From positions 67,977 through 131,976 of IMG/VR virus record IMGVR_UViG_2974624810_000001: a stretch of DNA of 64,000 nt, one strand, 5' to 3'. Below the pieces are notes generated by a model, which ran no database searches, was not told where the DNA came from, and saw only the letters and a list, made by a program, of their open reading frames with translations. The translations under genes and the position numbers were made by a program. How positions within the stretch are numbered: position 1 is the stretch's first letter; the number at the start of each line of letters is the position of its first letter. This DNA is from a virus (taxonomy: Duplodnaviria > Caudoviricetes). Positions 1 through 64,000 of the stretch are shown here, one piece after another.

Positions 1-149
1 ATGAAGTCGTTGAGATGGAGCGAAAGCATGAGATATTGATTGGCATTCTCCGTGAGGTGACCTCCGAATGTTCTCACTGTAAGGTTGAGGTAGCACGCAG
101 GCTCTCAAGAGTAACAGATAAGACTGAAACGATTGTCGTTCCAAATTGA
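1..149 (+). CDS. 3' end of upstream gene (possibly terminase small subunit)
   Basis: Open frame ...EVVEMERKHEILIGILREVTSECSHCKVEVARRLSRV...PN* directly before terminase large subunit. Confidence 0.45.
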   Translation, partial: EVVEMERKHEILIGILREVTSECSHCKVEVARRLSRVTDKTETIVVPN

Positions 150-194
150 TTAAATCCCTTCATGATATACTTTTATCAATGAAGGGATTTAGTT

Positions 195-2015
195 TTGTCA
201 GTTGATTTTGCCGAATTCTTCAATGCGTTGTCAGACGATGACTTTGAAGAAATCCCGGTAGATATTGAGGTCTTCGTGCAGAGCGAAGACTATCTAGGCA
301 TGCCTCATTTGTCTGAGTATCAATACCAGCTTATTAGAGCATCAAGCCAGATTTACAAGCACAGTACTCTGCATAATCTATATGATGCTGAGAAGGCTGA
401 GCGCAGATGGAAAGAAACATGTAACGAGGTCATTGCCTGTTTGGGTAAGGGTAGCGGTAAGGACTTCACGTCCACCATCGCCTGTGCCTACATTGTTTAT
501 TTGCTTCTGTGTCTCAGGAATCCAGCGAAGTATTTTGGTAAGCCTGTAGGTGACAGCATTGACATTCTGAACATTGCTATCAACGCAGCGCAGGCCAACA
601 ACGTCTTCTTCAAGGGTTTCAAGAGCCGAATCGAAGGCTCCCCATGGTTTGTAGGAAAGTTCACGACGAAGGCTGGCCATATCGCTTTCGACAAAAACAT
701 TAACGTCTACTCAGGCCACTCAGAGCGAGAGGCTTGGGAGGGTTATAATCTCATCTATTGCGTTCTTGACGAGATTTCCGGTTTTGCGCTAGACTCCACA
801 TCTGGTAACGAACAGGCCAAGACCGCTGATGCTGTCTATAAGATGTATAGAGCATCTGTTGACTCTCGATTCCCTAACGAAGGAAAGGTAGTTCTGCTAT
901 CATTCCCTCGATTCAAGAATGACTTTATCTCTCAGAGATATGACGCGGTAGTTGCAGAAAAGGAAATCGTAGAACGTAATCACACCTTTAAGCTAGACCC
1001 TGACCTTCCAGATGAAATTGAGGAAAACAAGTTCTCAATCCGCTGGGAAGAGGACCACATTATTTCTTACAATGTGCCTCGTGTCTATGCCTTGAAGCGT
1101 CCTACGTGGGAAGTCAATCCAACTCGTAAGATTGAAGACTTCACTACGGCGTTCTTTACTGACCCAATTGATGCATTGTCTCGATTTGCCTGTATGCCAC
1201 CTGACGCTATTGACGCGTTCTTCAAGGACAGGGAGAAGGTTGAAGCAGTCTTTGTCAGACCTAACGGTGTTGATGAAGATGGTGCATATCGTGCAGACTT
1301 TACACCGAAGGAAGGCGTGCGCTACTATGTACACGTAGACCTTGCGCAGAAGCACGACCACTGTGCTGTAGCACTTGCGCATGTTGAAAAGTTTGTACAG
1401 AAAAAGATTGGTGGTCAGCTTAATGAGGTGCTTCCTTATGTAGTCGTTGATGCTGTCCGATGGTGGACACCAAAGCCCGGCAAGGATATTGACTTTGCCG
1501 ATGTACGAGAGTACATTACAGGATTGAAGCGCAGAGGTTTTGACCTTAAGCTAGTAACCTTTGACCGATGGAACTCCAATGACCAAATCAAGTACCTTCG
1601 AGGTGCTGGAATCAGTTCGGAAGTTCTGTCTGTAGCAAAGAAACACTACGAAGACTTGAGCTGGGTAATCTATGACCAAAGAATAATAGGTCCAGACATC
1701 CCATTGCTCAGGAAGGAATTGCTTCAGTTGCGTATCATGCCAAATGACAAAATTGACCACCCTAGAACGGGGTCAAAGGACTTGGCAGACGCAACGTGTG
1801 GAGCAGTTCACAATGCAATCACATATACACCACGTGATGATTTTGGTACCATTGAGGTACAGACGTACGAGTCTATCCGACGTGCAGAGATTGAAGCGCG
1901 GCAAGAGGAGCTTGACAGTGTACGAGAACGTGATAATGTGATTGAAGCGCCAAGGGAGAAGCGTGTGATGCCAGATGAGCTTCACGAATATCTCACCAAG
2001 CTAGAAATCATATGA
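195..2015 (+). CDS. terL: Terminase large subunit
   Basis: Walker A GKGSGKD, Walker B YCVLDEISG, C-terminal RNase H-like nuclease (HVDLA...FDRW...KDLADA). Confidence 0.9.
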   Translation: MSVDFAEFFNALSDDDFEEIPVDIEVFVQSEDYLGMPHLSEYQYQLIRASSQIYKHSTLHNLYDAEKAERRWKETCNEVIACLGKGSGKDFTSTIACAYIVYLLLCLRNPAKYFGKPVGDSIDILNIAINAAQANNVFFKGFKSRIEGSPWFVGKFTTKAGHIAFDKNINVYSGHSEREAWEGYNLIYCVLDEISGFALDSTSGNEQAKTADAVYKMYRASVDSRFPNEGKVVLLSFPRFKNDFISQRYDAVVAEKEIVERNHTFKLDPDLPDEIEENKFSIRWEEDHIISYNVPRVYALKRPTWEVNPTRKIEDFTTAFFTDPIDALSRFACMPPDAIDAFFKDREKVEAVFVRPNGVDEDGAYRADFTPKEGVRYYVHVDLAQKHDHCAVALAHVEKFVQKKIGGQLNEVLPYVVVDAVRWWTPKPGKDIDFADVREYITGLKRRGFDLKLVTFDRWNSNDQIKYLRGAGISSEVLSVAKKHYEDLSWVIYDQRIIGPDIPLLRKELLQLRIMPNDKIDHPRTGSKDLADATCGAVHNAITYTPRDDFGTIEVQTYESIRRAEIEARQEELDSVRERDNVIEAPREKRVMPDELHEYLTKLEII

Positions 2016-2028
2016 CCGGAGGTATGCC

Positions 2029-2565
2029 ATGCCTGATTTACAGCGTAAGCCGAAGGGAATCTCACGAGCTGAGATTTCTCAGATATTGGCTGACCGCGAC
2101 GGCTACATATGTCAATTCCCAGGCTGTGACCTTCCATTCACGAAGGATAACGGACCTACCATCGACCACTGGATTCCTTTGAGCGGTGGAGGTACATGGG
2201 ACATGGCTAACTTGAAGCTGATGCACCGAAAGTGTAACTCTGCCAAGGGCAATCACATGCCACTTGACGACAGTACACTTCCTGTGATACCAAAGAAGGA
2301 GCGAGTCAGCCGCGCACTCAAGCGCAGCGAACGACCGGAAGTCTGTGAGAGATGTCAGTCTGGTAGACTTCTCGGCCCAGAGGAAGAGTGTGACCAATGT
2401 GGTAGCGGTCCAATGCCGCCACGTTACCCTCAGTGGGCTAAGATGAAGCCAAACGACTGTACTCACGAAGGCATCTGGTGGTGTTGGTGCTGCATGAGTG
2501 GTGTGGTTGACAGAGTGCCAGCCAGTAAGATAGTGTTTGATGGAGGAGAGCCGGGGATAGACTAG
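2029..2565 (+). CDS. HNH endonuclease with Zn-finger C-terminus
   Basis: RDGYICQ..C...TIDHWIPLSGGG...NL..H..CN..K motif. Confidence 0.85.
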   Translation: MPDLQRKPKGISRAEISQILADRDGYICQFPGCDLPFTKDNGPTIDHWIPLSGGGTWDMANLKLMHRKCNSAKGNHMPLDDSTLPVIPKKERVSRALKRSERPEVCERCQSGRLLGPEEECDQCGSGPMPPRYPQWAKMKPNDCTHEGIWWCWCCMSGVVDRVPASKIVFDGGEPGID

Positions 2566-2590
2566 TCCCCGGCACGATAAAGGAGTCAGA

Positions 2591-2842
2591 ATGCGTTACG
2601 AGGGCATTATTGAAGAGTATGAAAACCTTCGTGAAAAGTGTTACAGAGCCATCAAGCGTGGCGACAGAAAGTTGCTCGGTAGTGATTATTGGCTTCGGGC
2701 AGCGATTCAGGAAACTGATATACAGATGATTGTTCACGCCAACGGTATCGAGTGCTATGGCTCTTGTTATACCATGCAGACGATGGATACTGAACACTTC
2801 AGCATTCTGATTCCTCTCTCAGAATTGGAGAGTAATGACTGA
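2591..2842 (+). CDS. hypothetical protein
   Basis: RBS aaggag, operonic. Confidence 0.6.
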   Translation: MRYEGIIEEYENLREKCYRAIKRGDRKLLGSDYWLRAAIQETDIQMIVHANGIECYGSCYTMQTMDTEHFSILIPLSELESND

Positions 2843-3440
2843 CGTAGATATTGTCCTTATCGTTGACCGCTCTGGTAGCATGATGCGAATTAAGGAAGAG
2901 GCAGAAGGAGCCCTCAACACGTTCCTTGACGAACAGCTAAGTGTTGAAGGTGATGTTTTTGTCACCTACGTGCAGTTTGATGACAGGTATGAGACCAAGT
3001 TTGAGAAGGTTGGTCTTGCCAATGCGGTTGGTACAGTAAGTATCGAGCCTCGTGGCATGACCGCCCTTCTTGACGCAATCGGTAAGACCGTAGTAAACTA
3101 TGTACCACAGACCGAGAAGACAATCTATGTCGTCATGACAGATGGCCTGGAGAATGCTTCACAGGAGTGGACCGTAGAGACGGTCAATCAGCTCATCACT
3201 GAATCAAAGCAGCACGGTGACGAATTCGTTTATCTTGGTGCCAATCAAGACGCCATCGCAGTAGGCTCTAAGCTAGGAATCCCTGTGGCTTCCAGCCTGA
3301 CCTTTGCTGCGGACAAGGCAGGACTTGACGCGGTGTCAAGGAGTATGACAAGCTATGTAACAGCTACTCGTTCAGGTCTTGCCTACGAGTTCACTGACGA
3401 AGACCGTAAGAACGCAACGGGCTTGACAGACAGCGAGTGA
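2835..3440 (+). CDS. von Willebrand factor A domain protein
   Basis: MIDAS DRSGSM, T(ALLDAIG), TDG, LGANQDA. Confidence 0.85.
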   Translation: MTDVDIVLIVDRSGSMMRIKEEAEGALNTFLDEQLSVEGDVFVTYVQFDDRYETKFEKVGLANAVGTVSIEPRGMTALLDAIGKTVVNYVPQTEKTIYVVMTDGLENASQEWTVETVNQLITESKQHGDEFVYLGANQDAIAVGSKLGIPVASSLTFAADKAGLDAVSRSMTSYVTATRSGLAYEFTDEDRKNATGLTDSE

Positions 3441-3451
3441 GCTGCTAAAGT
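3423..3451 (+). promoter_or_regulatory. sigma70/HrdB-type promoter driving Y-like RNA 1 and tRNA cluster
   Basis: TTGACA-N17-TAAAGT; predicted start about 3458 coincides with the RNA 5' end. Confidence 0.7.
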
Positions 3452-3457
3452 AGTAAA

Positions 3458-3544
3458 TGTGGGTCGAAAGAGAGTTGGTTATCTTTCAAACAATGGTGAA
3501 TACGCTCCGATAGGGGCTCTCCGATTCTCGCCCTTATATCCACA
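3458..3544 (+). ncRNA. Y RNA-like RNA 1 (Ro60-binding; no T-arm)
   Basis: Terminal stem tgtgggt/atccaca, GTCGAAAG motif, second stem gagagttgg/ccgattctc, conserved GGTTATCT. Confidence 0.75.
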
Positions 3545-3548
3545 CAAT

Positions 3549-3619
3549 GCATCGGTGGTGTAGTGGTAACACGCTGTCCTTCCAAGTCAGAATTGCGGGT
3601 TCGATTCCCGCTCGGTGCT
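3549..3619 (+). tRNA. tRNA-Gly(TCC)
   Basis: Cloverleaf, loop cttccaa. Confidence 0.9.
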
Positions 3620-3753
3620 CCGAAGACCTGGATTCGCCTCTGCTGACTTTTGTCAGCACGCTACCAGCAAAATATAGTCCGGACTATATTTTGGCCTCTG
3701 GCCCGGAGGTGTTAAGAGAGTGACAGGCTCTTTAACTGTCAGGGCAACACCAT

Positions 3754-3825
3754 TCCCCTTTGGTGTAACCGGCAACACAACAGACTCTGAATCTGTAGTT
3801 CCTAGTTCGAATCTAGGTTGGGGAG
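3754..3825 (+). tRNA. tRNA-Gln(CTG)
   Basis: acaga-ctctgaa-tctgt. Confidence 0.85.
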
Positions 3826-4032
3826 CTGGTCCGACTTTACGATATCGGCGGAAATAACGGAATCGGAACTCACATAATAACCATGGTAAAAGTGAGGAAT
3901 GAGGAAGGGAAATAAGCGGGAAGCGATGGGTAAAACCTCCTCGGACCGACAACTTGAAGGTGGGCTGGTTGCATACTAGTTAGCGTAATCGAACCTCCAG
4001 CATTAACGTTGGCGTACTAACACCTTCAACAT

Positions 4033-4103
4033 ATGTCCTAAGTGTTACGGAAGCACGGAAGGCTCCAACCCTTCAGGCGTGGGTTCGACTCCTACAGGAC
4101 ATG
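4033..4103 (+). tRNA. tRNA-Trp(CCA)
   Basis: gaagg-ctccaac-ccttc. Confidence 0.9.
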
Positions 4104-4168
4104 CAATTAATATAAAATAGCCCCGGCCTAAATTAAAAGGCCGGGGCTGAAAACTTTAAGGAGGGAAA

Positions 4169-4678
4169 GTGGGATATTACACAGACTTCAGACTGAGTGT
4201 TGAAGGCTCTGGCCCGGTGTATGATAAGCTCATGGCTGAGAAGGACAACGTAACCATCTCTCGTGGAGACTACGATTGGAACTTCGGCCGGTGGGTAAGC
4301 GAGAACTACACCGAAAACGCAAAGTGGTACGACTGGGAAGACGACATGAAGTCATTCTCTCGTGAATGGCCAAACGTGCTGTTCATCCTTGAGGGAAGTG
4401 GCGAGGAGCCAGGTGACATGTGGAAGGCATGGTTCAGAAATGGTGCCATGCGCAAGATTGAAGCCAAGATTGTCTTCGAGACCATTGACCCTGAGCTTGA
4501 CAAGTACCTCCCATACGACTACGATTTGGAGAAGAGGTTGGCCAAGAAGTACGTGGATGACCTCAAGGCGCGCAAGCAGGCCCTTGAAGCGGAGCTACTA
4601 AGGCTTCAGTCCACGCTTGACAGCCACACAGCAGATGATGTAAGCTTCAATAAGACGGTCAGCAAGGACAACCGCTGA
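4169..4678 (+). CDS. hypothetical phage protein
   Basis: Strong RBS aaggaggg, GTG start, 169 aa. Confidence 0.7.
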   Translation: MGYYTDFRLSVEGSGPVYDKLMAEKDNVTISRGDYDWNFGRWVSENYTENAKWYDWEDDMKSFSREWPNVLFILEGSGEEPGDMWKAWFRNGAMRKIEAKIVFETIDPELDKYLPYDYDLEKRLAKKYVDDLKARKQALEAELLRLQSTLDSHTADDVSFNKTVSKDNR

Positions 4679-4746
4679 ACACGAGGTTGACACCAACTAG
4701 AGCATCTGCTAAGATTAAGTACAACGCAGCAAGCGATTGCTGCTAT

Positions 4747-4818
4747 CAGGCACGGGGAAGATGGTAATCCGTTGGCTTTGGAAGCCTAAGAAACTCGGTT
4801 CGATTCCGAGGTGCCTGA
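4747..4818 (+). tRNA. tRNA-Pro(TGG)
   Basis: caggcac/gtgcctg acceptor, loop tttggaa. Confidence 0.85.
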
Positions 4819-4953
4819 CCGAATGCAGTTCCTAGGGACTGCACGTCCTGCGAGGGTGAGTGAGGGAGCGCCTGAATCTTGCGAGGTTCGGGACCGAGTT
4901 CGAGGCTCGGCACACTGCGTACTGGGGCTGATACGATAACTCAGCAAATACTT

Positions 4954-5028
4954 CGGGATATAGCTCAGCTTGGTCAGAGCGCTGCATTTGGGATGCAGAA
5001 GTCGCTGGTTCGAATCCAGTTATCCCGA
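4954..5028 (+). tRNA. tRNA-Pro(TGG)
   Basis: ctgca-tttggga-tgcag. Confidence 0.9.
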
Positions 5029-5031
5029 CAA

Positions 5032-5181
5032 TTTGGGTCGAAAGAGATACGGTTATCTTACAATGGATAATAGGTTCGATTCCTATCGGTGCTGTAACAT
5101 GCGCTGTGTAAGGTCATCCGAGATGTGCGTGGTAGGATGGCATTGGGACTACGCTCTCTCCGTTCTCATCACTTACCTAAA
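5032..5181 (+). ncRNA. Y RNA-like RNA 2 (YrlA-like, with T-arm)
   Basis: tttgggt/acctaaa terminal stem, GTCGAAAG, gagatacgg/ccgttctc, internal T-arm taggTTCGATTccta followed by hairpin. Confidence 0.75.
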
Positions 5182-5190
5182 GGACTTATT

Positions 5191-5712
5191 ATGACGGTAC
5201 TTCTTAGGACAATCCATGGAAGTCACTTGTACGGACTCGCTCATAAGGGTTCAGATAAGGACATCTATGAAGTAATCGCTACGAAGCGCACCGCTCGTAA
5301 GCGAAACATTAAGCAAACCATCGTGAATGGAGTTGACAAAACGGTTGTAGACCTGTCAACATTCATGCATATGGTTGACGAATGCGTACCTCAAGCACTT
5401 GAAGCACTATGGACGCCGGTAGCTGAAGTTGATAGACTTCACGAATTCCGGACACAATATCGAGTGAATCGTGCCAAGATGAAGGAAGTATACATTCGAA
5501 CTGCTCTGAACTTTGCCAAACACGATGACGTAAAGCGTAAGCGACATGCAATTCGCTTGCTTCTGAATCTTGGTGCAGCATTGGAATACGGGAAGTTCAA
5601 TCCCCGACTGTCCAATATGGATAAGTTCATTCTCCGCTCATCACTCGGAGAATCTGGAGCATATGAGGACGTCTTCCTTGGCGTTCTTGATGAAGTACAA
5701 AAGTGGGTCTGA
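5191..5712 (+). CDS. pol-beta superfamily nucleotidyltransferase (RlaP-like)
   Basis: HGSHLYGL...SDKD motif; ATG 5191 after aagga. Confidence 0.75.
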   Translation: MTVLLRTIHGSHLYGLAHKGSDKDIYEVIATKRTARKRNIKQTIVNGVDKTVVDLSTFMHMVDECVPQALEALWTPVAEVDRLHEFRTQYRVNRAKMKEVYIRTALNFAKHDDVKRKRHAIRLLLNLGAALEYGKFNPRLSNMDKFILRSSLGESGAYEDVFLGVLDEVQKWV

Positions 5713-5726
5713 AAGGCTCACGCCAC

Positions 5727-5803
5727 TGGGGCGTATACCCTCTGTCTGATAAACAGTTGAAAGGTTAAGTGGTCACATGTGGGTTCAACTCCCACCGTCC
5801 CAA
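5727..5803 (+). tRNA. Rewired tRNA-Ile(GAT)-like (D-loop 3' of anticodon arm)
   Basis: tggggcg/cgtccca acceptor, ctgt-ctgataa-acag, T arm gtgggTTCAACTcccac; no D-arm at the normal position. Confidence 0.65.
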
Positions 5804-5843
5804 CTGGTCTCAATGGTGAGACACTGACAACACAACTAATACT

Positions 5844-7661
5844 ATGGTAGATTTCGACAAGAGACATTCCAAGGAACTTGTGAAACGCCCTGACACAGAC
5901 CTGGAGATTTCCAGGTCTTTTCGGTCTTCCGGTCAGGGTGTATTTTCGCATGTCCGGAAGGGTGTCAAAATAACGAGTAAGGCCATTCTGGATTGGGTCT
6001 ATCTGAATGACTATAAGGAAGAGATTGCCAAGGCTAGAAGTGATGGCAATCTGGAAAAGGCCCGGAAGCTGAAGATAGAGCAGGAAAAGCGTAGTGAACC
6101 AAGACGTAAAAGGTTCTACTCCATCCTTGCTGTAGTTATTGCAATAATGGGATGGGCTTACGTCACCTGGAAGATAGTTCCATTGATTGTCATTGGTGTC
6201 GCCGTCCTTGTTGCCATGTGGTTCGTAGGCAGTGGCATGAAGCCTCAGAATCTGGCCTCTGTCATTGCTGGAAAAGGTGATGAAGTCGATGACCCTATGG
6301 AGCCTTTTCCAATTGCCGACGCTCGAAACAGAGACGAGGCTCAGGAGTGCTTGAGACGAGCACTGCTTGCTGAGGGAATCACTCCCAGAGTTATCTTGGA
6401 GCCAGTTCGTTACAATTGGGGTTGGGAAATCCCGGTAGTTCTGAGAAAGGGTACTCCTGATGATGTAATGGCTAAGGCTAAGAAGATGGAGACACTACTA
6501 AGACTTCCTAGTGATGGAATGCTAGTAGCTGCTACTCGATTCCGGGCCGAAGTTGTCATCAGACTTATGCAGACTGACCCATTTGCTGATATGCCTCCAG
6601 ACCAAAGAGCAGAGCCTTTGTCTCGTTCTATTAAGAACAAGTACAAGATTGCTCAGCGAATGGATGGTCAGCACATTGAAATCTCCTTGCTTAGAAATCA
6701 CGCAGTTGTTATTGCTGCTCCTGGTGGCGGTAAGTCAATGTTCATGCGTAAGCTGGCAGACATCACCACTAGCTGTAGAGACTGTGTAACCTGGGACATT
6801 GACCCTGGCGGCAATGGACTCGAAGTTTTCGGAGGAGCTATCGCAAGGCGCGGTAGGACCGAAGAGGAAATTGAAGAAATGCTAACCGAGGCTTTGGAAT
6901 ACACGAAGATTCGTGCAAAGAAGCTGACGAAGCTGGGAATGGGTGACAACTGGCAGCCAAGCAAGGACCATCCTGCCCTCATTATCTTCATTGATGAGTT
7001 CATTCAGCTAAACAAGAAGTGCAAGGATTTGGCCATTCAGATTATTCGCAATGGTCGTAAGGCTGCTATTACCGTTGTTTTGGCTGCACAGCAGGCTACA
7101 AAGGACACTCTTGGCGCTGCTATTGCAGATGCAGTGTCTATCAAGGTAATGTTTGCTTCTCGTCATGCTGACGTACCTCTCGTGTTCGGTGAGGGCATGT
7201 TGTCACAGGGCTGGAGACCTGATAGACTGCATCCAGCTTCAGGTGAAGACGTGGAAGACGCTGGTAAGTGCTACATTTTGGGCGGTGGCTCAAGAGAGCC
7301 TTACCTGTACAAGGTCTATCCAATAGAACCAGATGAAGCCATTGAGATGGGTGATGAGCGTGAAGCAGAGGGCATGCCCGAACTTGACACAGACACCTAC
7401 CTTGATGTTACAGTGACAGACACAACAGACAAGCTCATGTTCGAACACGTGCTTGACATCTTTGAGAACTTTGACGAGCATGACTGGCTACCAGCCAGCA
7501 TCTTGGTCAAGGAACTCAAGGGTTATGGCCACACCTTGACAGCTCGTCAGTTGCATGAGATTCTGGGAGACACCGGCAGAGAAAGCCGTATTTGGGATGG
7601 TTCCAAGTACAAGGTTGCTGGTTACTTCCGTAGAAACATCGAGAAGCAATTGGAGAAGTAG
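5844..7661 (+). CDS. FtsK/SpoIIIE (TraB-like) membrane DNA translocase
   Basis: Two N-terminal TM helices, Walker A APGGGKS, Walker B IIFIDE, GRKAA..LAAQ. Confidence 0.8.
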   Translation: MVDFDKRHSKELVKRPDTDLEISRSFRSSGQGVFSHVRKGVKITSKAILDWVYLNDYKEEIAKARSDGNLEKARKLKIEQEKRSEPRRKRFYSILAVVIAIMGWAYVTWKIVPLIVIGVAVLVAMWFVGSGMKPQNLASVIAGKGDEVDDPMEPFPIADARNRDEAQECLRRALLAEGITPRVILEPVRYNWGWEIPVVLRKGTPDDVMAKAKKMETLLRLPSDGMLVAATRFRAEVVIRLMQTDPFADMPPDQRAEPLSRSIKNKYKIAQRMDGQHIEISLLRNHAVVIAAPGGGKSMFMRKLADITTSCRDCVTWDIDPGGNGLEVFGGAIARRGRTEEEIEEMLTEALEYTKIRAKKLTKLGMGDNWQPSKDHPALIIFIDEFIQLNKKCKDLAIQIIRNGRKAAITVVLAAQQATKDTLGAAIADAVSIKVMFASRHADVPLVFGEGMLSQGWRPDRLHPASGEDVEDAGKCYILGGGSREPYLYKVYPIEPDEAIEMGDEREAEGMPELDTDTYLDVTVTDTTDKLMFEHVLDIFENFDEHDWLPASILVKELKGYGHTLTARQLHEILGDTGRESRIWDGSKYKVAGYFRRNIEKQLEK

Positions 7662-7662
7662 A

Positions 7663-7878
7663 ATGTGGACAGCAGGAGTCATCCTGTATATCGCAGTCTG
7701 CGCCTACCTTTGTAAGAAGAAGGGTTGGCAGATTCATTACATTGCCTGGGGTATGGTGGGTGGTCTCATTCTTGCGACCATCGTTCCTTCCCTTCCGGCG
7801 CAGACGAAGACAACAATGGAGAATGCTGCTCAGGCAGTCGTTTCAATCTTCGAAAGTTCAGGCATCGGGCAGGGTTGA
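7663..7878 (+). CDS. small membrane protein
   Basis: Two hydrophobic helices, coupled to FtsK gene. Confidence 0.6.
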   Translation: MWTAGVILYIAVCAYLCKKKGWQIHYIAWGMVGGLILATIVPSLPAQTKTTMENAAQAVVSIFESSGIGQG

Positions 7879-7936
7879 CAGCAGCTTTGCCCAGATGTAA
7901 GATGTACTTAAACCTAGTCCTTGTGGGACTAGAGGA

Positions 7937-8009
7937 GCGCCTGTAGCATAACGGTCGATGCATCTGTCTTATAAGCAGACGATAGGGGGTTCAATTCCCT
8001 CCAGGCGTA
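7937..8009 (+). tRNA. tRNA-Ile(TAT)
   Basis: tctgt-cttataa-gcaga. Confidence 0.85.
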
Positions 8010-8037
8010 CTTTGTAACTACTAGAGCAGGGGGAATA

Positions 8038-8199
8038 ATGGCACTCTCTTTGTCTGATGGCACTCGTGTAGAAATTACTCGTGGTGACCACAAGGGAAAG
8101 AAGGGCACTGTTCGCATGCAGGGCAAGAACAAGGTTGTCATTCTTGACAACGCTGTTGTGCTCATGGGTGTGAGTGATTCAAACACCAAGAGGTTGTAA
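8038..8199 (+). CDS. small KOW/SH3-like protein
   Basis: GTRVEITRGDHKGKKGTV. Confidence 0.55.
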   Translation: MALSLSDGTRVEITRGDHKGKKGTVRMQGKNKVVILDNAVVLMGVSDSNTKRL

Positions 8200-8381
8200 T
8201 GAAATGCAAGAAATGCGGGGAAACTAAGAAGGAAGTGCGCATTGCTCCCATCGTAGGCGACCCGCTATGTCAGAAGTGCTGGAACGACGTGCAAACTGAT
8301 ATGCGTCGAAAAGGTGCTACTGGCAAAATAGATTACGAAGAGTACGTCCGTGTACAATATCCAAGATGGCTGAGGAGCTAA
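8199..8381 (+). CDS. small Zn-finger protein
   Basis: CKKC...CQKC. Confidence 0.55.
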   Translation: MKCKKCGETKKEVRIAPIVGDPLCQKCWNDVQTDMRRKGATGKIDYEEYVRVQYPRWLRS

Positions 8382-8382
8382 A

Positions 8383-8562
8383 ATGGAAAACAAGGACAAG
8401 CTTGAGTTCGGCACCAAGGTCACCATTTTCGGTGAGCACGCAACCGTATGGGACCTCTGCGAAAATAACACAAGCGTAATCAAGGTTCTCATGAAGAATG
8501 GCCGATTCGCTGGTGATGTTCTCATTGCTGTTCTCGGCAAGGTAAAGCTGGGTTGGCGATAA
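8383..8562 (+). CDS. hypothetical protein
   Basis: RBS gaggag, 59 aa. Confidence 0.5.
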   Translation: MENKDKLEFGTKVTIFGEHATVWDLCENNTSVIKVLMKNGRFAGDVLIAVLGKVKLGWR

Positions 8563-8576
8563 TTCGTCAGCTCATT

Positions 8577-8661
8577 GGAAAGTAAGCGATTGGCTAGCAG
8601 GCATCTTGGAACGGTGCTAAGGGTGTTACAGCCCGGCTGGGTTCGATTCCCAGGCTTTCCG
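8577..8661 (+). tRNA. tRNA-Ser(GGA)
   Basis: gcatc-ttggaac-ggtgc, long variable arm. Confidence 0.85.
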
Positions 8662-8674
8662 CAGGAGGTGTGAT

Positions 8675-8893
8675 ATGATTATCTGTGGGGACACAGTTAA
8701 AGTTAAGCACGGCCGTCCCAACGTGGACCCTGATTACTACGGCAAGCGTGGTAGGGTTCATAAGCGTACTCGAATGCTCGGTGTTCTAGGAGCAGGACAG
8801 TATGAAATTATGTTCTTCGACAGGTCTCTCAATCATCCAATCATGGGTGTTATGGGTGGCTTCAATGAAGAAGACCTGGAAGTTGAACGATGA
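8675..8893 (+). CDS. small KOW/SH3-like protein
   Basis: GDTVKV...YGKRGRV; RBS ggaggtg. Confidence 0.55.
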   Translation: MIICGDTVKVKHGRPNVDPDYYGKRGRVHKRTRMLGVLGAGQYEIMFFDRSLNHPIMGVMGGFNEEDLEVER

Positions 8894-8902
8894 CTTCCTT
8901 AT

Positions 8903-8988
8903 GGAAATGTTAACGTTGGCAGCGTGGAAGGCTCTTGAAAAGCCTACGCCGGTGAAACGGCGCGTCGGTTCGAATCCGACCATTTCCG
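8903..8988 (+). tRNA. tRNA-Ser(TGA)
   Basis: aggct-cttgaaa-agcct, long variable arm. Confidence 0.85.
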
Positions 8989-9005
8989 CTTAAAGAAGGA
9001 GAGTA

Positions 9006-9434
9006 ATGTCACTAACTGGTGAAGCAAAGCGCGAATACCAGCGTAAGTGGGTTGCTGACAGGAGAGCCGCTGGGATAGAATATCTCGGTGGCTCTTGTCG
9101 TATATGTGGAGCTACTGAGAATCTAAACGTGGACCACAAGGACGCATCCACAAAAGTTGACCACAGAATATGGTCTTGGGCCTGGGACAGAGCGCTTAAG
9201 GAATTGGACAAGTGTCAACTTCTCTGTGAGAAGCATCATAGGGAAAAGACAAAGGCCAATGGCGAAACAAATCTTGGCGAAAAGAACGGGCAGGCAAAGC
9301 TGACTGTTAACATTGTTAAGCAAATCAGAGAAGAGTTTGCCAAGGGCGATATCACAAAGGCGGCTTTGGCGAGAAAATATCGAGTGGACGAAAAGGCTAT
9401 TAGAGACCTTCTCGCCGGAAGAACTTGGAAATGA
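9006..9434 (+). CDS. HNH endonuclease with C-terminal HTH
   Basis: CRICG...VDHKD...KCQLLC.KHH; GEKNGQAKL..LARKY. Confidence 0.8.
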   Translation: MSLTGEAKREYQRKWVADRRAAGIEYLGGSCRICGATENLNVDHKDASTKVDHRIWSWAWDRALKELDKCQLLCEKHHREKTKANGETNLGEKNGQAKLTVNIVKQIREEFAKGDITKAALARKYRVDEKAIRDLLAGRTWK

Positions 9435-9583
9435 TGAGTAAAGGAAAGAAGCAAAAGGACTGTTACCATGTCAACGTAAGAAAGATTTACGGTGACGAAA
9501 TCATAGCTTCTGGCTGGAAGAGAGCCTACTGCTATGATTGTAAAAGATACCTACCGGAACTACCTCCAGAGAGGAAAAAGTAA

Positions 9584-9772
9584 ATGGCCAAGGATTTTCC
9601 AAAGGGGAACAACAAGAAGGACTTCATCGAGTTCCTTGAAAAGAACAAGATTGAGTTTTGGTGCTCCATCTGCAACACCGAAAATCCTCGCAAGTGTCAG
9701 TGCTGGACAGACATTCAGCGTTGGGAGCAGGTAGAGCTGTGGCAGGGTGAGGAAAGGCGCAAGAAAAAGTGA
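9584..9772 (+). CDS. hypothetical protein
   Basis: RBS, operonic. Confidence 0.5.
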   Translation: MAKDFPKGNNKKDFIEFLEKNKIEFWCSICNTENPRKCQCWTDIQRWEQVELWQGEERRKKK

Positions 9773-10161
9773 GCGCTGTTCTTCTAGGTGTGCTGATGCA
9801 CTTCATTGGTGACTATCTCATTCAGACAGACTGGATGGCACAACTGAAGACAAAACGCTGGGCACCAGCAATTGTCCACGGTGTCACATACGGTGTCCCG
9901 TTTGTCTTTGTCACGATGTCACCGATAGCTTTGGCTGTCATCATTGTCACTCACATTGTCATCGACCATTATCGCCTGGCACGACATGTCGTCTGGGCAA
10001 AGAATCAGCTCGCCCCCAAGGAATGGCGTTATTCATGGGCTGAGGGAAACCTCACTGGATATCGCAATGACGCACCGCCTTGGCTGACAACTTGGCTGAT
10101 GATTATTGCGGACAACACAATCCACATTGTCATCAACACTCTGGCCATCCTCTATCTATGA
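9769..10161 (+). CDS. DUF3307-like membrane protein
   Basis: HFIGDY..Q, HG..Y, HIVIDH, DNTIH pattern. Confidence 0.75.
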   Translation: MSAVLLGVLMHFIGDYLIQTDWMAQLKTKRWAPAIVHGVTYGVPFVFVTMSPIALAVIIVTHIVIDHYRLARHVVWAKNQLAPKEWRYSWAEGNLTGYRNDAPPWLTTWLMIIADNTIHIVINTLAILYL

Positions 10162-10535
10162 GGATGGCTTTTGTCATTCCCAGGACACTTTGTCATCTGT
10201 CCAGTGACACGTCCTGGGACATGAGGACATGTCCAGTGACATTCATGTGACATGTCCCAGGGCTGTCCTCGAAATTTGAAAAATGGCGGGCGGCTCCGTA
10301 TTCGCATCTCGTTTGTTCATTTGCGAGAGGGCGGCCCGGCGGCCCAGAAGGCGGAACTATGTCTTAAGAACCAGATGCAAGGAAGGGACCTAATGAGGTT
10401 CAAGGAGGGAGTTGACAGGATTCTAGAAGAGGTGCTAAGGTGTAGTTACACTAGAAAATATAAAGAAAAAGATGTTGAAAAACATCTAGAACCGATTAGA
10501 AATAGGTTCTAAATAATATAGAATAAGATAAGGAT

Positions 10536-10823
10536 ATGAGACTCTTTGAACTTCATAGAGACGTAGATTCATCTGGCGTCTCTGGAACAGGAGTGGTAGC
10601 TCAGGGTGTAGAGTTTGACAGTGGTCAGTGTGCTATGACATGGTTGACCGAGTGGAACTCAGTAGCAGTCTATCCAGACATCACCACCCTTGAAGCAATC
10701 CATGGACACAACGGCAACACTCGTGTAGTCTATGTAGAAGGCCCAGTAACCGAGAGGCATGTCATTGTAGCTGGTAAGAAGGTTCCAGTCCGCACAGTTG
10801 ACAGGTTCTCCGACAACCGCTAA
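10536..10823 (+). CDS. conserved actinophage hypothetical protein
   Basis: LHRDVDSSGVSGTGVVAQGVEF...HGHNG. Confidence 0.65.
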   Translation: MRLFELHRDVDSSGVSGTGVVAQGVEFDSGQCAMTWLTEWNSVAVYPDITTLEAIHGHNGNTRVVYVEGPVTERHVIVAGKKVPVRTVDRFSDNR

Positions 10824-10904
10824 AGTAGAACATAGAGCAGGTCGGCAAGCAGGTAAGTGAGGAACACAGGAGCTTGAGCCACAACCCCTCCACCTAGCTC
10901 TCTT

Positions 10905-10980
10905 GCGTCTGTAGTATAGTCTGGTCCAATGCACCTGATTGTCAATCAGGAAATCGCGGGTTCAAATCCCGTCAGGCGCG
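10905..10980 (+). tRNA. tRNA-Asp(GTC)
   Basis: cctga-ttgtcaa-tcagg. Confidence 0.9.
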
Positions 10981-11009
10981 CACTAAAGTATAATCAACCG
11001 TGAGGAATC

Positions 11010-11180
11010 ATGAAGAGTAACTGGAAGTATTCCGCCCATTACAAATCTCCAAGCGGTGGCAAGGCTTCAATTACAAGTCAGGTCAAAGCCAACACCTTTG
11101 ATGAAGCTTACGAACAAGTTCGTGACCAGCTTAAGCATCAGAGCTTTGAGCTTGTTGGCATGGAATTGAGGAAGATGTAA
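11010..11180 (+). CDS. small hypothetical protein
   Basis: RBS gagga; resembles the next two ORFs. Confidence 0.5.
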   Translation: MKSNWKYSAHYKSPSGGKASITSQVKANTFDEAYEQVRDQLKHQSFELVGMELRKM

Positions 11181-11352
11181 TGGCAATCAGATTTTGTCCA
11201 AGCTGCATGCAAAATGTAGTGACAGAACCAACAGGTCCAAAATGCTCTCACTGTGGTGGGAACACGAAGCCTGTTGACAATAAGCTTCCGAAGCCGGAAG
11301 AGATTTTGAAGAAGTACACTTTCCGTAAGCCAAAACACAGAAAGCCTTAAAT

Positions 11353-11598
11353 ATGGCTGATAAGCTATGGCTCGTAGAGGGTCATTATACGAAGAACGGC
11401 ACGAAGGAAACATTCGATAATGTTTTCTCTGCCTCTAACAAGTCCGGCGCTGAGAAGGCTGCAAAGAAGGATTTTGACAGCTATGTAAGTGCTGGATATG
11501 AGAAGAACGCAAAGTTCGGCAAGCTGACTGTTACTAAGGTCAGCGAGTGGACAGAGAAGGACCGCAAGGCATTTCTCAAGAAGAAGGGCATCAAGTAA
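11353..11598 (+). CDS. small hypothetical protein
   Basis: Lys-rich 81 aa ORF. Confidence 0.6.
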   Translation: MADKLWLVEGHYTKNGTKETFDNVFSASNKSGAEKAAKKDFDSYVSAGYEKNAKFGKLTVTKVSEWTEKDRKAFLKKKGIK

Positions 11599-11825
11599 TG
11601 TCAGTCATTGGCAAGAAGCCAAACTGGACTGTTATAGGTAAGCTTGATGTGACATATCCAGGTCAGAAGAAGAAGACCGAAGAGTTCTGCAACTCATTTG
11701 TTGCGAAGAACAAGGCTGATGCAATCAAGCAGGCTCAGAAGCTGTTTGATGAGATGAAGGATGACATCCCTGGTGTCACTTATGCCAATCTTCGCGCTCT
11801 GAAGGCAGAGCCTAGCGGTTGGTGA
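11598..11825 (+). CDS. small hypothetical protein
   Basis: TAATG coupling. Confidence 0.6.
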   Translation: MSVIGKKPNWTVIGKLDVTYPGQKKKTEEFCNSFVAKNKADAIKQAQKLFDEMKDDIPGVTYANLRALKAEPSGW

Positions 11826-11845
11826 ACAGGGCCCGAAAGGGCTAT

Positions 11846-11916
11846 CCCGGCATAGTGTAGTGGAAACACGATACGTTGTCAGCGTATTATCGAGGGTTCA
11901 ATTCCCTCTGTCGGGA
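11846..11916 (+). tRNA. tRNA-Asp(GTC)
   Basis: atacg-ttgtcag-cgtat. Confidence 0.85.
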
Positions 11917-11920
11917 CAAA

Positions 11921-12035
11921 GTGGGTCGAACGAGATATCGGTTATCTAAATTCCCTTGAAATGAATAAAGGCAGGTTCGAATCCTGCATCGCCCAAGGAA
12001 CGGGCAATCTCCGATTCTCAACAATATATCCACCA
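11921..12035 (+). ncRNA. Y RNA-like RNA 3 (YrlA-like, with T-arm)
   Basis: gtgggt/atccac stem, GTCGAACG, gagatatcgg/ccgattctc, T-arm gcaggTTCGAATcctgc; 0.76 kb upstream of the Ro60 gene. Confidence 0.8.
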
Positions 12036-12038
12036 AAT

Positions 12039-12362
12039 ATGAATACAGAACAAAGAATTGCACGGTTCAAGGAACTGTGGAAGGAAAACACATATTTTGA
12101 GGATGCGCTAGGCTGGCTTCAAGATGGAATTCCTGAAGGCGAATTCAAGCCTAAGTGGGTAGATACCATTGAAGAGGGCACAAGCCGATGGATGGTTCAC
12201 ATTCTTGAAGTAGTAGAGATTGACGAAGGCGTGTACGTTGGTGTACGCTGGGAGCGAGGTAAGACAGAAATACAAGAGAACTTGTATGAAGATGACGATG
12301 TCTACCTACTTGAGCGTACAGAAGTGACCATAGTCGATTGGAAGGACAAGAAGACACTGTGA
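12039..12362 (+). CDS. hypothetical protein
   Basis: Start moved to ATG 12039, past the ncRNA. Confidence 0.6.
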   Translation: MNTEQRIARFKELWKENTYFEDALGWLQDGIPEGEFKPKWVDTIEEGTSRWMVHILEVVEIDEGVYVGVRWERGKTEIQENLYEDDDVYLLERTEVTIVDWKDKKTL

Positions 12363-12775
12363 AGAACTGGCTTGGACATGATATTGTCGTAGGAGCCGTT
12401 GTTTTTCGAGGCGGTCGTCAAGGAGACAGCTCCTCATTCCGTGTCGGGGTAGTTGATGACCTTGATACTTCCAAGGACCGAGAAGCGCGAGTAGACTGGA
12501 AGTTTGAAGCAGGTTGGCGAACCATTTGGTTTGGTGAATCTGCTTGGGAGCGTGACAAGCGAAACTATCGTGTTCGTGGTCCGCACAAGTCCACTACTCA
12601 GCGCACTCGCTACGAAATCAATGACCTTGTGCGACTTGAGGATGGTCTGATAGACTATCTGACACAACGAGATAAGCTGTGCACTGCTGCACAGCACTAT
12701 GGAATCCTTCGAGAGGATTTCAAGCGATTCGAAGAAGACTTTAATGCAGGGAGAGTCCCTGAAATTATGCCTTAG
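12359..12775 (+). CDS. hypothetical protein
   Basis: GTGA overlap with previous stop. Confidence 0.6.
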   Translation: MKNWLGHDIVVGAVVFRGGRQGDSSSFRVGVVDDLDTSKDREARVDWKFEAGWRTIWFGESAWERDKRNYRVRGPHKSTTQRTRYEINDLVRLEDGLIDYLTQRDKLCTAAQHYGILREDFKRFEEDFNAGRVPEIMP

Positions 12776-12792
12776 AAAGGGCCGGTAACAAA

Positions 12793-14445
12793 ATGTCAAA
12801 CGCACTTAACAACGCTGCTAAGGGTCTCAACAAGACTGTTCAGACTCAGCGTGCTCGCCAGGACCAGGTACAGAACAACGCTGGAGGATTCGTCTTCCAG
12901 GTATCTGACCAGGCCAGGCTTGAGCGATTCCTTATTCTGGGTGTCGATGGTGGCACCTATTACGTCAAGGAAGTCGACCACGCCGAAAAGAGCGTAAGCT
13001 TCCTGAGCAAGATGATTGAGAAGGACGAGGCGAGTGTGCTTCGTACCATTGTGGACGTGTCTGTCAATGGTCGTGCATATCGTCAGACTCCAGCTCTGTT
13101 CGCTCTCGCCATGCTGATTGCCAACGGCAACAACAAGCAGGCTGTGAAGGCTGAGTTCAACAAGGTTGTTCGTACTGGTACCCACCTTTACGAAGTCCTG
13201 AACTTCCTGACTTCACTTGAGGTTGGATGGGGTCGTGCCAAGCGAGAGATTATTGCTTCTTGGTTTGACCGAGATGCTGACAAGCTGGCTTACCAGGCGG
13301 TCAAGTACCGTCAGCGTAGGTTCGGTGAGCAGTCTTGGACTCTCCGAGATGTAATGCGTCTTTCTCACCCACGCAATGTGAACACATCCGTTGCTGATTT
13401 TGTCCTGGGCAAGCCTCACGACGCTATCGATGACCTTCGGGCCATTGAGGGCTTCAAGAAGATGCAGCAGGCCAAGACTGTTGACGAGGTTCACGCTGTT
13501 CTCCGTGAGTACGAGATGCTTCCATGGGAGACAATCCCAACTCAGTTCCACAAGGACGTGAGTGTGTGGAAGCGAATCTTCGCTAACGGTCAGCTTCGTG
13601 GTCAGGCTCTAGTCCGAAACATCACTCGCCTAGCGAAGATTGGTGCTTTCAAGGACATGCGTTTCGCTGCTGCGTATGCAGGACAGCTCACGAATCAGGA
13701 GATGATTAGGCAGACTCGTCTGCACCCAATCAACTTCTTGAACGCGGTTGTTGTGTACACCGAAGGCCAGATGAAGACCGTAAGGGACCGTTATGGCTGG
13801 GAGCGTGAGGAGCGTGTTCGTGGCTGGGAAGTCGAGAGTGTTATCGTGGATGCCCTCAATGAGGGATTCCACCTGGCATTCAAGACTGTGGAGCCAGCAG
13901 GTAAGCGAACGATGCTTGCTATTGACGTATCAGGTTCTATGAGTGCAAAGGCTAGTGGTCTCGACCTTAGCTGCGCTCAGGTCTCTGGTGCAATGGCAAT
14001 GACCATCGCTCGTACCGAGCCAGCTCACATCATCCGTGGTTTTACTGCGGGTAGTGGATACGGTTGGGGTCGTGCAAACGGTCTAACCGACCTTGGTATC
14101 AGTGCTCGTACAGACCTTGCTACGGCAATGCGTAATGTACAGCGCCACAACTGGGGCGGTACGGATTGTAGCCTTCCAATTCGTTGGGCACAGGAGAACG
14201 GTGTAGATGTTGACACCTTTGTGGTTATCACTGATAACGACACATGGGCTGGTGACATTCACCCATTCCAGGCGCTCAAGGAGTACCGTAAGAAGACCGG
14301 AATCGACGCTCGCATGGCAGTTCTGGGAGTTCAGGCAACTGAGTTCACCATTGCTGACCCACGTGACCGTGGAATGATGGACTTCGTAGGATTTGACAGC
14401 AATGCACCTCGTGTGCTGGCTGACTTCTCCGCTGGTCGTATCTGA
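12793..14445 (+). CDS. rsr: Ro60/Rsr TROVE-domain RNA-binding protein
   Basis: QVQNNAGGFVF, RLERFLILG..GGTYY, KYRQR, HP, vWA MIDAS DVSGSM, GGTDCSLP, ITDNDTW, GFD. Confidence 0.95.
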   Translation: MSNALNNAAKGLNKTVQTQRARQDQVQNNAGGFVFQVSDQARLERFLILGVDGGTYYVKEVDHAEKSVSFLSKMIEKDEASVLRTIVDVSVNGRAYRQTPALFALAMLIANGNNKQAVKAEFNKVVRTGTHLYEVLNFLTSLEVGWGRAKREIIASWFDRDADKLAYQAVKYRQRRFGEQSWTLRDVMRLSHPRNVNTSVADFVLGKPHDAIDDLRAIEGFKKMQQAKTVDEVHAVLREYEMLPWETIPTQFHKDVSVWKRIFANGQLRGQALVRNITRLAKIGAFKDMRFAAAYAGQLTNQEMIRQTRLHPINFLNAVVVYTEGQMKTVRDRYGWEREERVRGWEVESVIVDALNEGFHLAFKTVEPAGKRTMLAIDVSGSMSAKASGLDLSCAQVSGAMAMTIARTEPAHIIRGFTAGSGYGWGRANGLTDLGISARTDLATAMRNVQRHNWGGTDCSLPIRWAQENGVDVDTFVVITDNDTWAGDIHPFQALKEYRKKTGIDARMAVLGVQATEFTIADPRDRGMMDFVGFDSNAPRVLADFSAGRI

Positions 14446-14446
14446 C

Positions 14447-14471
14447 AAAAACCCCTCTTCGGAGGGGTTTA
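14447..14471 (+). terminator. intrinsic terminator after rsr
   Basis: aaacccctc-ttcg-gaggggttt. Confidence 0.7.
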
Positions 14472-14848
14472 GTCGTTTTATGGTACGATTAATAGATGAT
14501 AAGTAAAGAAGAACGAAAAGAACTAAAGTTGGCGAGGTCAAAGGCAGAACTAGTAAGAACCGTGACCAGCATCTTCCAAATGATTATTGCTTCTGCCACT
14601 CTCATCATCCTGGTTTACGTCAACTTCATGCGTTGACAGACGGCCCAGCAGGGTGTAGAGTCTGAACATGGACAAGGACGAACCAGGTGTAACGGTTCTC
14701 AGTCTATTGAGAATGCTGAATCGAAAACAGAAAATTCGGCCGGTAGTCGAGATGTCTACCTGTGGCCATTGTAAGACCAGGTACGATATCCATAAAGGAC
14801 ATATGTGTCCCATGATAAGGGACCTTTACACAAAGCTTGGAGACCTTA

Positions 14849-15054
14849 TGAGTTACAAGTCAGAGACTTTCAGGCGTCAGGGTAACGGCCGAATGGCAGA
14901 CGACATCAAGGCCCTTGCCAAGAATTGCGACCTGAAGGTAAATCACTTCAGCGCAAGCGGCTGGCTCCTCAAGACCATTACCATTACGGTTTATGGCCAC
15001 AAGGACGACATTGCTCGATTTGAAAGCCAGCTCCCTGCTGGAGTGCAGTCTTGA
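14849..15054 (+). CDS. hypothetical protein
   Basis: RBS ggag before ATG. Confidence 0.5.
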
Positions 15055-15434
15055 GCAATAGTTTTTACCATGCACGTAGCTCTGCACGGAAGTGGGGAGG
15101 TGAGCCAGAAGATTACATCGCCATTCACGAATGGATTGATGCATCCAAGGCTCACTTTGGCGACGCCCGGCACAGAGCGTTGCGTCATCACACAGAAGGT
15201 TGTTGGGAGGCTGAACGAGTATTCGGCCTTACCATCACAGTAAAGAAACAAAGGACAGGGGTAGAAGTACGCGTCCCTGTAAGAGAAATTGCTGAGCAGC
15301 ATATCTTCGAAGACCTTGGATACATTCCAAGTCTTGCAGACTGGCTCAAGAACATGGACCTAAAGCCATGGATGGGCGGCAAGGTGAAGACTGTTGTTTC
15401 TCGCACTGATGTATTGAAGGGAAAAGATGACTGA
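15051..15434 (+). CDS. DUF6915-like His-rich protein
   Basis: HARSSARKWGG..EDY..IHEWID.SK...D.RHRALRHH. Confidence 0.7.
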   Translation: MSNSFYHARSSARKWGGEPEDYIAIHEWIDASKAHFGDARHRALRHHTEGCWEAERVFGLTITVKKQRTGVEVRVPVREIAEQHIFEDLGYIPSLADWLKNMDLKPWMGGKVKTVVSRTDVLKGKDD

Positions 15435-15951
15435 CCTATATGGCCGAACCCTACGTGGTGAGCCACAAGATGATGACAGTTGGCCAGAGCAAGATGACAC
15501 TCAATTGCTCATCGATGCTCTTGACAGGGTTCTTGCGCTTGAGCATGTTGCCTCTGTACGATGGGAGCAGTACACACCAAGCTTCAATGACGGAGAGCCT
15601 TGCAAATTCAGCGTTCATCGTGTGGCTGTTCGTTTGGAGGGCTTCGAAGTTCCTGAAGATGGGTTTGAAACTTCCGAAGACCGGTGGTACGATGAGGATG
15701 AAGAGGTCTTCTTCGACCGTTATGAGCTATATGAGTTTGCACTAAACGAAGATGGCAGCAAGAACTACGATGAGACTGTCTATGAAATTCAGGGAATTCC
15801 TACCAAGGATATCGCTGATGCTCTAAAGGTCTTCAATGACATGCTTGACAGTGGTGCTCATTATGCTTGGCTCATGACATCATTTGGAGACCCGGCAGAA
15901 GTGACGGCTACATTTGATACATTCGATGTAGAACGTTGTGAGCACGAATAG
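15427..15951 (+). CDS. acidic hypothetical protein
   Basis: W.QYTPSFNDGEPC motif; coupled to previous gene. Confidence 0.65.
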   Translation: MTDLYGRTLRGEPQDDDSWPEQDDTQLLIDALDRVLALEHVASVRWEQYTPSFNDGEPCKFSVHRVAVRLEGFEVPEDGFETSEDRWYDEDEEVFFDRYELYEFALNEDGSKNYDETVYEIQGIPTKDIADALKVFNDMLDSGAHYAWLMTSFGDPAEVTATFDTFDVERCEHE

Positions 15952-16144
15952 GAGCTATATGTCTTTGAGCCATATTGATGCAGAGCGTATCCTTGACCTG
16001 ATTTCTGGAACTATTGATGGTGGCTGGAATGATGGAATAGATGCGTTTGTTGGTGCATCAAATGATGGAGAATTTCTTCATGTCGAAGTTGAAGATGACG
16101 ACGGCAACAAAAAGAAGTTCTACCTCAGCATAGAAGAAGCGTAG
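15938..16144 (+). CDS. hypothetical protein
   Basis: Operonic ORF. Confidence 0.5.
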   Translation: MSTNRSYMSLSHIDAERILDLISGTIDGGWNDGIDAFVGASNDGEFLHVEVEDDDGNKKKFYLSIEEA

Positions 16145-16201
16145 GCCAAAGCCTTTCATAATTGTTAGTCAGATATAATGATTATGAAAGGAGTGTGAAT
16201 C

Positions 16202-16477
16202 ATGGCTTACTACCAGATTTCTCAGTTCTACTACAATTCTGAAACCAACAACATCGTGGTACAGTTTTCTCTAGTAGGAGAGCCACCAACAGAATACGAA
16301 ACCAATGCTGGTGACCTCCCATATGATGTCTTCGAGGCAGAAATCTTCCTTGATGCTGGTCAGAACAAGGTAGGACAGTACATCCCTGGCTCTGCTGATG
16401 GTACAATCCCATCACAGACACTTGGTCGTGACATCGGCCAGTCTCCAGAAGAGATTCCAGATGTCCCACTGCCATAG
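16202..16477 (+). CDS. hypothetical protein
   Basis: RBS aaggag. Confidence 0.6.
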   Translation: MAYYQISQFYYNSETNNIVVQFSLVGEPPTEYETNAGDLPYDVFEAEIFLDAGQNKVGQYIPGSADGTIPSQTLGRDIGQSPEEIPDVPLP

Positions 16478-16553
16478 TTGACAGGCTGATGGACATCAGT
16501 TAGACTAGTAACACAGCGCAGGACGGAGCGCTTACAACTTATAATCCGTTCAT

Positions 16554-16629
16554 GCTCCGGTGGTCTAGTTTGGTCTAGGATACTTGACTCTCAATCAAGA
16601 GGACACGGGTTCAAATCCCGTTCGGAGTA
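16554..16629 (+). tRNA. tRNA-Glu(CTC)
   Basis: cttga-ctctcaa-tcaag. Confidence 0.9.
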
Positions 16630-16676
16630 CTGGTTGACACAGTCGACCGTATTAGATACAGTAGAAACAACAGCAA

Positions 16677-16751
16677 GCCCCGTTAGTCTAGTGGCCTAGG
16701 ATTCCAGACTTTCAATCTGCGAGAACGTCGGTTCGAATCCGACACGGGGTA
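16677..16751 (+). tRNA. tRNA-Glu(TTC)
   Basis: loop ctttcaa. Confidence 0.9.
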
Positions 16752-16830
16752 CGTTGAATAGTGGTCATGTCTGATGCGCATGTTAAATACTATCAAGACG
16801 TTACTAGTGCGTCTGAAAGTGCCACTTTAT

Positions 16831-16903
16831 GCGGGTGTCGTCTAGCGGCTAAGGCCCCATCCTTACAAGATGGTCATCGGAGGTTCGAGTCCTCTCACCC
16901 GTA
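16831..16903 (+). tRNA. tRNA-Val(TAC)
   Basis: ccatc-cttacaa-gatgg. Confidence 0.9.
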
Positions 16904-16990
16904 CGAGTCCCCGTCAGAGGCTAGAGGATGACGACCTACATTCTGACAGCAGTTGGGCACACCATAGTTAGGACAGCCACGAACTGCATT

Positions 16991-17067
16991 GGGTTTGATT
17001 GGTATGACGTTAGTGAAAGCCGACAATGGACCGCTAACCGCAGAGGGTTCGAATCCCTCCAAATCCA
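16991..17067 (+). ncRNA. tRNA-like RNA without canonical anticodon arm
   Basis: gggtttg/caaatcc acceptor plus gagggTTCGAATccctc T-arm; central ttagtg/cgctaa stem with 16-nt loop. Confidence 0.5.
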
Positions 17068-17179
17068 CGCTGGAAGGTGATGAGGTGAGAGAAAAGTTGG
17101 TCACTCAGTATCTCTGCTCATTATGTAAGGTCTAACCAACTATCATACCGGGCTCGGAACCCGGCCCTTCCGTAGACTT

Positions 17180-17254
17180 GCGCCGTTGACGGGAACTGGC
17201 ATACCTAGTTGACTTAGAATCAACTGCTTGGGAGTTCGACTCTCCCACGGCGTA
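17180..17254 (+). tRNA. tRNA-Leu(TAG), short variable loop
   Basis: gttga-cttagaa-tcaac. Confidence 0.8.
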
Positions 17255-17424
17255 CTCCATAATTGTAAAGACAGGATGAGATTGTCTGACGAAGAGTGTC
17301 CAAAAGGCGGTAATCACGAGTGGATGATATGGTCAGGAAAGTTCAGATGTCGAAAATGTGGAACAACAAGTAAGTAACAGTCTGCATAGGTTGTATTAGA
17401 AACTTCATGTGCTATGATTAGAAC

Positions 17425-17850
17425 ATGAAGCAATGCAATAAGTGTGGCGAGGTCAAAGAGCTTGATGACTTCGCATTCAGAAACAAGGCCAAGGGAACAA
17501 AGAGTCCTACATGCAAGCAATGTCAAAAGGACTATGCCAAGGCCAACTATCAAGAGAAAACGCAATACTATATAGATAAAGCTCGGCAGTCAAACAAGAC
17601 TGCATCTGATAGGAACAAGCAATATGTGATAGATTATCTCAAGTCTCATCCATGTGTGGACTGTGGCGAATCTGACATAGAAGTGCTACAATTTGACCAT
17701 GTAGAAATGGTGAGAGGCAGAGGGAATCGTATAGCAAACTTCCGAACACATTCTCTTGATACACTAAAGAAAGAACTTGCTAAGTGTGAAGTAAGGTGTG
17801 GCAATTGTCACATTAGAAGAACACGAAAGCAAATGGGATGGCTTCGCTAG
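17425..17850 (+). CDS. HNH endonuclease
   Basis: CNKC..., PCVDCGESD..VLQFDH...KCEVRCGNCH. Confidence 0.8.
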   Translation: MKQCNKCGEVKELDDFAFRNKAKGTKSPTCKQCQKDYAKANYQEKTQYYIDKARQSNKTASDRNKQYVIDYLKSHPCVDCGESDIEVLQFDHVEMVRGRGNRIANFRTHSLDTLKKELAKCEVRCGNCHIRRTRKQMGWLR

Positions 17851-17860
17851 TCATCTTTAT

Positions 17861-17942
17861 GCGCCTGTGGTGGAATTTAGGTAGACACGCTGGTCTTAGG
17901 AACCAGTTCTTCGGAGTGCAGGTTCAAGTCCTGTCAGGCGTA
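17861..17942 (+). tRNA. tRNA-Leu(TAG)
   Basis: ctggt-cttagga-accag, variable arm. Confidence 0.9.
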
Positions 17943-17995
17943 CTTTGACTGTCATCCGGAGTCAGTCAAATGCATATCAGGTCGCCCCTGATATG

Positions 17996-18104
17996 AGGAA
18001 CATAGTTTAATAGGTAAAACCGCGAAATGCAATGTCGAACGCAGCCTGAACGCTGCTAGTAGATAACAGAGTAGCAATTGTCGGTTCGAATCCGGCTGTT
18101 CCGC
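17996..18104 (+). ncRNA. tRNA-shaped RNA with Ro-site-like module replacing the anticodon arm
   Basis: ggaaca/tgttcc acceptor, D-arm gtttAATAGGTAaaac, T-arm gtcggTTCGAATccggc, insert containing GTCGAACG-gcagc...gctgc. Confidence 0.55.
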
Positions 18105-18248
18105 TAGCCTGCGACGGTGATTCGATATAAGTCGGCAAGGGAGTGTACAATCCCGACCCGCATTCGAGAAAGGTGCCTAGCTAGGTCCACCTATCAATAG
18201 GGTGAAAGTTTCTTGGTTGTTCTTCCTTATAATAAGAACCTCCCCAAT

Positions 18249-18320
18249 GGTCCTTTAGCTGAGATAGATTAGCGATAGCCTGAAAAGCTTTAGAGGTCGG
18301 TGCGATACCGTCAGGGACCA
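18249..18320 (+). tRNA. tRNA-Phe(GAA)
   Basis: loop ctgaaaa; atypical T-loop tgcgata. Confidence 0.75.
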
Positions 18321-18326
18321 CTTTAA

Positions 18327-18397
18327 TCCGTAGTGGTGTAGTGGCAACACGTCACCTTGCCAAGGTGAAGTTGCGAGTTCGATTCTCGTCTACGGGA
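18327..18397 (+). tRNA. tRNA-Gly(GCC)
   Basis: tcacc-ttgccaa-ggtga. Confidence 0.9.
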
Positions 18398-18402
18398 CTC
18401 TT

Positions 18403-18477
18403 GCCCCAGTATTGGCCCGGCCTTCTAAGCCAGAGGCGCATAACGGAAAGATGCAGGTTCGAATCCTGTCTGGGGTG
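18403..18477 (+). tRNA. Rewired tRNA-Arg(TCT)-like
   Basis: gccccag/ctggggt, ggc-cttctaa-gcc, D-loop-like AACGGAAA just before the T-arm. Confidence 0.6.
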
Positions 18478-18901
18478 CGTTATGAAAATGCTCGGTAGAA
18501 AAGTCTGGAGAGGCCAGACGTTCGAGGACTCTCCGCTTAAAAATAAAATTTGGAGGCGTCGTGAACGAAGAGAGTGGTACCGAGAATGGCGTAATGACAG
18601 ACCTGATGCTTCAAGGAATTCTTCAGATTGAAGAAGTAGAAGAGAATGGTGACATCCTCCTCTCCCTTGACTGGGATAGACTGTATGAATACGATTCAAA
18701 TATCTACTACTATCTCAGAGAAGCTGAACTTAACGGTCAGATGATACAATGAAGGCATGAAGACATATACAATCGCAGTTAGCCTTCTATTGTCAGTGGA
18801 AGCTCCTGACCAATCAGACGCACTTGAAGCTGTCAAGGATACGTTTGGTGAAGGTGAAATCTGTGGGATAGACATCAAGGACATCGAGGTTGAAGTTGTC
18901 G

Positions 18902-19090
18902 ATGAACTTTGATATGCTGTCTAACGTACCAGGAGTTGAATTCTTCCTTAAGTGCACATTCTGCCCGGAAGAATCAGACGGTAACTTGACAGTTGAGCTT
19001 GAGCCTGGTATGTTTGTACCAATGCCGATATGTGAAGCATGTCTGGCAGAGCAGGCTAAGAACTTCAATATGATTGAAGGCCCGGCGTAA
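18902..19090 (+). CDS. small Zn-binding hypothetical protein
   Basis: CTFC...CEAC. Confidence 0.45.
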   Translation: MNFDMLSNVPGVEFFLKCTFCPEESDGNLTVELEPGMFVPMPICEACLAEQAKNFNMIEGPA

Positions 19091-19100
19091 ATGGGCCTAT

Positions 19101-19172
19101 GGGCGATTAGTGTTAATGGTAGCACGTCTGTTTTGCAAGCAGATAGAGGGGGTTCGAGTCCCCCATTGTCCA
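19101..19172 (+). tRNA. tRNA-Ala(TGC)
   Basis: tctgt-tttgcaa-gcaga; G3:U70. Confidence 0.9.
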
Positions 19173-19330
19173 CAACTCCTTTACAGGAGGTGGTAATATG
19201 ACTGTAGAGAGAGCACTTGTAATTGCAATCTTGGTCATCCTAGTCGTATGGCTAGCAATTACGCTTCTGTAAAAGAACGTATGCCCCTGTCAGGTACTTA
19301 GGAGTAGGGGAGAATGTAAACCTGACATAT

Positions 19331-19405
19331 GATTCGGTCGCACAGTCTGGCAGTGCAAAGGACTCTTAACCCTTGAGAACGTGGGTTCAAATCCCACCCG
19401 AATCA
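19331..19405 (+). tRNA. tRNA-Lys(CTT)
   Basis: loop ctcttaa. Confidence 0.85.
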
Positions 19406-19504
19406 CGTTGGGCAAGGAACGCACACCTGGCGAGGTGCCTTGCTCTGCTCTTTAAACCACCCTACTCCTTGTGAGTAGGGTTTTTTAATGCTACAATTGT
19501 TTTT

Positions 19505-20053
19505 ATGACTACACCAAAGAAGTACACCCCAAGACCAGGTGACATTGGACTGACCCGAATCGGCGGCCTCACAGGCGTTCTGGTGGGCCTAGGACAATTC
19601 ATCTTGAGGGATGCGAGTAGATACACCCATGTGTTTGTTGTTTTGGACAACGGCGAAGTCATCGAAGCGATGCCAGGTGGAGCAATCATCAGCCCACTGG
19701 ACAAGTATGCTGGAACTACCAAGTATGGCAGTCCACTGGCAGCTTACCTAGACATCAAGTTGACACAAGAGCAGCGAGACGCTATCGTAAGAGAGGCCCG
19801 GCAGCTAGAGGGAATCCCATACAGCTTCCTTGACTATGTTGCCTTGGCACTAGAACGATTTGGTTTTAGCTGGAAGTGGCTAGAGAACTATGTCGCTTCT
19901 ACAAAGCACCTTATCTGTTCTCAGTTGGCCGATGAGGCATATCGTAGGGCTGGAGTCCACCTCTTTGAAGATGGTAGGCTTCCTCAGAAGGTAACCCCTG
20001 GCGACCTCACCTACGTAGGATTTGACCAGAGGTACGATGAAGAAGTGCTCTGA
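19505..20053 (+). CDS. permuted papain-like amidase (YiiX/YebB, NlpC/P60-related)
   Basis: PGDI, YTHVFV, IEA, GIPYS, ICSQL, TPGDL. Confidence 0.8.
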   Translation: MTTPKKYTPRPGDIGLTRIGGLTGVLVGLGQFILRDASRYTHVFVVLDNGEVIEAMPGGAIISPLDKYAGTTKYGSPLAAYLDIKLTQEQRDAIVREARQLEGIPYSFLDYVALALERFGFSWKWLENYVASTKHLICSQLADEAYRRAGVHLFEDGRLPQKVTPGDLTYVGFDQRYDEEVL

Positions 20054-20558
20054 TTGTAAAGAGAGCGGAAGGGTAGAATCTTCAAGTGAGTACGATGAAG
20101 TGTCTGGGCTGTAACAAAGACAAGCCCAGAAGTGATTTTGGAACGACCGGCAATGCGAGGGTCTTGTGCTCACGCTGTCGTTCTGGTAGTGTAATACGTA
20201 CAAGCAAGGGAAGCGGACACAAGAATTCTAGCGGAAGCTGGATTGGTGACCTCTTCGATGCGATTGGAGACATCTTCTCTTGACAAGAACTCAACTGCTG
20301 GCTATCCTGGAAAGGAAGGCCAAGCTGGCAAAGAGAAAGATGTCAGAAGCAAATCAGCGTGACGACCGAGTTGAGACTCGTGCGTATGCTGTTGAGCTGA
20401 CAGAGACAAATGCATTCATTCAAGCTCTTAAAAAGCTTAAGAGCCTAGACTAGGAGAGCAATGTATCTGTACTACAGGGCTAGAGAAATCCTGTCAGACA
20501 TGATAAACTGGTATCAGAACAAGCTCAATGGTTTTTGAACAACGCCCGAAAGGGCTAT

Positions 20559-20635
20559 TCCCACGATACACCTGTGTGGCTCGGTGTAGCAGACTGTTAA
20601 TCTGCCGGTCGCTGGTTCGACTCCAGCCGTGGGAG
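20559..20635 (+). tRNA. tRNA-Asn(GTT)
   Basis: gcaga-ctgttaa-tctgc. Confidence 0.85.
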
Positions 20636-21167
20636 CTGGCCGCCAAAGCTAGGGGAGATAGCTACCTCTGGCAAGGATAAACCGGATGATAGGCTATGGT
20701 ATTCTAGACAGGCTATAGTTGAAGACAAGGTGGAAACCCAGAGGCAAACTGGGGCACGGCCAACCAATTGATGTGGTAGCTCAACTACAAGAGGTGAGTA
20801 GCAGTAATGACTGTGTCTGAGCTTATTAAGGCATTGAGTGAGATGGACCAGAATGCGACTGTCGTCATGGTGGTTGATGTTCCAGGACCAGAGATTGACA
20901 TCGACTTGGTAGAGGCTTCAAAGGGCTACTACTCAGGTGACGATGTGGTTGAACTGAGTTAAGCTTTACAACAGCACGTAGATTGTTCGTGTACCTTTGG
21001 TTTTACGGCTTTTTAAATCTTAGGAGCGGACATGAAGAAGGGTTTAGCGGCCCTACCCAATCAAGAGGAAGCCGTTGAGATTGGTCGTGCTACAGTAAAA
21101 GAGCGGATGTTGGGACCGCTTCAAGCAAGAGACGTCGCTCAAAGACGGAGTGCTGCATCCCTTCCTA

Positions 21168-21240
21168 TGGCCTATAGCTTAATCGGCAGAGCGGTTGGTT
21201 GTTACCCAATCTGGTGTAGGTTCGAATCCTGCTAGGTCAG
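21168..21240 (+). tRNA. tRNA-Asn(GTT)
   Basis: gttgg-ttgttac-ccaat. Confidence 0.85.
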
Positions 21241-21406
21241 CTCGCACAGAGATTATATCAACGTGCTCTCGTAGAGTCCCAACTTAGGTTGGGACTTTCT
21301 GCGTTGAGGCCCGGTGGTGTTGACAGGTCTCCTTACTTCCAGTAGAGTAGTAACAAGCAAGCAGCCACAAAGTATGCTATCCTATTCAAACAATAGGAGG
21401 CAAACA

Positions 21407-21574
21407 ATGAGGTTCGCTTTTGGACTAAGACCAGGACATGTTACTAAGCATGGTACAGTCGTAGCAGTGCAGAAAACCTTCGATGGTAAGCACATGCAGT
21501 TGACACTAGCTGGTCGGTCAGATAATGTAGTCATAAGCAAGTACACAATCGTCCGAACAACATTCTGGAGTTAA
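21407..21574 (+). CDS. hypothetical protein
   Basis: RBS aggagg, upstream promoter at about 21320. Confidence 0.55.
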   Translation: MRFAFGLRPGHVTKHGTVVAVQKTFDGKHMQLTLAGRSDNVVISKYTIVRTTFWS

Positions 21575-21575
21575 A

Positions 21576-21977
21576 GTGTCAGACGCCACTGAGGCTGAGG
21601 ACAAGGCCGAAGAGGAAATCAGTGACAGTCTTGATGACGGTCGTCCTATCAAGGAGATTGTCAAGGATGCGGCCAAGGCGTATGCTGTTGCCAAGGGTCG
21701 CAAGGCTTTCTTCGCTGCTGTAAAGCTGATGAAGGCCAAGGAAAAGGAAAAGGGCGGCGAGAAGAAGAACACGAAGGGCGTAAAGGCTATGCAGAAGAAG
21801 GCGTCTCAGCTTCGCGTTGGAGACATCACTTCTAATGGTGAAGTCCTCACCATTAGCAAGTCCCCTGTGGACCGCAAGCAGTTCGAAATCGTCTTCATGG
21901 GCCCTTCTGGTTCTGACCGTCAGGTTGTTGACCAGAACACCAAGTACGAAGTTGTTGAGCGTCGAAGCATCCGCTGA
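21576..21977 (+). CDS. hypothetical protein
   Basis: 133 aa ORF. Confidence 0.55.
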   Translation: MSDATEAEDKAEEEISDSLDDGRPIKEIVKDAAKAYAVAKGRKAFFAAVKLMKAKEKEKGGEKKNTKGVKAMQKKASQLRVGDITSNGEVLTISKSPVDRKQFEIVFMGPSGSDRQVVDQNTKYEVVERRSIR

Positions 21978-21996
21978 ACAACGGCCTTCGGGCCAA

Positions 21997-22068
21997 GTCC
22001 CTATAGTTTAGAGGATAGAACGTCACTCTCCTAAAGTGAAGACGCAGGTTCGACTCCTGCTGGGGATA
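21997..22068 (+). tRNA. tRNA-Arg(CCT), canonical
   Basis: tcact-ctcctaa-agtga, D-loop AGAGGATA. Confidence 0.9.
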
Positions 22069-22306
22069 CATGTTGAATGAAGACAGACAGCGAGTTTACC
22101 TGCGAGACAGGAAGACGTATACTCCGAAACAGGTAAGACGCCTTAACAAGAAATACTGGCAAGGAAAGTTCATCGATGATGACTACGCACCTTGTCCCAG
22201 TTGTGGTGGTCCATATGACCACAGCGAGGCGGCATGTCAAGGAGATTACGAAGAGAATTGGAGTTGACGCGAAGCCCGGTAGGGTGTAGAGTAGTCAACA
22301 GAACAA

Positions 22307-22381
22307 GGGAGCGTAGCTCAGTCTGGTCGGAGCAATGCACTGATAATGCATCGGTCGCTGGTTCAAATCCAGCCGTTCCTA
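22307..22381 (+). tRNA. tRNA-Ile(GAT), canonical
   Basis: atgca-ctgataa-tgcat. Confidence 0.9.
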
Positions 22382-22385
22382 CTTC

Positions 22386-22457
22386 GGGGTCGTAGCATAA
22401 CGGTAATGCACTTGTATGGCATACAAGCGATTGTGGGTTCAAATCCCATCGACTCCA
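22386..22457 (+). tRNA. tRNA-Ala(GGC)
   Basis: cttgt-atggcat-acaag; G3:U70. Confidence 0.85.
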
Positions 22458-22626
22458 CGCAGTTTTATCAGTTTCTGGCCCAACATGAAACTGAACGAGG
22501 CAGGTTCTAGCAGACCTAATTGGGTGCAAGGTATAGCCCGTATACCCCTTGCAGCGTACAGACCACATGTGCTAGCATGGTACGTATACTAGAGAGTATG
22601 CGGCTGGTCCCCAATTACTCTCACTT

Positions 22627-22699
22627 GCTCCGGTAGCTCAGTTGGCAGAGCAGGGGACTCTTAATCCTCGTGTCGCTGGTTCAAGTCCAGTTCGGAGTA
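22627..22699 (+). tRNA. tRNA-Lys(CTT)
   Basis: gggga-ctcttaa-tcctc. Confidence 0.9.
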
Positions 22700-22826
22700 C
22701 AAAGCAAGGTTGCAAACTTGCTCAATCACATTGGGGTTCGATTCCCTCTGGTGAAACAATGTGGTGTAATTGAGAGGAAAAGGCGGAGGCACATAATAAA
22801 GCCTTGCTGTCTAGCCGCTCTCTTAT

Positions 22827-22901
22827 GGTCCAGTCGCACAGTCTGGTAGTGCAATTGACTTTTAATCTTTGTGGACGTGGGTTCGAATCCCACCTGGACC
22901 A
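22827..22901 (+). tRNA. tRNA-Lys(TTT)
   Basis: loop cttttaa; weak anticodon stem. Confidence 0.8.
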
Positions 22902-22954
22902 CTTCAAAGTCTTCGAAATTGGCTTAATAGTTCGAAGTCAATTACAATCAGAGT

Positions 22955-23389
22955 ATGAAGACATGCTATGATTGTAAGAAGGAAAAGCCATTCAGCGAGT
23001 TCGCCAAGAACAAGGCTCGTAAAGATGGTCACAATGGACAGTGTAAGTCATGTAAGAACGCTTACACAAAGAAGCATTACAGTGATAACAAAGATTACTA
23101 TGTAGGTAAGGCTCGCAAAAATGGTGAGTCCTATCGGGCGGCAGCTAGAGAGTTTCTGTGGGACTATCTAAGCAAGCATCCATGTATTGACTGTGGAGAG
23201 TCTGACCCGATAGTATTGGAACTAGACCACAGAAATGGTGTGACGAAGGTCAAAGGTCTTGGGCCAATGGCCAAGGATGGCTCGCTTGACAAGATGAGAG
23301 CAGAGCTACTAAAATGTGATGTGAGATGTTGCAACTGCCATCGACGCAGAACAGCAAAGCAATTTGGTTGGTGGCAGTTGCTTAAATAA
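22955..23389 (+). CDS. HNH endonuclease (paralog of 17425..17850)
   Basis: HPCIDCGESDPIVLELDH...KCDVRCCNCH. Confidence 0.8.
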   Translation: MKTCYDCKKEKPFSEFAKNKARKDGHNGQCKSCKNAYTKKHYSDNKDYYVGKARKNGESYRAAAREFLWDYLSKHPCIDCGESDPIVLELDHRNGVTKVKGLGPMAKDGSLDKMRAELLKCDVRCCNCHRRRTAKQFGWWQLLK

Positions 23390-23390
23390 T

Positions 23391-23466
23391 GCCCTAGTAT
23401 CCGCTCTGGCTTCGAACCAGTTGAAACGGTAATGGATACATGTAGGTTCGAATCCTATCTGGGGCA
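23391..23466 (+). tRNA. Rewired tRNA-Arg(TCG)-like
   Basis: gccctag/ctggggc, ctgg-cttcgaa-ccag, AATGGATA D-loop after the anticodon arm. Confidence 0.65.
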
Positions 23467-23668
23467 CTTGACATAGCCAAGATGGCATGTCATTGTTAAG
23501 GGCACAGCGGACAAGGCTTAGGCGGATGAAACAGGCCGGTGGGATGCGAGTGGCTGACCAGTCCTTGACACAAGCGGGGAACGTTGAGTATGCTAACCTC
23601 ATAGAGGAACGACGACTAACAAGTTCCCCGCTTTTTAATAAACAACTATAGTAACTAGGAGTTACACA

Positions 23669-24334
23669 ATGGGTCTTTTCGGTAAGAAGGACAACAAGGG
23701 CACTACGTCTGACGGAGCATCTGCGACTCAGGCTGCGCCTGCGGTCTCTACCGGTAAGCTCAATCTGAGTAAGGGTGGCAGCTCTGCTTTCAGCCTGGAA
23801 AAGGGCACGCGAGTCACTGCTACTCTTGAGTGGGATGGCGGAAGTTCAGCCCGTCGTGCTCGTGGTGCGGACCTTGAGCTTTATGCTCTGTACGTCACTA
23901 AGGGCAAGGCAAACAAGATGCGCAAGGATGCTGGTGGCGCAGTCTATTGGAACAACCTGGCAGCAGATGGCATTCGTCATCTTGGTGACTCCCTTGTTCC
24001 TGGCAAGGAGACTGTTGTCATTGAGCGTACTGACAACATTGCGTACGTTCTCATCGTTGCCTACTCTGCTGTAAGCAACGGTCCTGGCTCCTTCAAGTCT
24101 TTCGGGGCTAAGGCTGTTGTCACTGATGGCAAGGGTCAGACTGTGACGGCTCCTCTGTATAACGACAATCACGGCAGCTACTGGGTAGCCATCGCGCTTG
24201 TTGATTTCACTGTAGAGGGACAGGTTGCCATCAAGCACGTTGAGGATTACTCTCGTGGTGGTGAGCGTCGTCCGGTTCTGTATTCTGACGGTTCTCACAA
24301 GATGGATGTTGGCCCGGTCGAGTTCAAGAGTTGA
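23669..24334 (+). CDS. TerD-like stress protein
   Basis: LNLSKG, LEWD, DLELYALYV, HLGD, G.GSF. Confidence 0.6.
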   Translation: MGLFGKKDNKGTTSDGASATQAAPAVSTGKLNLSKGGSSAFSLEKGTRVTATLEWDGGSSARRARGADLELYALYVTKGKANKMRKDAGGAVYWNNLAADGIRHLGDSLVPGKETVVIERTDNIAYVLIVAYSAVSNGPGSFKSFGAKAVVTDGKGQTVTAPLYNDNHGSYWVAIALVDFTVEGQVAIKHVEDYSRGGERRPVLYSDGSHKMDVGPVEFKS

Positions 24335-24567
24335 CACACTCGACAGGATGATGTAGAGTAGTAAACATCAGGGAAACCCGCTCAAACTTGGCCTAAGAAG
24401 CCCGGTGGCGTTCAGGGAAGCGGGGATGTGTGGTAGAGTGAACGTACCCACACAAGGCCAAAGTAGAAAGTCCCCGAAATGGTCTTGACAAATTGCTGGG
24501 CAAGCGCTACAGTCGAAGAGGTGGAGCGAAAGCAGAGAAGCCAATGACTCGACCCAAAGCGCTATAT

Positions 24568-24639
24568 GGCAGTGTGGTGAAACGGCTATCACGTTCCCCT
24601 CATAAGGGAAAATCGAAGGTTCGATTCCTTCCATTGCTA
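24568..24639 (+). tRNA. tRNA-Met(CAT)
   Basis: ttccc-ctcataa-gggaa. Confidence 0.85.
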
Positions 24640-24641
24640 CT

Positions 24642-24713
24642 TGCAGGTTAGTGAAACGGTATCACGTAGGGCTCATAATCCTAAATTCCTGTTCGAATCA
24701 GGGCCTGCCCCCA
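24642..24713 (+). tRNA. tRNA-Met(CAT), initiator-like
   Basis: taggg-ctcataa-tccta, 1:72 mismatch. Confidence 0.75.
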
Positions 24714-25102
24714 CGTAACACAAACAATCAAGCGATACACAACAAGGAGAAATAACATGCCTGGTCCTCTTTCTACCCCGAACTCCTCCAAGCCGATGAC
24801 TCAGAAGGAGCTTCGGGAGCGCGTTGAGAACCTGATGCGGGGTAAGGCTCCGCAGACTGGCAAGACTGCGAAGAAGCGCGGTCACTGACTTTCAAGGAGA
24901 TTAAATGCACGGTAAGAGTGTAAAGTATCTCAACACAGCACACTCTGAATCAGAGCGTGATAGGATGGTCAAGGATTTTGAGAAGGCTCTGAAGAGGAAC
25001 AAGCTGCCTGGTAGAATTGAGGCAGAGTTCCGAAGGGTCAAGTACACCCATCAGTGGGACATCTACCACATAGTAGATTGAAAAAAGGCCCTTTGGGGCT
25101 AT

Positions 25103-25184
25103 GCGTAAGCGGCGAAGTTGGAGAGACGCGGTGGTCTGTAAAACCATTCCTTCGGGTGAGTCAGTTCGAATCTGACCTTACGCA
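25103..25184 (+). tRNA. tRNA-Tyr(GTA)
   Basis: gtggt-ctgtaaa-accat, variable arm. Confidence 0.9.
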
Positions 25185-25240
25185 CGTACAGTATAATAGA
25201 AAGAAGAGGTTGTAGCAGCTCCTCTGGAAAAGCTGCCTAT

Positions 25241-25312
25241 GCATGTAAGCCAGGGATAAGCTAGGCGGGCCTGTAAAGCCCTACCTCGATGGTTCGAATC
25301 CGTCTACATGCA
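25241..25312 (+). tRNA. tRNA-Tyr(GTA), short variable region
   Basis: gggc-ctgtaaa-gccc. Confidence 0.75.
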
Positions 25313-25411
25313 CCGGGGTCACATCCTACCCCGAAGCTTACAGCTTGACTTTCTCTCTACAGGGCCCGTAGAATTAAGAGAAGCCAGGCCGAGGAGCAAA
25401 GGATGTCCTAT

Positions 25412-25486
25412 GGTGGCTGTATCATAAAAGTAATGTACTAGGCTGTGAACCTAGGTAAGAGGGGGCGGTACCCTCCAGTCACCCCA
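25412..25486 (+). tRNA. tRNA-His(GTG)
   Basis: ctagg-ctgtgaa-cctag, G-1, C73, CCA; odd T-loop. Confidence 0.75.
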
Positions 25487-25509
25487 AGTAGGTTAACTCC
25501 TACAATCAT

Positions 25510-25585
25510 GGGGTTGGTAGCTCAATTGGATTAGAGCGCTGCGTTGTGGTCGCAGTGGTTGAGGGTTCGAGTCCCTTCCTTCCCA
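25510..25585 (+). tRNA. tRNA-His(GTG)
   Basis: ctgcg-ttgtggt-cgcag. Confidence 0.8.
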
Positions 25586-25767
25586 CTTGTTAGTCACCTG
25601 TGCTGCTAGGGATAATGGGCAGCCTCGCATAGGGTGCAAGGATTGCAGGAAACTCGGCGCGCAGAGACCAGCAATCTCGTAAAAAGCTATCCCGGAAACT
25701 TGGGTGGCTGTACGGCAAAAGGTCCGTATGGTGATATCTCTCCAAACTCCCTAAAGGTTTGGCGCAA

Positions 25768-25839
25768 GGGCATGTAGCTCAGTTGGTAGAGCGTCGGTGT
25801 GAAGTACCGAGTGCGAGGGTTCGATTCCCTACTTGCCCA
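25768..25839 (+). tRNA. tRNA-Phe(GAA)
   Basis: tcggt-gtgaagt-accga. Confidence 0.8.
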
Positions 25840-25840
25840 C

Positions 25841-26170
25841 ATGAATAGAATGAGAAAGGCAGCCAGTGTTGCTAGCCTTCTTCTCGTTCTTGTTGGATGC
25901 GGTAGCGATAACAAGGATAGTCTAACAACTACAGACAAAGCGTATGTTAAAACGTTGAGAGAAGAAATCACTGGTGTCAAGGATATGAGCGACAATAAGC
26001 TAATCGCTCTGGCGCATGAAGCTTGTGCTGGTTCTGACAATGGTGATGAGTTCAATGAAACCGTTCGCAAAGTCAGTAGTTATGGCCTGACAGAAAGTGA
26101 TTCTGCTTACCTTACAGGAGCTGCATTCGCTGCGTATTGTCCAGATAATGTAAGTAAAATCGGAAGCTGA
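25841..26170 (+). CDS. DUF732-like lipoprotein
   Basis: Lipobox LVGC, D.AY...L, AHEAC, AAFAAYCP. Confidence 0.7.
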   Translation: MNRMRKAASVASLLLVLVGCGSDNKDSLTTTDKAYVKTLREEITGVKDMSDNKLIALAHEACAGSDNGDEFNETVRKVSSYGLTESDSAYLTGAAFAAYCPDNVSKIGS

Positions 26171-26171
26171 C

Positions 26172-26411
26172 ATGATGCAAATAGACATTAGATACTCATT
26201 CGGAAACGGGCCCTACACAGTAGGTGGAGAGATTGATGAAGTTCCATTCGAGATGACATATCACGATGGAGAGGCATATCTCATCGTCTTGACTGACGAC
26301 TTCGTTCTTCGAACATTCTGTGTCTACAGTCCAATGCATGGCAAGCTGGATAATCTGATGACAGGGCAGTTGATATTCAATTTGGCCCGGCAGCTTGACA
26401 GCGAAGCTTGA
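26172..26411 (+). CDS. hypothetical protein
   Basis: Operonic ORF. Confidence 0.5.
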   Translation: MMQIDIRYSFGNGPYTVGGEIDEVPFEMTYHDGEAYLIVLTDDFVLRTFCVYSPMHGKLDNLMTGQLIFNLARQLDSEA

Positions 26412-26430
26412 TTCCTGTAAGGTAGTTTAT

Positions 26431-26504
26431 GAGGTAGAAGCAACGGGTGTTGCCGACAGTCTGCAAAACTGTTCGTATTTGGAGTTCGACTCTCCTCTAT
26501 CTCT
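26431..26504 (+). tRNA. tRNA-Cys(GCA)
   Basis: acagt-ctgcaaa-actgt, U73. Confidence 0.8.
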
Positions 26505-26520
26505 CTGGTACAATAGAAAT

Positions 26521-26595
26521 GCCTCGTTAGCTCATTTGGTGTAGAGCGACGCTCTTGTAAAGCGTAGGTGGTCGGTTCGAAACCGACACGAGGCT
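26521..26595 (+). tRNA. tRNA-Thr(TGT)
   Basis: acgct-cttgtaa-agcgt. Confidence 0.9.
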
Positions 26596-26688
26596 CAATG
26601 AGGAGTCATGCTGGGGAGAATGCAACCGAACTAGCCTCTGGCAAATCAGGACGGTCTAGTAGCTAGTTGCAGGCGAACGGCCTTTAAT

Positions 26689-26761
26689 GCCTAGTTAGTG
26701 ACAGTGGTAGAACATTTCCTTGGTACGGAAAAGGTCGTGGGTTCGATTCCCACACTAGGCT
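26689..26761 (+). tRNA. tRNA-Thr(GGT)
   Basis: tttcc-ttggtac-ggaaa. Confidence 0.85.
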
Positions 26762-26880
26762 CGTTATGAATACAATTAAGCTAAGGCTCAAGGCTTTGTT
26801 TCACAAGGCTAAGCCATATATCCCACTAGCACTCGCTTGGTGGAAGTCACGCAAGAACAAGACTCGCTAAGAGTCTTCAT

Positions 26881-26957
26881 ACTCTCGTATACCCTCTGGC
26901 TACGAACCAGTTGAAAGGTTAAAGGACTACATGGAGGTTCGAATCCTCTCGGGAGTG
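26881..26957 (+). tRNA. Rewired tRNA-Arg(ACG)-like
   Basis: actctcg/cgggagt, ctgg-ctacgaa-ccag, AAAGGACTA D-loop after the anticodon arm. Confidence 0.65.
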
Positions 26958-27010
26958 CTGGCCCAAGTCAATATGGCTTGGGCCTTAATTCATGTTAGAG
27001 GTGATTTAAC

Positions 27011-27241
27011 ATGCACGAAATCGACCGGTGGGAAGGTGAAGGTGGTTTGGTCTACGACCTAACACATAGAGAAAAGCTTATGACAATGCTTCGCCAAGCT
27101 GGTATTCGTTTTGAAGAAGACGCATTTGGAGAGGAAGGAACAGACAACGATATCACTGTCTATCCGAGCAACGACGAGAGAGTCTATTTCTCCTTTACGC
27201 CGGATGGTTTTCTCAGTGGTATCAATGTCTTTTACTCATGA
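27011..27241 (+). CDS. hypothetical protein
   Basis: RBS gaggtg. Confidence 0.55.
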   Translation: MHEIDRWEGEGGLVYDLTHREKLMTMLRQAGIRFEEDAFGEEGTDNDITVYPSNDERVYFSFTPDGFLSGINVFYS

Positions 27242-27795
27242 AAACATTTTACGACACTGAATTTCTAGAGACTGGACCAGACGAGCCTGTAAGGTTCATC
27301 AGTCTAGGCGCGGTACGTGAGGATGGCGAGGAACTGTATCTCATCACCAACAACCTCTACGTTCTCCAGAGAGCAAACGAGAATGAGTGGATGAGGGAGA
27401 ACGTCATCCGCCATTTGCCAGTTAAGCAGGCGGACGCTGGTGGCCTAGCATGGGATACTCAGCATGCTGACTATCATCGAGTCCTGCCCAACGAGGTGAT
27501 TGCTGGACTATGGAGAGACTTCGTCATCGACTACACTCCTGAGTATGAGTTTGACAAGCCTGAGCTGTGGGCCTACTATGGAGCCTATGACCATGTGGTG
27601 GTCAGTCAGCTCTTTGGCCGTATGATTGACTTGCCAGATGGCATGCCAATGTATACGATGGACATCAAGCAGCGTTGGGCACGAGAAGGAAAGCCTGTTC
27701 TGCCAGAGCAAGAAGCCAATGCTCACAAGGCTATTGACGACGCCCGGTGGAACAAGGTAGCATATGAGTATCTGGACGAGCTAAGAGAGGCGTGA
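27238..27795 (+). CDS. DEDDh 3'-5' exoribonuclease (RNase AS/Rv2179c-like)
   Basis: FYDTEF, ISLGAV.EDG.E.Y, WAYYGAYDHV, H.A..DARW. Confidence 0.85.
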   Translation: MKTFYDTEFLETGPDEPVRFISLGAVREDGEELYLITNNLYVLQRANENEWMRENVIRHLPVKQADAGGLAWDTQHADYHRVLPNEVIAGLWRDFVIDYTPEYEFDKPELWAYYGAYDHVVVSQLFGRMIDLPDGMPMYTMDIKQRWAREGKPVLPEQEANAHKAIDDARWNKVAYEYLDELREA

Positions 27796-28110
27796 TGTGA
27801 AAGATTTTATATGCAAGTCCTGTGGTATGTTCACTAATGAAGTGGACCAAAACAAGGCCACTAAGCTTCATAGAGAAAGACGGCCTGACCACGCTCCCAA
27901 CTTGATTACTTCTGGCCAATGGGTTAGGATGATAGAGAAGATGAAGTCATGAAGGATGAAATTCTGATTTGTGACAAGTGTGGCTTCATGGGGACTTCAA
28001 GTAAAAAGGAGTCTGAGGAGAAGCACAGGAAATACATCAAGGAACACGAACCTGTGTATGTCACTAAATCCGTATATTTCGGTGAAGATAAGTAAGCCCT
28101 TCGGGGTTTT

Positions 28111-28376
28111 GGGGATGTAAAGGTTTCGACTGGGGTGGATGACATTAGTTTGCAGCCCGACATTGAGGAGATGTCGTTAAAAAGCCTCAAACCCATAAAT
28201 GCCGAATCTAATTCCGCATTCGCTCTAGCTGCCTGACGGTAGTTAAGCGGGGCTAGTGGGCGGCCTGGCAACAGAATAGCCCACCACAAACTTATCTGTA
28301 ACACTCCCTGACACATGGCTGTGTATAGACTACTGTTTGAAGCATCAGGACGCGGGTTCGACTCCCGCCATCTCCA
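28111..28376 (+). ncRNA. ssrA: tmRNA (tag AESNSAFALAA)
   Basis: 5' GGGGATGTAAAGGTTTCGAC, tag ORF 28201-28236 ending ALAA*, 3' GACGCGGGTTCGACTCCCGCCATCTCCA. Confidence 0.95.
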
Positions 28377-28387
28377 CTGGAGGAATA

Positions 28388-28651
28388 ATGCCTAAATGGA
28401 TGAGGCTCAAGTCTACCGGAGATTATCCGTTTCATCAGAGAGTTCTCTCTTCATATGAGAATGGATTTGATGAAGGGCCGGTAGCAAAGTTCACCGCCTT
28501 CGTCCTTGCAGTCATTGTGATTGGTCTGGCACTAGTATTCTTTATTGTTCCCGCACTAATCTACTTTGCAATCAGGGACGGACTAAGGAAGCTTCGTGGA
28601 CTACGAAACACTGATGAATCGATGGATGAAGGCGATTCGGAGAATCAATGA
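28388..28651 (+). CDS. membrane protein
   Basis: Single long TM segment; RBS ggagg. Confidence 0.55.
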   Translation: MPKWMRLKSTGDYPFHQRVLSSYENGFDEGPVAKFTAFVLAVIVIGLALVFFIVPALIYFAIRDGLRKLRGLRNTDESMDEGDSENQ

Positions 28652-28947
28652 AGACAAAGATTTGGCTGGACGACGAACGGCCTAAGCCAGATGATTCTTG
28701 GGTGCATATGAAAAATAGCATCGTTGGAATTTTGCTGCTTAAGGCTTTCATGCGCAGGAACATCATTCCTGAAGCAATCAGTCTTGACCATGACCTGGGT
28801 GGTGACGACACCTCTCGTGCTGTGGTACTGTGGATGTGCGAGAACGATTTCTGGCCTGCAAAGGTTTACGTTCATACAGCAAATCCAGTGGGTCGAGATT
28901 GGCTCGTTGGTATGGTTAATCGATACGGACCTGGAGTGACACAATGA
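28648..28947 (+). CDS. cyclic-phosphate-processing receiver domain protein
   Basis: IWLDDER, ISLDHDLG, VHTANPVG. Confidence 0.8.
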   Translation: MKTKIWLDDERPKPDDSWVHMKNSIVGILLLKAFMRRNIIPEAISLDHDLGGDDTSRAVVLWMCENDFWPAKVYVHTANPVGRDWLVGMVNRYGPGVTQ

Positions 28948-29296
28948 ATGCATACATGGTGTACCGTTGCGACGCGAACTCATGGAATTCAACCAACGAA
29001 CTTCCAGTCGCAGTGTTCCTTGACGAGGACAAGGCAAAGGAGTATGCTGGGAAGCAGCCAGGGTACGGACTAAACATTGACTGGTTCGTCAAGGAAGCTC
29101 CACTGAATCCGGAGGCATGACGTGCGTGAGTACAGGGTTGATGAGTGGACACTTGAGATGGCTCTTGGACGAGCCATGGATGCCGATGGCTTGACCTTCG
29201 GTGAAGTGACTGCTATCCTTTTGATTACTGAAGGGCAGAAGCCATGGAACAACAACCCCGGTGTGTTTGAGGGGTTTGGACCAATCAAGGAGTAAC

Positions 29297-29704
29297 ATGC
29301 GTACCAGGACGATTGTAAAACCTGTGCGTGAACTGACTCCCCAGGAGTACAGGAAGTGCTATAGCCTGAACCTTAGATGGGGAGGCTATATGCAAGAGGA
29401 ACTTATGTTTGCCCGTCGTGGGCAGCGAAACAAGGCCAGTGCGGTGATGATTTTCGATGAAAACGAACGTCTCATCGCCTGGTCTCTTGTTTACGAAAAG
29501 TCTGAAGGCCAGATGGTAGCTCACTACTACACTCGAAGGGCTTGCAGACGACAGGGGTTCGGTGATAGGCTGATGAAGCAAGTTCAGCGCATCGCCCCTA
29601 AGCCAACCGTTGTGCCTGGTGAAGACATCATGAGCCAGCGGTTTTTCTCAAAACACCAAGACAATCTGACGTTCGGAAACGTCTACGCTCTCTATGGAGG
29701 ATAA
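29297..29704 (+). CDS. GNAT acetyltransferase
   Basis: RRQGFGDRLM acetyl-CoA motif. Confidence 0.7.
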   Translation: MRTRTIVKPVRELTPQEYRKCYSLNLRWGGYMQEELMFARRGQRNKASAVMIFDENERLIAWSLVYEKSEGQMVAHYYTRRACRRQGFGDRLMKQVQRIAPKPTVVPGEDIMSQRFFSKHQDNLTFGNVYALYGG

Positions 29705-29707
29705 TTC

Positions 29708-29926
29708 ATGACCACCAAGGTTAAGGCTTTCGAGCTTCGCAGCACCGAGAAGAATGGCGTCTTCAACCTGTACGTCAAGGGTGTCTGGCGTGGTCTCGTG
29801 GAGACCAGCAAGGCGGCCAACCGTAAGACGAACTTCCGTCTGCACGGTGGACGTGGCAAGTGGGAGGACGTTGTTGGTACTAAGAAGGACTTCGAGACCT
29901 TCGCCAAGGACAAGTTCTCCAAGTAA
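29708..29926 (+). CDS. hypothetical protein
   Basis: RBS ggagg. Confidence 0.6.
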   Translation: MTTKVKAFELRSTEKNGVFNLYVKGVWRGLVETSKAANRKTNFRLHGGRGKWEDVVGTKKDFETFAKDKFSK

Positions 29927-29948
29927 ACGCCCGGCCCGAAAGGGTCAT

Positions 29949-30021
29949 TGTCACATAGCTTAATGGGCAAAGCAGTCTAAGGCCATAGACGATGTGAGTT
30001 CAAGTCTCACTGTGACAGCCA
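29949..30021 (+). ncRNA. tRNA-like RNA with 6-nt anticodon loop
   Basis: Complete acceptor, D and T arms and encoded CCA; gtcta-AGGCCA-tagac. Confidence 0.6.
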
Positions 30022-30096
30022 GTCAATTAGACTTCATAACCATTCTCCTGCTATACTAGGTCTGCCTAATCCATCAGAGGCAGGAGGATTGATTAA

Positions 30097-30522
30097 ATGG
30101 ATTTTGTAGAACATTTGGGCTACCAATACCTCACTGACCTTCTGACGGAAATCCGCGTAGGCCAGCAGGGATTGGAGGAAAGAATGGCAGACCTAACAAC
30201 TGAGGTTGCAAACCTCCGTGAGGCAGTAAGCGGTGTTAGCGCACGTGTGGATGCTCTTGTTGGACCACTAACGGACGCCGTTAGAGAGGCACAGGAAGCA
30301 CTTGCAGCAGAGCGTCAGGCAGCAGCAGACCTTGCAGCAGCAGAAGACGCCGAGGACGTAGCGCAGAACCAGGCTCTAGCAGATGCTCAGGCAGCAACTG
30401 ACGCAGCTCTAGCAAATGCTCAGAGCGCAGCAGATGAAATCAACGCTGAGACTGCACGCCTAAACGCAATTGCCCAGCCAGCAGCTCCAGAGGAGCCAAC
30501 AGAGCCACCTGTAGAAGGCTAA
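30097..30522 (+). CDS. Ala-rich coiled-coil protein
   Basis: Composition; RBS ggagg. Confidence 0.65.
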   Translation: MDFVEHLGYQYLTDLLTEIRVGQQGLEERMADLTTEVANLREAVSGVSARVDALVGPLTDAVREAQEALAAERQAAADLAAAEDAEDVAQNQALADAQAATDAALANAQSAADEINAETARLNAIAQPAAPEEPTEPPVEG

Positions 30523-30581
30523 AGTCTACAGAGGAGTTGACAGCCCCTTCAAGTCTCATGTAGACTAGCTGTCATAAGCAT

Positions 30582-30711
30582 GGCCCCAAGAGGCAGCCAG
30601 TGGTCACCGGGATGCATACCGCCCATTGGACCTTATCTGGGTACCACGTCTATGCAACCGACGGGTTGAGCCCATAGGCAATGGGGAGGGTTCGAATCCC
30701 TCTGGGGTCCA
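30582..30711 (+). ncRNA. tRNA-like RNA with large branched insert
   Basis: ggcccca/tggggtc plus T-arm gagggTTCGAATccctc; own promoter TTGACA-N18-TAGACT at 30537. Confidence 0.55.
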
Positions 30712-30807
30712 CTATAATGTCAATTATCAATTCGAAGAGTGGAAGGAGCGTAATGATTTACGACCCTGGTTAGTGTAACTACACTAACTTTGAAGGAGTG
30801 AATTATT

Positions 30808-31110
30808 ATGGCAACTGGCAAGGAGCGCGGATTCAAGGACTGGAAGGGCTCCAAGGAGTTCCGTCGCAGTGCTCGAAACTACACCGAATCCGACGCTATC
30901 AAGGGACACCCCAAGCGTAAGAACACCAAAAAGTGGTGCAAAGGCAAGGAGGGACGCAAACACAAGCTTGCTCTTTTCAACAAGTACACTTGGCGTCACG
31001 GTTACAAGTGCCTTGCTTGTGGCAAGGAGATTCTTGGGCGCATCAAGTCTGAGAACCGTGACGACTACGACTTTGTTCTTTCCAAGGACGAGTGGGGATA
31101 CGGAGGATAA
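30808..31110 (+). CDS. basic hypothetical protein
   Basis: KKWCKGK.GR.H, CLACG. Confidence 0.6.
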   Translation: MATGKERGFKDWKGSKEFRRSARNYTESDAIKGHPKRKNTKKWCKGKEGRKHKLALFNKYTWRHGYKCLACGKEILGRIKSENRDDYDFVLSKDEWGYGG

Positions 31111-31373
31111 AATTGGCCGGTAACAAGAACAGCCGTAAGAAGTGGCTTTGCCTTGACTGTCAGGTAGACACTGGCAAGATTGGGGAACACTTCTTTCTCA
31201 TCAATGAAGTCTGGTCCTTGACAGGGCTTGGACACAAGGGTATGCTCTGTGTAGAGCACGTTGAGAAACGAATCGGCAGGCGTCTTGTTCCGGCCGATTT
31301 TTCGTCCGCCTACATCAATCGCTTGAACTTCGGGTTCAAGTCTGATAGGCTCATGGAGAGGTTGAAGAAGTGA
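31092..31373 (+). CDS. Zn-finger hypothetical protein
   Basis: CLDC...LC..HVE.RIGRRL...DF. Confidence 0.6.
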   Translation: MGIRRIKLAGNKNSRKKWLCLDCQVDTGKIGEHFFLINEVWSLTGLGHKGMLCVEHVEKRIGRRLVPADFSSAYINRLNFGFKSDRLMERLKK

Positions 31374-31552
31374 AGTGGCTGAAGCTCCTTCAGAAGAAGG
31401 AAAATAGTCAGGAGCAGCCTGAGAATCCAGGAATCAGCATAGATGACATTCTGAACATTCCAGGGATTGACGATGAAATCGACCGGTGTGTTTGTGCGGA
31501 AGATTTCCTGGCACTGCTCGAAAAGCATCGATAAAAACAACTAGGAGGACCG

Positions 31553-32653
31553 ATGAAGTTCACCAAGATTTTCTCTCAGGACTTGCTTGACCAGATGGTC
31601 AACGAGGGCTTTGTTCGGGTGCAGATTCATCCGGTTCTCCCTCTGCGAATTCTGAACTATTCTGAGAAGGCTCAGTTCGCTGGCAAGTGGAATGCATGTA
31701 CGCTTGCTTGCCGGGGCCTTATCGTTGACGAGTTTGACAACGTCATTGCTCGTCCGTTTGAGAAGTTCTTCAACATGGGGGACTCTCACGCTGCTGACAT
31801 TGACTGGGATGCTCCGGTTGAGGTGACGGACAAGAAGGACGGCTCTATGGGCATCCTTTACTCTGTAATGCCTTACAACGACGCGATTCCGCCTTACGGA
31901 TTCCAGTACGGAATGGCTACGCGAGGCTCCTTCCAGTCAGACCAGGCAATTCACGCTACTAAGCTATGGCTTGAGCGCTACAAGAACACTGCCGTGCCTC
32001 ACGACTGGACATTCATTTTCGAGATTGTCTACCCTGACAACCGAATCGTCCTGGACTACGGAGACATGGATGACCTCATTCTCTTGGGTGCGGTCAACAA
32101 GGAGCACGGTTACGTGTACGGTCCTCGCGAGGCTGCGGCTTTGCTGGATTGGCAGGGACCTGTGACTGAGGTGTTTGATTACAAGAACATTCACGAGGCT
32201 GTTGGTGCACCTTACCGCAGCAATGCTGAGGGTCTTGTAATCCGCTCTGGTAGCAAGATGGTCAAGCTGAAGCAGGCTGACTATGTCGAGCTTCACCGAT
32301 TGATTTCAATGCTTTCTGAGCGCTCTGTATGGAGTCAGCTCACTGAGGGCAAGACGATTCTGGAGATTTGTGAGGCTCTGCCTGACGAGTTCCACCAGTT
32401 CGTCAGGGATGTTGGTGGAAAGCTACTCAGTGACTTCGAGGCAATTGAGATTAAGGTACGTGGAATCTTCCACAACCTTCTTTCCTCAATGCCAGAGGGC
32501 TTCACTCGTCGTGACTTCGCAATGAAGGCCAACGGTGTTGACCTCTATCGCAGCCACATGTTCAACCTGCTTGACGGCAAGAGCATCGATGAGCTAATCT
32601 GGAAGCAGCTAAAGCCCGCTGCAAAGACTGAGGATGGCTACCTAAAGGGGTAG
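31553..32653 (+). CDS. RNA ligase, T4 Rnl1 family
   Basis: CRGLI, RPFEKFFN, motif I KKDGS, FEIV, EGLV, KLK. Confidence 0.9.
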   Translation: MKFTKIFSQDLLDQMVNEGFVRVQIHPVLPLRILNYSEKAQFAGKWNACTLACRGLIVDEFDNVIARPFEKFFNMGDSHAADIDWDAPVEVTDKKDGSMGILYSVMPYNDAIPPYGFQYGMATRGSFQSDQAIHATKLWLERYKNTAVPHDWTFIFEIVYPDNRIVLDYGDMDDLILLGAVNKEHGYVYGPREAAALLDWQGPVTEVFDYKNIHEAVGAPYRSNAEGLVIRSGSKMVKLKQADYVELHRLISMLSERSVWSQLTEGKTILEICEALPDEFHQFVRDVGGKLLSDFEAIEIKVRGIFHNLLSSMPEGFTRRDFAMKANGVDLYRSHMFNLLDGKSIDELIWKQLKPAAKTEDGYLKG

Positions 32654-33195
32654 CCACCTCCTTATCAAGGAGAAATAAAAGTAATGTCTGACGCTACTCG
32701 TACTGCCGATGAAGCCGCTTCTAACGCCAAGCTGATTGCTGTGGCTGTGTGGACCTGGCTGTCTACTCATCCTGCGGTTCTTGCTGTTGCATCATTCCTT
32801 GTTGGTTTCGGCATTGGCTAAACCATGAGGAATGTATTTCGGGCGGCAGCTCAGAAGGCTGTTAGTCAGGGTATATGTACACCAGGTATCGGCTGTGGAC
32901 AGCCAATCCGAGAGGAAGACTTCACAGATGATGTGTCTCGAAGAGAGGCAAAAATCTCAGGTCTCTGTCAGTCCTGTCAAGATAGGGTGTACGCACTCAT
33001 TGACGACGAGGATGGGTGAAGAAGCCTTTAGGTGTTCTGAGTGCCAGTATCAGTTTCCGTATCATGCGGATAACTGTTCGTACAATATGAACAACAAATA
33101 ACATCGGGCCCCTCGGGGCCCTTTGTTGCGTCTAGGGGTTGACACGCCCTGACGCATCGACTAGAGTAGAGCTAACAACAACGAAAGGAAACAAG

Positions 33196-34101
33196 ATGAC
33201 ACAGCTTCTCATCCTCCGGGGCGTTCCTGGATGTGGAAAGTCCACTTTTGCTCACCAGTGGCTCAAGGAAGGTGAGCGGCGTGCTCGTGTAAACCGTGAT
33301 GACATCCGTATGCAGTTCTTCGGCAAGGAGACTGGTGTGGATGAGGACATGGTTACCAAGATTGAGCATCAGCAGATTGACACTCTGCTCAAGTCTGGCT
33401 ACTCTGTGGTTGTCGATGACACCAACATCAGGTTCCAGTACATCTCAGCTTTCGTTAAGATTGCTGCGAAGCACGGTGTGCCTGTTGCGGTAAAGCAGTT
33501 CGATGTTGACCTTGCTACGGCTTACGCACAAAACGCTAAGCGTGCTGCGGCTGGTGGTAGGGATGTTCCTGAGCACGTCATCAAGAAGATGCACATGTCT
33601 CTCAAGTCTTCTGGTCAGTACACTCGGAAGCACATTGAGGATGCTTGGGGAACTTCTCAGTCTGTCCAGCCTTACGTTCGGCCGGTAGGCAAGCGAAAGG
33701 TTTACCTCTTTGACATCGACGGCACCCTTGCTCAGATGTCTGACAGGTCTCCTTTTGAGTGGAGCAAGGTTGGCAACGACGACCCTCGTCGTCAGGTCAT
33801 TCTGACTGCCCAGGCTCTTGCTGAGGCGGGTTACGACATTGTTGTTATGAGCGGTCGAGACTCTGTCTGCCGTGAAGACACAATTGCGTGGCTGGACTTT
33901 TACGGCATTCCTTTTGTTGACCTCTTCATGAGGGCAAAAGGTGACATGCGTAAGGACAACATCGTCAAGCAAGAGCTGTTTGACAAGCACATTCGTGACT
34001 TCTACGATGTTGTGGCTGTCTTTGACGACCGGCAGCAGGTGGTTGACATGTGGCGTGCGATGGGCGTAGACTGCTTCCAGGTCGCGCCGGGAGATTTCTG
34101 A
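33196..34101 (+). CDS. pnk: polynucleotide kinase/3'-phosphatase (T4 Pnkp-like)
   Basis: GVPGCGKST, RDDIR, HAD DIDGT, SGR, FDDR. Confidence 0.92.
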   Translation: MTQLLILRGVPGCGKSTFAHQWLKEGERRARVNRDDIRMQFFGKETGVDEDMVTKIEHQQIDTLLKSGYSVVVDDTNIRFQYISAFVKIAAKHGVPVAVKQFDVDLATAYAQNAKRAAAGGRDVPEHVIKKMHMSLKSSGQYTRKHIEDAWGTSQSVQPYVRPVGKRKVYLFDIDGTLAQMSDRSPFEWSKVGNDDPRRQVILTAQALAEAGYDIVVMSGRDSVCREDTIAWLDFYGIPFVDLFMRAKGDMRKDNIVKQELFDKHIRDFYDVVAVFDDRQQVVDMWRAMGVDCFQVAPGDF

Positions 34102-34201
34102 GACTGGCGGGCCTTCGGGTCCGCCCTTCTTGGGTAGAAGGGCTTGACAGCACCAACTGAGTCCGATAGAGTAGTACCAACAACAACGACGAAGGGTCGA
34201 A

Positions 34202-34672
34202 ATGAACAAGAACACGCTCATCCCCGCCACTATCGCTTCTGCTGTGGTTGGTGCGCTTATGCTCACTGGCTGTTCTCAGGAACCGAGTGATGGTTTCAAG
34301 GAACGGTGTAAGGAAGCTGAGGGAACCATCGAGCGCGAAAATGACAATACCCTGGGAATGAGTCCGGTTGGTTTCGGTGTTCCGAAGCCGCCTGCGCCTG
34401 CTAAGCCTGCGGCTCCTGCTCCCAAGGCTCCTGCTGCTCCGAAGCCTGCTCAGAAGGCTCCGAAGGTAGAGGTTCCAAAGACTCCGAAGCTTCCCAAGAA
34501 TGACGCTCCGAAGTCTGACAAGACCAGGACTCCTAGGTCTACGGTGACTCAGACTCCGAACAGCAACGGTCTGGCCTTCGGCAAGTCCAAGAAGCGGAAG
34601 TCCAAGAAGGCTGACGACAACGACTTCCTTTGTGTAAAGGATGGCGAACTGCTCTTCGAGGAGGACGAGTAA
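34202..34672 (+). CDS. Pro/Lys-rich lipoprotein
   Basis: Lipobox LTGC, PAK repeats. Confidence 0.7.
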   Translation: MNKNTLIPATIASAVVGALMLTGCSQEPSDGFKERCKEAEGTIERENDNTLGMSPVGFGVPKPPAPAKPAAPAPKAPAAPKPAQKAPKVEVPKTPKLPKNDAPKSDKTRTPRSTVTQTPNSNGLAFGKSKKRKSKKADDNDFLCVKDGELLFEEDE

Positions 34673-34688
34673 AATATGGGAATTACTG

Positions 34689-34856
34689 ATGGCTAACAAC
34701 AAATACAAAGAGAAAGACCGTGTCGAATTCACACGCGGCCCATACGATGGTCGTAAGGGTACGGTCAAGTTTGTAACGGCTCATGGAAAGCTCCTGGTTG
34801 ACCTGGGAGATGGCAGTGATGTATACTGTAATCCTGAAGACGTTAAGCCTGCGTGA
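34689..34856 (+). CDS. small KOW-motif protein
   Basis: DRVEFTRGPYDGRKGTV. Confidence 0.65.
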   Translation: MANNKYKEKDRVEFTRGPYDGRKGTVKFVTAHGKLLVDLGDGSDVYCNPEDVKPA

Positions 34857-34867
34857 GCAGGCACCAT

Positions 34868-34949
34868 GCGCTCATGGTGGAATGGCAGACACACTAGACT
34901 GAGACTCTAGGCCCTTAAGGGCGTCCGGGTTCGACTCCCGGTGGGCGTA
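34868..34949 (+). tRNA. tRNA-Leu(GAG)
   Basis: ctaga-ctgagac-tctag. Confidence 0.9.
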
Positions 34950-34956
34950 CGTGAAA

Positions 34957-35142
34957 ATGGGAAGCAGAGTACGAGTAAAGTATTTCGTAGAGCGTGGCGT
35001 GGACTATTCTGGAAAGAAGGGCCAAGCACTCTCAAAGGAAAGGGGCAATAAGTGGGGTGTACGAATTGATGGTCGTTCAGGTCGCAATCTCGTAATCCCT
35101 GCGAACCAACTGGAAGAAATTCCCTGGGAAGAAGGAGAGTAG
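34957..35142 (+). CDS. small KOW/SH3-like protein
   Basis: GSRVRV...YSGKKG. Confidence 0.5.
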   Translation: MGSRVRVKYFVERGVDYSGKKGQALSKERGNKWGVRIDGRSGRNLVIPANQLEEIPWEEGE

Positions 35143-35351
35143 ATGTTGCTTTCGATTGTCTTGGGAATTACGATTCCTCTGGCGCTATTTGCAATCATCG
35201 TTCTCATCGTCTGTTTCTCGAATGGATTCGGTATTTAGGAGGCAGATGTGCTAGGATTTGCATTGGGCGTTATAGTTGGCGCGGTAGTCATAGTGGCTAT
35301 CATCGTCAGACTAGTCCGTAAGTCTGGTGAGTCTTGGTGGTAAGACTCTAA

Positions 35352-35422
35352 ACCCGCTTAGCTCAATGGTAGAGCGCTTGTTCGACACACAAGAGACGTG
35401 AGTTCGATTCTCTCAGTGGGTA
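35352..35422 (+). tRNA. tRNA-Val(GAC)
   Basis: cttgt-tcgacac-acaag (C33). Confidence 0.8.
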
Positions 35423-35445
35423 CTCCCAATAAAAAGGAATAAAAG

Positions 35446-35868
35446 ATGAATAACAAGAGGGTTGCTCTTGCTCTAGCCAGTGTTGCTCTGCTTGCGGGTG
35501 GTCTTACCGCATGCACTGAGGATGACGCTGACGTAGCCTCTGAGAATGTCTCTAAGGCTGCTGACAACTTTGAGGTTCAGCGACGAATCGTGTTCTTCAA
35601 TGGCATCACAGACAAGTATCTTCTTACAATTGAGGGTCCCTGTTCAATTGATGCAGAACCTAAGCAGCTTGAGGTAATCTGCAAGGTTGGCAAGAGCAAG
35701 TACAAGAAGCACTTCCTTGGTCTCTCCAACAACGTTTCTTATTTCGTCGAGCAGGGAGAGCCTGTAGAGGCGAGTGCGTATCATTACCGAGTTACGTTCA
35801 AGCCTCAGACGATTCTTCCTGATGTTGATTTCCGAGGAAGCACGTCTGACGGTCCGAAGGACCAGTAA
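35446..35868 (+). CDS. conserved phage lipoprotein
   Basis: Lipobox LTAC; ADNFEV.RRIVFFNGITD. Confidence 0.75.
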   Translation: MNNKRVALALASVALLAGGLTACTEDDADVASENVSKAADNFEVQRRIVFFNGITDKYLLTIEGPCSIDAEPKQLEVICKVGKSKYKKHFLGLSNNVSYFVEQGEPVEASAYHYRVTFKPQTILPDVDFRGSTSDGPKDQ

Positions 35869-35893
35869 GTTCGGTGGCCGAAAGGCCACACAT

Positions 35894-35967
35894 GGCCCTG
35901 TAGCAGAATGGCATATGCGGTTCCCTCAAAAGGAATGTCAATGTGGGTTCGAGTCCCATCAGGGCTA
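35894..35967 (+). tRNA. tRNA-Leu(CAA)
   Basis: gttcc-ctcaaaa-ggaat. Confidence 0.85.
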
Positions 35968-35968
35968 C

Positions 35969-36190
35969 ATGGAATATAAGGTATCAGAACCGCCAGAAGG
36001 ATATACGTGGTCAGCAACAGATGTTGATGACCCAATGTGGGGTAAGGAAGGCAAGACTCTTACTCTGATTCTCTACAAGGACGGTAAGGAAGTGGAGCGA
36101 AGGGGTGTGTTCGTCCCTAAGAATAGGGAGAATGAAGCGCAGGCATTCCTGACCGGCATGGAAAACAGCATTCGCATGGGCCTCAAGTGA
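35969..36190 (+). CDS. hypothetical protein
   Basis: ORF between tRNAs. Confidence 0.5.
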   Translation: MEYKVSEPPEGYTWSATDVDDPMWGKEGKTLTLILYKDGKEVERRGVFVPKNRENEAQAFLTGMENSIRMGLK

Positions 36191-36197
36191 GGCTTCT

Positions 36198-36280
36198 GGA
36201 AGGTAAGCGAGGGGTCTCGCAGGTTGGTTGCTAACCAACTGGACTGTAAAAGGTCCGGGGTTCGAATCCTCTGCCTTCCG
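36198..36280 (+). tRNA. tRNA-Ser(GCT)
   Basis: gttgg-ttgctaa-ccaac, variable arm. Confidence 0.85.
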
Positions 36281-36610
36281 CGTGTATTACATTAACTGCT
36301 CACGATGTGGACCACATATGGCAACTTCAGATTATATGGAGGATGGTGTATGTGGTCCATGTCTTTTGGTTGAAGTTACTGAAGAACTAGGACTTTATGA
36401 AGGGAGGACAATTGAAGAAGAAGTGGATTTCGCCCGGCACGAGATTGATGGACCGAGCGTACATGAGGGACCGTAGTGGCAATGTACATACGGGAGAAGC
36501 CCTTTTGCTAGCTCTGCTATTGCATGCAAAGGGAAAGACCAAGCGAGGTCAGGAAGAAATGACTGAGGTTGGTAAGATTATGAAGGACCACAATCTACCA
36601 AAGGAGAACC

Positions 36611-37000
36611 GTGGCAAGCGGAGAAGGACCAAAGTTCGTTAGTTATTATGAGTGGTGGTACCAGGACATTCAAGAGTTTGTCAAAAAGCTTTGGGGTCCA
36701 AAGGCAGTTTGGGAAGGTGGAGCTGCAATGGGCTTCCCTGCTCAGAACACCTATGATGACGTTGAAGTTACTGGCGGATACATCGATGAAGGTATTGACA
36801 GCAATGGTAAGACAATTACCACTCGCTGGATGGACGAGGCTCACACTTACGATGAAGCCAAGGAGCTTCTTGAGAACTTCAAGAGGAATGGCATGCCTCG
36901 TGAAGAGTACGCTGACCCCGGCCTTGAATTGCTTCTTAACTGGCTGGCATTCGAGGAGCACATTCCTACTGGCAATTACCGAGTGACGGTGCATTGGTAA
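36611..37000 (+). CDS. hypothetical protein
   Basis: RBS aaggag. Confidence 0.6.
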   Translation: MASGEGPKFVSYYEWWYQDIQEFVKKLWGPKAVWEGGAAMGFPAQNTYDDVEVTGGYIDEGIDSNGKTITTRWMDEAHTYDEAKELLENFKRNGMPREEYADPGLELLLNWLAFEEHIPTGNYRVTVHW

Positions 37001-37257
37001 TGGGATGGGCAGGCGGAACAAGCTACTTTGACGGACCTCTAGACCTCATGCTAGAGTATGTCCCAGAAGACAAGCGCAAGGAAGTCATCGAGAAGCTGTA
37101 CTGGGAAATCAGAGATGGTGACTGGGATACAGTGGATGAGTCTGCATACTTCAATTTGCTTGTGAAGTATGACATTGATGGCTATGGGGAATACAAGAAT
37201 GACCCTGACTACCTTGAACAACTAAACGAAGAGGAATTGGCAGAACTCAATGAGTAA
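37000..37257 (+). CDS. hypothetical protein
   Basis: TAATG coupling. Confidence 0.6.
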   Translation: MGWAGGTSYFDGPLDLMLEYVPEDKRKEVIEKLYWEIRDGDWDTVDESAYFNLLVKYDIDGYGEYKNDPDYLEQLNEEELAELNE

Positions 37258-37555
37258 CTACGTTCAGAAGATTAAGGACGCGCTATCACAGCTCCATCCT
37301 CGAATGGATTCAGAGCTTCTTGATGTGTATGCTTTGCTTGTCCTGGTTAAGGGCGAGGAAGTCACGCTGAAGGACGTTCACGATGCCTGGTCGGTATGGA
37401 AGAATAACATCCGCCCTGACCACCGTTCATTGATTGAGTTTGATGAGCTGACTCCTGAAGTTCAGGCTCTTGACCAGCGATATGCTGACAGCATTGAAAC
37501 AGTCGCTAAGGTCCGAAGGATTGTAAATGCGTACAAGACAGCGCAATCTGGGTAA
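37250..37555 (+). CDS. conserved hypothetical protein
   Basis: YALLVL.KG..VT..DVHDAWS.W. Confidence 0.65.
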   Translation: MSNYVQKIKDALSQLHPRMDSELLDVYALLVLVKGEEVTLKDVHDAWSVWKNNIRPDHRSLIEFDELTPEVQALDQRYADSIETVAKVRRIVNAYKTAQSG

Positions 37556-37920
37556 ATGCAAGTGTGGTCGGCCAATTCTTACCGGCCACCTTCGCCAATA
37601 CAATGGCGATAATACTAAGCTTTGCCCAGCATGCAATGCAGAGGCTATCATTGAGGGGATTACTCATCGTGCCCGGCACAACGAGGGCCTTGACAGCACT
37701 GATTCTGACAGGTACGATACTCAACATAGTCTTCCTCACAGCAGTACATCAGGCTATAGAGGAGATGAAAAGTGACATACAGCGAAATGCGTGTAGACAT
37801 GCGCATACGACACAAGACGAGCGGCCTGAAAGCTACGATTGCTAAGCTTGGTAGCGGCAAGTTCACTTATGTCGATGAGTATGGACGCGTACAAGAACAT
37901 GACCGATACAACGCATCCGA

Positions 37921-38331
37921 ATGGGAGCAAATAAAGTAATGGGATTCTGGTCAGCAGTCAGGGACATCAAGACTATCGTAGCTCTTGAAGAGGCTGCAAA
38001 GAGAAGCGACAGCGCTGCTCGATACCTGCGAAATGTTCAAGAATGGGATTGTTTCGAAGACCTTGTTCAGGAGTGGAAGCGCTATTTCGAGCAGTATGCT
38101 CGTAAGAACAAGGTGAAGCCTGCCGACCTTCGCTTCGGAGGAAGTGTCTTCGATTCAGCAATGAATCTGGACGGCTCTACCCCGCCTGCCAAGCGAAGCG
38201 GTGGAAACGCCACTGCTCGTGCCAAGAAGCTTTGTGACAAGTACGGCCGAGGTGATGGGCCTACTTTTGGCGCGGCAATGGAGGAAGGTCTTCGTCTCGC
38301 TCAGGGTAAGAGTCCAAAATACAGGGTTTGA
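37921..38331 (+). CDS. hypothetical protein
   Basis: 136 aa ORF. Confidence 0.55.
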   Translation: MGANKVMGFWSAVRDIKTIVALEEAAKRSDSAARYLRNVQEWDCFEDLVQEWKRYFEQYARKNKVKPADLRFGGSVFDSAMNLDGSTPPAKRSGGNATARAKKLCDKYGRGDGPTFGAAMEEGLRLAQGKSPKYRV

Positions 38332-38332
38332 C

Positions 38333-38569
38333 ATGGGCGACCTGAAGAAGTACGATGTGATGGTCCGAGTGGATTTCGTTTGGGAAAACGAATATGGTGA
38401 CGAACGAAAGACTTGGGCCACCAACATCGGTCATTACAGTTCAAATGACCCTGATTCACTTCCTGAGTGGATTGCGGCAAATCATATAACGTGTGAGCCG
38501 CCAGGAGAAAAGGTTGCAAGAATTCTTTATTCAGAGATTTCTTGCTATACAATAACTGAGGTGGAGTAA
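38333..38569 (+). CDS. hypothetical protein
   Basis: Operonic. Confidence 0.5.
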   Translation: MGDLKKYDVMVRVDFVWENEYGDERKTWATNIGHYSSNDPDSLPEWIAANHITCEPPGEKVARILYSEISCYTITEVE

Positions 38570-38629
38570 TGTTTAAAGGAGAAGGTAACCGGTCTTTCTA
38601 ACAAGGACCGGTCTTTTCTGTCTCTGGCA

Positions 38630-38944
38630 ATGGAACTGAGTCTTAACAGTAACATGAAGCAGAGGCATGGAGCCGTTGTGGTAAAGGGTGGACGAGTCCT
38701 TTCACACGGCTGGAATCTATTGAAGAATGACCCGAACAATGTGAGCAACGAGCATCTTATCCGCTTTTGTTCAGTGCATGCTGAACGCATGGCGTTGGCT
38801 CGTTGCAAGAATGCTGCTGGTGCTACTGTCTATGTGGCACGTAACAAGTCTGGCAAGGCTCGTCACTCTAAGCCTTGTGATGCATGTCATGAGGCCCTTG
38901 AAGCGGCCGGTGTTGCTAGGGTTGTGTACACGACCGACACCTGA
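38630..38944 (+). CDS. cytidine/dCMP deaminase-like protein
   Basis: HAE and PCDAC zinc motifs. Confidence 0.85.
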   Translation: MELSLNSNMKQRHGAVVVKGGRVLSHGWNLLKNDPNNVSNEHLIRFCSVHAERMALARCKNAAGATVYVARNKSGKARHSKPCDACHEALEAAGVARVVYTTDT

Positions 38945-38987
38945 TAGACTTAACCAAGTAAGCTCACAACAACTGAGGAGATGAATC

Positions 38988-40901
38988 ATGGAGCCTACTG
39001 CTATCTATGCCGAGCGCAAGGGTAATCTTGCCGGTGAGACTGTTGCAATGAGCGTTGATGCTGCGAGCATGGCGCATGTCATGTCAATCCTGACTGACCT
39101 CTACTCCGACCCAGTACTTGCGGTAATTCGTGAGTACAGCACCAATGCCTTTGACTCTCACGTTGAGGCTGGTGTGCAGAAGCCCATTGAGGTTTCTCTT
39201 CCCAATGCCCTGTCTCCCTTCTTCAAGGTTCGAGACTATGGCGTTGGCCTGTCGGTCGAAGACATTCGCAACGTTTACTCAAAGTATGGTGCGTCAACCA
39301 AGCGCTCTACCAATGAGCAGGTTGGTATGCTTGGTCTGGGATGTAAGTCTGCTCTGACTTACACTCAGCAGTTTACTGTTCGTTCTGTGAAGGATGGCCA
39401 CCTGGCACACGTTGCCATTTCTCGTACCGAGGATGGCTCTGGTGTTATGCAGGTCGTTCATACTCAGGAAACGGATGAGCCGAATGGCGTGGAGATTTCT
39501 GTTCCTGTTCACAAGATGGACGACTTCGGCTGGAAGGCTCGTGACTTTTTCCGATTCTGGGAGCCTGGTACTGTTCTGATTGATGGTGCTGAGCCTGAGC
39601 GAATTGACGGCATTGACCTCGGTGAAGGTGTCCAGATTATCAAGTCTGGGGGCACTGACTATGTGGTCATGGGCAACGTTGGTTATCGTGTCAATCAGCA
39701 GCACAATCTCTACCAGGACAGGTATTCTTACCGTAGTCGTAGCTTTGGTGTTGTCGCTAAGGTTCCGATTGGTTCGGTAAACTTCACCCCTTCACGTGAA
39801 GACCTGCACTACACTGATAAGACCATTGAGACTCTTGAGGGCGTGCGTAACATTGTCCTTAAGCGTCTGTTGGCCAAGGCTCAGCAGGAGATTGATGCAA
39901 AGCCTACACGCGAAGAGGCCCGGCAGGAGTGGCTTGAATGGCGTCAGATGACAGGCGCAGGTTTGTCGGAACTGACCTACAAGGGGGAGTCTATTCCGAA
40001 TGAGCTGAACATTCGCCACATGCGCTACCGCCCTGACTATGGTCGTGGTAGTGTTGGAACGTACGCAAGCATTAGCTTCAATGAGCTGAGCCGATGCATC
40101 TTCATTCACGGATACGAGAAGGATGAGATTTCTACCTCTCACCGTGCTAAGATGCGTCTGTGGGCCGAACAGAAGAGTTTCAGTGGTCGTACGTTCATTG
40201 TTACAAAGGACCCGGTGGAGCAGAAGTGGTTCAAGTCTGTTCAGGTCGGTACATGGGAAGAGGTCTTTGCTACAAAGAAGCCTCGTGAGCCTCGTACTGA
40301 AGCATCTGAGACCTTTGTAATTTCTCAGCCTGGTTCTCGTTATGGTCGTAACATGACCCTTGCAGAACTTGACAAGACCAAGACTCTCATCGTTTGGAGC
40401 AGTGGCGACCCGCTGTACGAGGACATGATTGGTGAGATTGTCAGGCTGCATGGGGATGCTGTGGGTGTCCGTCTTGCCAAGAACCGTTGGGACAAGTTCC
40501 TTCGGGAAAACCCTAATGCGGTAAAGGTCACTGACGTTATCCCTCAGATGGCAAAGAAGGCTTTTGATGCTCTCTCTGCTGACGAGAAGATGAGTATGAG
40601 TATTGACTACTATGACCGTAGTCCTCTCATGATTCTCGACCCCAAGAGGGTTGACGACCCTGAGCTGAAGCGATACACTGAAGTGGTACAGAGCATCAAG
40701 AAGACGCCTGCCATCGACCACTTCAACGATGTGGCGAATGTATGCTCTCGACTCCAGCTCAAGCGTCCTACGATTGACAAGGTCGAGAGTCCCAAGGTAA
40801 AGTATCCTCTGCTGGCTGCCGTCACTGGTTACTCCAGCACGCTGCTCGAACACTTCTACCTCTACGCAAACACTGTCTACGCAAAGGAAAACAATGACTG
40901 A
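38988..40901 (+). CDS. rIIA: rIIA-like protein
   Basis: GHKL ATPase (REYSTNAFDSH, RDYGVG, GMLGLG.KS), PSREDL; followed by rIIB. Confidence 0.85.
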   Translation: MEPTAIYAERKGNLAGETVAMSVDAASMAHVMSILTDLYSDPVLAVIREYSTNAFDSHVEAGVQKPIEVSLPNALSPFFKVRDYGVGLSVEDIRNVYSKYGASTKRSTNEQVGMLGLGCKSALTYTQQFTVRSVKDGHLAHVAISRTEDGSGVMQVVHTQETDEPNGVEISVPVHKMDDFGWKARDFFRFWEPGTVLIDGAEPERIDGIDLGEGVQIIKSGGTDYVVMGNVGYRVNQQHNLYQDRYSYRSRSFGVVAKVPIGSVNFTPSREDLHYTDKTIETLEGVRNIVLKRLLAKAQQEIDAKPTREEARQEWLEWRQMTGAGLSELTYKGESIPNELNIRHMRYRPDYGRGSVGTYASISFNELSRCIFIHGYEKDEISTSHRAKMRLWAEQKSFSGRTFIVTKDPVEQKWFKSVQVGTWEEVFATKKPREPRTEASETFVISQPGSRYGRNMTLAELDKTKTLIVWSSGDPLYEDMIGEIVRLHGDAVGVRLAKNRWDKFLRENPNAVKVTDVIPQMAKKAFDALSADEKMSMSIDYYDRSPLMILDPKRVDDPELKRYTEVVQSIKKTPAIDHFNDVANVCSRLQLKRPTIDKVESPKVKYPLLAAVTGYSSTLLEHFYLYANTVYAKENND

Positions 40902-41874
40902 CCTTCAGTACAGCCTGATTCGCAATTCTGGTGGCGAAGTCATCACCGTGTTCTATAACGGTCAGATGCTTTCTGCTACCGATGCACATCCGAACTGGGC
41001 CGGTATTAAGGCTGGCGTTGAGGCCGATGACGTTTCTGTCATGGACCTCTTCGACCCTGGTTTCGTGGCGCAGACTCGTTTCGAGCGTCTTTCCGACCGA
41101 GTGACCGTGAAGTCTGGTAAGGTCTTCTGGGACAACCAGCCTGTTCACAATGCTCTTACTGAGCAGGTTGTTCGGTTCATCAAGGATGGTCAGGAGGACT
41201 TCGGTCCTCTCGTGGCCTTCTTTGAGAAGGTTCAGGACAATCCGAACGAGCACAGCCGTGAACAGCTTTACGACTGGCTTAACATTCATGACTTCACGAT
41301 TCTCCCTAACGGCAACTTCGTTGGCTACAAGGGTGTCCGTGTGAATGGTGATTCTTACGAGAGCATCAGTCATGGCAATGCAATCAGCAATGGCATTGAG
41401 TACACTGGCGCTATCCCTAACCCCCTGGGAGCCATTGTAGAAATGCCTCGTGACCAGGTTCAGCACAACCCTTCAGAGGGTTGTTCAACTGGTCTGCATG
41501 TCGGTACGTGGAAGTACGCCTCTGAGTTCGCTCAGGGTGCCGTACTTAAGGTCGAGGTAAACCCTCGTGACGTTGTTTCTGTTCCGACCGATTGTGGTCA
41601 CCAGAAGCTGCGTACGTGCCGATACACTGTTCTTGAAGTAATCGATGCCCCTGTCAGTGGTCCTGTGGACTATGACTACGCTGGCTATGACGATTACGAA
41701 GAGGACGATGACTACGGGCTTGAACTGTCTGTGGAGGCCGAAGAGGCTTACTACGACAAGATGGCTCGTGAGTCTCAGCCTGTCGTGACGATGGCTGGAA
41801 CGGTCGACACTCGTTTCAATCACCTTCGCCAGAAGCGTGACGCAAACGGTCGATTCCTTCCAAAGAGCAAGTGA
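40894..41874 (+). CDS. rIIB: rIIB-like protein
   Basis: NP...S.EQLY, GYKGV, MPR, CSTGLHVG, VNPRDVVSVP.D...K.R.C.Y. Confidence 0.85.
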   Translation: MTDLQYSLIRNSGGEVITVFYNGQMLSATDAHPNWAGIKAGVEADDVSVMDLFDPGFVAQTRFERLSDRVTVKSGKVFWDNQPVHNALTEQVVRFIKDGQEDFGPLVAFFEKVQDNPNEHSREQLYDWLNIHDFTILPNGNFVGYKGVRVNGDSYESISHGNAISNGIEYTGAIPNPLGAIVEMPRDQVQHNPSEGCSTGLHVGTWKYASEFAQGAVLKVEVNPRDVVSVPTDCGHQKLRTCRYTVLEVIDAPVSGPVDYDYAGYDDYEEDDDYGLELSVEAEEAYYDKMARESQPVVTMAGTVDTRFNHLRQKRDANGRFLPKSK

Positions 41875-41965
41875 TGTTGGGCCCCTTCGGGGGCCTTTCG
41901 TCATCTCTTGACACAGTGCTCTACAAGATGTTAGAGTTAGTACAACGACGAACGAAAGGAACGCC

Positions 41966-42736
41966 ATGAAAATTCTGGTCTGTGGTGACTGGCATGGTGA
42001 CACCAATTGGGCTCGAAAGATGGTTCGCAGGGCTGTAGAGAATGACTCAAAGGTCATTATGCAGGTCGGCGACTTCGGTCTTTGGGACCATGAGGTTGAA
42101 GGTTTCAACTACCTTGATGCCCTGAACGACGAGTGCCGGAAGTATGGTGTGAAGGTCTACTTCGTCGCTGGAAATCATGAGAATTGGGACCGACTGGACT
42201 GGTATGAGAAGAATAACCCAAAGACCTACGCTGGTCTGACGGTTATCCGAAGCCACATTCGGTACACTGGTCGCGTAAAGCGCTGGCGTATGGATGGAAA
42301 GTGGTTCCAGGCTGTTGGTGGTGCTGTCTCTGTGGATAAGGGCGGTGCTCATCGTAAGCCTGGTGTTGGATGGTGGCCACAGGAAGAGATTCCTGAGCGT
42401 GTGGTTTACGGTCTTGAGAAGGCTGGTCGTCAGTCTGACTATCTCTTGACTCATGATGCTCCAACGTGTGCACCCTTCCGATTCCGTCTCAAGAATGACC
42501 CTGATTCTGAGAGGCATCGGAACTTGATGAATCGAATTGGTCGCGCGGTTCGGCCGAATCTCTGGTTTCATGGTCATTACCACACCTGGATGGAGAACTA
42601 TCCTTTCATGCATCAGACTGGTTACACAAGCGTGTATGGTCTGGACATGAATGGTGACTTCTACAGCAGCGTGGTGCTTGACACGAGCAACGATTCGGTT
42701 CAGACTATGACTGGTAAGGTCATCGAGTTCGAGTAG
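41966..42736 (+). CDS. calcineurin-like metallophosphoesterase
   Basis: GDWHG, GDFG, GNHE, THDAP, HGHYH. Confidence 0.9.
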   Translation: MKILVCGDWHGDTNWARKMVRRAVENDSKVIMQVGDFGLWDHEVEGFNYLDALNDECRKYGVKVYFVAGNHENWDRLDWYEKNNPKTYAGLTVIRSHIRYTGRVKRWRMDGKWFQAVGGAVSVDKGGAHRKPGVGWWPQEEIPERVVYGLEKAGRQSDYLLTHDAPTCAPFRFRLKNDPDSERHRNLMNRIGRAVRPNLWFHGHYHTWMENYPFMHQTGYTSVYGLDMNGDFYSSVVLDTSNDSVQTMTGKVIEFE

Positions 42737-42827
42737 TAACCTCCGCTTCATAATCAAGTCTGTGTTACTCTTTTAGAGAATTCTTCAAGAATGCGCAGAC
42801 TTGAGGAGAAGGAGGTGAAAGTAAGAA

Positions 42828-43166
42828 ATGGCAGAATACGAGTACAAGCCAAAGACTTCTCAGGACGCTGTAGCTCCACATCTTGACCCACTGGCAGATG
42901 AGGATGCAAAGCGTGCTGAAGAGGCGGGCGTAAAGGACTCAGCATTTGTTGACTATGAGGCTGCTCTAGAGAACTACCAGTCTCGTGCAGACGTAGAGAC
43001 TCTAGCCGCACGTCGAGCACGTGAGGGCGGTTGGAAGTTTGAGGATGCTGCTTTCCGTCGTTCCGCTGAAAAGGACGAGCTAACTGGTGGTGGTGTAGTC
43101 ACCTCTGACGATGCAACTTCTAAGGAAGCAGAGCAGAAGCCAGCAGCTCGCAAGGCAAGCAAGTAA
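42828..43166 (+). CDS. hypothetical protein
   Basis: RBS aaggaggtg. Confidence 0.65.
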   Translation: MAEYEYKPKTSQDAVAPHLDPLADEDAKRAEEAGVKDSAFVDYEAALENYQSRADVETLAARRAREGGWKFEDAAFRRSAEKDELTGGGVVTSDDATSKEAEQKPAARKASK

Positions 43167-43245
43167 TCAAGACTTACTAATTGAACAGGGAGGTTATCAT
43201 GGCCTCCCTGTTCTTTGTCAGCAATACAGAAAAGAGAAAGCGATT

Positions 43246-43485
43246 ATGTCTGTTGTTCTAGACTACAACTCAGTTGACCAGTTCGTTACTGCCCAGAAGG
43301 AAAAGGGCAATGATGTGCGCTGGGAGGGTTGGGACCTGGTTTTCTTCCGCAAGAGCAAGAATCATTCTGGTTGGTCAAAGCGTGATGGGGCTTACCGTCA
43401 CGGTAACTGGGGATTCCAGACTCGCATTGCGGTAAGCACTGATGGAAAGTGGAGGGTTCCTAACCGCAATGTACGGTCTGCCTGA
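43246..43485 (+). CDS. hypothetical protein
   Basis: RWEGWD..FF, WG pattern. Confidence 0.55.
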   Translation: MSVVLDYNSVDQFVTAQKEKGNDVRWEGWDLVFFRKSKNHSGWSKRDGAYRHGNWGFQTRIAVSTDGKWRVPNRNVRSA

Positions 43486-43909
43486 TAGATTTCTCGAAAA
43501 GATTACCATCGATTCTTCTGAGTGTTGGATTTGGAACTCAGTAAAGGATGCTGGTGGATATGGTCTGTTTCGAGTAAACGGTAAGTGGGTAAAAACCCAC
43601 AGGTATGCTTTTGAAATGGCAGGCGGGACACTTGATGACTCTCTAGTTATCGACCATCTGTGCAAGGTTCGTGAGTGTTGCAATCCACATCATCTCGAAC
43701 AGGTCACAATGGGAGAGAATACTAGACGCGGCAATGCAGTAAAGAATCGTAAGGCCCAGGCCGCTGCGATTACTAAATGCGTGCAGGGCCATGAGTTTAC
43801 TCCTGAAAACACATATGAATACAAAAATAGGCGTATGTGTAAGGCGTGTCGAGCCAGCCGTAGGAATGTGGCCAGAGACGCAAGGAGGAAAAATGTCAAG
43901 CATTCTTGA
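43469..43909 (+). CDS. HNH endonuclease
   Basis: CWIW, GYG, HR, IDHLC....CCNP.HLE..T..EN; C..GH. Confidence 0.85.
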   Translation: MYGLPDRFLEKITIDSSECWIWNSVKDAGGYGLFRVNGKWVKTHRYAFEMAGGTLDDSLVIDHLCKVRECCNPHHLEQVTMGENTRRGNAVKNRKAQAAAITKCVQGHEFTPENTYEYKNRRMCKACRASRRNVARDARRKNVKHS

Positions 43910-44201
43910 GCAAAGGGGCATAAGTCCAGAGGAAGTAAGGTGGGAAGACCTGGCCTTGTGTCGTGGTCTTCCCACTTCTTTCTTCTTTGAGACTTATGAG
44001 CAGGACAAGATTTCTGCTAGAGCCGTAGATGAAATGTGCCTTCGCTGTCCTGTCATGAAGCAATGTGCAATGGCGGCCAAGGATAATAATGGCTTTGGAG
44101 TTTGGGGCGGCATTTATTGGACTGGCGCACGAGCCGACCAGTATCGCAATGCTCATAAAACTCCAGAGGTATGGAAGAGAATCAAGGAGAGGTTGTCATG
44201 A
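43893..44201 (+). CDS. whiB: WhiB family transcription factor
   Basis: Four Cys (ALC...MCLRCPVMKQC), GVWGG. Confidence 0.85.
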   Translation: MSSILEQRGISPEEVRWEDLALCRGLPTSFFFETYEQDKISARAVDEMCLRCPVMKQCAMAAKDNNGFGVWGGIYWTGARADQYRNAHKTPEVWKRIKERLS

Positions 44202-44506
44202 GTGCAGAGAACGTAGTAGCTCTGATGGCTATCGACAACGTCAGGAAGGCGTTCAGGGAATTCCGTTTTGAACCCGGAACAGGATTCACCTGTGACCTTG
44301 TTCAATACCCTGCGACGCAGCATGACGTACCTAACTTCGCACTGTGGGCATACAAGAACACCTTTGACAATCTCACTGAGCATCAAAAGCTGCTCATTAC
44401 TGAACAGATTGGAAGTCTAATTCAATTGATTCGTTCCCTTGGTGTAAACTGTATATTGGAGGTCCATGATGCACCGGGAAAGTCAGGTAGTCAGGGTAGA
44501 GACTGA
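44198..44506 (+). CDS. hypothetical protein
   Basis: ATGA overlap. Confidence 0.5.
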   Translation: MSAENVVALMAIDNVRKAFREFRFEPGTGFTCDLVQYPATQHDVPNFALWAYKNTFDNLTEHQKLLITEQIGSLIQLIRSLGVNCILEVHDAPGKSGSQGRD

Positions 44507-44650
44507 CGAAGGCACTGCTTTTGGAATAATTGAGAAGGTCATGGCGTTTCATTGTCTGGTTAAGTATTGGGACAGTGATGGCGACTGGCAGCTTGATTAC
44601 TTCGAGCACGATGAAGTCGAAGTTATTGGCGAAATAGGATACGAGGTAGA

Positions 44651-44881
44651 GTGAGAGAACTAGTTTGTGATAGCTGTGGGGGTCAGAGGTTCCATCTAAC
44701 CTCTGCGCAGTCAAAACTACTCAAGACAATGACCTTCAATCTATGCAACGATTGTAAGGACAGAGGCAAGGAGCCACGATGGCTCGTTGTTTTGGCGGCA
44801 AGGGATGGTCAGGATGTAGACCACTGGCTCTCAAATCAGCTATACGATGGAGAAAAGATTACGCAGGAGGATTTGAATTAA
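44651..44881 (+). CDS. Zn-finger hypothetical protein
   Basis: CDSC...CNDC..EPRW. Confidence 0.55.
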   Translation: MRELVCDSCGGQRFHLTSAQSKLLKTMTFNLCNDCKDRGKEPRWLVVLAARDGQDVDHWLSNQLYDGEKITQEDLN

Positions 44882-45250
44882 GCCTCCAGGCCGGGTATAC
44901 TAGGCACATCTAGGGAACTATGGGGTTCGAATCCCTACCGGCCGCAATTTTCCCCATAGGGGAGTAAGTTTTGCATTTCAATAACGAGACTGAAGCGTCA
45001 TTCATCATTGAAGAGATGACGCGAGAAATTTGGAGAGTCATCCGCCTGGTCCTTGTCCAAGAGGCCCGAGAGGAAGACGTCAGGGGCGCAGCCGAAAAGG
45101 CAAAATACTTGCGCCTCTATATCGACAGCTACGAATCACGCAATTACTCAAGACTGCCTGAAAGCTCCATCTGGCTAGCTAAAGAGATGGTGGAAGCAGT
45201 AGTAGACTTGATTGATTGACTTTTAACTCATCACTGATTACAATTTGCAT

Positions 45251-45652
45251 ATGTCCAGAATATCTACAGCACTAGTCAAGTTGTTCAAGCATCCTCTCGT
45301 GGTAGTAGAGGTGATTATTGCTGTCGGTTTGCTGGTTTCAGGATTGTACGCAGTAGGTCCATGGTATGTAACTAATGCAACAACTCCTATCGGTCAGGCG
45401 ATTGATTCCACAATTGTCAGGATGGGGATAGGAGCCTTCTATACCATTAGTGCAGTGACTTCATTGTGGGGCGGATTCAGAGATTGGGATGAGAGTAGGT
45501 CAATTGGTCTATTCATGATGTTCTTGTCTTATTCGTTTATGACTATCCTTAGATGGATGGCCATTGGCTTCGTTCCTTTGACTTGGGTATTCAGTCTTAC
45601 CTTGGCACTCATTGTGGCATTCCTATACTTTAGGATAAGGTTGCTGAAATAA
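45251..45652 (+). CDS. 4-TM membrane protein
   Basis: Hydrophobic helices. Confidence 0.65.
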   Translation: MSRISTALVKLFKHPLVVVEVIIAVGLLVSGLYAVGPWYVTNATTPIGQAIDSTIVRMGIGAFYTISAVTSLWGGFRDWDESRSIGLFMMFLSYSFMTILRWMAIGFVPLTWVFSLTLALIVAFLYFRIRLLK

Positions 45653-45955
45653 ATGCCCGAGATTACTACGGCCTGGATTGCCGTGATTGGTACAATGCTG
45701 GGGGGTGTTGGGCTTAAGTTTGTCGAACACTGGCTCAGCCGTAGCAAGGTTCGGGACGACACAGCCGCTCAGCTCAGAAATGAATTGAGAACTGAAATCC
45801 AAGGACTCAAGCAAGAGCTGAACAATGTCGAAACCGACCTAGACAAGTGGCGTGGAAAGTATTACGAATTGATGGACAACTTTATCAAAGTCAAGAGTGA
45901 ACTTGAGACAGCCATGCGGAAGCTACAGCAGCAAAATAACAACACAAGCCCCTGA
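45653..45955 (+). CDS. membrane-anchored coiled-coil protein
   Basis: N-terminal TM plus coiled coil (lysis-accessory-like). Confidence 0.6.
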   Translation: MPEITTAWIAVIGTMLGGVGLKFVEHWLSRSKVRDDTAAQLRNELRTEIQGLKQELNNVETDLDKWRGKYYELMDNFIKVKSELETAMRKLQQQNNNTSP

Positions 45956-45988
45956 CATAGTCGGGGGCGTTGTGCTACAGTAAGGAGC

Positions 45989-46186
45989 ATGATGATGGAA
46001 GCAGTGATGGAGCGTCCTCTTCGTAAGACTGAGGACAGATGTGACAAGTGCAACGCTCAGGCGTTCATGATTGCAGAGAAGGGGGCACTGACTCTGTTGT
46101 TCTGTGGCCATCATGGCAAGCAGTACAGTCAGTCACTTGAGCAGCAAGGATGGGAACTGCTTGACTTCACCGACGAGATTGGCTAG
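45989..46186 (+). CDS. small actinobacterial Zn-binding protein
   Basis: DRCDKC.AQA...LLFCGHH. Confidence 0.65.
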   Translation: MMMEAVMERPLRKTEDRCDKCNAQAFMIAEKGALTLLFCGHHGKQYSQSLEQQGWELLDFTDEIG

Positions 46187-46195
46187 AGTAGAGAC

Positions 46196-46399
46196 ATGAA
46201 CATCGGAGACAAGGTCGTCCTTGAAGACGACGAGCAGGCACCGGGCGACTGGACTGGCTTGGTTTGTACAGTCATTGCGGAGCCGATGAATCTGGACAGA
46301 GAAGAGTTCGTTCGTGTCAAGCCTGACACTGACCGACCTGACGAGTATGGTCAGGAATGGTTCTTCTGGCCGACTTCCCTCATGAATAAGGTGGATTAA
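46196..46399 (+). CDS. SH3-like small protein
   Basis: IGDKV...W.G...TV...RPD; paralog of 46607. Confidence 0.55.
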   Translation: MNIGDKVVLEDDEQAPGDWTGLVCTVIAEPMNLDREEFVRVKPDTDRPDEYGQEWFFWPTSLMNKVD

Positions 46400-46606
46400 T
46401 GTTTTCTCCAAAAGAGGGTCCTCCAACTACACTCGCAGAAGCCGTTGTTTACGCTACCTATTGGTATGCAGATAGTGGATGGCACGCTTTTGTGACTGGC
46501 TGGGCATTCGGAAATGGAATGACAACTGAAGACCTGGTGGAGTTCAAGAGTCGTGGTCGTCAGGCTATGATTGCTTGGGCAGACATCGAAATTCGAAAGG
46601 GCTAAT

Positions 46607-46825
46607 ATGTTCCTCGTTGGTGATATCGTAGAGATTGTTGCCACTGACAGTGGTCGTGGTGAATGGATTGGCTTTCAGGCTACCGTTCTTCCGTGGCCAG
46701 AAGATGAAGAACAGTACGAAGATGGACTGTTGCAGAATTGGCTTCAGCCTAACTACAGCCGTCCAGACCAATTCGGTGAGAAGCCATTCATGTGGCCAGC
46801 AAAGAACTTGGTCAAGATTGGTTGA
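46607..46825 (+). CDS. SH3-like small protein
   Basis: VGDIV...W.G..ATV...RPD.FG...F.WP. Confidence 0.55.
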   Translation: MFLVGDIVEIVATDSGRGEWIGFQATVLPWPEDEEQYEDGLLQNWLQPNYSRPDQFGEKPFMWPAKNLVKIG

Positions 46826-46844
46826 CTCACGGCCTTCGGGCCAT

Positions 46845-46924
46845 TCCCCAGTTGCTCTGTTTGGTAGGGGCCGCCTGACTTTGAATCAGGATTAGCGACG
46901 TTGGTTCGAATCCAGCCTGGGGAG
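46845..46924 (+). tRNA. tRNA-Gln(TTG)
   Basis: cctga-ctttgaa-tcagg. Confidence 0.85.
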
Positions 46925-46925
46925 C

Positions 46926-47162
46926 ATGGCTAATGAATATAGTTTCACAGACCATAAGGGCAATCGAGTAAATAAGGGTGACCGAGTAAAGGTTTATCGA
47001 ACACCCAAGGGTCAGGAAGAGTGGGTTGGTGCTACTGGTGAAGTCTCCAGCATTAAGCTTCCTTATCAAGAGCTAATCCAACTCTTCAATCTGAGAGACG
47101 TGCCAAAGGATTATACTGACAGGTTCGTCTATCATCCAGCAGAATATTTGGAGAAAATCTGA
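46926..47162 (+). CDS. SH3/KOW-like small protein
   Basis: KGDRVKV...WVGATGEV. Confidence 0.55.
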   Translation: MANEYSFTDHKGNRVNKGDRVKVYRTPKGQEEWVGATGEVSSIKLPYQELIQLFNLRDVPKDYTDRFVYHPAEYLEKI

Positions 47163-47689
47163 TGTGGTCAGTTGTTGCGGCTGTTTATCTAGCTATCGCA
47201 GGACTGTCTTTCATTCCTTACTACCTCATCTCTGCTTTTGGCGGGATGCTATCAGGCTCTAGCAACATGAAGATTCTTGCATTGAGTATTCTCAGCGCAA
47301 TTCTTTGGCCGGTAGGCGTTGGAGCTGGTCTTTACAGTAAGCTCAAGGGCTGATAGGCTGAACACATGATAACAGCAGCACTGATTGTGTATGGCATAGG
47401 GTGGCTCATCATGAGTCTGATTGGTGGCTTTGCTTGGCTTCTTGGTCTAGGATTCAATCAGGACAACATGAGCACTTTTGCTTTTGAACAGGCAAAGCTG
47501 ACTATAACGATGTTCTTCTTGATTTGGTTTTGGCCCATTGCAATTCCGATTGTGTGGTACATTCAGAGACGAGAAGACAAAGCAATCGCCCTTCGAAACG
47601 CATTGTATCGAGAGCGTAAGGCTAAGGAAGCATACGAGACGAGCGAAGGCCAGGACTAGTTCCTGGCTTTTTGCCATGTAAGGAGAGCA

Positions 47690-48280
47690 ATGAAATTTGA
47701 TGAACTGAATAATCGTATTCCATACGTCATTGGAGGAATGAAACATATTCTTTCTACCGAGCCGTATGAAGGCGTTACTCTACGAATGCCTGGCAGGCAT
47801 GAGAATGACACTGAAAAACCTGGTGGTGACTTCGTAGTAGAGATTACAGATGACACCACAAGTTGGGAGTCTAAGCAGTTCACCCATCAGCATATCTTCG
47901 ATGACTTCCAGGACAAGGCTGACCTCGATGTGAAACGTGCTGAGGAGCTGATGGGAATTTACGCAAAGGTAGTCTTCGGGGACGACCCTGAAGATTATCG
48001 CATTCCCACAAGCCCTGCATGGGACGGCACAGTGAATCCCGAACGTTTGATGTCAGCCTTGCAGTGCCTTGCGGTTGCAGAGCATAGGCGCTATGCTAGG
48101 TATGAAGCAAAGATGGGTGGGCGCTTTCTTCCTGCTCGATTCACCGCTGGCATCGTCTATGGACTTTGGACCGCTGATGATGCTAAGATGGTTGTACGGA
48201 AGGGAAGGCCAGGTGTTGAGATGCTTGAACGTCTCAACGGCAAACCTCCCACACTACAAGAACTGTCCAACATCGAATAG
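47690..48280 (+). CDS. hypothetical protein
   Basis: 196 aa, RBS aaggag. Confidence 0.65.
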   Translation: MKFDELNNRIPYVIGGMKHILSTEPYEGVTLRMPGRHENDTEKPGGDFVVEITDDTTSWESKQFTHQHIFDDFQDKADLDVKRAEELMGIYAKVVFGDDPEDYRIPTSPAWDGTVNPERLMSALQCLAVAEHRRYARYEAKMGGRFLPARFTAGIVYGLWTADDAKMVVRKGRPGVEMLERLNGKPPTLQELSNIE

Positions 48281-49010
48281 GAGGAACGGTGGCTGAACCA
48301 CGTAGGCCACGAGTAGACTTCACTGCGAATGAGCGCCGAACAGAAATCAATCTGTTGAACGACCTCAAAACCGCAAAGAAGTTCAAGGATGTGTATCCTG
48401 CACGTCTTGCTGAGGCTGAGCAAAATCTTGCTGAGCTTTACGCTCTCGTTGAAGCACGGTATCGCGCCGAAAAGTAATGGAAAGAGAATCGTTTGTATTG
48501 ACACCCGACTCTGCAATTGTAGATTCACCTGATGAAGCAATTCGTGTGCTGAATATCTCAGTGTCACTCCTGTCAGCCATTGTACAGGAGATGCTAGCAA
48601 ATTCTAACGTTGAAATTGAGGATGACACGATTGATGCCATTGGGATTGTGAGGCAGTCAGTCGAAGGTGTCAATATGTATCTTGAAAGGCTAGGTCTATG
48701 GAATTCGAAGGACTAGCCAAGGAAATCAAAGCAGTTTTTGATGACAAGGGTTACACATGGAAGGTCGATGGTTTCTCGACAGTACCGACCGAAAGTGATA
48801 TCCTTGAAACGATGAAGCAGATGGTCAAGCGACTAGAGAAGGAGCCCGATGGTTCCTGGCTTGAGCTTGGCCGACTCATCGTAGTCAGAACTGGTAGTCT
48901 CAATGATGTCTATGTACTTCATGGGACAGTAAGGAACAATGAACAACCCACTCAGGAGCCTGTACTTTAGGCTCCGTAAAGCAATCTATCTCTACCTCTA
49001 AGGACAAAAC

Positions 49011-49442
49011 GTGACTTTCAACTCCTATCAATTCGTTTACACCGAGAGCTTCGGCACTCCTGCCAGTAGCGCTATTGATTCCGTCTACTTTGACGGCAAC
49101 AGTGGTGACATGGCTATCAAGTTCAATCATGGACACACCACTATCTACCGTGGCGTTCCTCGCTCTGAGTTCAAGGCTTTCAATTCTGCAATGAGCCACG
49201 GTGTGTTCTACAACACTCGTGTGAAGGGTGCATATCCTTCAAGCAGCTACATGCAGGCAGAGTTTGTCGGACGCAATCAGCCTAAGCTGGCAACTGCTGA
49301 GGCCCAGGAGCTAGAAGCTGTCCTAGCTGCTCCGATTCAGGTAACTGTTAACATCTATGTCAATGGTGACCCTGAGAAGATTGCGGAAGCTGTCGAGCGT
49401 CTGGCTCCCAGCATCAAGGCAGTTCAGAATTGGAGGGGATAA
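49011..49442 (+). CDS. KTSC domain protein
   Basis: SSAI..V.FD...IKF....IYRGVP...F..A.S.G.FYN..VKG. Confidence 0.8.
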   Translation: MTFNSYQFVYTESFGTPASSAIDSVYFDGNSGDMAIKFNHGHTTIYRGVPRSEFKAFNSAMSHGVFYNTRVKGAYPSSSYMQAEFVGRNQPKLATAEAQELEAVLAAPIQVTVNIYVNGDPEKIAEAVERLAPSIKAVQNWRG

Positions 49443-49443
49443 T

Positions 49444-49746
49444 ATCCTTGTAAAGGTAAATGACTTGAAGGACTTCGAGTCATACACCGAAAGAGAAGCG
49501 CTCGTCGTTTTCTCTGCGCCAGACATCTGCATTCCTTGCAGGCGTCTGCAACCTCAGCTTGATAAGCTTGCTGAGATGCTGGACTATCCGATTGTCTATG
49601 TTGACATAGGTCATGAGGATGGTGGCATTGGAAAGCTTTATGAAGTACAGTCCATCCCACTTGTCTACAAGTTCAGTGATGGGAAGCCAGTACACACAGT
49701 CAATACACGTATTGCTGGTGCTATGGCTAAGGAATTGGCCGTCTAG
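49444..49746 (+). CDS. thioredoxin-like protein (start uncertain)
   Basis: FSAPDICIPC, VQSIP. Confidence 0.75.
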   Translation: MLVKVNDLKDFESYTEREALVVFSAPDICIPCRRLQPQLDKLAEMLDYPIVYVDIGHEDGGIGKLYEVQSIPLVYKFSDGKPVHTVNTRIAGAMAKELAV

Positions 49747-50137
49747 CAATAGGCGGCCTTTGCCGTAGGTTGACTTTGATTGTACAAAGGCGTACCATAT
49801 GCCTATGGAAACGGTGTTGATGTATCTCATAGGCATGGTTCTTGGCGGTATTGGTATTGGGCTAGCACAACTGTCCTATGTCTTCATCAAGCGCTATGAC
49901 ATTCCTGGCTTTTATTGGCCAGACATAGAAGAGGATGAGAGAAGTGACGTGTGAACAATGTGGTTCCGCGTGCGATGACAGTGTAAGCTTCGATACACTC
50001 GTAAGAAGAGTGTTCTTCTGCTGCCTATCACACCGGGCAGCCTGGTTTTTTGGGTGGCTGTGAAATGTGGTTTATGATTGGAGGGCTCCTATGGGTCCTC
50101 CTCATTATTTTTATTTGTCGGTGGTTCTACGTGATTA

Positions 50138-50632
50138 GTGAAAGGCGAGAACATGACACCAGTACAACCAATCGTGAGATTCGACGGCGAGTACAAATTT
50201 CTCTCAAACTTCTATGAGAGGCCGGTACGAGTAGGCAACCTCACGTTTGCGAATAACGAGGCTGCGTTCCAGGGTGCCAAGTACAAAGCTGCAAAGTGTG
50301 ACCAGGCAGAACAGTACAGGTACCTTGAAAAGATGGTTCAGGTTGATGCACAGACAGCAAAGAACATGGGCCGACGTATCCCTCTAGACCTTGACAAGTG
50401 GGAGTCCATCAAGGTAACGTGTATGAGAGAGGTGGTCAAGGCCAAGTTCGACCAGCACGATGACCTCAGAGTTAAGCTTATTGAAACTGGTGCTGCCCTG
50501 CTTGTTGAGGGCAATCATTGGGGAGATAAGTTCTGGGGCCGGTGTGAAGGTAAGGGACTGAATGTCCTTGGCTCTATTCTCATGGAACTAAGAGGCTACT
50601 ATTTCTGGAAGGAATATCAGAGCATATGGTGA
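50138..50632 (+). CDS. NADAR (YbiA-like) family hydrolase
   Basis: FLSNFY, E..FQ..K, KF.Q, TG...LVE, D.FWG, G.N.LG..LM.LR. Confidence 0.9.
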   Translation: MKGENMTPVQPIVRFDGEYKFLSNFYERPVRVGNLTFANNEAAFQGAKYKAAKCDQAEQYRYLEKMVQVDAQTAKNMGRRIPLDLDKWESIKVTCMREVVKAKFDQHDDLRVKLIETGAALLVEGNHWGDKFWGRCEGKGLNVLGSILMELRGYYFWKEYQSIW

Positions 50633-50972
50633 GAAGGATTGAAGTAACATATGAGGGCGGCCATAAGGAAGTCATCGTTTATCGGCAACTCCTCCTTGAG
50701 GATGACGACCGAAAGATTTACGTTAACTCTCATGGCAATCACATCACAGTCATGAAGAACAAGGTTCTTCAGTACAAGGAGCTATCATGAGGGACTACAC
50801 TCTCGTTGTCTATCTTGACAGTGAGCACAGGCGATTCGATGAGTATCTTCATGTAGATGTTCATGGAGTTAAGGAAGGTTGTCTGCATATCCACTTTATG
50901 CCTGGCGGCCCAAAGCTACCATACATCATTCCAAACCACGCATACCATCTAGCAATGCCACTGGAGAGGTAA

Positions 50973-51470
50973 ATGTCAGTAATCAATGACATCAGGCGTA
51001 TGCGCAATCTGCCTGATGCAGAAGTGTCTAGCAAGTTCAAGGGACTTGTTGATGGCTACGTAAAGGACTTGACCAAGAACAAGTCAAAGGGCAGTCCTGG
51101 CACCGGCTCCATTCCTTCTGTACGCGTTGGTAAAATTCGTAGAAAGAAGGGGCAGCTCACTCCCTCAGAGATTCTTTTCGCAATGCGTGAGAGCCTTTGG
51201 AAGATGGGCTGGACTCAGGGAGTTCTCAGAGACAACGAAGGACGCATGTGTCTTCGTGGTGCTCTTGTGTATCTGAACATCAAGGGATACACTCATATGG
51301 ATGACTTGCAGATTGCGGCTCAATATCTTCACGACGAGGTTCGTAAGAAGAATGGAGATGCACAGAAGTACAACTTCATTTACTGGAACAACGACCCCAA
51401 GAGGACGCTTGCTGATATTCTCAAGGTTCTAGAGGATTGTGGTAATCGTGCCCGACTCGCAGGAGAATGA
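50973..51470 (+). CDS. hypothetical protein
   Basis: GWTQG...CL.GA...WNND..RT. Confidence 0.6.
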   Translation: MSVINDIRRMRNLPDAEVSSKFKGLVDGYVKDLTKNKSKGSPGTGSIPSVRVGKIRRKKGQLTPSEILFAMRESLWKMGWTQGVLRDNEGRMCLRGALVYLNIKGYTHMDDLQIAAQYLHDEVRKKNGDAQKYNFIYWNNDPKRTLADILKVLEDCGNRARLAGE

Positions 51471-53087
51471 ATGGGAAGACCTTGGATATGTATCTGAGGT
51501 GGACTTCAATATAGAGCTTCCTGAAATAGATTGGGAAGCTATGCGCACCGCTTTGGACAACCTTGCTGAATCCATTCGAGTTGTCAGGCCACAGATGGAA
51601 GAAAGGCTTAGGCAACTTCGGCCGGAATTCAGTGGGATTCATCCTCAGCATTATCAAGCGCAAGCATCACGAATCAGGGAGACAGAGTCAATGGCTGTTG
51701 ACATAAGACATGGTGAGTACCCTCACCGAGACGGATATGGAACATATTGGTATGACCCTAGTGGATTTCATTCAGATGACCCTCATGTATGCTTCATCTG
51801 TGGCAGACCAACTGGCCGTATCGATATCGACTTTCATGGAGCATTCTGCAATTCGGAAGAATGCAATGAGGTCATCAGACTAGACCTCGAACGTGCAAAC
51901 GGTGGTCCAGAGGAGCGAGAGTAATGTTTCAGATTGTCGTAACGACAAACCGAGGCAGGGAATACAAGAGCAGCATTTACACCATTGAGAACACTGGTGG
52001 TGTTGCTATCGACTCAAGGACGAAGCTGAAGGATATCGTTGAGAGGGTAGTTTACAATGCCCTGCAACATGGTGTCTTCCTTGAGGCCCCTGATGGAAAG
52101 ATGTTCAGCATCCCTGCTGAATCCATTGAACATTGTACGTACGTCGAGACAAGTTGACAATTTCGTAATCTATGCTCTAGCATGAAGACATTATGAGATA
52201 CGAAATCGTCAAGGAGGTCCTTAAACGGGGCCGAACTGTGGAGGGCTACAACTGGGCAATTACTGATACCAAAGTAAACAAGGTTGTAGTCCGATATGGT
52301 AATGAATTCAAGGCTGAGTTCGTCAAGGATTCTTTCAATGAGGTAAACGTAAGCAGCAGATTCGAATTTGAAAAGGCTGGCAACGAGACATTTGAAGACC
52401 TCGATGAGTCAGCATTCAAAGGGGAATGAATGCTAGAGAAAATGGCCTGGCGATATTTGGCCCGGCGCATGGAGGCCCATCGTAAAGCAGGTAGGCATCA
52501 CGAAGCAGACCATATCAGAGCAGCGTTGTCTACTAGACCACAGAAGCAATGCACTCTATGCTGCATCATGGAGAATACTGACTGGCTTGCATGGGCATCA
52601 CGGTTTGACCCTTCTTTCAATGAAGAGAAGGATGAGGAGCTATATGGAAGTGCTACTAGTAATGCCGCCCGGTTTAGAGATGTGGTTCGGAGAACTGGTA
52701 TTGACTGATTGGGAAGACGATGAGGACTGGCCTGAAGAGGGCTGGTCCTCATTGCGTTTTAGTACAGCCATATCTGGAGTCCGATTTTTTTAGTCCAATT
52801 CCAAATGGCCGATTTTTTAGTCGCGAAGCGACTGCCAGCGCAGCGAAAAGGCCCGGCAGTGATGGGTCTTCATACCCCTATATACAATACCTTTTATCTA
52901 CCATGTCATAAGACATCACCATCATATATACAAAGGCATAGAGCCGTATGCAGGCATGTCTGTTGATACTGTCCTTGAACATAGAGATATGACTGTCTTG
53001 AGTCTGATAGACAGAGTGAAGGTGTGCTTGTCTCGTATATAGGAGAATGTGTAAACCTAGATTGACACTTATTGTCTACTGCGTAGA

Positions 53088-53153
53088 CTATCCACAGGTA
53101 AGGACACAGGTTGTGGATAACTTTTGTGAATGGGCACAATTCAGTTGTGCACA
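53088..53153. promoter_or_regulatory. cluster of DnaA-box-like sites
   Basis: CTATCCACA 53088, TGTGGATAA 53112 (perfect reverse box), TTGTGCACA 53145 in an AT-rich intergenic region. Confidence 0.45.
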
Positions 53154-54099
53154 ATATAATAGTGAACTATATATGTGTAATGGTGGGGGATATATCGAAG
53201 GTTTCGTAAGCATTATCCCCCACATTCTAAGGTCTAGCAGGCATCTGGCCCCCAATTCGAAGGCAAATAGACCTCAGAAGCATCGAAATTCTGCCCCCAA
53301 AATGCCTCAAAAACAGGAAAAATCACGATATTTCACCCTCAAAACGGACATTTTGCCCTTAAAATGGCCCAAAATCCTGCAATTTTGACAAGCATTCGTA
53401 AAGAGACCTGGATTCAAGGGGAATCGGGCGGCAATCCATCAAATCTAGCCATCATATCCCCCGAAAATTAGGCATTCTTCGTAAATGGCCCCAACATTCG
53501 AAGGTTAATCAGGCTCAGAAGCCTATGAATCGCAGATGCGTTCTTACGAATCTAAGGAAGGGTGTCGATTCTCCCTATATACACAACCATAGAATGATAT
53601 TGAAAAACCCGGCAATCTGAAGAAGCCTTCGTAAATGAACTAGGTAGGTATCCATATATTATAGGGAGGGTATCAGTGTATTGTATATAGGGGACAAGGG
53701 CACCTACGACTGCCGGGCCAATAATTTGTCAGTCATGTATATAGCAGAAAGGCACCCCGAAGGGTGCCTATTTTTATGAACTCAAAATCTCTGCAAAAAT
53801 CTTCAAACTCCCCAGAATTTCAGCCTTGACTTAAAGGGCAAAATCCCTGGAAAATTTGAGGCTCATCGTAAACGGGAAAAATTCGGACATAGGGGACAAA
53901 TCAACGTCCAGATGGATAGTCATTATGTTAGTTAGCCTAGCTAAGGTGTCCGCCCCGGACATTGAAAGGTCCCCAGGGAGAGGCCGACCTTCCTCTAATT
54001 AAGCCCTTGCCAGAATGACTGATAGGGCCCCTGGGGACACACTTTGTACTACTCTTCTATGTTAGCAAGGCAGTGTTACCTTGTCAACATCACTTTAGG

Positions 54100-54309
54100 T
54101 CACCATTCCAGCTCGTCTTCCACGCAGTAGTGGGACACGAACGGAACGACCCATCGGGTATTGAGAAGATGACCCCTCTCCGTCCACAGAGTCAGAGTTG
54201 CAGTCTTGGAATCGAACTCGATTCCCTTTCCGCCTCCCTGAATGTTATCGAAGATGAGTTCCCTTCGGACTCCCTCTTCCAGAACGATTACGGTTACCCT
54301 GTGAGTCAT
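54100..54309 (-). CDS. hypothetical protein
   Basis: RBS and cassette context. Confidence 0.55.
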   Translation of the reverse strand: MTHRVTVIVLEEGVRRELIFDNIQGGGKGIEFDSKTATLTLWTERGHLLNTRWVVPFVSHYCVEDELEW

Positions 54310-54621
54310 TGCTTCCCCTTACACCGGCTCGTTCGGAATGATTACCTCGGTGTTGTCAGCGTTTCGGTAAACCGAGCAGTGACCACAGAGAGGTGTCTCA
54401 ACTTCGTTCAGGTTGAAGGTGCCGATGGCCCTGCGAGCGAAGCAACCTTCGCAGTCTTCGTTCTCTTCCGGACCGAAGGCCATGACCATCGCCATGTCTT
54501 TCCCCTTTCGTTGATACGAGTCTAGCAGACTACGAGGACACCTGTCTACCCTGCCGGGCGATTGTCCGCCCCGGCCAAAATCCCCCTAAACCCTTTCGGG
54601 CTAGGGGGATTGGCGTGCCGC

Positions 54622-55644
54622 TTACGCGGCCTGAGCGAACTCCTGAACCGTCTTCAGGATTGCGTTCTTCTTGGCGTTGATGACCGGGTCGAAGCCCGAA
54701 GCCGCAATGAACAGGTTGTCGACGTTGCCACCACGGGGCATCCGGTACCAGTCCTGAACCTCAGTGAAGGCGTTCAGTGCACCGGCAGCGGTACCCTGGA
54801 GAGACTGAGTCGTCTTCGGACCATCACCCGTGTCGGTGAAAATGCCCATGTGGATGTCACGCTTCGACTCCCACTTGACCATGCTGCCCTTGACGTCCTT
54901 CTCAGGCTTGGGGTACAGCGTGTTGAACAGGGTGTCGAAGTCGTCCTTCGAAACCGGAACGTTGGCCAGTTCGGTCATGACGCGCTCGAACTCATCCGCG
55001 TAGGCGAACGTGATGTTCAGCGCCTCACGAGCCGCAGCCATGCGACCCTCGATGGTCTGAGTGTGACGCATCTTGAACGTCTGCTTTACGTTGCCACGCA
55101 GAGCGAAGTTCAGCGTGTTCTGACAGACGACACGCACGGGCGTGATGCTTGCCTGAACTGCCACGCTTCCGTCGTGAGAGGTGTTGACCAGCAGATACAG
55201 CTTGGTCACGTCGTCGTCACCGATGACGATGTCACGAGAGATGGACAGAGAACCGAAGACCACGCGACCGTCACGGATGCTGCCCGCAGTCTCCCACGTG
55301 CCACCACCTGCGAGGATGCCGTCACCGAAGCCGAACAGCTCTTCGTTCTGGACGACCTTGTAACGCTCGCCCACGGTGGCCAGAACGTCGTTCTGACCGG
55401 TGGTGAAGGGGTTGTCACGAACGACCATGAACGGCTCCGTGACGAAGTTGTACGAGTCGGAGAGCATGCCCACGACGTCCTTCACGGACTCCAGGCGGAC
55501 GTTCCAGCCCTTCAGGTGGGCCAGCGTCAGCATCTCGTCGGTGGTCAGCTCACCATCGAAGACGGTTCCGAGCTGGTGCCACGCGGGCTCGCTGCGAGTG
55601 GCGAACGCGACCTGACCCTTGGAACCAATCTCAAGACCGTGCAT
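54622..55644 (-). CDS. DUF932 (TIGR03299-like) phage/plasmid protein
   Basis: AWH.LG, Y.VVQN, ETAGS...GR, NTSHDGS, TPVRVVCQNTL, RHT. Confidence 0.9.
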   Translation of the reverse strand: MHGLEIGSKGQVAFATRSEPAWHQLGTVFDGELTTDEMLTLAHLKGWNVRLESVKDVVGMLSDSYNFVTEPFMVVRDNPFTTGQNDVLATVGERYKVVQNEELFGFGDGILAGGGTWETAGSIRDGRVVFGSLSISRDIVIGDDDVTKLYLLVNTSHDGSVAVQASITPVRVVCQNTLNFALRGNVKQTFKMRHTQTIEGRMAAAREALNITFAYADEFERVMTELANVPVSKDDFDTLFNTLYPKPEKDVKGSMVKWESKRDIHMGIFTDTGDGPKTTQSLQGTAAGALNAFTEVQDWYRMPRGGNVDNLFIAASGFDPVINAKKNAILKTVQEFAQAA

Positions 55645-55780
55645 TTTTGCCTCCTAGGCAGATTGGTGTAAGGGCCGGTTTCCCTGCCCTTCGATGTCTC
55701 TAGTCTAGCAGTATCAAGGGGTCGTTGTCTACCGGTCGAAATTTGTCCGGCCCGGACAGGGGCCCGAAGGCCCCTGAAGG

Positions 55781-56221
55781 TCAGAACCGAGCACCAACAC
55801 CCGAACCGTCCAAACACTGAACGATGTGCTTTGCAGTGCGCAGGTCGATGGTCGGGAAGTTCTGTCGCAGGTGCTTGATGCACTGAATCTTGCGCTCCAG
55901 GTCGTAGTGGCTGAACTCCGCGTTGGCCCAGATGGTCGCACGCGTCACCAGTTCCGTGTGCGCGTTGTCCGCCTCGAAGAAGTGCAGTCGCTCACCGTGA
56001 GCCTTGCCCTGCTTGTAGCCGTCCTCGAATGCGGCTTCCACGCGCTTGTCGGCCTCCTTGCGGGCCACGTCCCAGATGTTGTTCTCCACCTCGTTGAGCC
56101 GGTTCAGGTGGGCCTCGTAGATGATGCTGGCCACCTCGAACGCCTTCTTCAGGCTCATCTTGATGCCGTTGTTGTGGAAGATGCGCACGAGACGGTCCGT
56201 GTCGAAGTCGAAGATGCCCAT
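55781..56221 (-). CDS. hypothetical protein (C-terminal L7/L12-like KI.CIK.LR..L..AK)
   Basis: RBS ggagg; own promoter and terminator. Confidence 0.6.
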   Translation of the reverse strand: MGIFDFDTDRLVRIFHNNGIKMSLKKAFEVASIIYEAHLNRLNEVENNIWDVARKEADKRVEAAFEDGYKQGKAHGERLHFFEADNAHTELVTRATIWANAEFSHYDLERKIQCIKHLRQNFPTIDLRTAKHIVQCLDGSGVGARF

Positions 56222-56357
56222 GGAATCCTCCAGTGTCTCTAGGGGGCGTTTCCCCCTTTCGATAGCTCAAGTCTACAGGAACAGTGAGGCAGATACAAGC
56301 CCAAAGCTAAAGTGTCCGGCCCGGACGCCGGGCCCTTTTGTCAAGGGCCCGGTAGTC

Positions 56358-56648
56358 TCAGGGGTTTGTATTCCCCCTTTTCAGTATGATTTGGTCGATG
56401 ACGAACTTTGCATCCATCACTCGATTGTACTCAGCATCCGAACGGCTTTCCTTTCTGCCTGCCCATGCGTTGAACAGAGAGATTGCGAATTGCCAGAAAG
56501 CCTCCTGTACAGGCTCAGGGTAGGTAGAGACGAGATAGGCGAATGCGTGAAAGTCGAATGAACGCTTATCGAATTCATTGACCAGCTTATTCGCCAGACG
56601 CTCATAGGAAGTCGGTCGTGGATTTACGAGCCTCGCACCCTCATACAT
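56358..56648 (-). CDS. hypothetical protein
   Basis: ORF ending at hairpin; start uncertain. Confidence 0.5.
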   Translation of the reverse strand: MYEGARLVNPRPTSYERLANKLVNEFDKRSFDFHAFAYLVSTYPEPVQEAFWQFAISLFNAWAGRKESRSDAEYNRVMDAKFVIDQIILKRGNTNP

Positions 56649-56856
56649 GTCAGGTACGATTAGGCTTGTGCGATGGAAGGGACTACGCGTCACCCTCTCC
56701 CCCAAAGTCCTTTGTGGTGCCGTAGCCGTCTGAGACGCTGACAGACAGACCTAGCACCTTTGCCATGAACTCAGCCGTAGCTGTGGCAAAGGGCCAGGCA
56801 CTGTCGTGAGCGTCATCATCGGGCGTGTCGATTTCGATGATGACCATGCCTCTATC

Positions 56857-57378
56857 CTATCGCGCGTGAATCTCTACGTCCATCCCCAGCACCACGGGCG
56901 AGCCGCACGAGCAGTGGGACAGGCTGTAACCGCACTTGCACGCCTCACGCTCCGAGAGAATGAGACGCTTGCCACGGTACCAAGCGATGTACTCGGTACG
57001 GTGCGAACGGGTGGGGGCAGCGTGCGGACGAACGTCCTTACCGGTCACCTTGACGTGAACACCGGGCGCAGCGGGCTTGACTTCCGGGTTGTCAGCCTTG
57101 TAAGCGGCCAGAACCTCAGCGGAGAGACGCCCACGGGCCGAAACGGTCATGCCCTTGGATGCGGCCCACGCACGGACCGCCTTCGCATCGAACTGGCCAG
57201 CCTTCGGAGCGGCCTTGACGGCAGCACGCTTGACCGGTGCCGCAGCGTCAGAGAAGACCATGCCCTTACCCTCAGCCTCAGCGATGGCGTCATACGCAGC
57301 CTTGGACATACGCCCACGGGCGTCCTTTGCGAGGCCCAGCGAAACAGCGTACGCGCGACGGGTCATGTTGGCAGACAT
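56857..57378 (-). CDS. lsr2: Lsr2-like DNA-binding protein
   Basis: AVRAWAASKGMTVSARGRLSAEV..AY; second RGR motif at the N-terminus. Confidence 0.85.
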   Translation of the reverse strand: MSANMTRRAYAVSLGLAKDARGRMSKAAYDAIAEAEGKGMVFSDAAAPVKRAAVKAAPKAGQFDAKAVRAWAASKGMTVSARGRLSAEVLAAYKADNPEVKPAAPGVHVKVTGKDVRPHAAPTRSHRTEYIAWYRGKRLILSEREACKCGYSLSHCSCGSPVVLGMDVEIHAR

Positions 57379-57500
57379 TTGGGGTTCCTTCCCTCGGTGA
57401 TGTCTCTAGTCTACGGCATTGAAGGGGGCAGCGTCAACACGTAAAAATGTCCGCAATGTCCGATTTGCCGGTTGTCCGCCCCGGCCCGAAGGCCCTAGCG

Positions 57501-58241
57501 TCAAGCCTTTCGACGCTTAGGAACCTTGGACGCGAAACGAATGTCAGCCTTGCCAAAGACGCAAAGGCCACATGTTACACACGCACCACCCTTTTCGGTA
57601 ATGAGGGGAATGCGCTTGGCATTCTCAGGGCAGATAGCGCCAGGCTTACCAGTTTCGGTAAGCATGAATTCCTTACCCTTTTCATGTGTCTCTGCCAGAT
57701 AGGCCAGATGCACATCCCTGTACGTGTCTCGTGTGTACAGTGCAGCATCCTCATTTTCACTGTCTACGCTGAGATAGACTGCGAGATTGGGAATGCCATT
57801 GATATAGGACACGTACTCGAAAGAACGCGTGTAAATCCAGAATTGCACGTCAGGGAATGCAAAGGCGGTGATGTTGATTGCCATCGCATAATCCGCAGAA
57901 AAGATATCCCCATCTGCGTGCCAGCGGAAAAGCTTTTCGACATCTCGCTTTTCACATTCGTCCACGAATTCGCCAACCATCTCTCCCAAGAGGGAAACCA
58001 TGTCGGCATAGGAAGCGTCTTTCAACAGCTCCCAATTGTGCAGAACAAGGGCGCGGTAGGCAGGGTATTGCCTTTCCAGCTTACCGGCATAGCAGACGGT
58101 CTCACAGACCTTTGTCGCGCCAGGGCAGGAATACTCCGTTCCGCTCGGAAGGGAAAAGGCATTGGCGATAAGCGGATTGGTGCCAGCCTTGTTGGACAGG
58201 TTGGCAGTCTTACGGTCCTTAGTCCTCTTGAGTGCAGCCAT
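57501..58241 (-). CDS. Gp88-like Fe-S/radical-SAM-related protein
   Basis: CPGAT..C...CYA, FRWH.DGD, W.YTR, CP...C..C.LC. Confidence 0.7.
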   Translation of the reverse strand: MAALKRTKDRKTANLSNKAGTNPLIANAFSLPSGTEYSCPGATKVCETVCYAGKLERQYPAYRALVLHNWELLKDASYADMVSLLGEMVGEFVDECEKRDVEKLFRWHADGDIFSADYAMAINITAFAFPDVQFWIYTRSFEYVSYINGIPNLAVYLSVDSENEDAALYTRDTYRDVHLAYLAETHEKGKEFMLTETGKPGAICPENAKRIPLITEKGGACVTCGLCVFGKADIRFASKVPKRRKA

Positions 58242-58356
58242 GACGTTCCCTTCGCTTGACGTAAGACGAGTCTAGCAGACTTGGAGGACGTAAACAACCC
58301 TTTGAAATGTCCGATATGCCCGATGTCCGTCCCGGACAGGCCCGAAGGCCAGTCGG

Positions 58357-58632
58357 TTAATGATTTTCCGGGTGACAGCAATTCTTTCCGTCGCAGTCAC
58401 AGGGCATGTCATGCGCTCCGAAATCACAGCACATACAGTCCATGATAATTACCGAGCGATGCGAAGCGTATGAGATTACATTCTCTCGCTGCGTTGCCTC
58501 GTTGAAGAAATGCACCATTCGCTTTCCGTTGTGAGTGCCAATGTTGCGAGTGATGTGACCAGTCATGTAGTATCCGTTATCGAAACGGATACGCTCGTGG
58601 ACGCCGATTTCCGAAAAGGGCTTACGCAGCAT
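58357..58632 (-). CDS. hypothetical protein, Cys-rich C-terminus
   Basis: Coupled to ParB-like gene. Confidence 0.5.
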   Translation of the reverse strand: MLRKPFSEIGVHERIRFDNGYYMTGHITRNIGTHNGKRMVHFFNEATQRENVISYASHRSVIIMDCMCCDFGAHDMPCDCDGKNCCHPENH

Positions 58633-58930
58633 TGCGCTCCTCCGAACGACTGTAGGGAAGTTCCTTGTTACGAACGATGGTAGCGAGAGAGACGGCTTGA
58701 ATGGTCTTGATTCCAAGGAGCCAAGCGGCTACAACTCGGTGCTGACCATTGTACACACAGCCATTCTGGAAATTGATAGGCATGTGAATACCCTCACGCT
58801 GTACGGACTCAATGAATGCCGGGCTCATTTCGTCCAGAAGACGAGCAAAAAGGTCCATGGTCGACTCGCCATCCTCACGGTCGGCAAAGTCAGCACGGGC
58901 CACGATTGCGTCAATGCTCAGCGTCTTCAT
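58622..58930 (-). CDS. stand-alone ParB/Srx-like domain protein
   Basis: S..REGI..PI...NGQHRV.AA..LG. Confidence 0.7.
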   Translation of the reverse strand: MKTLSIDAIVARADFADREDGESTMDLFARLLDEMSPAFIESVQREGIHMPINFQNGCVYNGQHRVVAAWLLGIKTIQAVSLATIVRNKELPYSRSEERNAA

Positions 58931-59160
58931 GTCTGTAGTCTAACAGACCAGACAGACAGGCACAAGCCTTTTTCAAAAAGTGTCCGGCCCGGACATGACT
59001 GAGGCCCCCGAAGGGGCCGGTAGTCAGAAAAGAATGAGCAGAACGAACAGGGCTACAATGAGCCAGACGTACCTATCAGGCATTCTCACTCGCCTCCCGA
59101 TACCAAGCATAGTGCGTGTAGAGATAGAAGTGAAGCCATTCCACGAAGTACATGACACTC

Positions 59161-59460
59161 CTAGAAGAGTTCGGGTCCGGACTCGCTGTCTTCCGTCCAG
59201 TCCTCAGTATACTCGATGAACTCGACGTTCAACAACCACGCGATAAGAACTCGGTGGTGTCCGTTGAAAACGGTGTTCGACTCCACCATGTAGATGATGG
59301 GGTCAAGGATGCCCTTGGAGCAAGATTCAACAAACTCAGGGTTTCCCTCAAAGAGGTCGTTGAACTTCTCTTCGAACATCTGCCAGGTGGTGTGACCCTT
59401 GGCCTCAGCATCATTGAAGATAGCCGACTCAATCAGCTTCGCAACAGATACCTTGGCCAT
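59161..59460 (-). CDS. stand-alone ParB/Srx-like domain protein (paralog)
   Basis: GILDPI...NGHHRV..A..L. Confidence 0.7.
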   Translation of the reverse strand: MAKVSVAKLIESAIFNDAEAKGHTTWQMFEEKFNDLFEGNPEFVESCSKGILDPIIYMVESNTVFNGHHRVLIAWLLNVEFIEYTEDWTEDSESGPELF

Positions 59461-59571
59461 GTCGCCCTCCTTGGCTTGATAGGTCTAGTCTACATGCCTA
59501 CAAGGGCTGTGTCTAGTGCCGGGCCAAATTGTCCGGGGCGGCCAAATGGGGCCCCGGAGGGCCCCATTGGG

Positions 59572-59844
59572 TCAGTCTTCGCTGGTGTCCTTCTGGCTCA
59601 CCAGCTTCGCACGGCCGAGCAGAGATGCGTCGGCCTCCTTCCACTTCTTGACCGGCTTGCCGACTCGCACACGGGGGAATCGAGCGATGATGGCACGCGC
59701 ACGGGTCTCGTCCGCCTCCAGGATGTCGAACCGCTGGAAGGGGGCACGGGTGGCGATGGGGCCGAACTCGATGTCCACCCCCTGGACAATCATGGCCACG
59801 CGGAGGGAGAGGGCGTCACGGACGGGAACGATACCGGCAATCAT
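59572..59844 (-). CDS. hypothetical protein
   Basis: RBS aggag. Confidence 0.55.
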   Translation of the reverse strand: MIAGIVPVRDALSLRVAMIVQGVDIEFGPIATRAPFQRFDILEADETRARAIIARFPRVRVGKPVKKWKEADASLLGRAKLVSQKDTSED

Positions 59845-60246
59845 GTGAACTCCTGAGAGTCGAAGTAAGCTGGGGTATTCAGTTATCAGAGACTTTGGCA
59901 GGAAGGGAAAAACCTCGTTTTGCGAGGCCCGTTGGCCTGTCCCCTTGTGCTACTCACTCTATCAGGCTGACCTAGTTGCAGTCAACCAGGTACTCAGGCT
60001 CGTCGTCCTCATCCGGAACGGTCCAGATGTCCGCCAGCCATCCGCTACGGATGACGCCGGTCGGCTCGTCCTCGACCTTTTCGACGTTCTTGCCAAGTCG
60101 GACGCCCATGATGGTCTCCTCTCGTTGGAAGGTTTCCCTCCCTCTCGATGTTCTAAGTCTACACGAAGGATGCGACAGACACAACACCCAACATTGTTAG
60201 CCTTGCTAAGTGTCCGGGGCGGACACGCCCCCGAAGGGGCGCACCG

Positions 60247-60438
60247 TCAGTCTCCCATGTCGTCCAAGTGGGAGTCGTCGAACTCGTCGAAGTCGTCGTC
60301 TTCCAGACGCTCGTCAGGCTCGAATTCCTGGAAGGTGTCTTCGAAGATGACCAGCCATGCCAGCCCGAACTTTTCTTCGGGGTTGCAGATGCCAGTGTGC
60401 ATCTCGCCGACGTTCGCCTTGCATTCCATGCACTGCAT
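60247..60438 (-). CDS. acidic small protein
   Basis: CMEC...H...C; D/E-rich tail. Confidence 0.5.
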   Translation of the reverse strand: MQCMECKANVGEMHTGICNPEEKFGLAWLVIFEDTFQEFEPDERLEDDDFDEFDDSHLDDMGD

Positions 60439-60439
60439 G

Positions 60440-60655
60440 TCAGACTCCGTCCCACTTGACAGCCACGAACATGTCCACGTTGTTGACCATGATGGCCAGT
60501 CGCGTACCGTTCTTGTCGGTCAGGTTGAACACTTCCTGCTCGCTGTACACGGCATCGTTCCATGCCGTGTTGATGGCATCGGGAGTCGTGTCCAGAATGT
60601 ACGCGTCCAGACTGTTGTCACGGCCCTTGAAGTAGAGCTTGACCCTGACGCCCAT
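60440..60655 (-). CDS. hypothetical protein
   Basis: RBS gagga. Confidence 0.55.
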   Translation of the reverse strand: MGVRVKLYFKGRDNSLDAYILDTTPDAINTAWNDAVYSEQEVFNLTDKNGTRLAIMVNNVDMFVAVKWDGV

Positions 60656-60775
60656 GACACATCCTCTCTTCCGGGAGTTTTTCTCCCTTTCGATGCTCTA
60701 ACTCTACACGACTATGCTGACATGCGCAAGGTGTCCGGGCCGGTCACCGGGCCCCGAAGGGCCCGGCAGGGAAGG

Positions 60776-61060
60776 TTACTTCTTCACCTTGGCACGCTTG
60801 TTGCTGTGGTTACCGTTCATGAGAGCGGTGAAGTCCAGCATGATGTTCTGCTTGAAGTTGGTCGCTCCGTGGAACTTGCCGTCCTGGTCACGGATGACGA
60901 TGCGAACCTCGGTGTTGTCGCTGCCCGGAGTGGTCTTCCAGGTCTCCAGACGGATGCTGTAGGTGGACTTGGAGCCCTTGACCTTGAAGCCCTCGGAGAT
61001 GGCGACGGAGGAAACGATGTTCTTGAACTCGACGTCGGTGGCCTTGGCGAGAGTGACCAT
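60776..61060 (-). CDS. hypothetical protein
   Basis: RBS aaggag; cassette. Confidence 0.6.
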   Translation of the reverse strand: MVTLAKATDVEFKNIVSSVAISEGFKVKGSKSTYSIRLETWKTTPGSDNTEVRIVIRDQDGKFHGATNFKQNIMLDFTALMNGNHSNKRAKVKK

Positions 61061-61203
61061 GAAAGGCTCCTTAGAGTCTTAGCTTGGGGTTCCTTCCCCC
61101 TTGCTGATAGCTAAAGTCTACACGACTCCAGGGACAAGTACAAGCCCTCAATATGTCCAAATTGCCCGTTGTCCGGGCCGGGCAGCCCCGAAGGGCCTCC
61201 CAG

Positions 61204-61530
61204 CTAATCAGCGAGGATTGCAGCCAGACGCTCACGCTGTGCACGGTCATGCGCACCGGAACGACTGCTGTATTCCTGAAACTCACTCACCGTGTCGATG
61301 GTGAAGTGTCCGTTTTCGTCCAGCTTGGCCACACGAACGGTGTAGCGTCGGGCGTAGTCGTCGTTACGCTCAGAGGTAACGAAGAACATTTCCTTTCCCT
61401 GAAGAGTGCTGTAGCAGATGTCCGAAATGCGCGAGTTCCACCAACGCATGGTCGAACCGCTGAAGAAGTGGTTACCCTGCTCCTGAGCGATGGCCTTGGC
61501 GTCTTCGATGGAAAACAGAACGTCACGCAT
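61204..61530 (-). CDS. conserved hypothetical protein
   Basis: G.HFF...TMRWW.SR...FVTSE....R.YTVR. Confidence 0.65.
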   Translation of the reverse strand: MRDVLFSIEDAKAIAQEQGNHFFSGSTMRWWNSRISDICYSTLQGKEMFFVTSERNDDYARRYTVRVAKLDENGHFTIDTVSEFQEYSSRSGAHDRAQRERLAAILAD

Positions 61531-61647
61531 GTTGTGTTCCTCTCGCTTGGTGTAAGTAGAGTCTAACACAGTACAAGGGCTCTGCACAACACCTACCGGG
61601 CCTTTTTGAAAATGTCCGACCCGGACAGGGCCCGAAGGCCCTGCCGG

Positions 61648-61977
61648 TTAGGTCAGCTTGGCCAGAAGGGCACTGATGTCATGCCTCAACTCAGCCTCGG
61701 AACGCATGCCACGCTCCTCCTTCAACTGACGCTCGAAGTAGGCACGCAGCTCGGTCTTGTTGTAGGGTCCGTACACACCCTTGTCGTCGGTGTAGTTGAT
61801 TTTCTCGAAGGGCGACGGGCAGGAACAACCGGAGTCGCTTGCCACGTAGTACCGGCCTCGGGTTTCCTTCCACACCATCGTGATGTTGAACTGCCAGGAC
61901 TCATGGTCCCAATCGAAGGAGTCGACGTAGGTCAGGCTGTCCAGCGAAACGCGCTTGGGCTTCGAAAGGTCAGTCAT
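61648..61977 (-). CDS. conserved hypothetical protein
   Basis: DSGCSCPSPFE motif. Confidence 0.65.
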   Translation of the reverse strand: MTDLSKPKRVSLDSLTYVDSFDWDHESWQFNITMVWKETRGRYYVASDSGCSCPSPFEKINYTDDKGVYGPYNKTELRAYFERQLKEERGMRSEAELRHDISALLAKLT

Positions 61978-62110
61978 GATGCCTCCTCGTTTTCGGTAAG
62001 ACCAGTCTACAGGACGAATTTTTGAGTCGCAACCCCTCAGACCGATTTTTTAGTCAGAATCCCAAATGCCCGATTTTTAGTCCGGGCCGGACGCCCGAAG
62101 GCGTCCCCCA

Positions 62111-62425
62111 TCACTCCCAGGGCTTCCAGTCAGACCAGTCCGCACCCTCACGGCTTTCGATGAGGATTTCCACCGTGTCACCCAGATGGTGATTCACGCT
62201 GTACAGCGACCGGTAGGGGTGAGACTGGTACTTGCGCTGAGTCTTGGCCCATGCTACCAGCTTCTCAGCCTGCTTACGCGAACGACAGGGCCACGCCTCC
62301 ACACAGACAGCGTAGTTGTACCACCAGTCACCCTCCTCCGCACCACCATAGGCACGGTCCAGCTCATAGATGTTGACCCAGTGCTTGTTCCGACGACGCT
62401 GACCCATACGCAGACCCTTGGCCAT
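62111..62425 (-). CDS. hypothetical protein
   Basis: DRAYGG.EEG.WWY motif. Confidence 0.65.
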   Translation of the reverse strand: MAKGLRMGQRRRNKHWVNIYELDRAYGGAEEGDWWYNYAVCVEAWPCRSRKQAEKLVAWAKTQRKYQSHPYRSLYSVNHHLGDTVEILIESREGADWSDWKPWE

Positions 62426-63374
62426 TTCCGCCTCCTTGTCGATGACCTAAGTCTAACAGAAGCCTAGGACAGATTCAACATGTCTAACAGGATTGGCAGT
62501 CATGTCCGCCCCGGACAAAAATTCAGACAGAAATTCACCCCTATTTTCTAAGGAAATCTAGGCGAAAATCCTTGAAAATAGGGGTGAATTTTTTCTGCAA
62601 TTGTTTTTCGAAGGTCAGAAGGGCACGATTTCGTTGTTTCCATCGCCACAAAGGCAATGTTTCGAGTGTCGAGCCCCAATCGGGGTCATTCCGGACTTTT
62701 CGAACCGAACAATCATGTCCGGGAACTGAGAAGTCGAAATCACGCCCGATTCGGTACGCAGACCGGCCCTTTCCAGAATCAAAGAGCCGGAATGCGTGAA
62801 TCTAGGGGCTTTCTTCCTACGAAGCATTTTTGCCCCTTTTGGTTACGCCAGTTCGGCCATGTGCGGGTAGGCGTCCCAGTCGAAGCCGTCCACACGGTCC
62901 GCATCCTGCACGTCACTCACAGGGAGGGACATGGTGGTGAAGACACCCGCATCACGGGCCTGCTCAAGAAGGTCACGAAGGTCCATGGTGTGTACTTCCT
63001 CTCGCTTGGTGTAGTACCAGTCTACACAGGTAGGGGTGTGGATGCAAGTACCCAAAATCGTGGGAATTTTTAGGGGCGCTTCGTACACGCGCGGGGGAAA
63101 TGTGGGGAATCTACGTAATGCCCCGTAAAAGGGCCTATATTCCCTATGTACCATATGTCCGTTTTGGCAGGGTTGGGTATGGTATGTACTACTATGCCCT
63201 ATATGTACCCCTATGTATGGGTATGTACCCAATGTCCGTTTTGCCCCATATGCCCGATGTCCGCCCCGGACAGACTTTACCTAAACGTTACCTAGATTCT
63301 TGCCTGATTAGGGTTGTATCCGGGCCGGGCATGGGTAGGATGTAGGCATAGCCACTACAGACCAGGGAGACACG

Positions 63375-63812
63375 ATGAACGCCACCACCACCCACCAGTG
63401 CCGCTACCAGAACGAGACTGCCGTTAGTTCCCGCATCCGTAGGCAGATTCTCTCTACTGTTCTCTACCTTGCTAGCCTTACGGGCCACAGTGACGGGGTC
63501 ACGTGGGCTACGTGCGTAGGGTGTGGGGAGCGTGCACACGTGGGGGGTACGCCTAGGGCTATGGACACGTTCAACCTGGGACACGTGCTGGCAGATGCTG
63601 AGGGTGGCATGTACTGCCCTTGCAACTTGCTTCCCCTGTGCAGGCAGTGCAACGCTGACATGGGTAAGGAAACCCTTACTGACGTACTCATTCCGGTTTA
63701 CGACAATCGCGAATGCTGGAACGGTAAGTTCATGGCCGACCCTGGCACCGTGGCTGCCAAGCCTGAGAGCAACCGGGGACGTGCCCGCTGGAACGTCCCT
63801 GTGAGCGCCTGA
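63375..63812 (+). CDS. HNH-like protein
   Basis: CVGCG...GHV..D..GG.....NL..LC..CN..MG. Confidence 0.7.
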   Translation: MNATTTHQCRYQNETAVSSRIRRQILSTVLYLASLTGHSDGVTWATCVGCGERAHVGGTPRAMDTFNLGHVLADAEGGMYCPCNLLPLCRQCNADMGKETLTDVLIPVYDNRECWNGKFMADPGTVAAKPESNRGRARWNVPVSA

Positions 63813-64000
63813 GAGCCTTTGAGAGTGCCCCCTAGGGTAGTTGTCCTAGGGGGCTAACTCATGCCCGTAGACGGGCGTACAGAGCTTTTGACAATGCTTT
63901 TCAGATGGCCTGCCTGCCCTCGTGGAACCTTCCCCGGAGAGTTTGTCAAGGGTTATGGGCGCACTATCCAAATTGTTACAAAGCTATGCGGAGCATGTAT

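What the first reader, a model, noticed from the sequence alone, without database searches (positions are those of the whole stretch)
5727..26957. Family of four topologically rewired tRNAs with the D-loop relocated 3' of the anticodon arm
Seen: four genes (Ile-GAT 5727-5803, Arg-TCT 18403-18477, Arg-TCG 23391-23466, Arg-ACG 26881-26957) have a 7-bp acceptor stem, an anticodon arm with a canonical 7-nt loop and a normal T-arm, but only about 8 nt between acceptor and anticodon stems, so no D-arm. The order is: acceptor-TA-[tacc/tccg]-ct-anticodon arm-TTGAAA-[ggtt/cggt]-D-loop-like AAGTGGTCA, AATGGATA or AAAGGACTA-CAT-T-arm. The Arg-TCT copy is more divergent, with AACGGAAA-GAT. The bracketed strands covary (acc:ggt in Ile and Arg-ACG, ccg:cgg in Arg-TCG). 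Established: G18G19 pairs with the T-loop and A20 is the ArgRS identity element. All three Arg copies keep GGA, while the Ile copy has GGT. Inference: the two D-stem strands have swapped order along the chain while the L-shape and identity elements are kept. These would be functional tRNAs that standard scanners miss or call pseudogenes, and they may evade host tRNA-targeting nucleases or modification enzymes. They are the only Arg ACG, TCG and TCT genes in this window. I am not aware of a description of this architecture but cannot search the literature.
Basis: partly seen in the sequence, partly recalled or inferred. Interest (0 to 1): 0.93.

Follow-up and report, generated by a model that had tools for sequence, protein, structure and literature searches.

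The report
Rewired-core arginine and isoleucine phage tRNAs
This Streptomyces phage carries four tRNA genes (three arginine, one isoleucine) in which one D-stem strand and the D-loop lie after the anticodon arm instead of before it. The design is conserved in many phages, gene finders miss it, and I found no paper describing it.

Summary
ARAGORN calls none of the four. Rfam's tRNA model aligns them only by deleting the D arm and inserting 17-18 nt before the T arm.

The proposed helix, which joins the strand after U8-A9 to the strand after the anticodon arm, is real. In 63 distinct relatives from viral contigs, fetched with a pattern that left both strands free, its three pairs are Watson-Crick in every sequence, with four pair types each.

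The relocated segment reads like a D-loop (A14, A15, G18G19, A21). Arg members always have A after GG (27/27), the bacterial ArgRS determinant. Ile/CAU members always have U and A73 (36/36).

In 16 related Streptomyces phages, each of the four Arg anticodons is present exactly once, as either a canonical or a rewired gene (49 + 15, none empty, none doubled). In this phage the rewired genes are the only decoders for about 86% of its Arg codons.

Best reading: working tRNAs with a strand-permuted core. No RNA, charging or structural data were obtainable. The nuclease-evasion idea is untested.

Ten literature searches found no description. Earlier agents of this scan reported the same family on other genomes.

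The parts
5727..5803 (+). Rewired tRNA-Ile(GAU), 77 nt. Segments: acceptor 5727-5733 / 5796-5802; U8A9 5734-5735; anticodon arm 5742-5756 (anticodon 5748-5750); T arm 5779-5795; discriminator A 5803.
   Evidence: R1 92.9 bits. Rfam tRNA 30.3 bits. Missed by ARAGORN. Orthologue present in 10 of 15 related Streptomyces phages searched.
5736..5739 (+). Ile gene: 5' strand of the enclosing helix (U + ACC). It is topologically the D-stem 3' strand (positions 22-25) and runs straight into the anticodon stem.
   Evidence: Pairs with 5763-5766. The three inner pairs are 100% Watson-Crick in 63/63 family members, with four pair types each.
5757..5762 (+). Ile gene: linker UUGAAA between the anticodon stem and the returning helix strand. 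By inference the first U faces U15, G pairs with C14, and AAA is bulged.
   Evidence: C14/G33 is C:G in 62/63 and U15/U31 is U.U in 63/63. The linker itself was fixed by the search pattern, so its invariance there is not evidence. Variants UAGAAA, AGAAA and UCGUUAACA occur in relatives.
5763..5778 (+). Ile gene: returning strand GGU+U (D-stem 5' strand, positions 10-13), then the D-loop-like AAGUGGUCA (A14 A15 .. G18 G19 U20 .. A21) and CAU (46-48 equivalent).
   Evidence: GG was not required by the search pattern but is present in all 63 aligned members. It is absent only in L025, which was left out of the alignment. U follows GG in 36/36 Ile/CAU members.
18403..18477 (+). Rewired tRNA-Arg(UCU), 75 nt, extended-helix subtype. 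Helix strands 18412-18417 and 18435-18441 (with bulged G 18438); anticodon 18424-18426; D-loop-like AACGGAAA 18442-18449; GAU 18450-18452; T arm 18453-18469.
   Evidence: R1 40.1 bits. Rfam 29.5 bits. Homologues in Gilson, Comrade, Moab, Daubenski, MulchMansion, Rhodococcus phage NiceHouse and Alishewanella phage Slicko01 carry compensatory changes, e.g. GGC:GCC to GGU:ACC or CGC:GCG.
23391..23466 (+). Rewired tRNA-Arg(UCG), 76 nt. Helix CCG 23401-23403 with CGG 23427-23429; anticodon 23412-23414; linker 23421-23426; D-loop-like AAUGGAUA 23431-23438; CAU 23439-23441; T arm 23442-23458.
   Evidence: R1 86.5 bits. Identical in phages Braelyn, Persimmon, WhereRU and Navo. The same slot in NootNoot holds a canonical tRNA-Arg(UCG).
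26881..26957 (+). Rewired tRNA-Arg(ACG), 77 nt. Helix ACC 26891-26893 with GGU 26917-26919; anticodon 26902-26904; linker 26911-26916; D-loop-like AAAGGACUA 26921-26929; CAU 26930-26932; T arm 26933-26949.
   Evidence: R1 82.7 bits. Rfam 25.2 bits, below threshold. The same slot in NootNoot holds a canonical tRNA-Arg(ACG) with a shared downstream flank. Phages of Microbacterium and Rhodococcus carry close relatives.

Best explanation
The four genes encode working elongator tRNAs (Ile-GAU, Arg-UCU, Arg-UCG, Arg-ACG) built on a strand-permuted core.

**Order along the chain**
- Canonical order: acceptor, 8-9, D-stem 5' strand, D-loop, D-stem 3' strand, 26, anticodon arm, variable loop, T arm.
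- Order here: acceptor, U8-A9, D-stem 3' strand, 26-like C, anticodon arm, linker, D-stem 5' strand, D-loop, CAU, T arm.

**How the helix forms**
- The D stem forms as a helix that encloses the anticodon arm. It is 3 Watson-Crick pairs capped by U.U in three copies, and about 6 layers in the UCU copy.
- The local geometry is unchanged. The strand that runs into the anticodon stem behaves as positions 22-25. The strand that runs out into the GG loop behaves as positions 10-13.

**Inferred steps**
- The helix stacks on the anticodon stem. I can draw about 10 layers in all three subtypes, the same as a cloverleaf (5 + 26/44 + 4).
- G18G19 dock on the normal T-loop to make the elbow.
- U8-A14 and A15-U48 can form.
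- Host ArgRS reads A20 and C35. Host IleRS reads the anticodon and A73.

**Role**
- The phage is 49.5% G+C. It would use these tRNAs like its about 35 ordinary ones, to read codons that are common in its genes.
- Why the core is rewired is not known.
For: **Shown**
1. The helix is real. In 63 distinct members, fetched with a pattern that did not specify either strand, all 3 pairs are Watson-Crick in 63/63. Each pair shows four pair types (CG, AU, GC, UA). Whole-structure covariation is 0.905, against 0.21 for shuffles and 0.11-0.18 for slid controls. An unbiased mutual-information scan ranks these pairs among the classical stem pairs.
2. The architecture is specific. Model R1 separates members (59-96 bits; UCU subtype about 32-43) from canonical tRNAs (28.5 bits or less).
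3. Identity coupling holds. The base after GG is A in 27/27 Arg members and U in 36/36 Ile/CAU members. All Ile/CAU members have A73. The strongest non-helix mutual information (0.88) links anticodon position 35 with this base. Bacterial Arg identity is A20, C35, U/G36 and A/G73. Ile identity includes A73 and U20 (PMC9976931).
4. Only Arg (ACG, UCG, UCU, CCU) and Ile/CAU (GAU, UAU, CAU) anticodons occur.
5. Natural substitution is seen. In 16 related Streptomyces phages, each of the four anticodons ACG/GCG, UCG, UCU and CCU is present exactly once, canonical or rewired: 49 + 15, 0 empty, 0 double. NootNoot has canonical genes in the very slots of the window's UCG and ACG genes. Daubenski has no canonical Ile-GAU, only the rewired one.
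6. The phage needs them. ARAGORN finds only Arg-CCU in the whole genome. Codons CGU, CGC, CGA, CGG and AGA make up 86% of Arg codons in its long ORFs.
7. The Ile orthologues of the window and NootNoot differ by three compensated pairs in the anticodon stem.
8. Lack of an encoded CCA is normal here. None of the 38 ARAGORN-called tRNAs checked in the window encodes one; the single exception in the window is the odd 29949-30021 gene, which ends in CCA.
9. The family is viral. About 80 of 123 pattern matches in the viral-contig and phage loci held are members, against 2 of 120 in bacterial and archaeal genomes.

**Inferred**
- Stacking, elbow docking, charging and decoding.
Against: - No RNA-level evidence could be obtained. 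All public runs holding this DNA are kept as contigs, which cannot show expression, ends or CCA.
- No charging, decoding or structural data exist.
- The one-gene-per-anticodon pattern is partly built in. Rewired and canonical genes replace each other at the same locus, and the 16 phages are related. I count about 6-8 independent events by eye, not 64. What is not built in is that the replacing gene always carries the anticodon that would otherwise be missing.
- MFE folding of single sequences is unremarkable (z from +0.1 to -2.2). For Arg-UCG it prefers a different pairing.
- Candidate tertiary pairs (U8-A14, A15-U48, C14-G33) are invariant, so they cannot be tested by covariation.
- In my mapping, pair 11:24 is mostly purine:pyrimidine. 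By my recollection of tRNA consensus, that is the reverse of the usual elongator rule.
Confidence: 0.75

Rival explanations
1. They are functional but floppy D-armless tRNAs. The 5' connector merely lengthens the anticodon arm, as in mitochondrial tRNA-Ser(GCU). The GG-containing segment is just a long variable loop that does not rebuild a D-loop/T-loop elbow or an L-shape.
For: [quoted passage not shown]
- No covariation can be measured for the proposed tertiary contacts.
Against: - Unlike the mitochondrial case, the T-loop is fully canonical.
- The relocated loop keeps A14, A15, GG and A21-like positions in all 63 aligned members, although the search pattern did not ask for GG.
- The base after GG follows the D-loop identity rule of ArgRS.
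- In this same phage, tRNAs that lack GG also have aberrant T-loops. Keeping both therefore suggests they are used together.
Confidence: 0.13
2. They are tRNA-like RNAs with a non-translational role. They could be decoys that soak up host anticodon nucleases or other tRNA-targeting defences, or regulators. They would not be charged or used by the ribosome.
For: - Phage tRNAs are known to counter tRNA-targeting defences (PMC10264068, PMC11555353; listed).
- The unusual fold could spoil charging while keeping an anticodon loop as bait.
Against: - A decoy would not let the phage lose the canonical isoacceptor. Yet wherever a rewired Arg gene is present, the canonical gene of that anticodon is absent.
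- In this phage that would leave 86% of Arg codons to the host alone.
- Acceptor stem, discriminator and A20/U20 identity features are conserved, which a decoy of an anticodon nuclease would not need.
Confidence: 0.08
3. The transcript is cut and religated (phages of this kind encode RNA ligases or kinases) into the ordinary cloverleaf order, as happens for circularly permuted tRNA genes of red algae.
For: RNA ligase or polynucleotide kinase genes lie near the tRNA arrays of A3Wally and Trina.
Against: - The acceptor halves are already in normal order.
- Restoring the cloverleaf would need an internal block to be excised and reinserted (three breaks, two or more joins).
- I saw no bulge-helix-bulge-type motif when reading the sequences (no formal scan).
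- Conservation of the linker and of CAU fits a mature role.
Confidence: 0.02
4. They are decayed pseudogenes or chance look-alikes.
For: Low Rfam scores and no ARAGORN call.
Against: - Helix covariation is perfect.
- Near-identical cores occur in phages of Streptomyces, Microbacterium, Rhodococcus and Alishewanella, and in many uncultured viral contigs.
- Orthologues are retained across genera.
Confidence: 0.01

Closest known systems
Canonical bacterial/phage tRNA-Arg and tRNA-Ile (Rfam RF00005 cloverleaf), e.g. the canonical Arg-UCG and Arg-ACG genes of phage NootNoot in the same genomic slots
   Same: - 7-bp acceptor stem, U8, a 7-nt anticodon loop with U33, and a canonical T arm.
- D-loop consensus with G18G19.
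- A20 in Arg, A73 in Ile.
- Same anticodons and same positions in the tRNA array.
   Different: - There is no D hairpin between position 9 and the anticodon stem.
- The D-stem 5' strand and the D-loop lie 3' of the anticodon arm.
- The D stem encloses the anticodon arm, so the secondary structure is a three-way junction, not a four-arm cloverleaf.
- There is an extra conserved linker (UUGAAA).
D-armless mitochondrial tRNA-Ser(GCU/AGY) (PMC9427863) and other armless mt-tRNAs (PMC7609411)
   Same: There is no D hairpin. The 5' connector pairs to lengthen the anticodon arm.
   Different: - The mitochondrial tRNA has lost the tertiary core and has a remodelled T-loop.
- The phage family keeps a full D-loop sequence, a canonical T-loop and synthetase identity bases.
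- It occurs in phages of bacteria with ordinary translation systems, not in organelles with co-evolved factors.
Circularly permuted tRNA genes of Cyanidioschyzon merolae (my recollection: Soma et al. 2007)
   Same: tRNA segments are in a non-standard order in the gene.
   Different: - There the 3' half precedes the 5' half, and processing restores a normal cloverleaf RNA.
- Here the termini are normal and only an internal block is transposed. The mature RNA is presumably collinear with the gene.
Class II tRNAs with long variable arms (Leu, Ser, bacterial Tyr)
   Same: There is a long segment between the anticodon and T stems. One annotator called the Alishewanella member tRNA-Ser.
   Different: - The segment does not form its own hairpin. 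It pairs with the strand upstream of the anticodon arm and carries the D-loop.
- The normal D arm is absent.
8/4 and 9/3 tRNAs and allo-tRNAs (Mukai et al., PMC5389517)
   Same: They are non-standard tRNA architectures found in metagenomes and phages that standard finders handle poorly.
   Different: - Those alter the acceptor/T-stem lengths within a cloverleaf.
- Here the acceptor/T branch is the standard 7/5 and the connectivity of the core is changed.

Membership tests
tRNA (Rfam RF00005, cloverleaf) | 7-bp acceptor stem closing the molecule, plus a discriminator base | tested here: met
   Acceptor pairs are 97.5% paired with changes on both sides in all 7 pairs across 63 members.
tRNA (Rfam RF00005, cloverleaf) | Anticodon stem with a 7-nt loop, U33 and purine 37 | tested here: met
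   The loops are CUGAUAA, CUUCUAA, CUUCGAA and CUACGAA. The stem has 4 Watson-Crick pairs plus U.U, 98% paired.
tRNA (Rfam RF00005, cloverleaf) | T arm: 5-bp stem and GUUCRANYC loop | tested here: met
   GGUUCGAAUCC or GGUUCAACUCC in all four. 97.8% paired in the family.
tRNA (Rfam RF00005, cloverleaf) | D hairpin (stem 10-13:22-25 with loop 14-21) located between position 9 and the anticodon stem | tested here: not met
   Only 8 nt lie there. Rfam's alignment deletes the D arm. The equivalent strands are split around the anticodon arm.
tRNA (Rfam RF00005, cloverleaf) | Score at or above the family's gathering threshold (29 bits) | tested here: inconclusive
   Scores are 32.0, 30.3 and 29.5 bits (barely above) and 25.2 bits (below).
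tRNA (functional definition) | Transcribed, processed, CCA-tailed, aminoacylated and used by the ribosome | not testable with these tools
   Public runs are held only as contigs. Indirect support comes from complementary distribution with canonical isoacceptors and codon demand.
Bacterial tRNA-Arg identity set | A20 in the D-loop, C35, U/G36, A/G73 (PMC9976931) | tested here: met
   In the window's three Arg genes: GGA, C35 and G36 or U36. The discriminator is G, A and G. In the family A follows GG in 27/27 Arg members, and 22/27 have A/G73. Whether that A occupies the spatial position of A20 is inferred.
Bacterial tRNA-Ile identity set | A73, anticodon GAU, A37, A38, U20, U12-A23 (PMC9976931) | tested here: met
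   The window Ile gene has A73, loop CUGAUAA (A37, A38), GGU (U20) and helix pair A:U at the 23:12-equivalent position. U after GG and A73 occur in 36/36 family members. C4-G69 is not met (G4.U69).
D-armless mitochondrial tRNAs | Loss of the D-loop/T-loop tertiary core, with a degenerate T-loop | tested here: not met
   A canonical T-loop and a GG-containing D-loop consensus are retained (PMC9427863).
Permuted tRNA genes | 3' half encoded upstream of the 5' half, with a processing motif at the junction | tested here: not met
   The acceptor 5' and 3' strands are at the two ends of the gene in normal order.
Class II (long variable arm) tRNA | The variable region forms its own stem-loop, and a normal D arm is present | tested here: not met
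   The family shows no conserved internal hairpin. The strand pairs with positions 11-13 instead, and the D arm is absent.

The most novel reading that the evidence does not exclude
These are fully active, aminoacylated, ribosome-used tRNAs that are not cloverleaves. They would be the first such elongator tRNA class outside organelles. The rewiring would be adaptive: it would make the phage's Arg and Ile tRNAs invisible to a tRNA-directed nuclease or modification enzyme of the host, or of the phage itself, that recognises the normal D-arm or variable-loop connectivity. That would explain why the design spreads as a cassette among unrelated large phages.
Probability: 0.2. Interest if true: 0.95.

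Novelty: new variant of a known kind. Interest (0 to 1): 0.85.

Why it matters
**For tRNA biology**
- If these genes work as tRNAs, bacterial ArgRS, IleRS, RNase P, the CCA enzyme, EF-Tu and the ribosome all accept a different strand connectivity.
- That would mean the three-dimensional core, not the cloverleaf wiring, is the real constraint.

**For annotation**
- ARAGORN, one of the usual phage annotation tools, called none of these genes here. Most of the GenBank phage records examined leave them unannotated or misname them.
- Where that happens, a phage's tRNA repertoire, codon-compensation analyses and 'missing isoacceptor' inferences are wrong. In this phage three of four Arg tRNAs are invisible.

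**For engineering**
- The scaffold is a natural candidate for orthogonal or nuclease-resistant tRNAs.

**For testing**
- Cultured phage/host pairs exist. Braelyn and Persimmon carry rewired UCG and ACG genes. NootNoot carries canonical genes in the same slots. The question is therefore directly testable.

Tried and rejected
1. **RNA evidence.** `look-up of sequencing runs` found 20 holders of window:18000-27500, all kept as Logan contigs. `read laying` on four RNA-labelled runs showed whole-genome-like cover in three (DNA or relatives). The one true RNA run had two contigs over CDS regions, none over the tRNAs. Nothing can be said about expression, ends or CCA.
2. **Alternative 'distal' helix.** This would pair the 5' strand with the GG of the D-loop-like segment. 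It is favoured by the MFE fold of Arg-UCG (GUAUCC:GGAUAC). It is rejected. GG is invariant while the 5' strand varies, so it pairs only when that strand holds C (78-79%), and the next position pairs in 19%.
3. **Single-sequence folding.** It gave no significant stability signal. Comparative analysis was needed.
4. **Bacterial and archaeal genomes.** The same pattern gave 120 (capped) matches, of which only 2 are family members. The cap prevents a true frequency estimate.
5. **Literature.** Ten full-text searches and four papers were read for structure or identity content (the fifth, PMC13313380, is covered in point 7). I found no description of this layout. A 2023 catalogue of viral structured RNAs lists an unnamed 'tRNA-Arg-overlapping' candidate (DNAVirus_2961, PMC10690425). 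I could not inspect it because no supplements are held. I therefore cannot exclude that the motif sits unnamed in that catalogue.
6. **Encoded CCA.** Its absence is not informative, because the phage's ordinary tRNAs lack it too.
7. **Rhodococcus phage paper.** PMC13313380 counts Trina's tRNAs but does not discuss the 'tRNA-OTHER' gene.

Full report
**What is in the window**

The window is the right half (67977-131976) of a 131,976-bp phage genome with terminal repeats, 49.5% G+C. It is about 87% identical to Streptomyces phages of the genus Samistivirus such as NootNoot.

ARAGORN finds 39 tRNA genes and a tmRNA here, but none at the four reported places.
- a 7-bp acceptor stem and U8-A9;
- eight nucleotides before a 4-bp (+U.U) anticodon stem;
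- a normal 7-nt anticodon loop (GAU, UCU, UCG, ACG);
- about 22 nt, then a textbook T arm.

Rfam's tRNA model reaches only 25-32 bits. Its alignment deletes the D arm and opens a 17-18-nt insertion before the T stem.

**Is the swapped helix real?**

I scanned IMG/VR with a pattern made of the linker, two A's, AUG and the T-stem start. Both candidate helix strands were left as N.
- About 80 of the 123 matches held in the viral-contig and phage loci are full-length relatives with a pairing acceptor stem. That gives 64 distinct true sequences, of which 63 were aligned (L025, which lacks GG, was left out).
- In every aligned one, the three bases at positions 11-13 are the exact complement of the three bases right after the linker.
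- Fifteen different helix sequences occur (ACC:GGU, CGG:CCG, CUC:GAG, GCC:GGC, CAC:GUG and others).
- On the alignment of 63 distinct sequences, the three pairs are Watson-Crick in 63/63, each with four pair types.
- The whole structure scores 0.905 in covariation, against 0.21 for shuffles and 0.11-0.18 for slid partners.
- A blind mutual-information scan of all column pairs puts two of these three pairs among the top three and the third at rank 14.
- A competing pairing with the GG segment, preferred by the energy fold of Arg-UCG, does not covary and is rejected.

A covariance model of the layout (R1) scores the window's genes at 92.9, 86.5, 82.7 and 40.1 bits. No ordinary tRNA scores above 28.5 bits. 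The whole phage genome has just these four.

**What the layout means**

- The strand after U8-A9 runs 5' to 3' into the anticodon stem. That is what D-stem strand 22-25 does in a cloverleaf.
- The strand after the linker runs away from the anticodon stem into a loop reading A-A-N-N-G-G-N-(N)-A. That is what strand 10-13 and D-loop 14-21 do.
- The helix is capped by U.U (A-U in three members), like the often non-Watson-Crick 13:22 pair. Its inner pair is G:C in 49/63, like G10:C25.
- U8, the A14-like A, the A15-like A and the U just before the T stem (48-like) are invariant.
- Only three chain joins differ from a cloverleaf: 9 to 22, 43 via a linker to 10, and 21 via CAU to 49.

I can draw about ten stacked layers from the anticodon loop to the top of the helix, the same as a cloverleaf (5 + 26/44 + 4):
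- Main type: 4 + U.U + C:G + 3 + U.U, with AAA bulged.
- The window's UCU subtype: 4 + 3 + 2 + U.U.
- The Trina/Francob subtype, which has a 9-nt linker.

This count, the stacking and the elbow are my inference from sequence, not a test.

**Evidence that they are tRNAs in function**

1. *Identity elements.* Across the family only Arg (ACG, UCG, UCU, CCU) and Ile/CAU (GAU, UAU, CAU) anticodons occur. The base after GG is A in 27/27 Arg members and U in 36/36 Ile/CAU members. All Ile/CAU members also have A73. The strongest non-helix coupling in the alignment links anticodon position 35 with that base. A20 is the main determinant of bacterial ArgRS. A73 and U20 belong to the Ile set (PMC9976931).

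2. *Natural substitution.* I fetched the tRNA regions of 15 related Streptomyces phages. I ran ARAGORN and took the R1 hits. In all 16 genomes, each of the four anticodons ACG (or GCG), UCG, UCU and CCU is represented exactly once: 49 canonical and 15 rewired, none missing, none doubled.

| Phage(s) | ACG/GCG | UCG | UCU | CCU |
|---|---|---|---|---|
| Window | rewired | rewired | rewired | canonical |
| Braelyn, Persimmon | rewired | rewired | canonical | canonical |
| Daubenski, MulchMansion, Moab, Gilson, Comrade, Francob | canonical | canonical | rewired | canonical |
| Yaboi | canonical | canonical | rewired | rewired |
| TunaTartare | canonical | rewired | canonical | canonical |
| NootNoot, Bartholomune, Samisti12, Jay2Jay, Blueeyedbeauty | canonical | canonical | canonical | canonical |

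   - NootNoot's canonical UCG and ACG genes lie in the very slots of the window's rewired ones, with shared downstream flanks.
   - Because replacement is at the same locus and the phages are related, this amounts to perhaps 6-8 independent events by my reading of the table, not 64.
   - The replacing gene always carries the anticodon that would otherwise be lost.
   - Daubenski lacks a canonical Ile-GAU and keeps only the rewired one, which lies at a different locus.

3. *Demand.* The only ARAGORN-visible tRNA-Arg in the genome is CCU. Yet CGU, CGC, CGA, CGG and AGA make up 86% of Arg codons in the phage's long ORFs.

4. *Orthologue conservation.* The rewired Ile gene is retained in all ten Samistivirus/Karimacvirus genomes searched. 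The window and NootNoot versions differ by three compensated pairs in the anticodon stem.

5. *CCA.* The absence of an encoded CCA is shared with all the phage's ordinary tRNAs.

**Breadth**

- Near-identical cores occur in phages of Microbacterium (A3Wally), Rhodococcus (Trina, NiceHouse) and Alishewanella. They also occur in a 462-kb uncultured phage and in dozens of viral contigs of 100-400 kb.
- Searching the fetched contigs with R1 turned up further variants with other linkers and helix lengths.
- In bacterial and archaeal genomes only 2 of 120 pattern matches are members.
- Most of the GenBank records checked leave these genes unannotated. Others call them tRNA-OTHER, tRNA-Val or tRNA-Ser, or draw a CDS over them.

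**What is not shown**

- No tool here could show the RNA, its ends, its charging or its fold. The public runs holding this DNA are contigs only.
It has no specific support.

**Comparison and novelty**

- The closest known objects are ordinary tRNA-Arg/Ile, which have the same parts in a different order.
- Next is the D-armless mitochondrial tRNA-Ser(GCU). Its D-replacement loop also lengthens the anticodon stem, but it has lost the tertiary core (PMC9427863).
- Permuted tRNA genes, class II tRNAs and allo-tRNAs each fail a defining feature.
- A 2020 review of non-canonical tRNAs does not mention phages at all (PMC7609411).
- Ten full-text searches found nothing like this. An unnamed candidate in a 2023 viral RNA catalogue could not be inspected.
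- Earlier agents of this scan reported the same family on other genomes and also found no description. I treated those notes as leads and re-derived the structure independently.
It also adds the three subtypes with equal layer counts.

**Verdict**

- Best reading (about 0.75): working tRNAs with a strand-permuted core.
- I class it as a new variant of a known kind, of high interest.

Noticed in passing
window:16990-17067: A tRNA-like element with an 8-bp acceptor-type helix and a canonical T arm. Its middle is a single 7-bp hairpin with a 16-nt loop containing AAUGGAC. ARAGORN and Rfam (at threshold) do not call it. It may be another non-cloverleaf design.
   Followed up: partly
window:17996-18104: A 109-nt Rfam tRNA hit (35.4 bits) with a normal D arm and T arm and an insert of about 35 nt around the anticodon region. 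Its identity is unclear.
   Followed up: no
window:18249-18320 and window:25413-25483: Second Phe(GAA)-like and His(GUG)-like tRNAs. Their D-loops lack GG and their T-loops lack UUC (GUGCGAUAC, GCGGUAC), as if both elbow partners changed together. ARAGORN misses them. They sit near canonical Phe and His genes.
   Followed up: partly
window:25241-25312: A 72-nt tRNA-Tyr(GUA)-like gene without the long variable arm expected of bacterial tRNA-Tyr. It lies next to a normal 83-nt tRNA-Tyr and is annotated as a second tRNA-Tyr in NootNoot.
   Followed up: no
window:29949-30021: ARAGORN reports 'tRNA-???' with a 6-nt anticodon loop (two-base anticodon). It is the only tRNA-like gene in the window that ends in an encoded CCA.
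   Followed up: no
L132 (Rhodococcus phage NiceHouse, MT521992.1 100951-101025); Yaboi MH727564.1 86686-86763; L133 (Alishewanella phage Slicko01 17417-17495): Public annotations are wrong at rewired genes. A hypothetical-protein CDS is drawn over NiceHouse's Arg-ACG gene. Yaboi's Arg-UCU is labelled tRNA-Val. The Alishewanella phage's Arg-UCU is labelled tRNA-Ser.
   Followed up: yes
L259:731-805 and L296:727-803: These are the only two family members among 120 pattern matches in bacterial/archaeal genome assemblies. L259 is on a 9.8-kb contig of a Planctomycetota MAG, possibly a mis-binned phage contig.
   Followed up: partly
window:23446-23466 versus L001:1500-1522: Homology between the window and NootNoot resumes inside the 3' part of the tRNA gene. 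The outer acceptor bases of the rewired and canonical genes at one slot are alike (GCCC...GGGGCA). Cross-phage blast matches cover only positions 6-66. This suggests the rewired core moves between tRNA genes as a cassette by gene conversion.
   Followed up: partly
window:28111-28377: The phage encodes a tmRNA (tag AESNSAFALAA). NootNoot's tag differs (ANSKFAFALAA).
   Followed up: no
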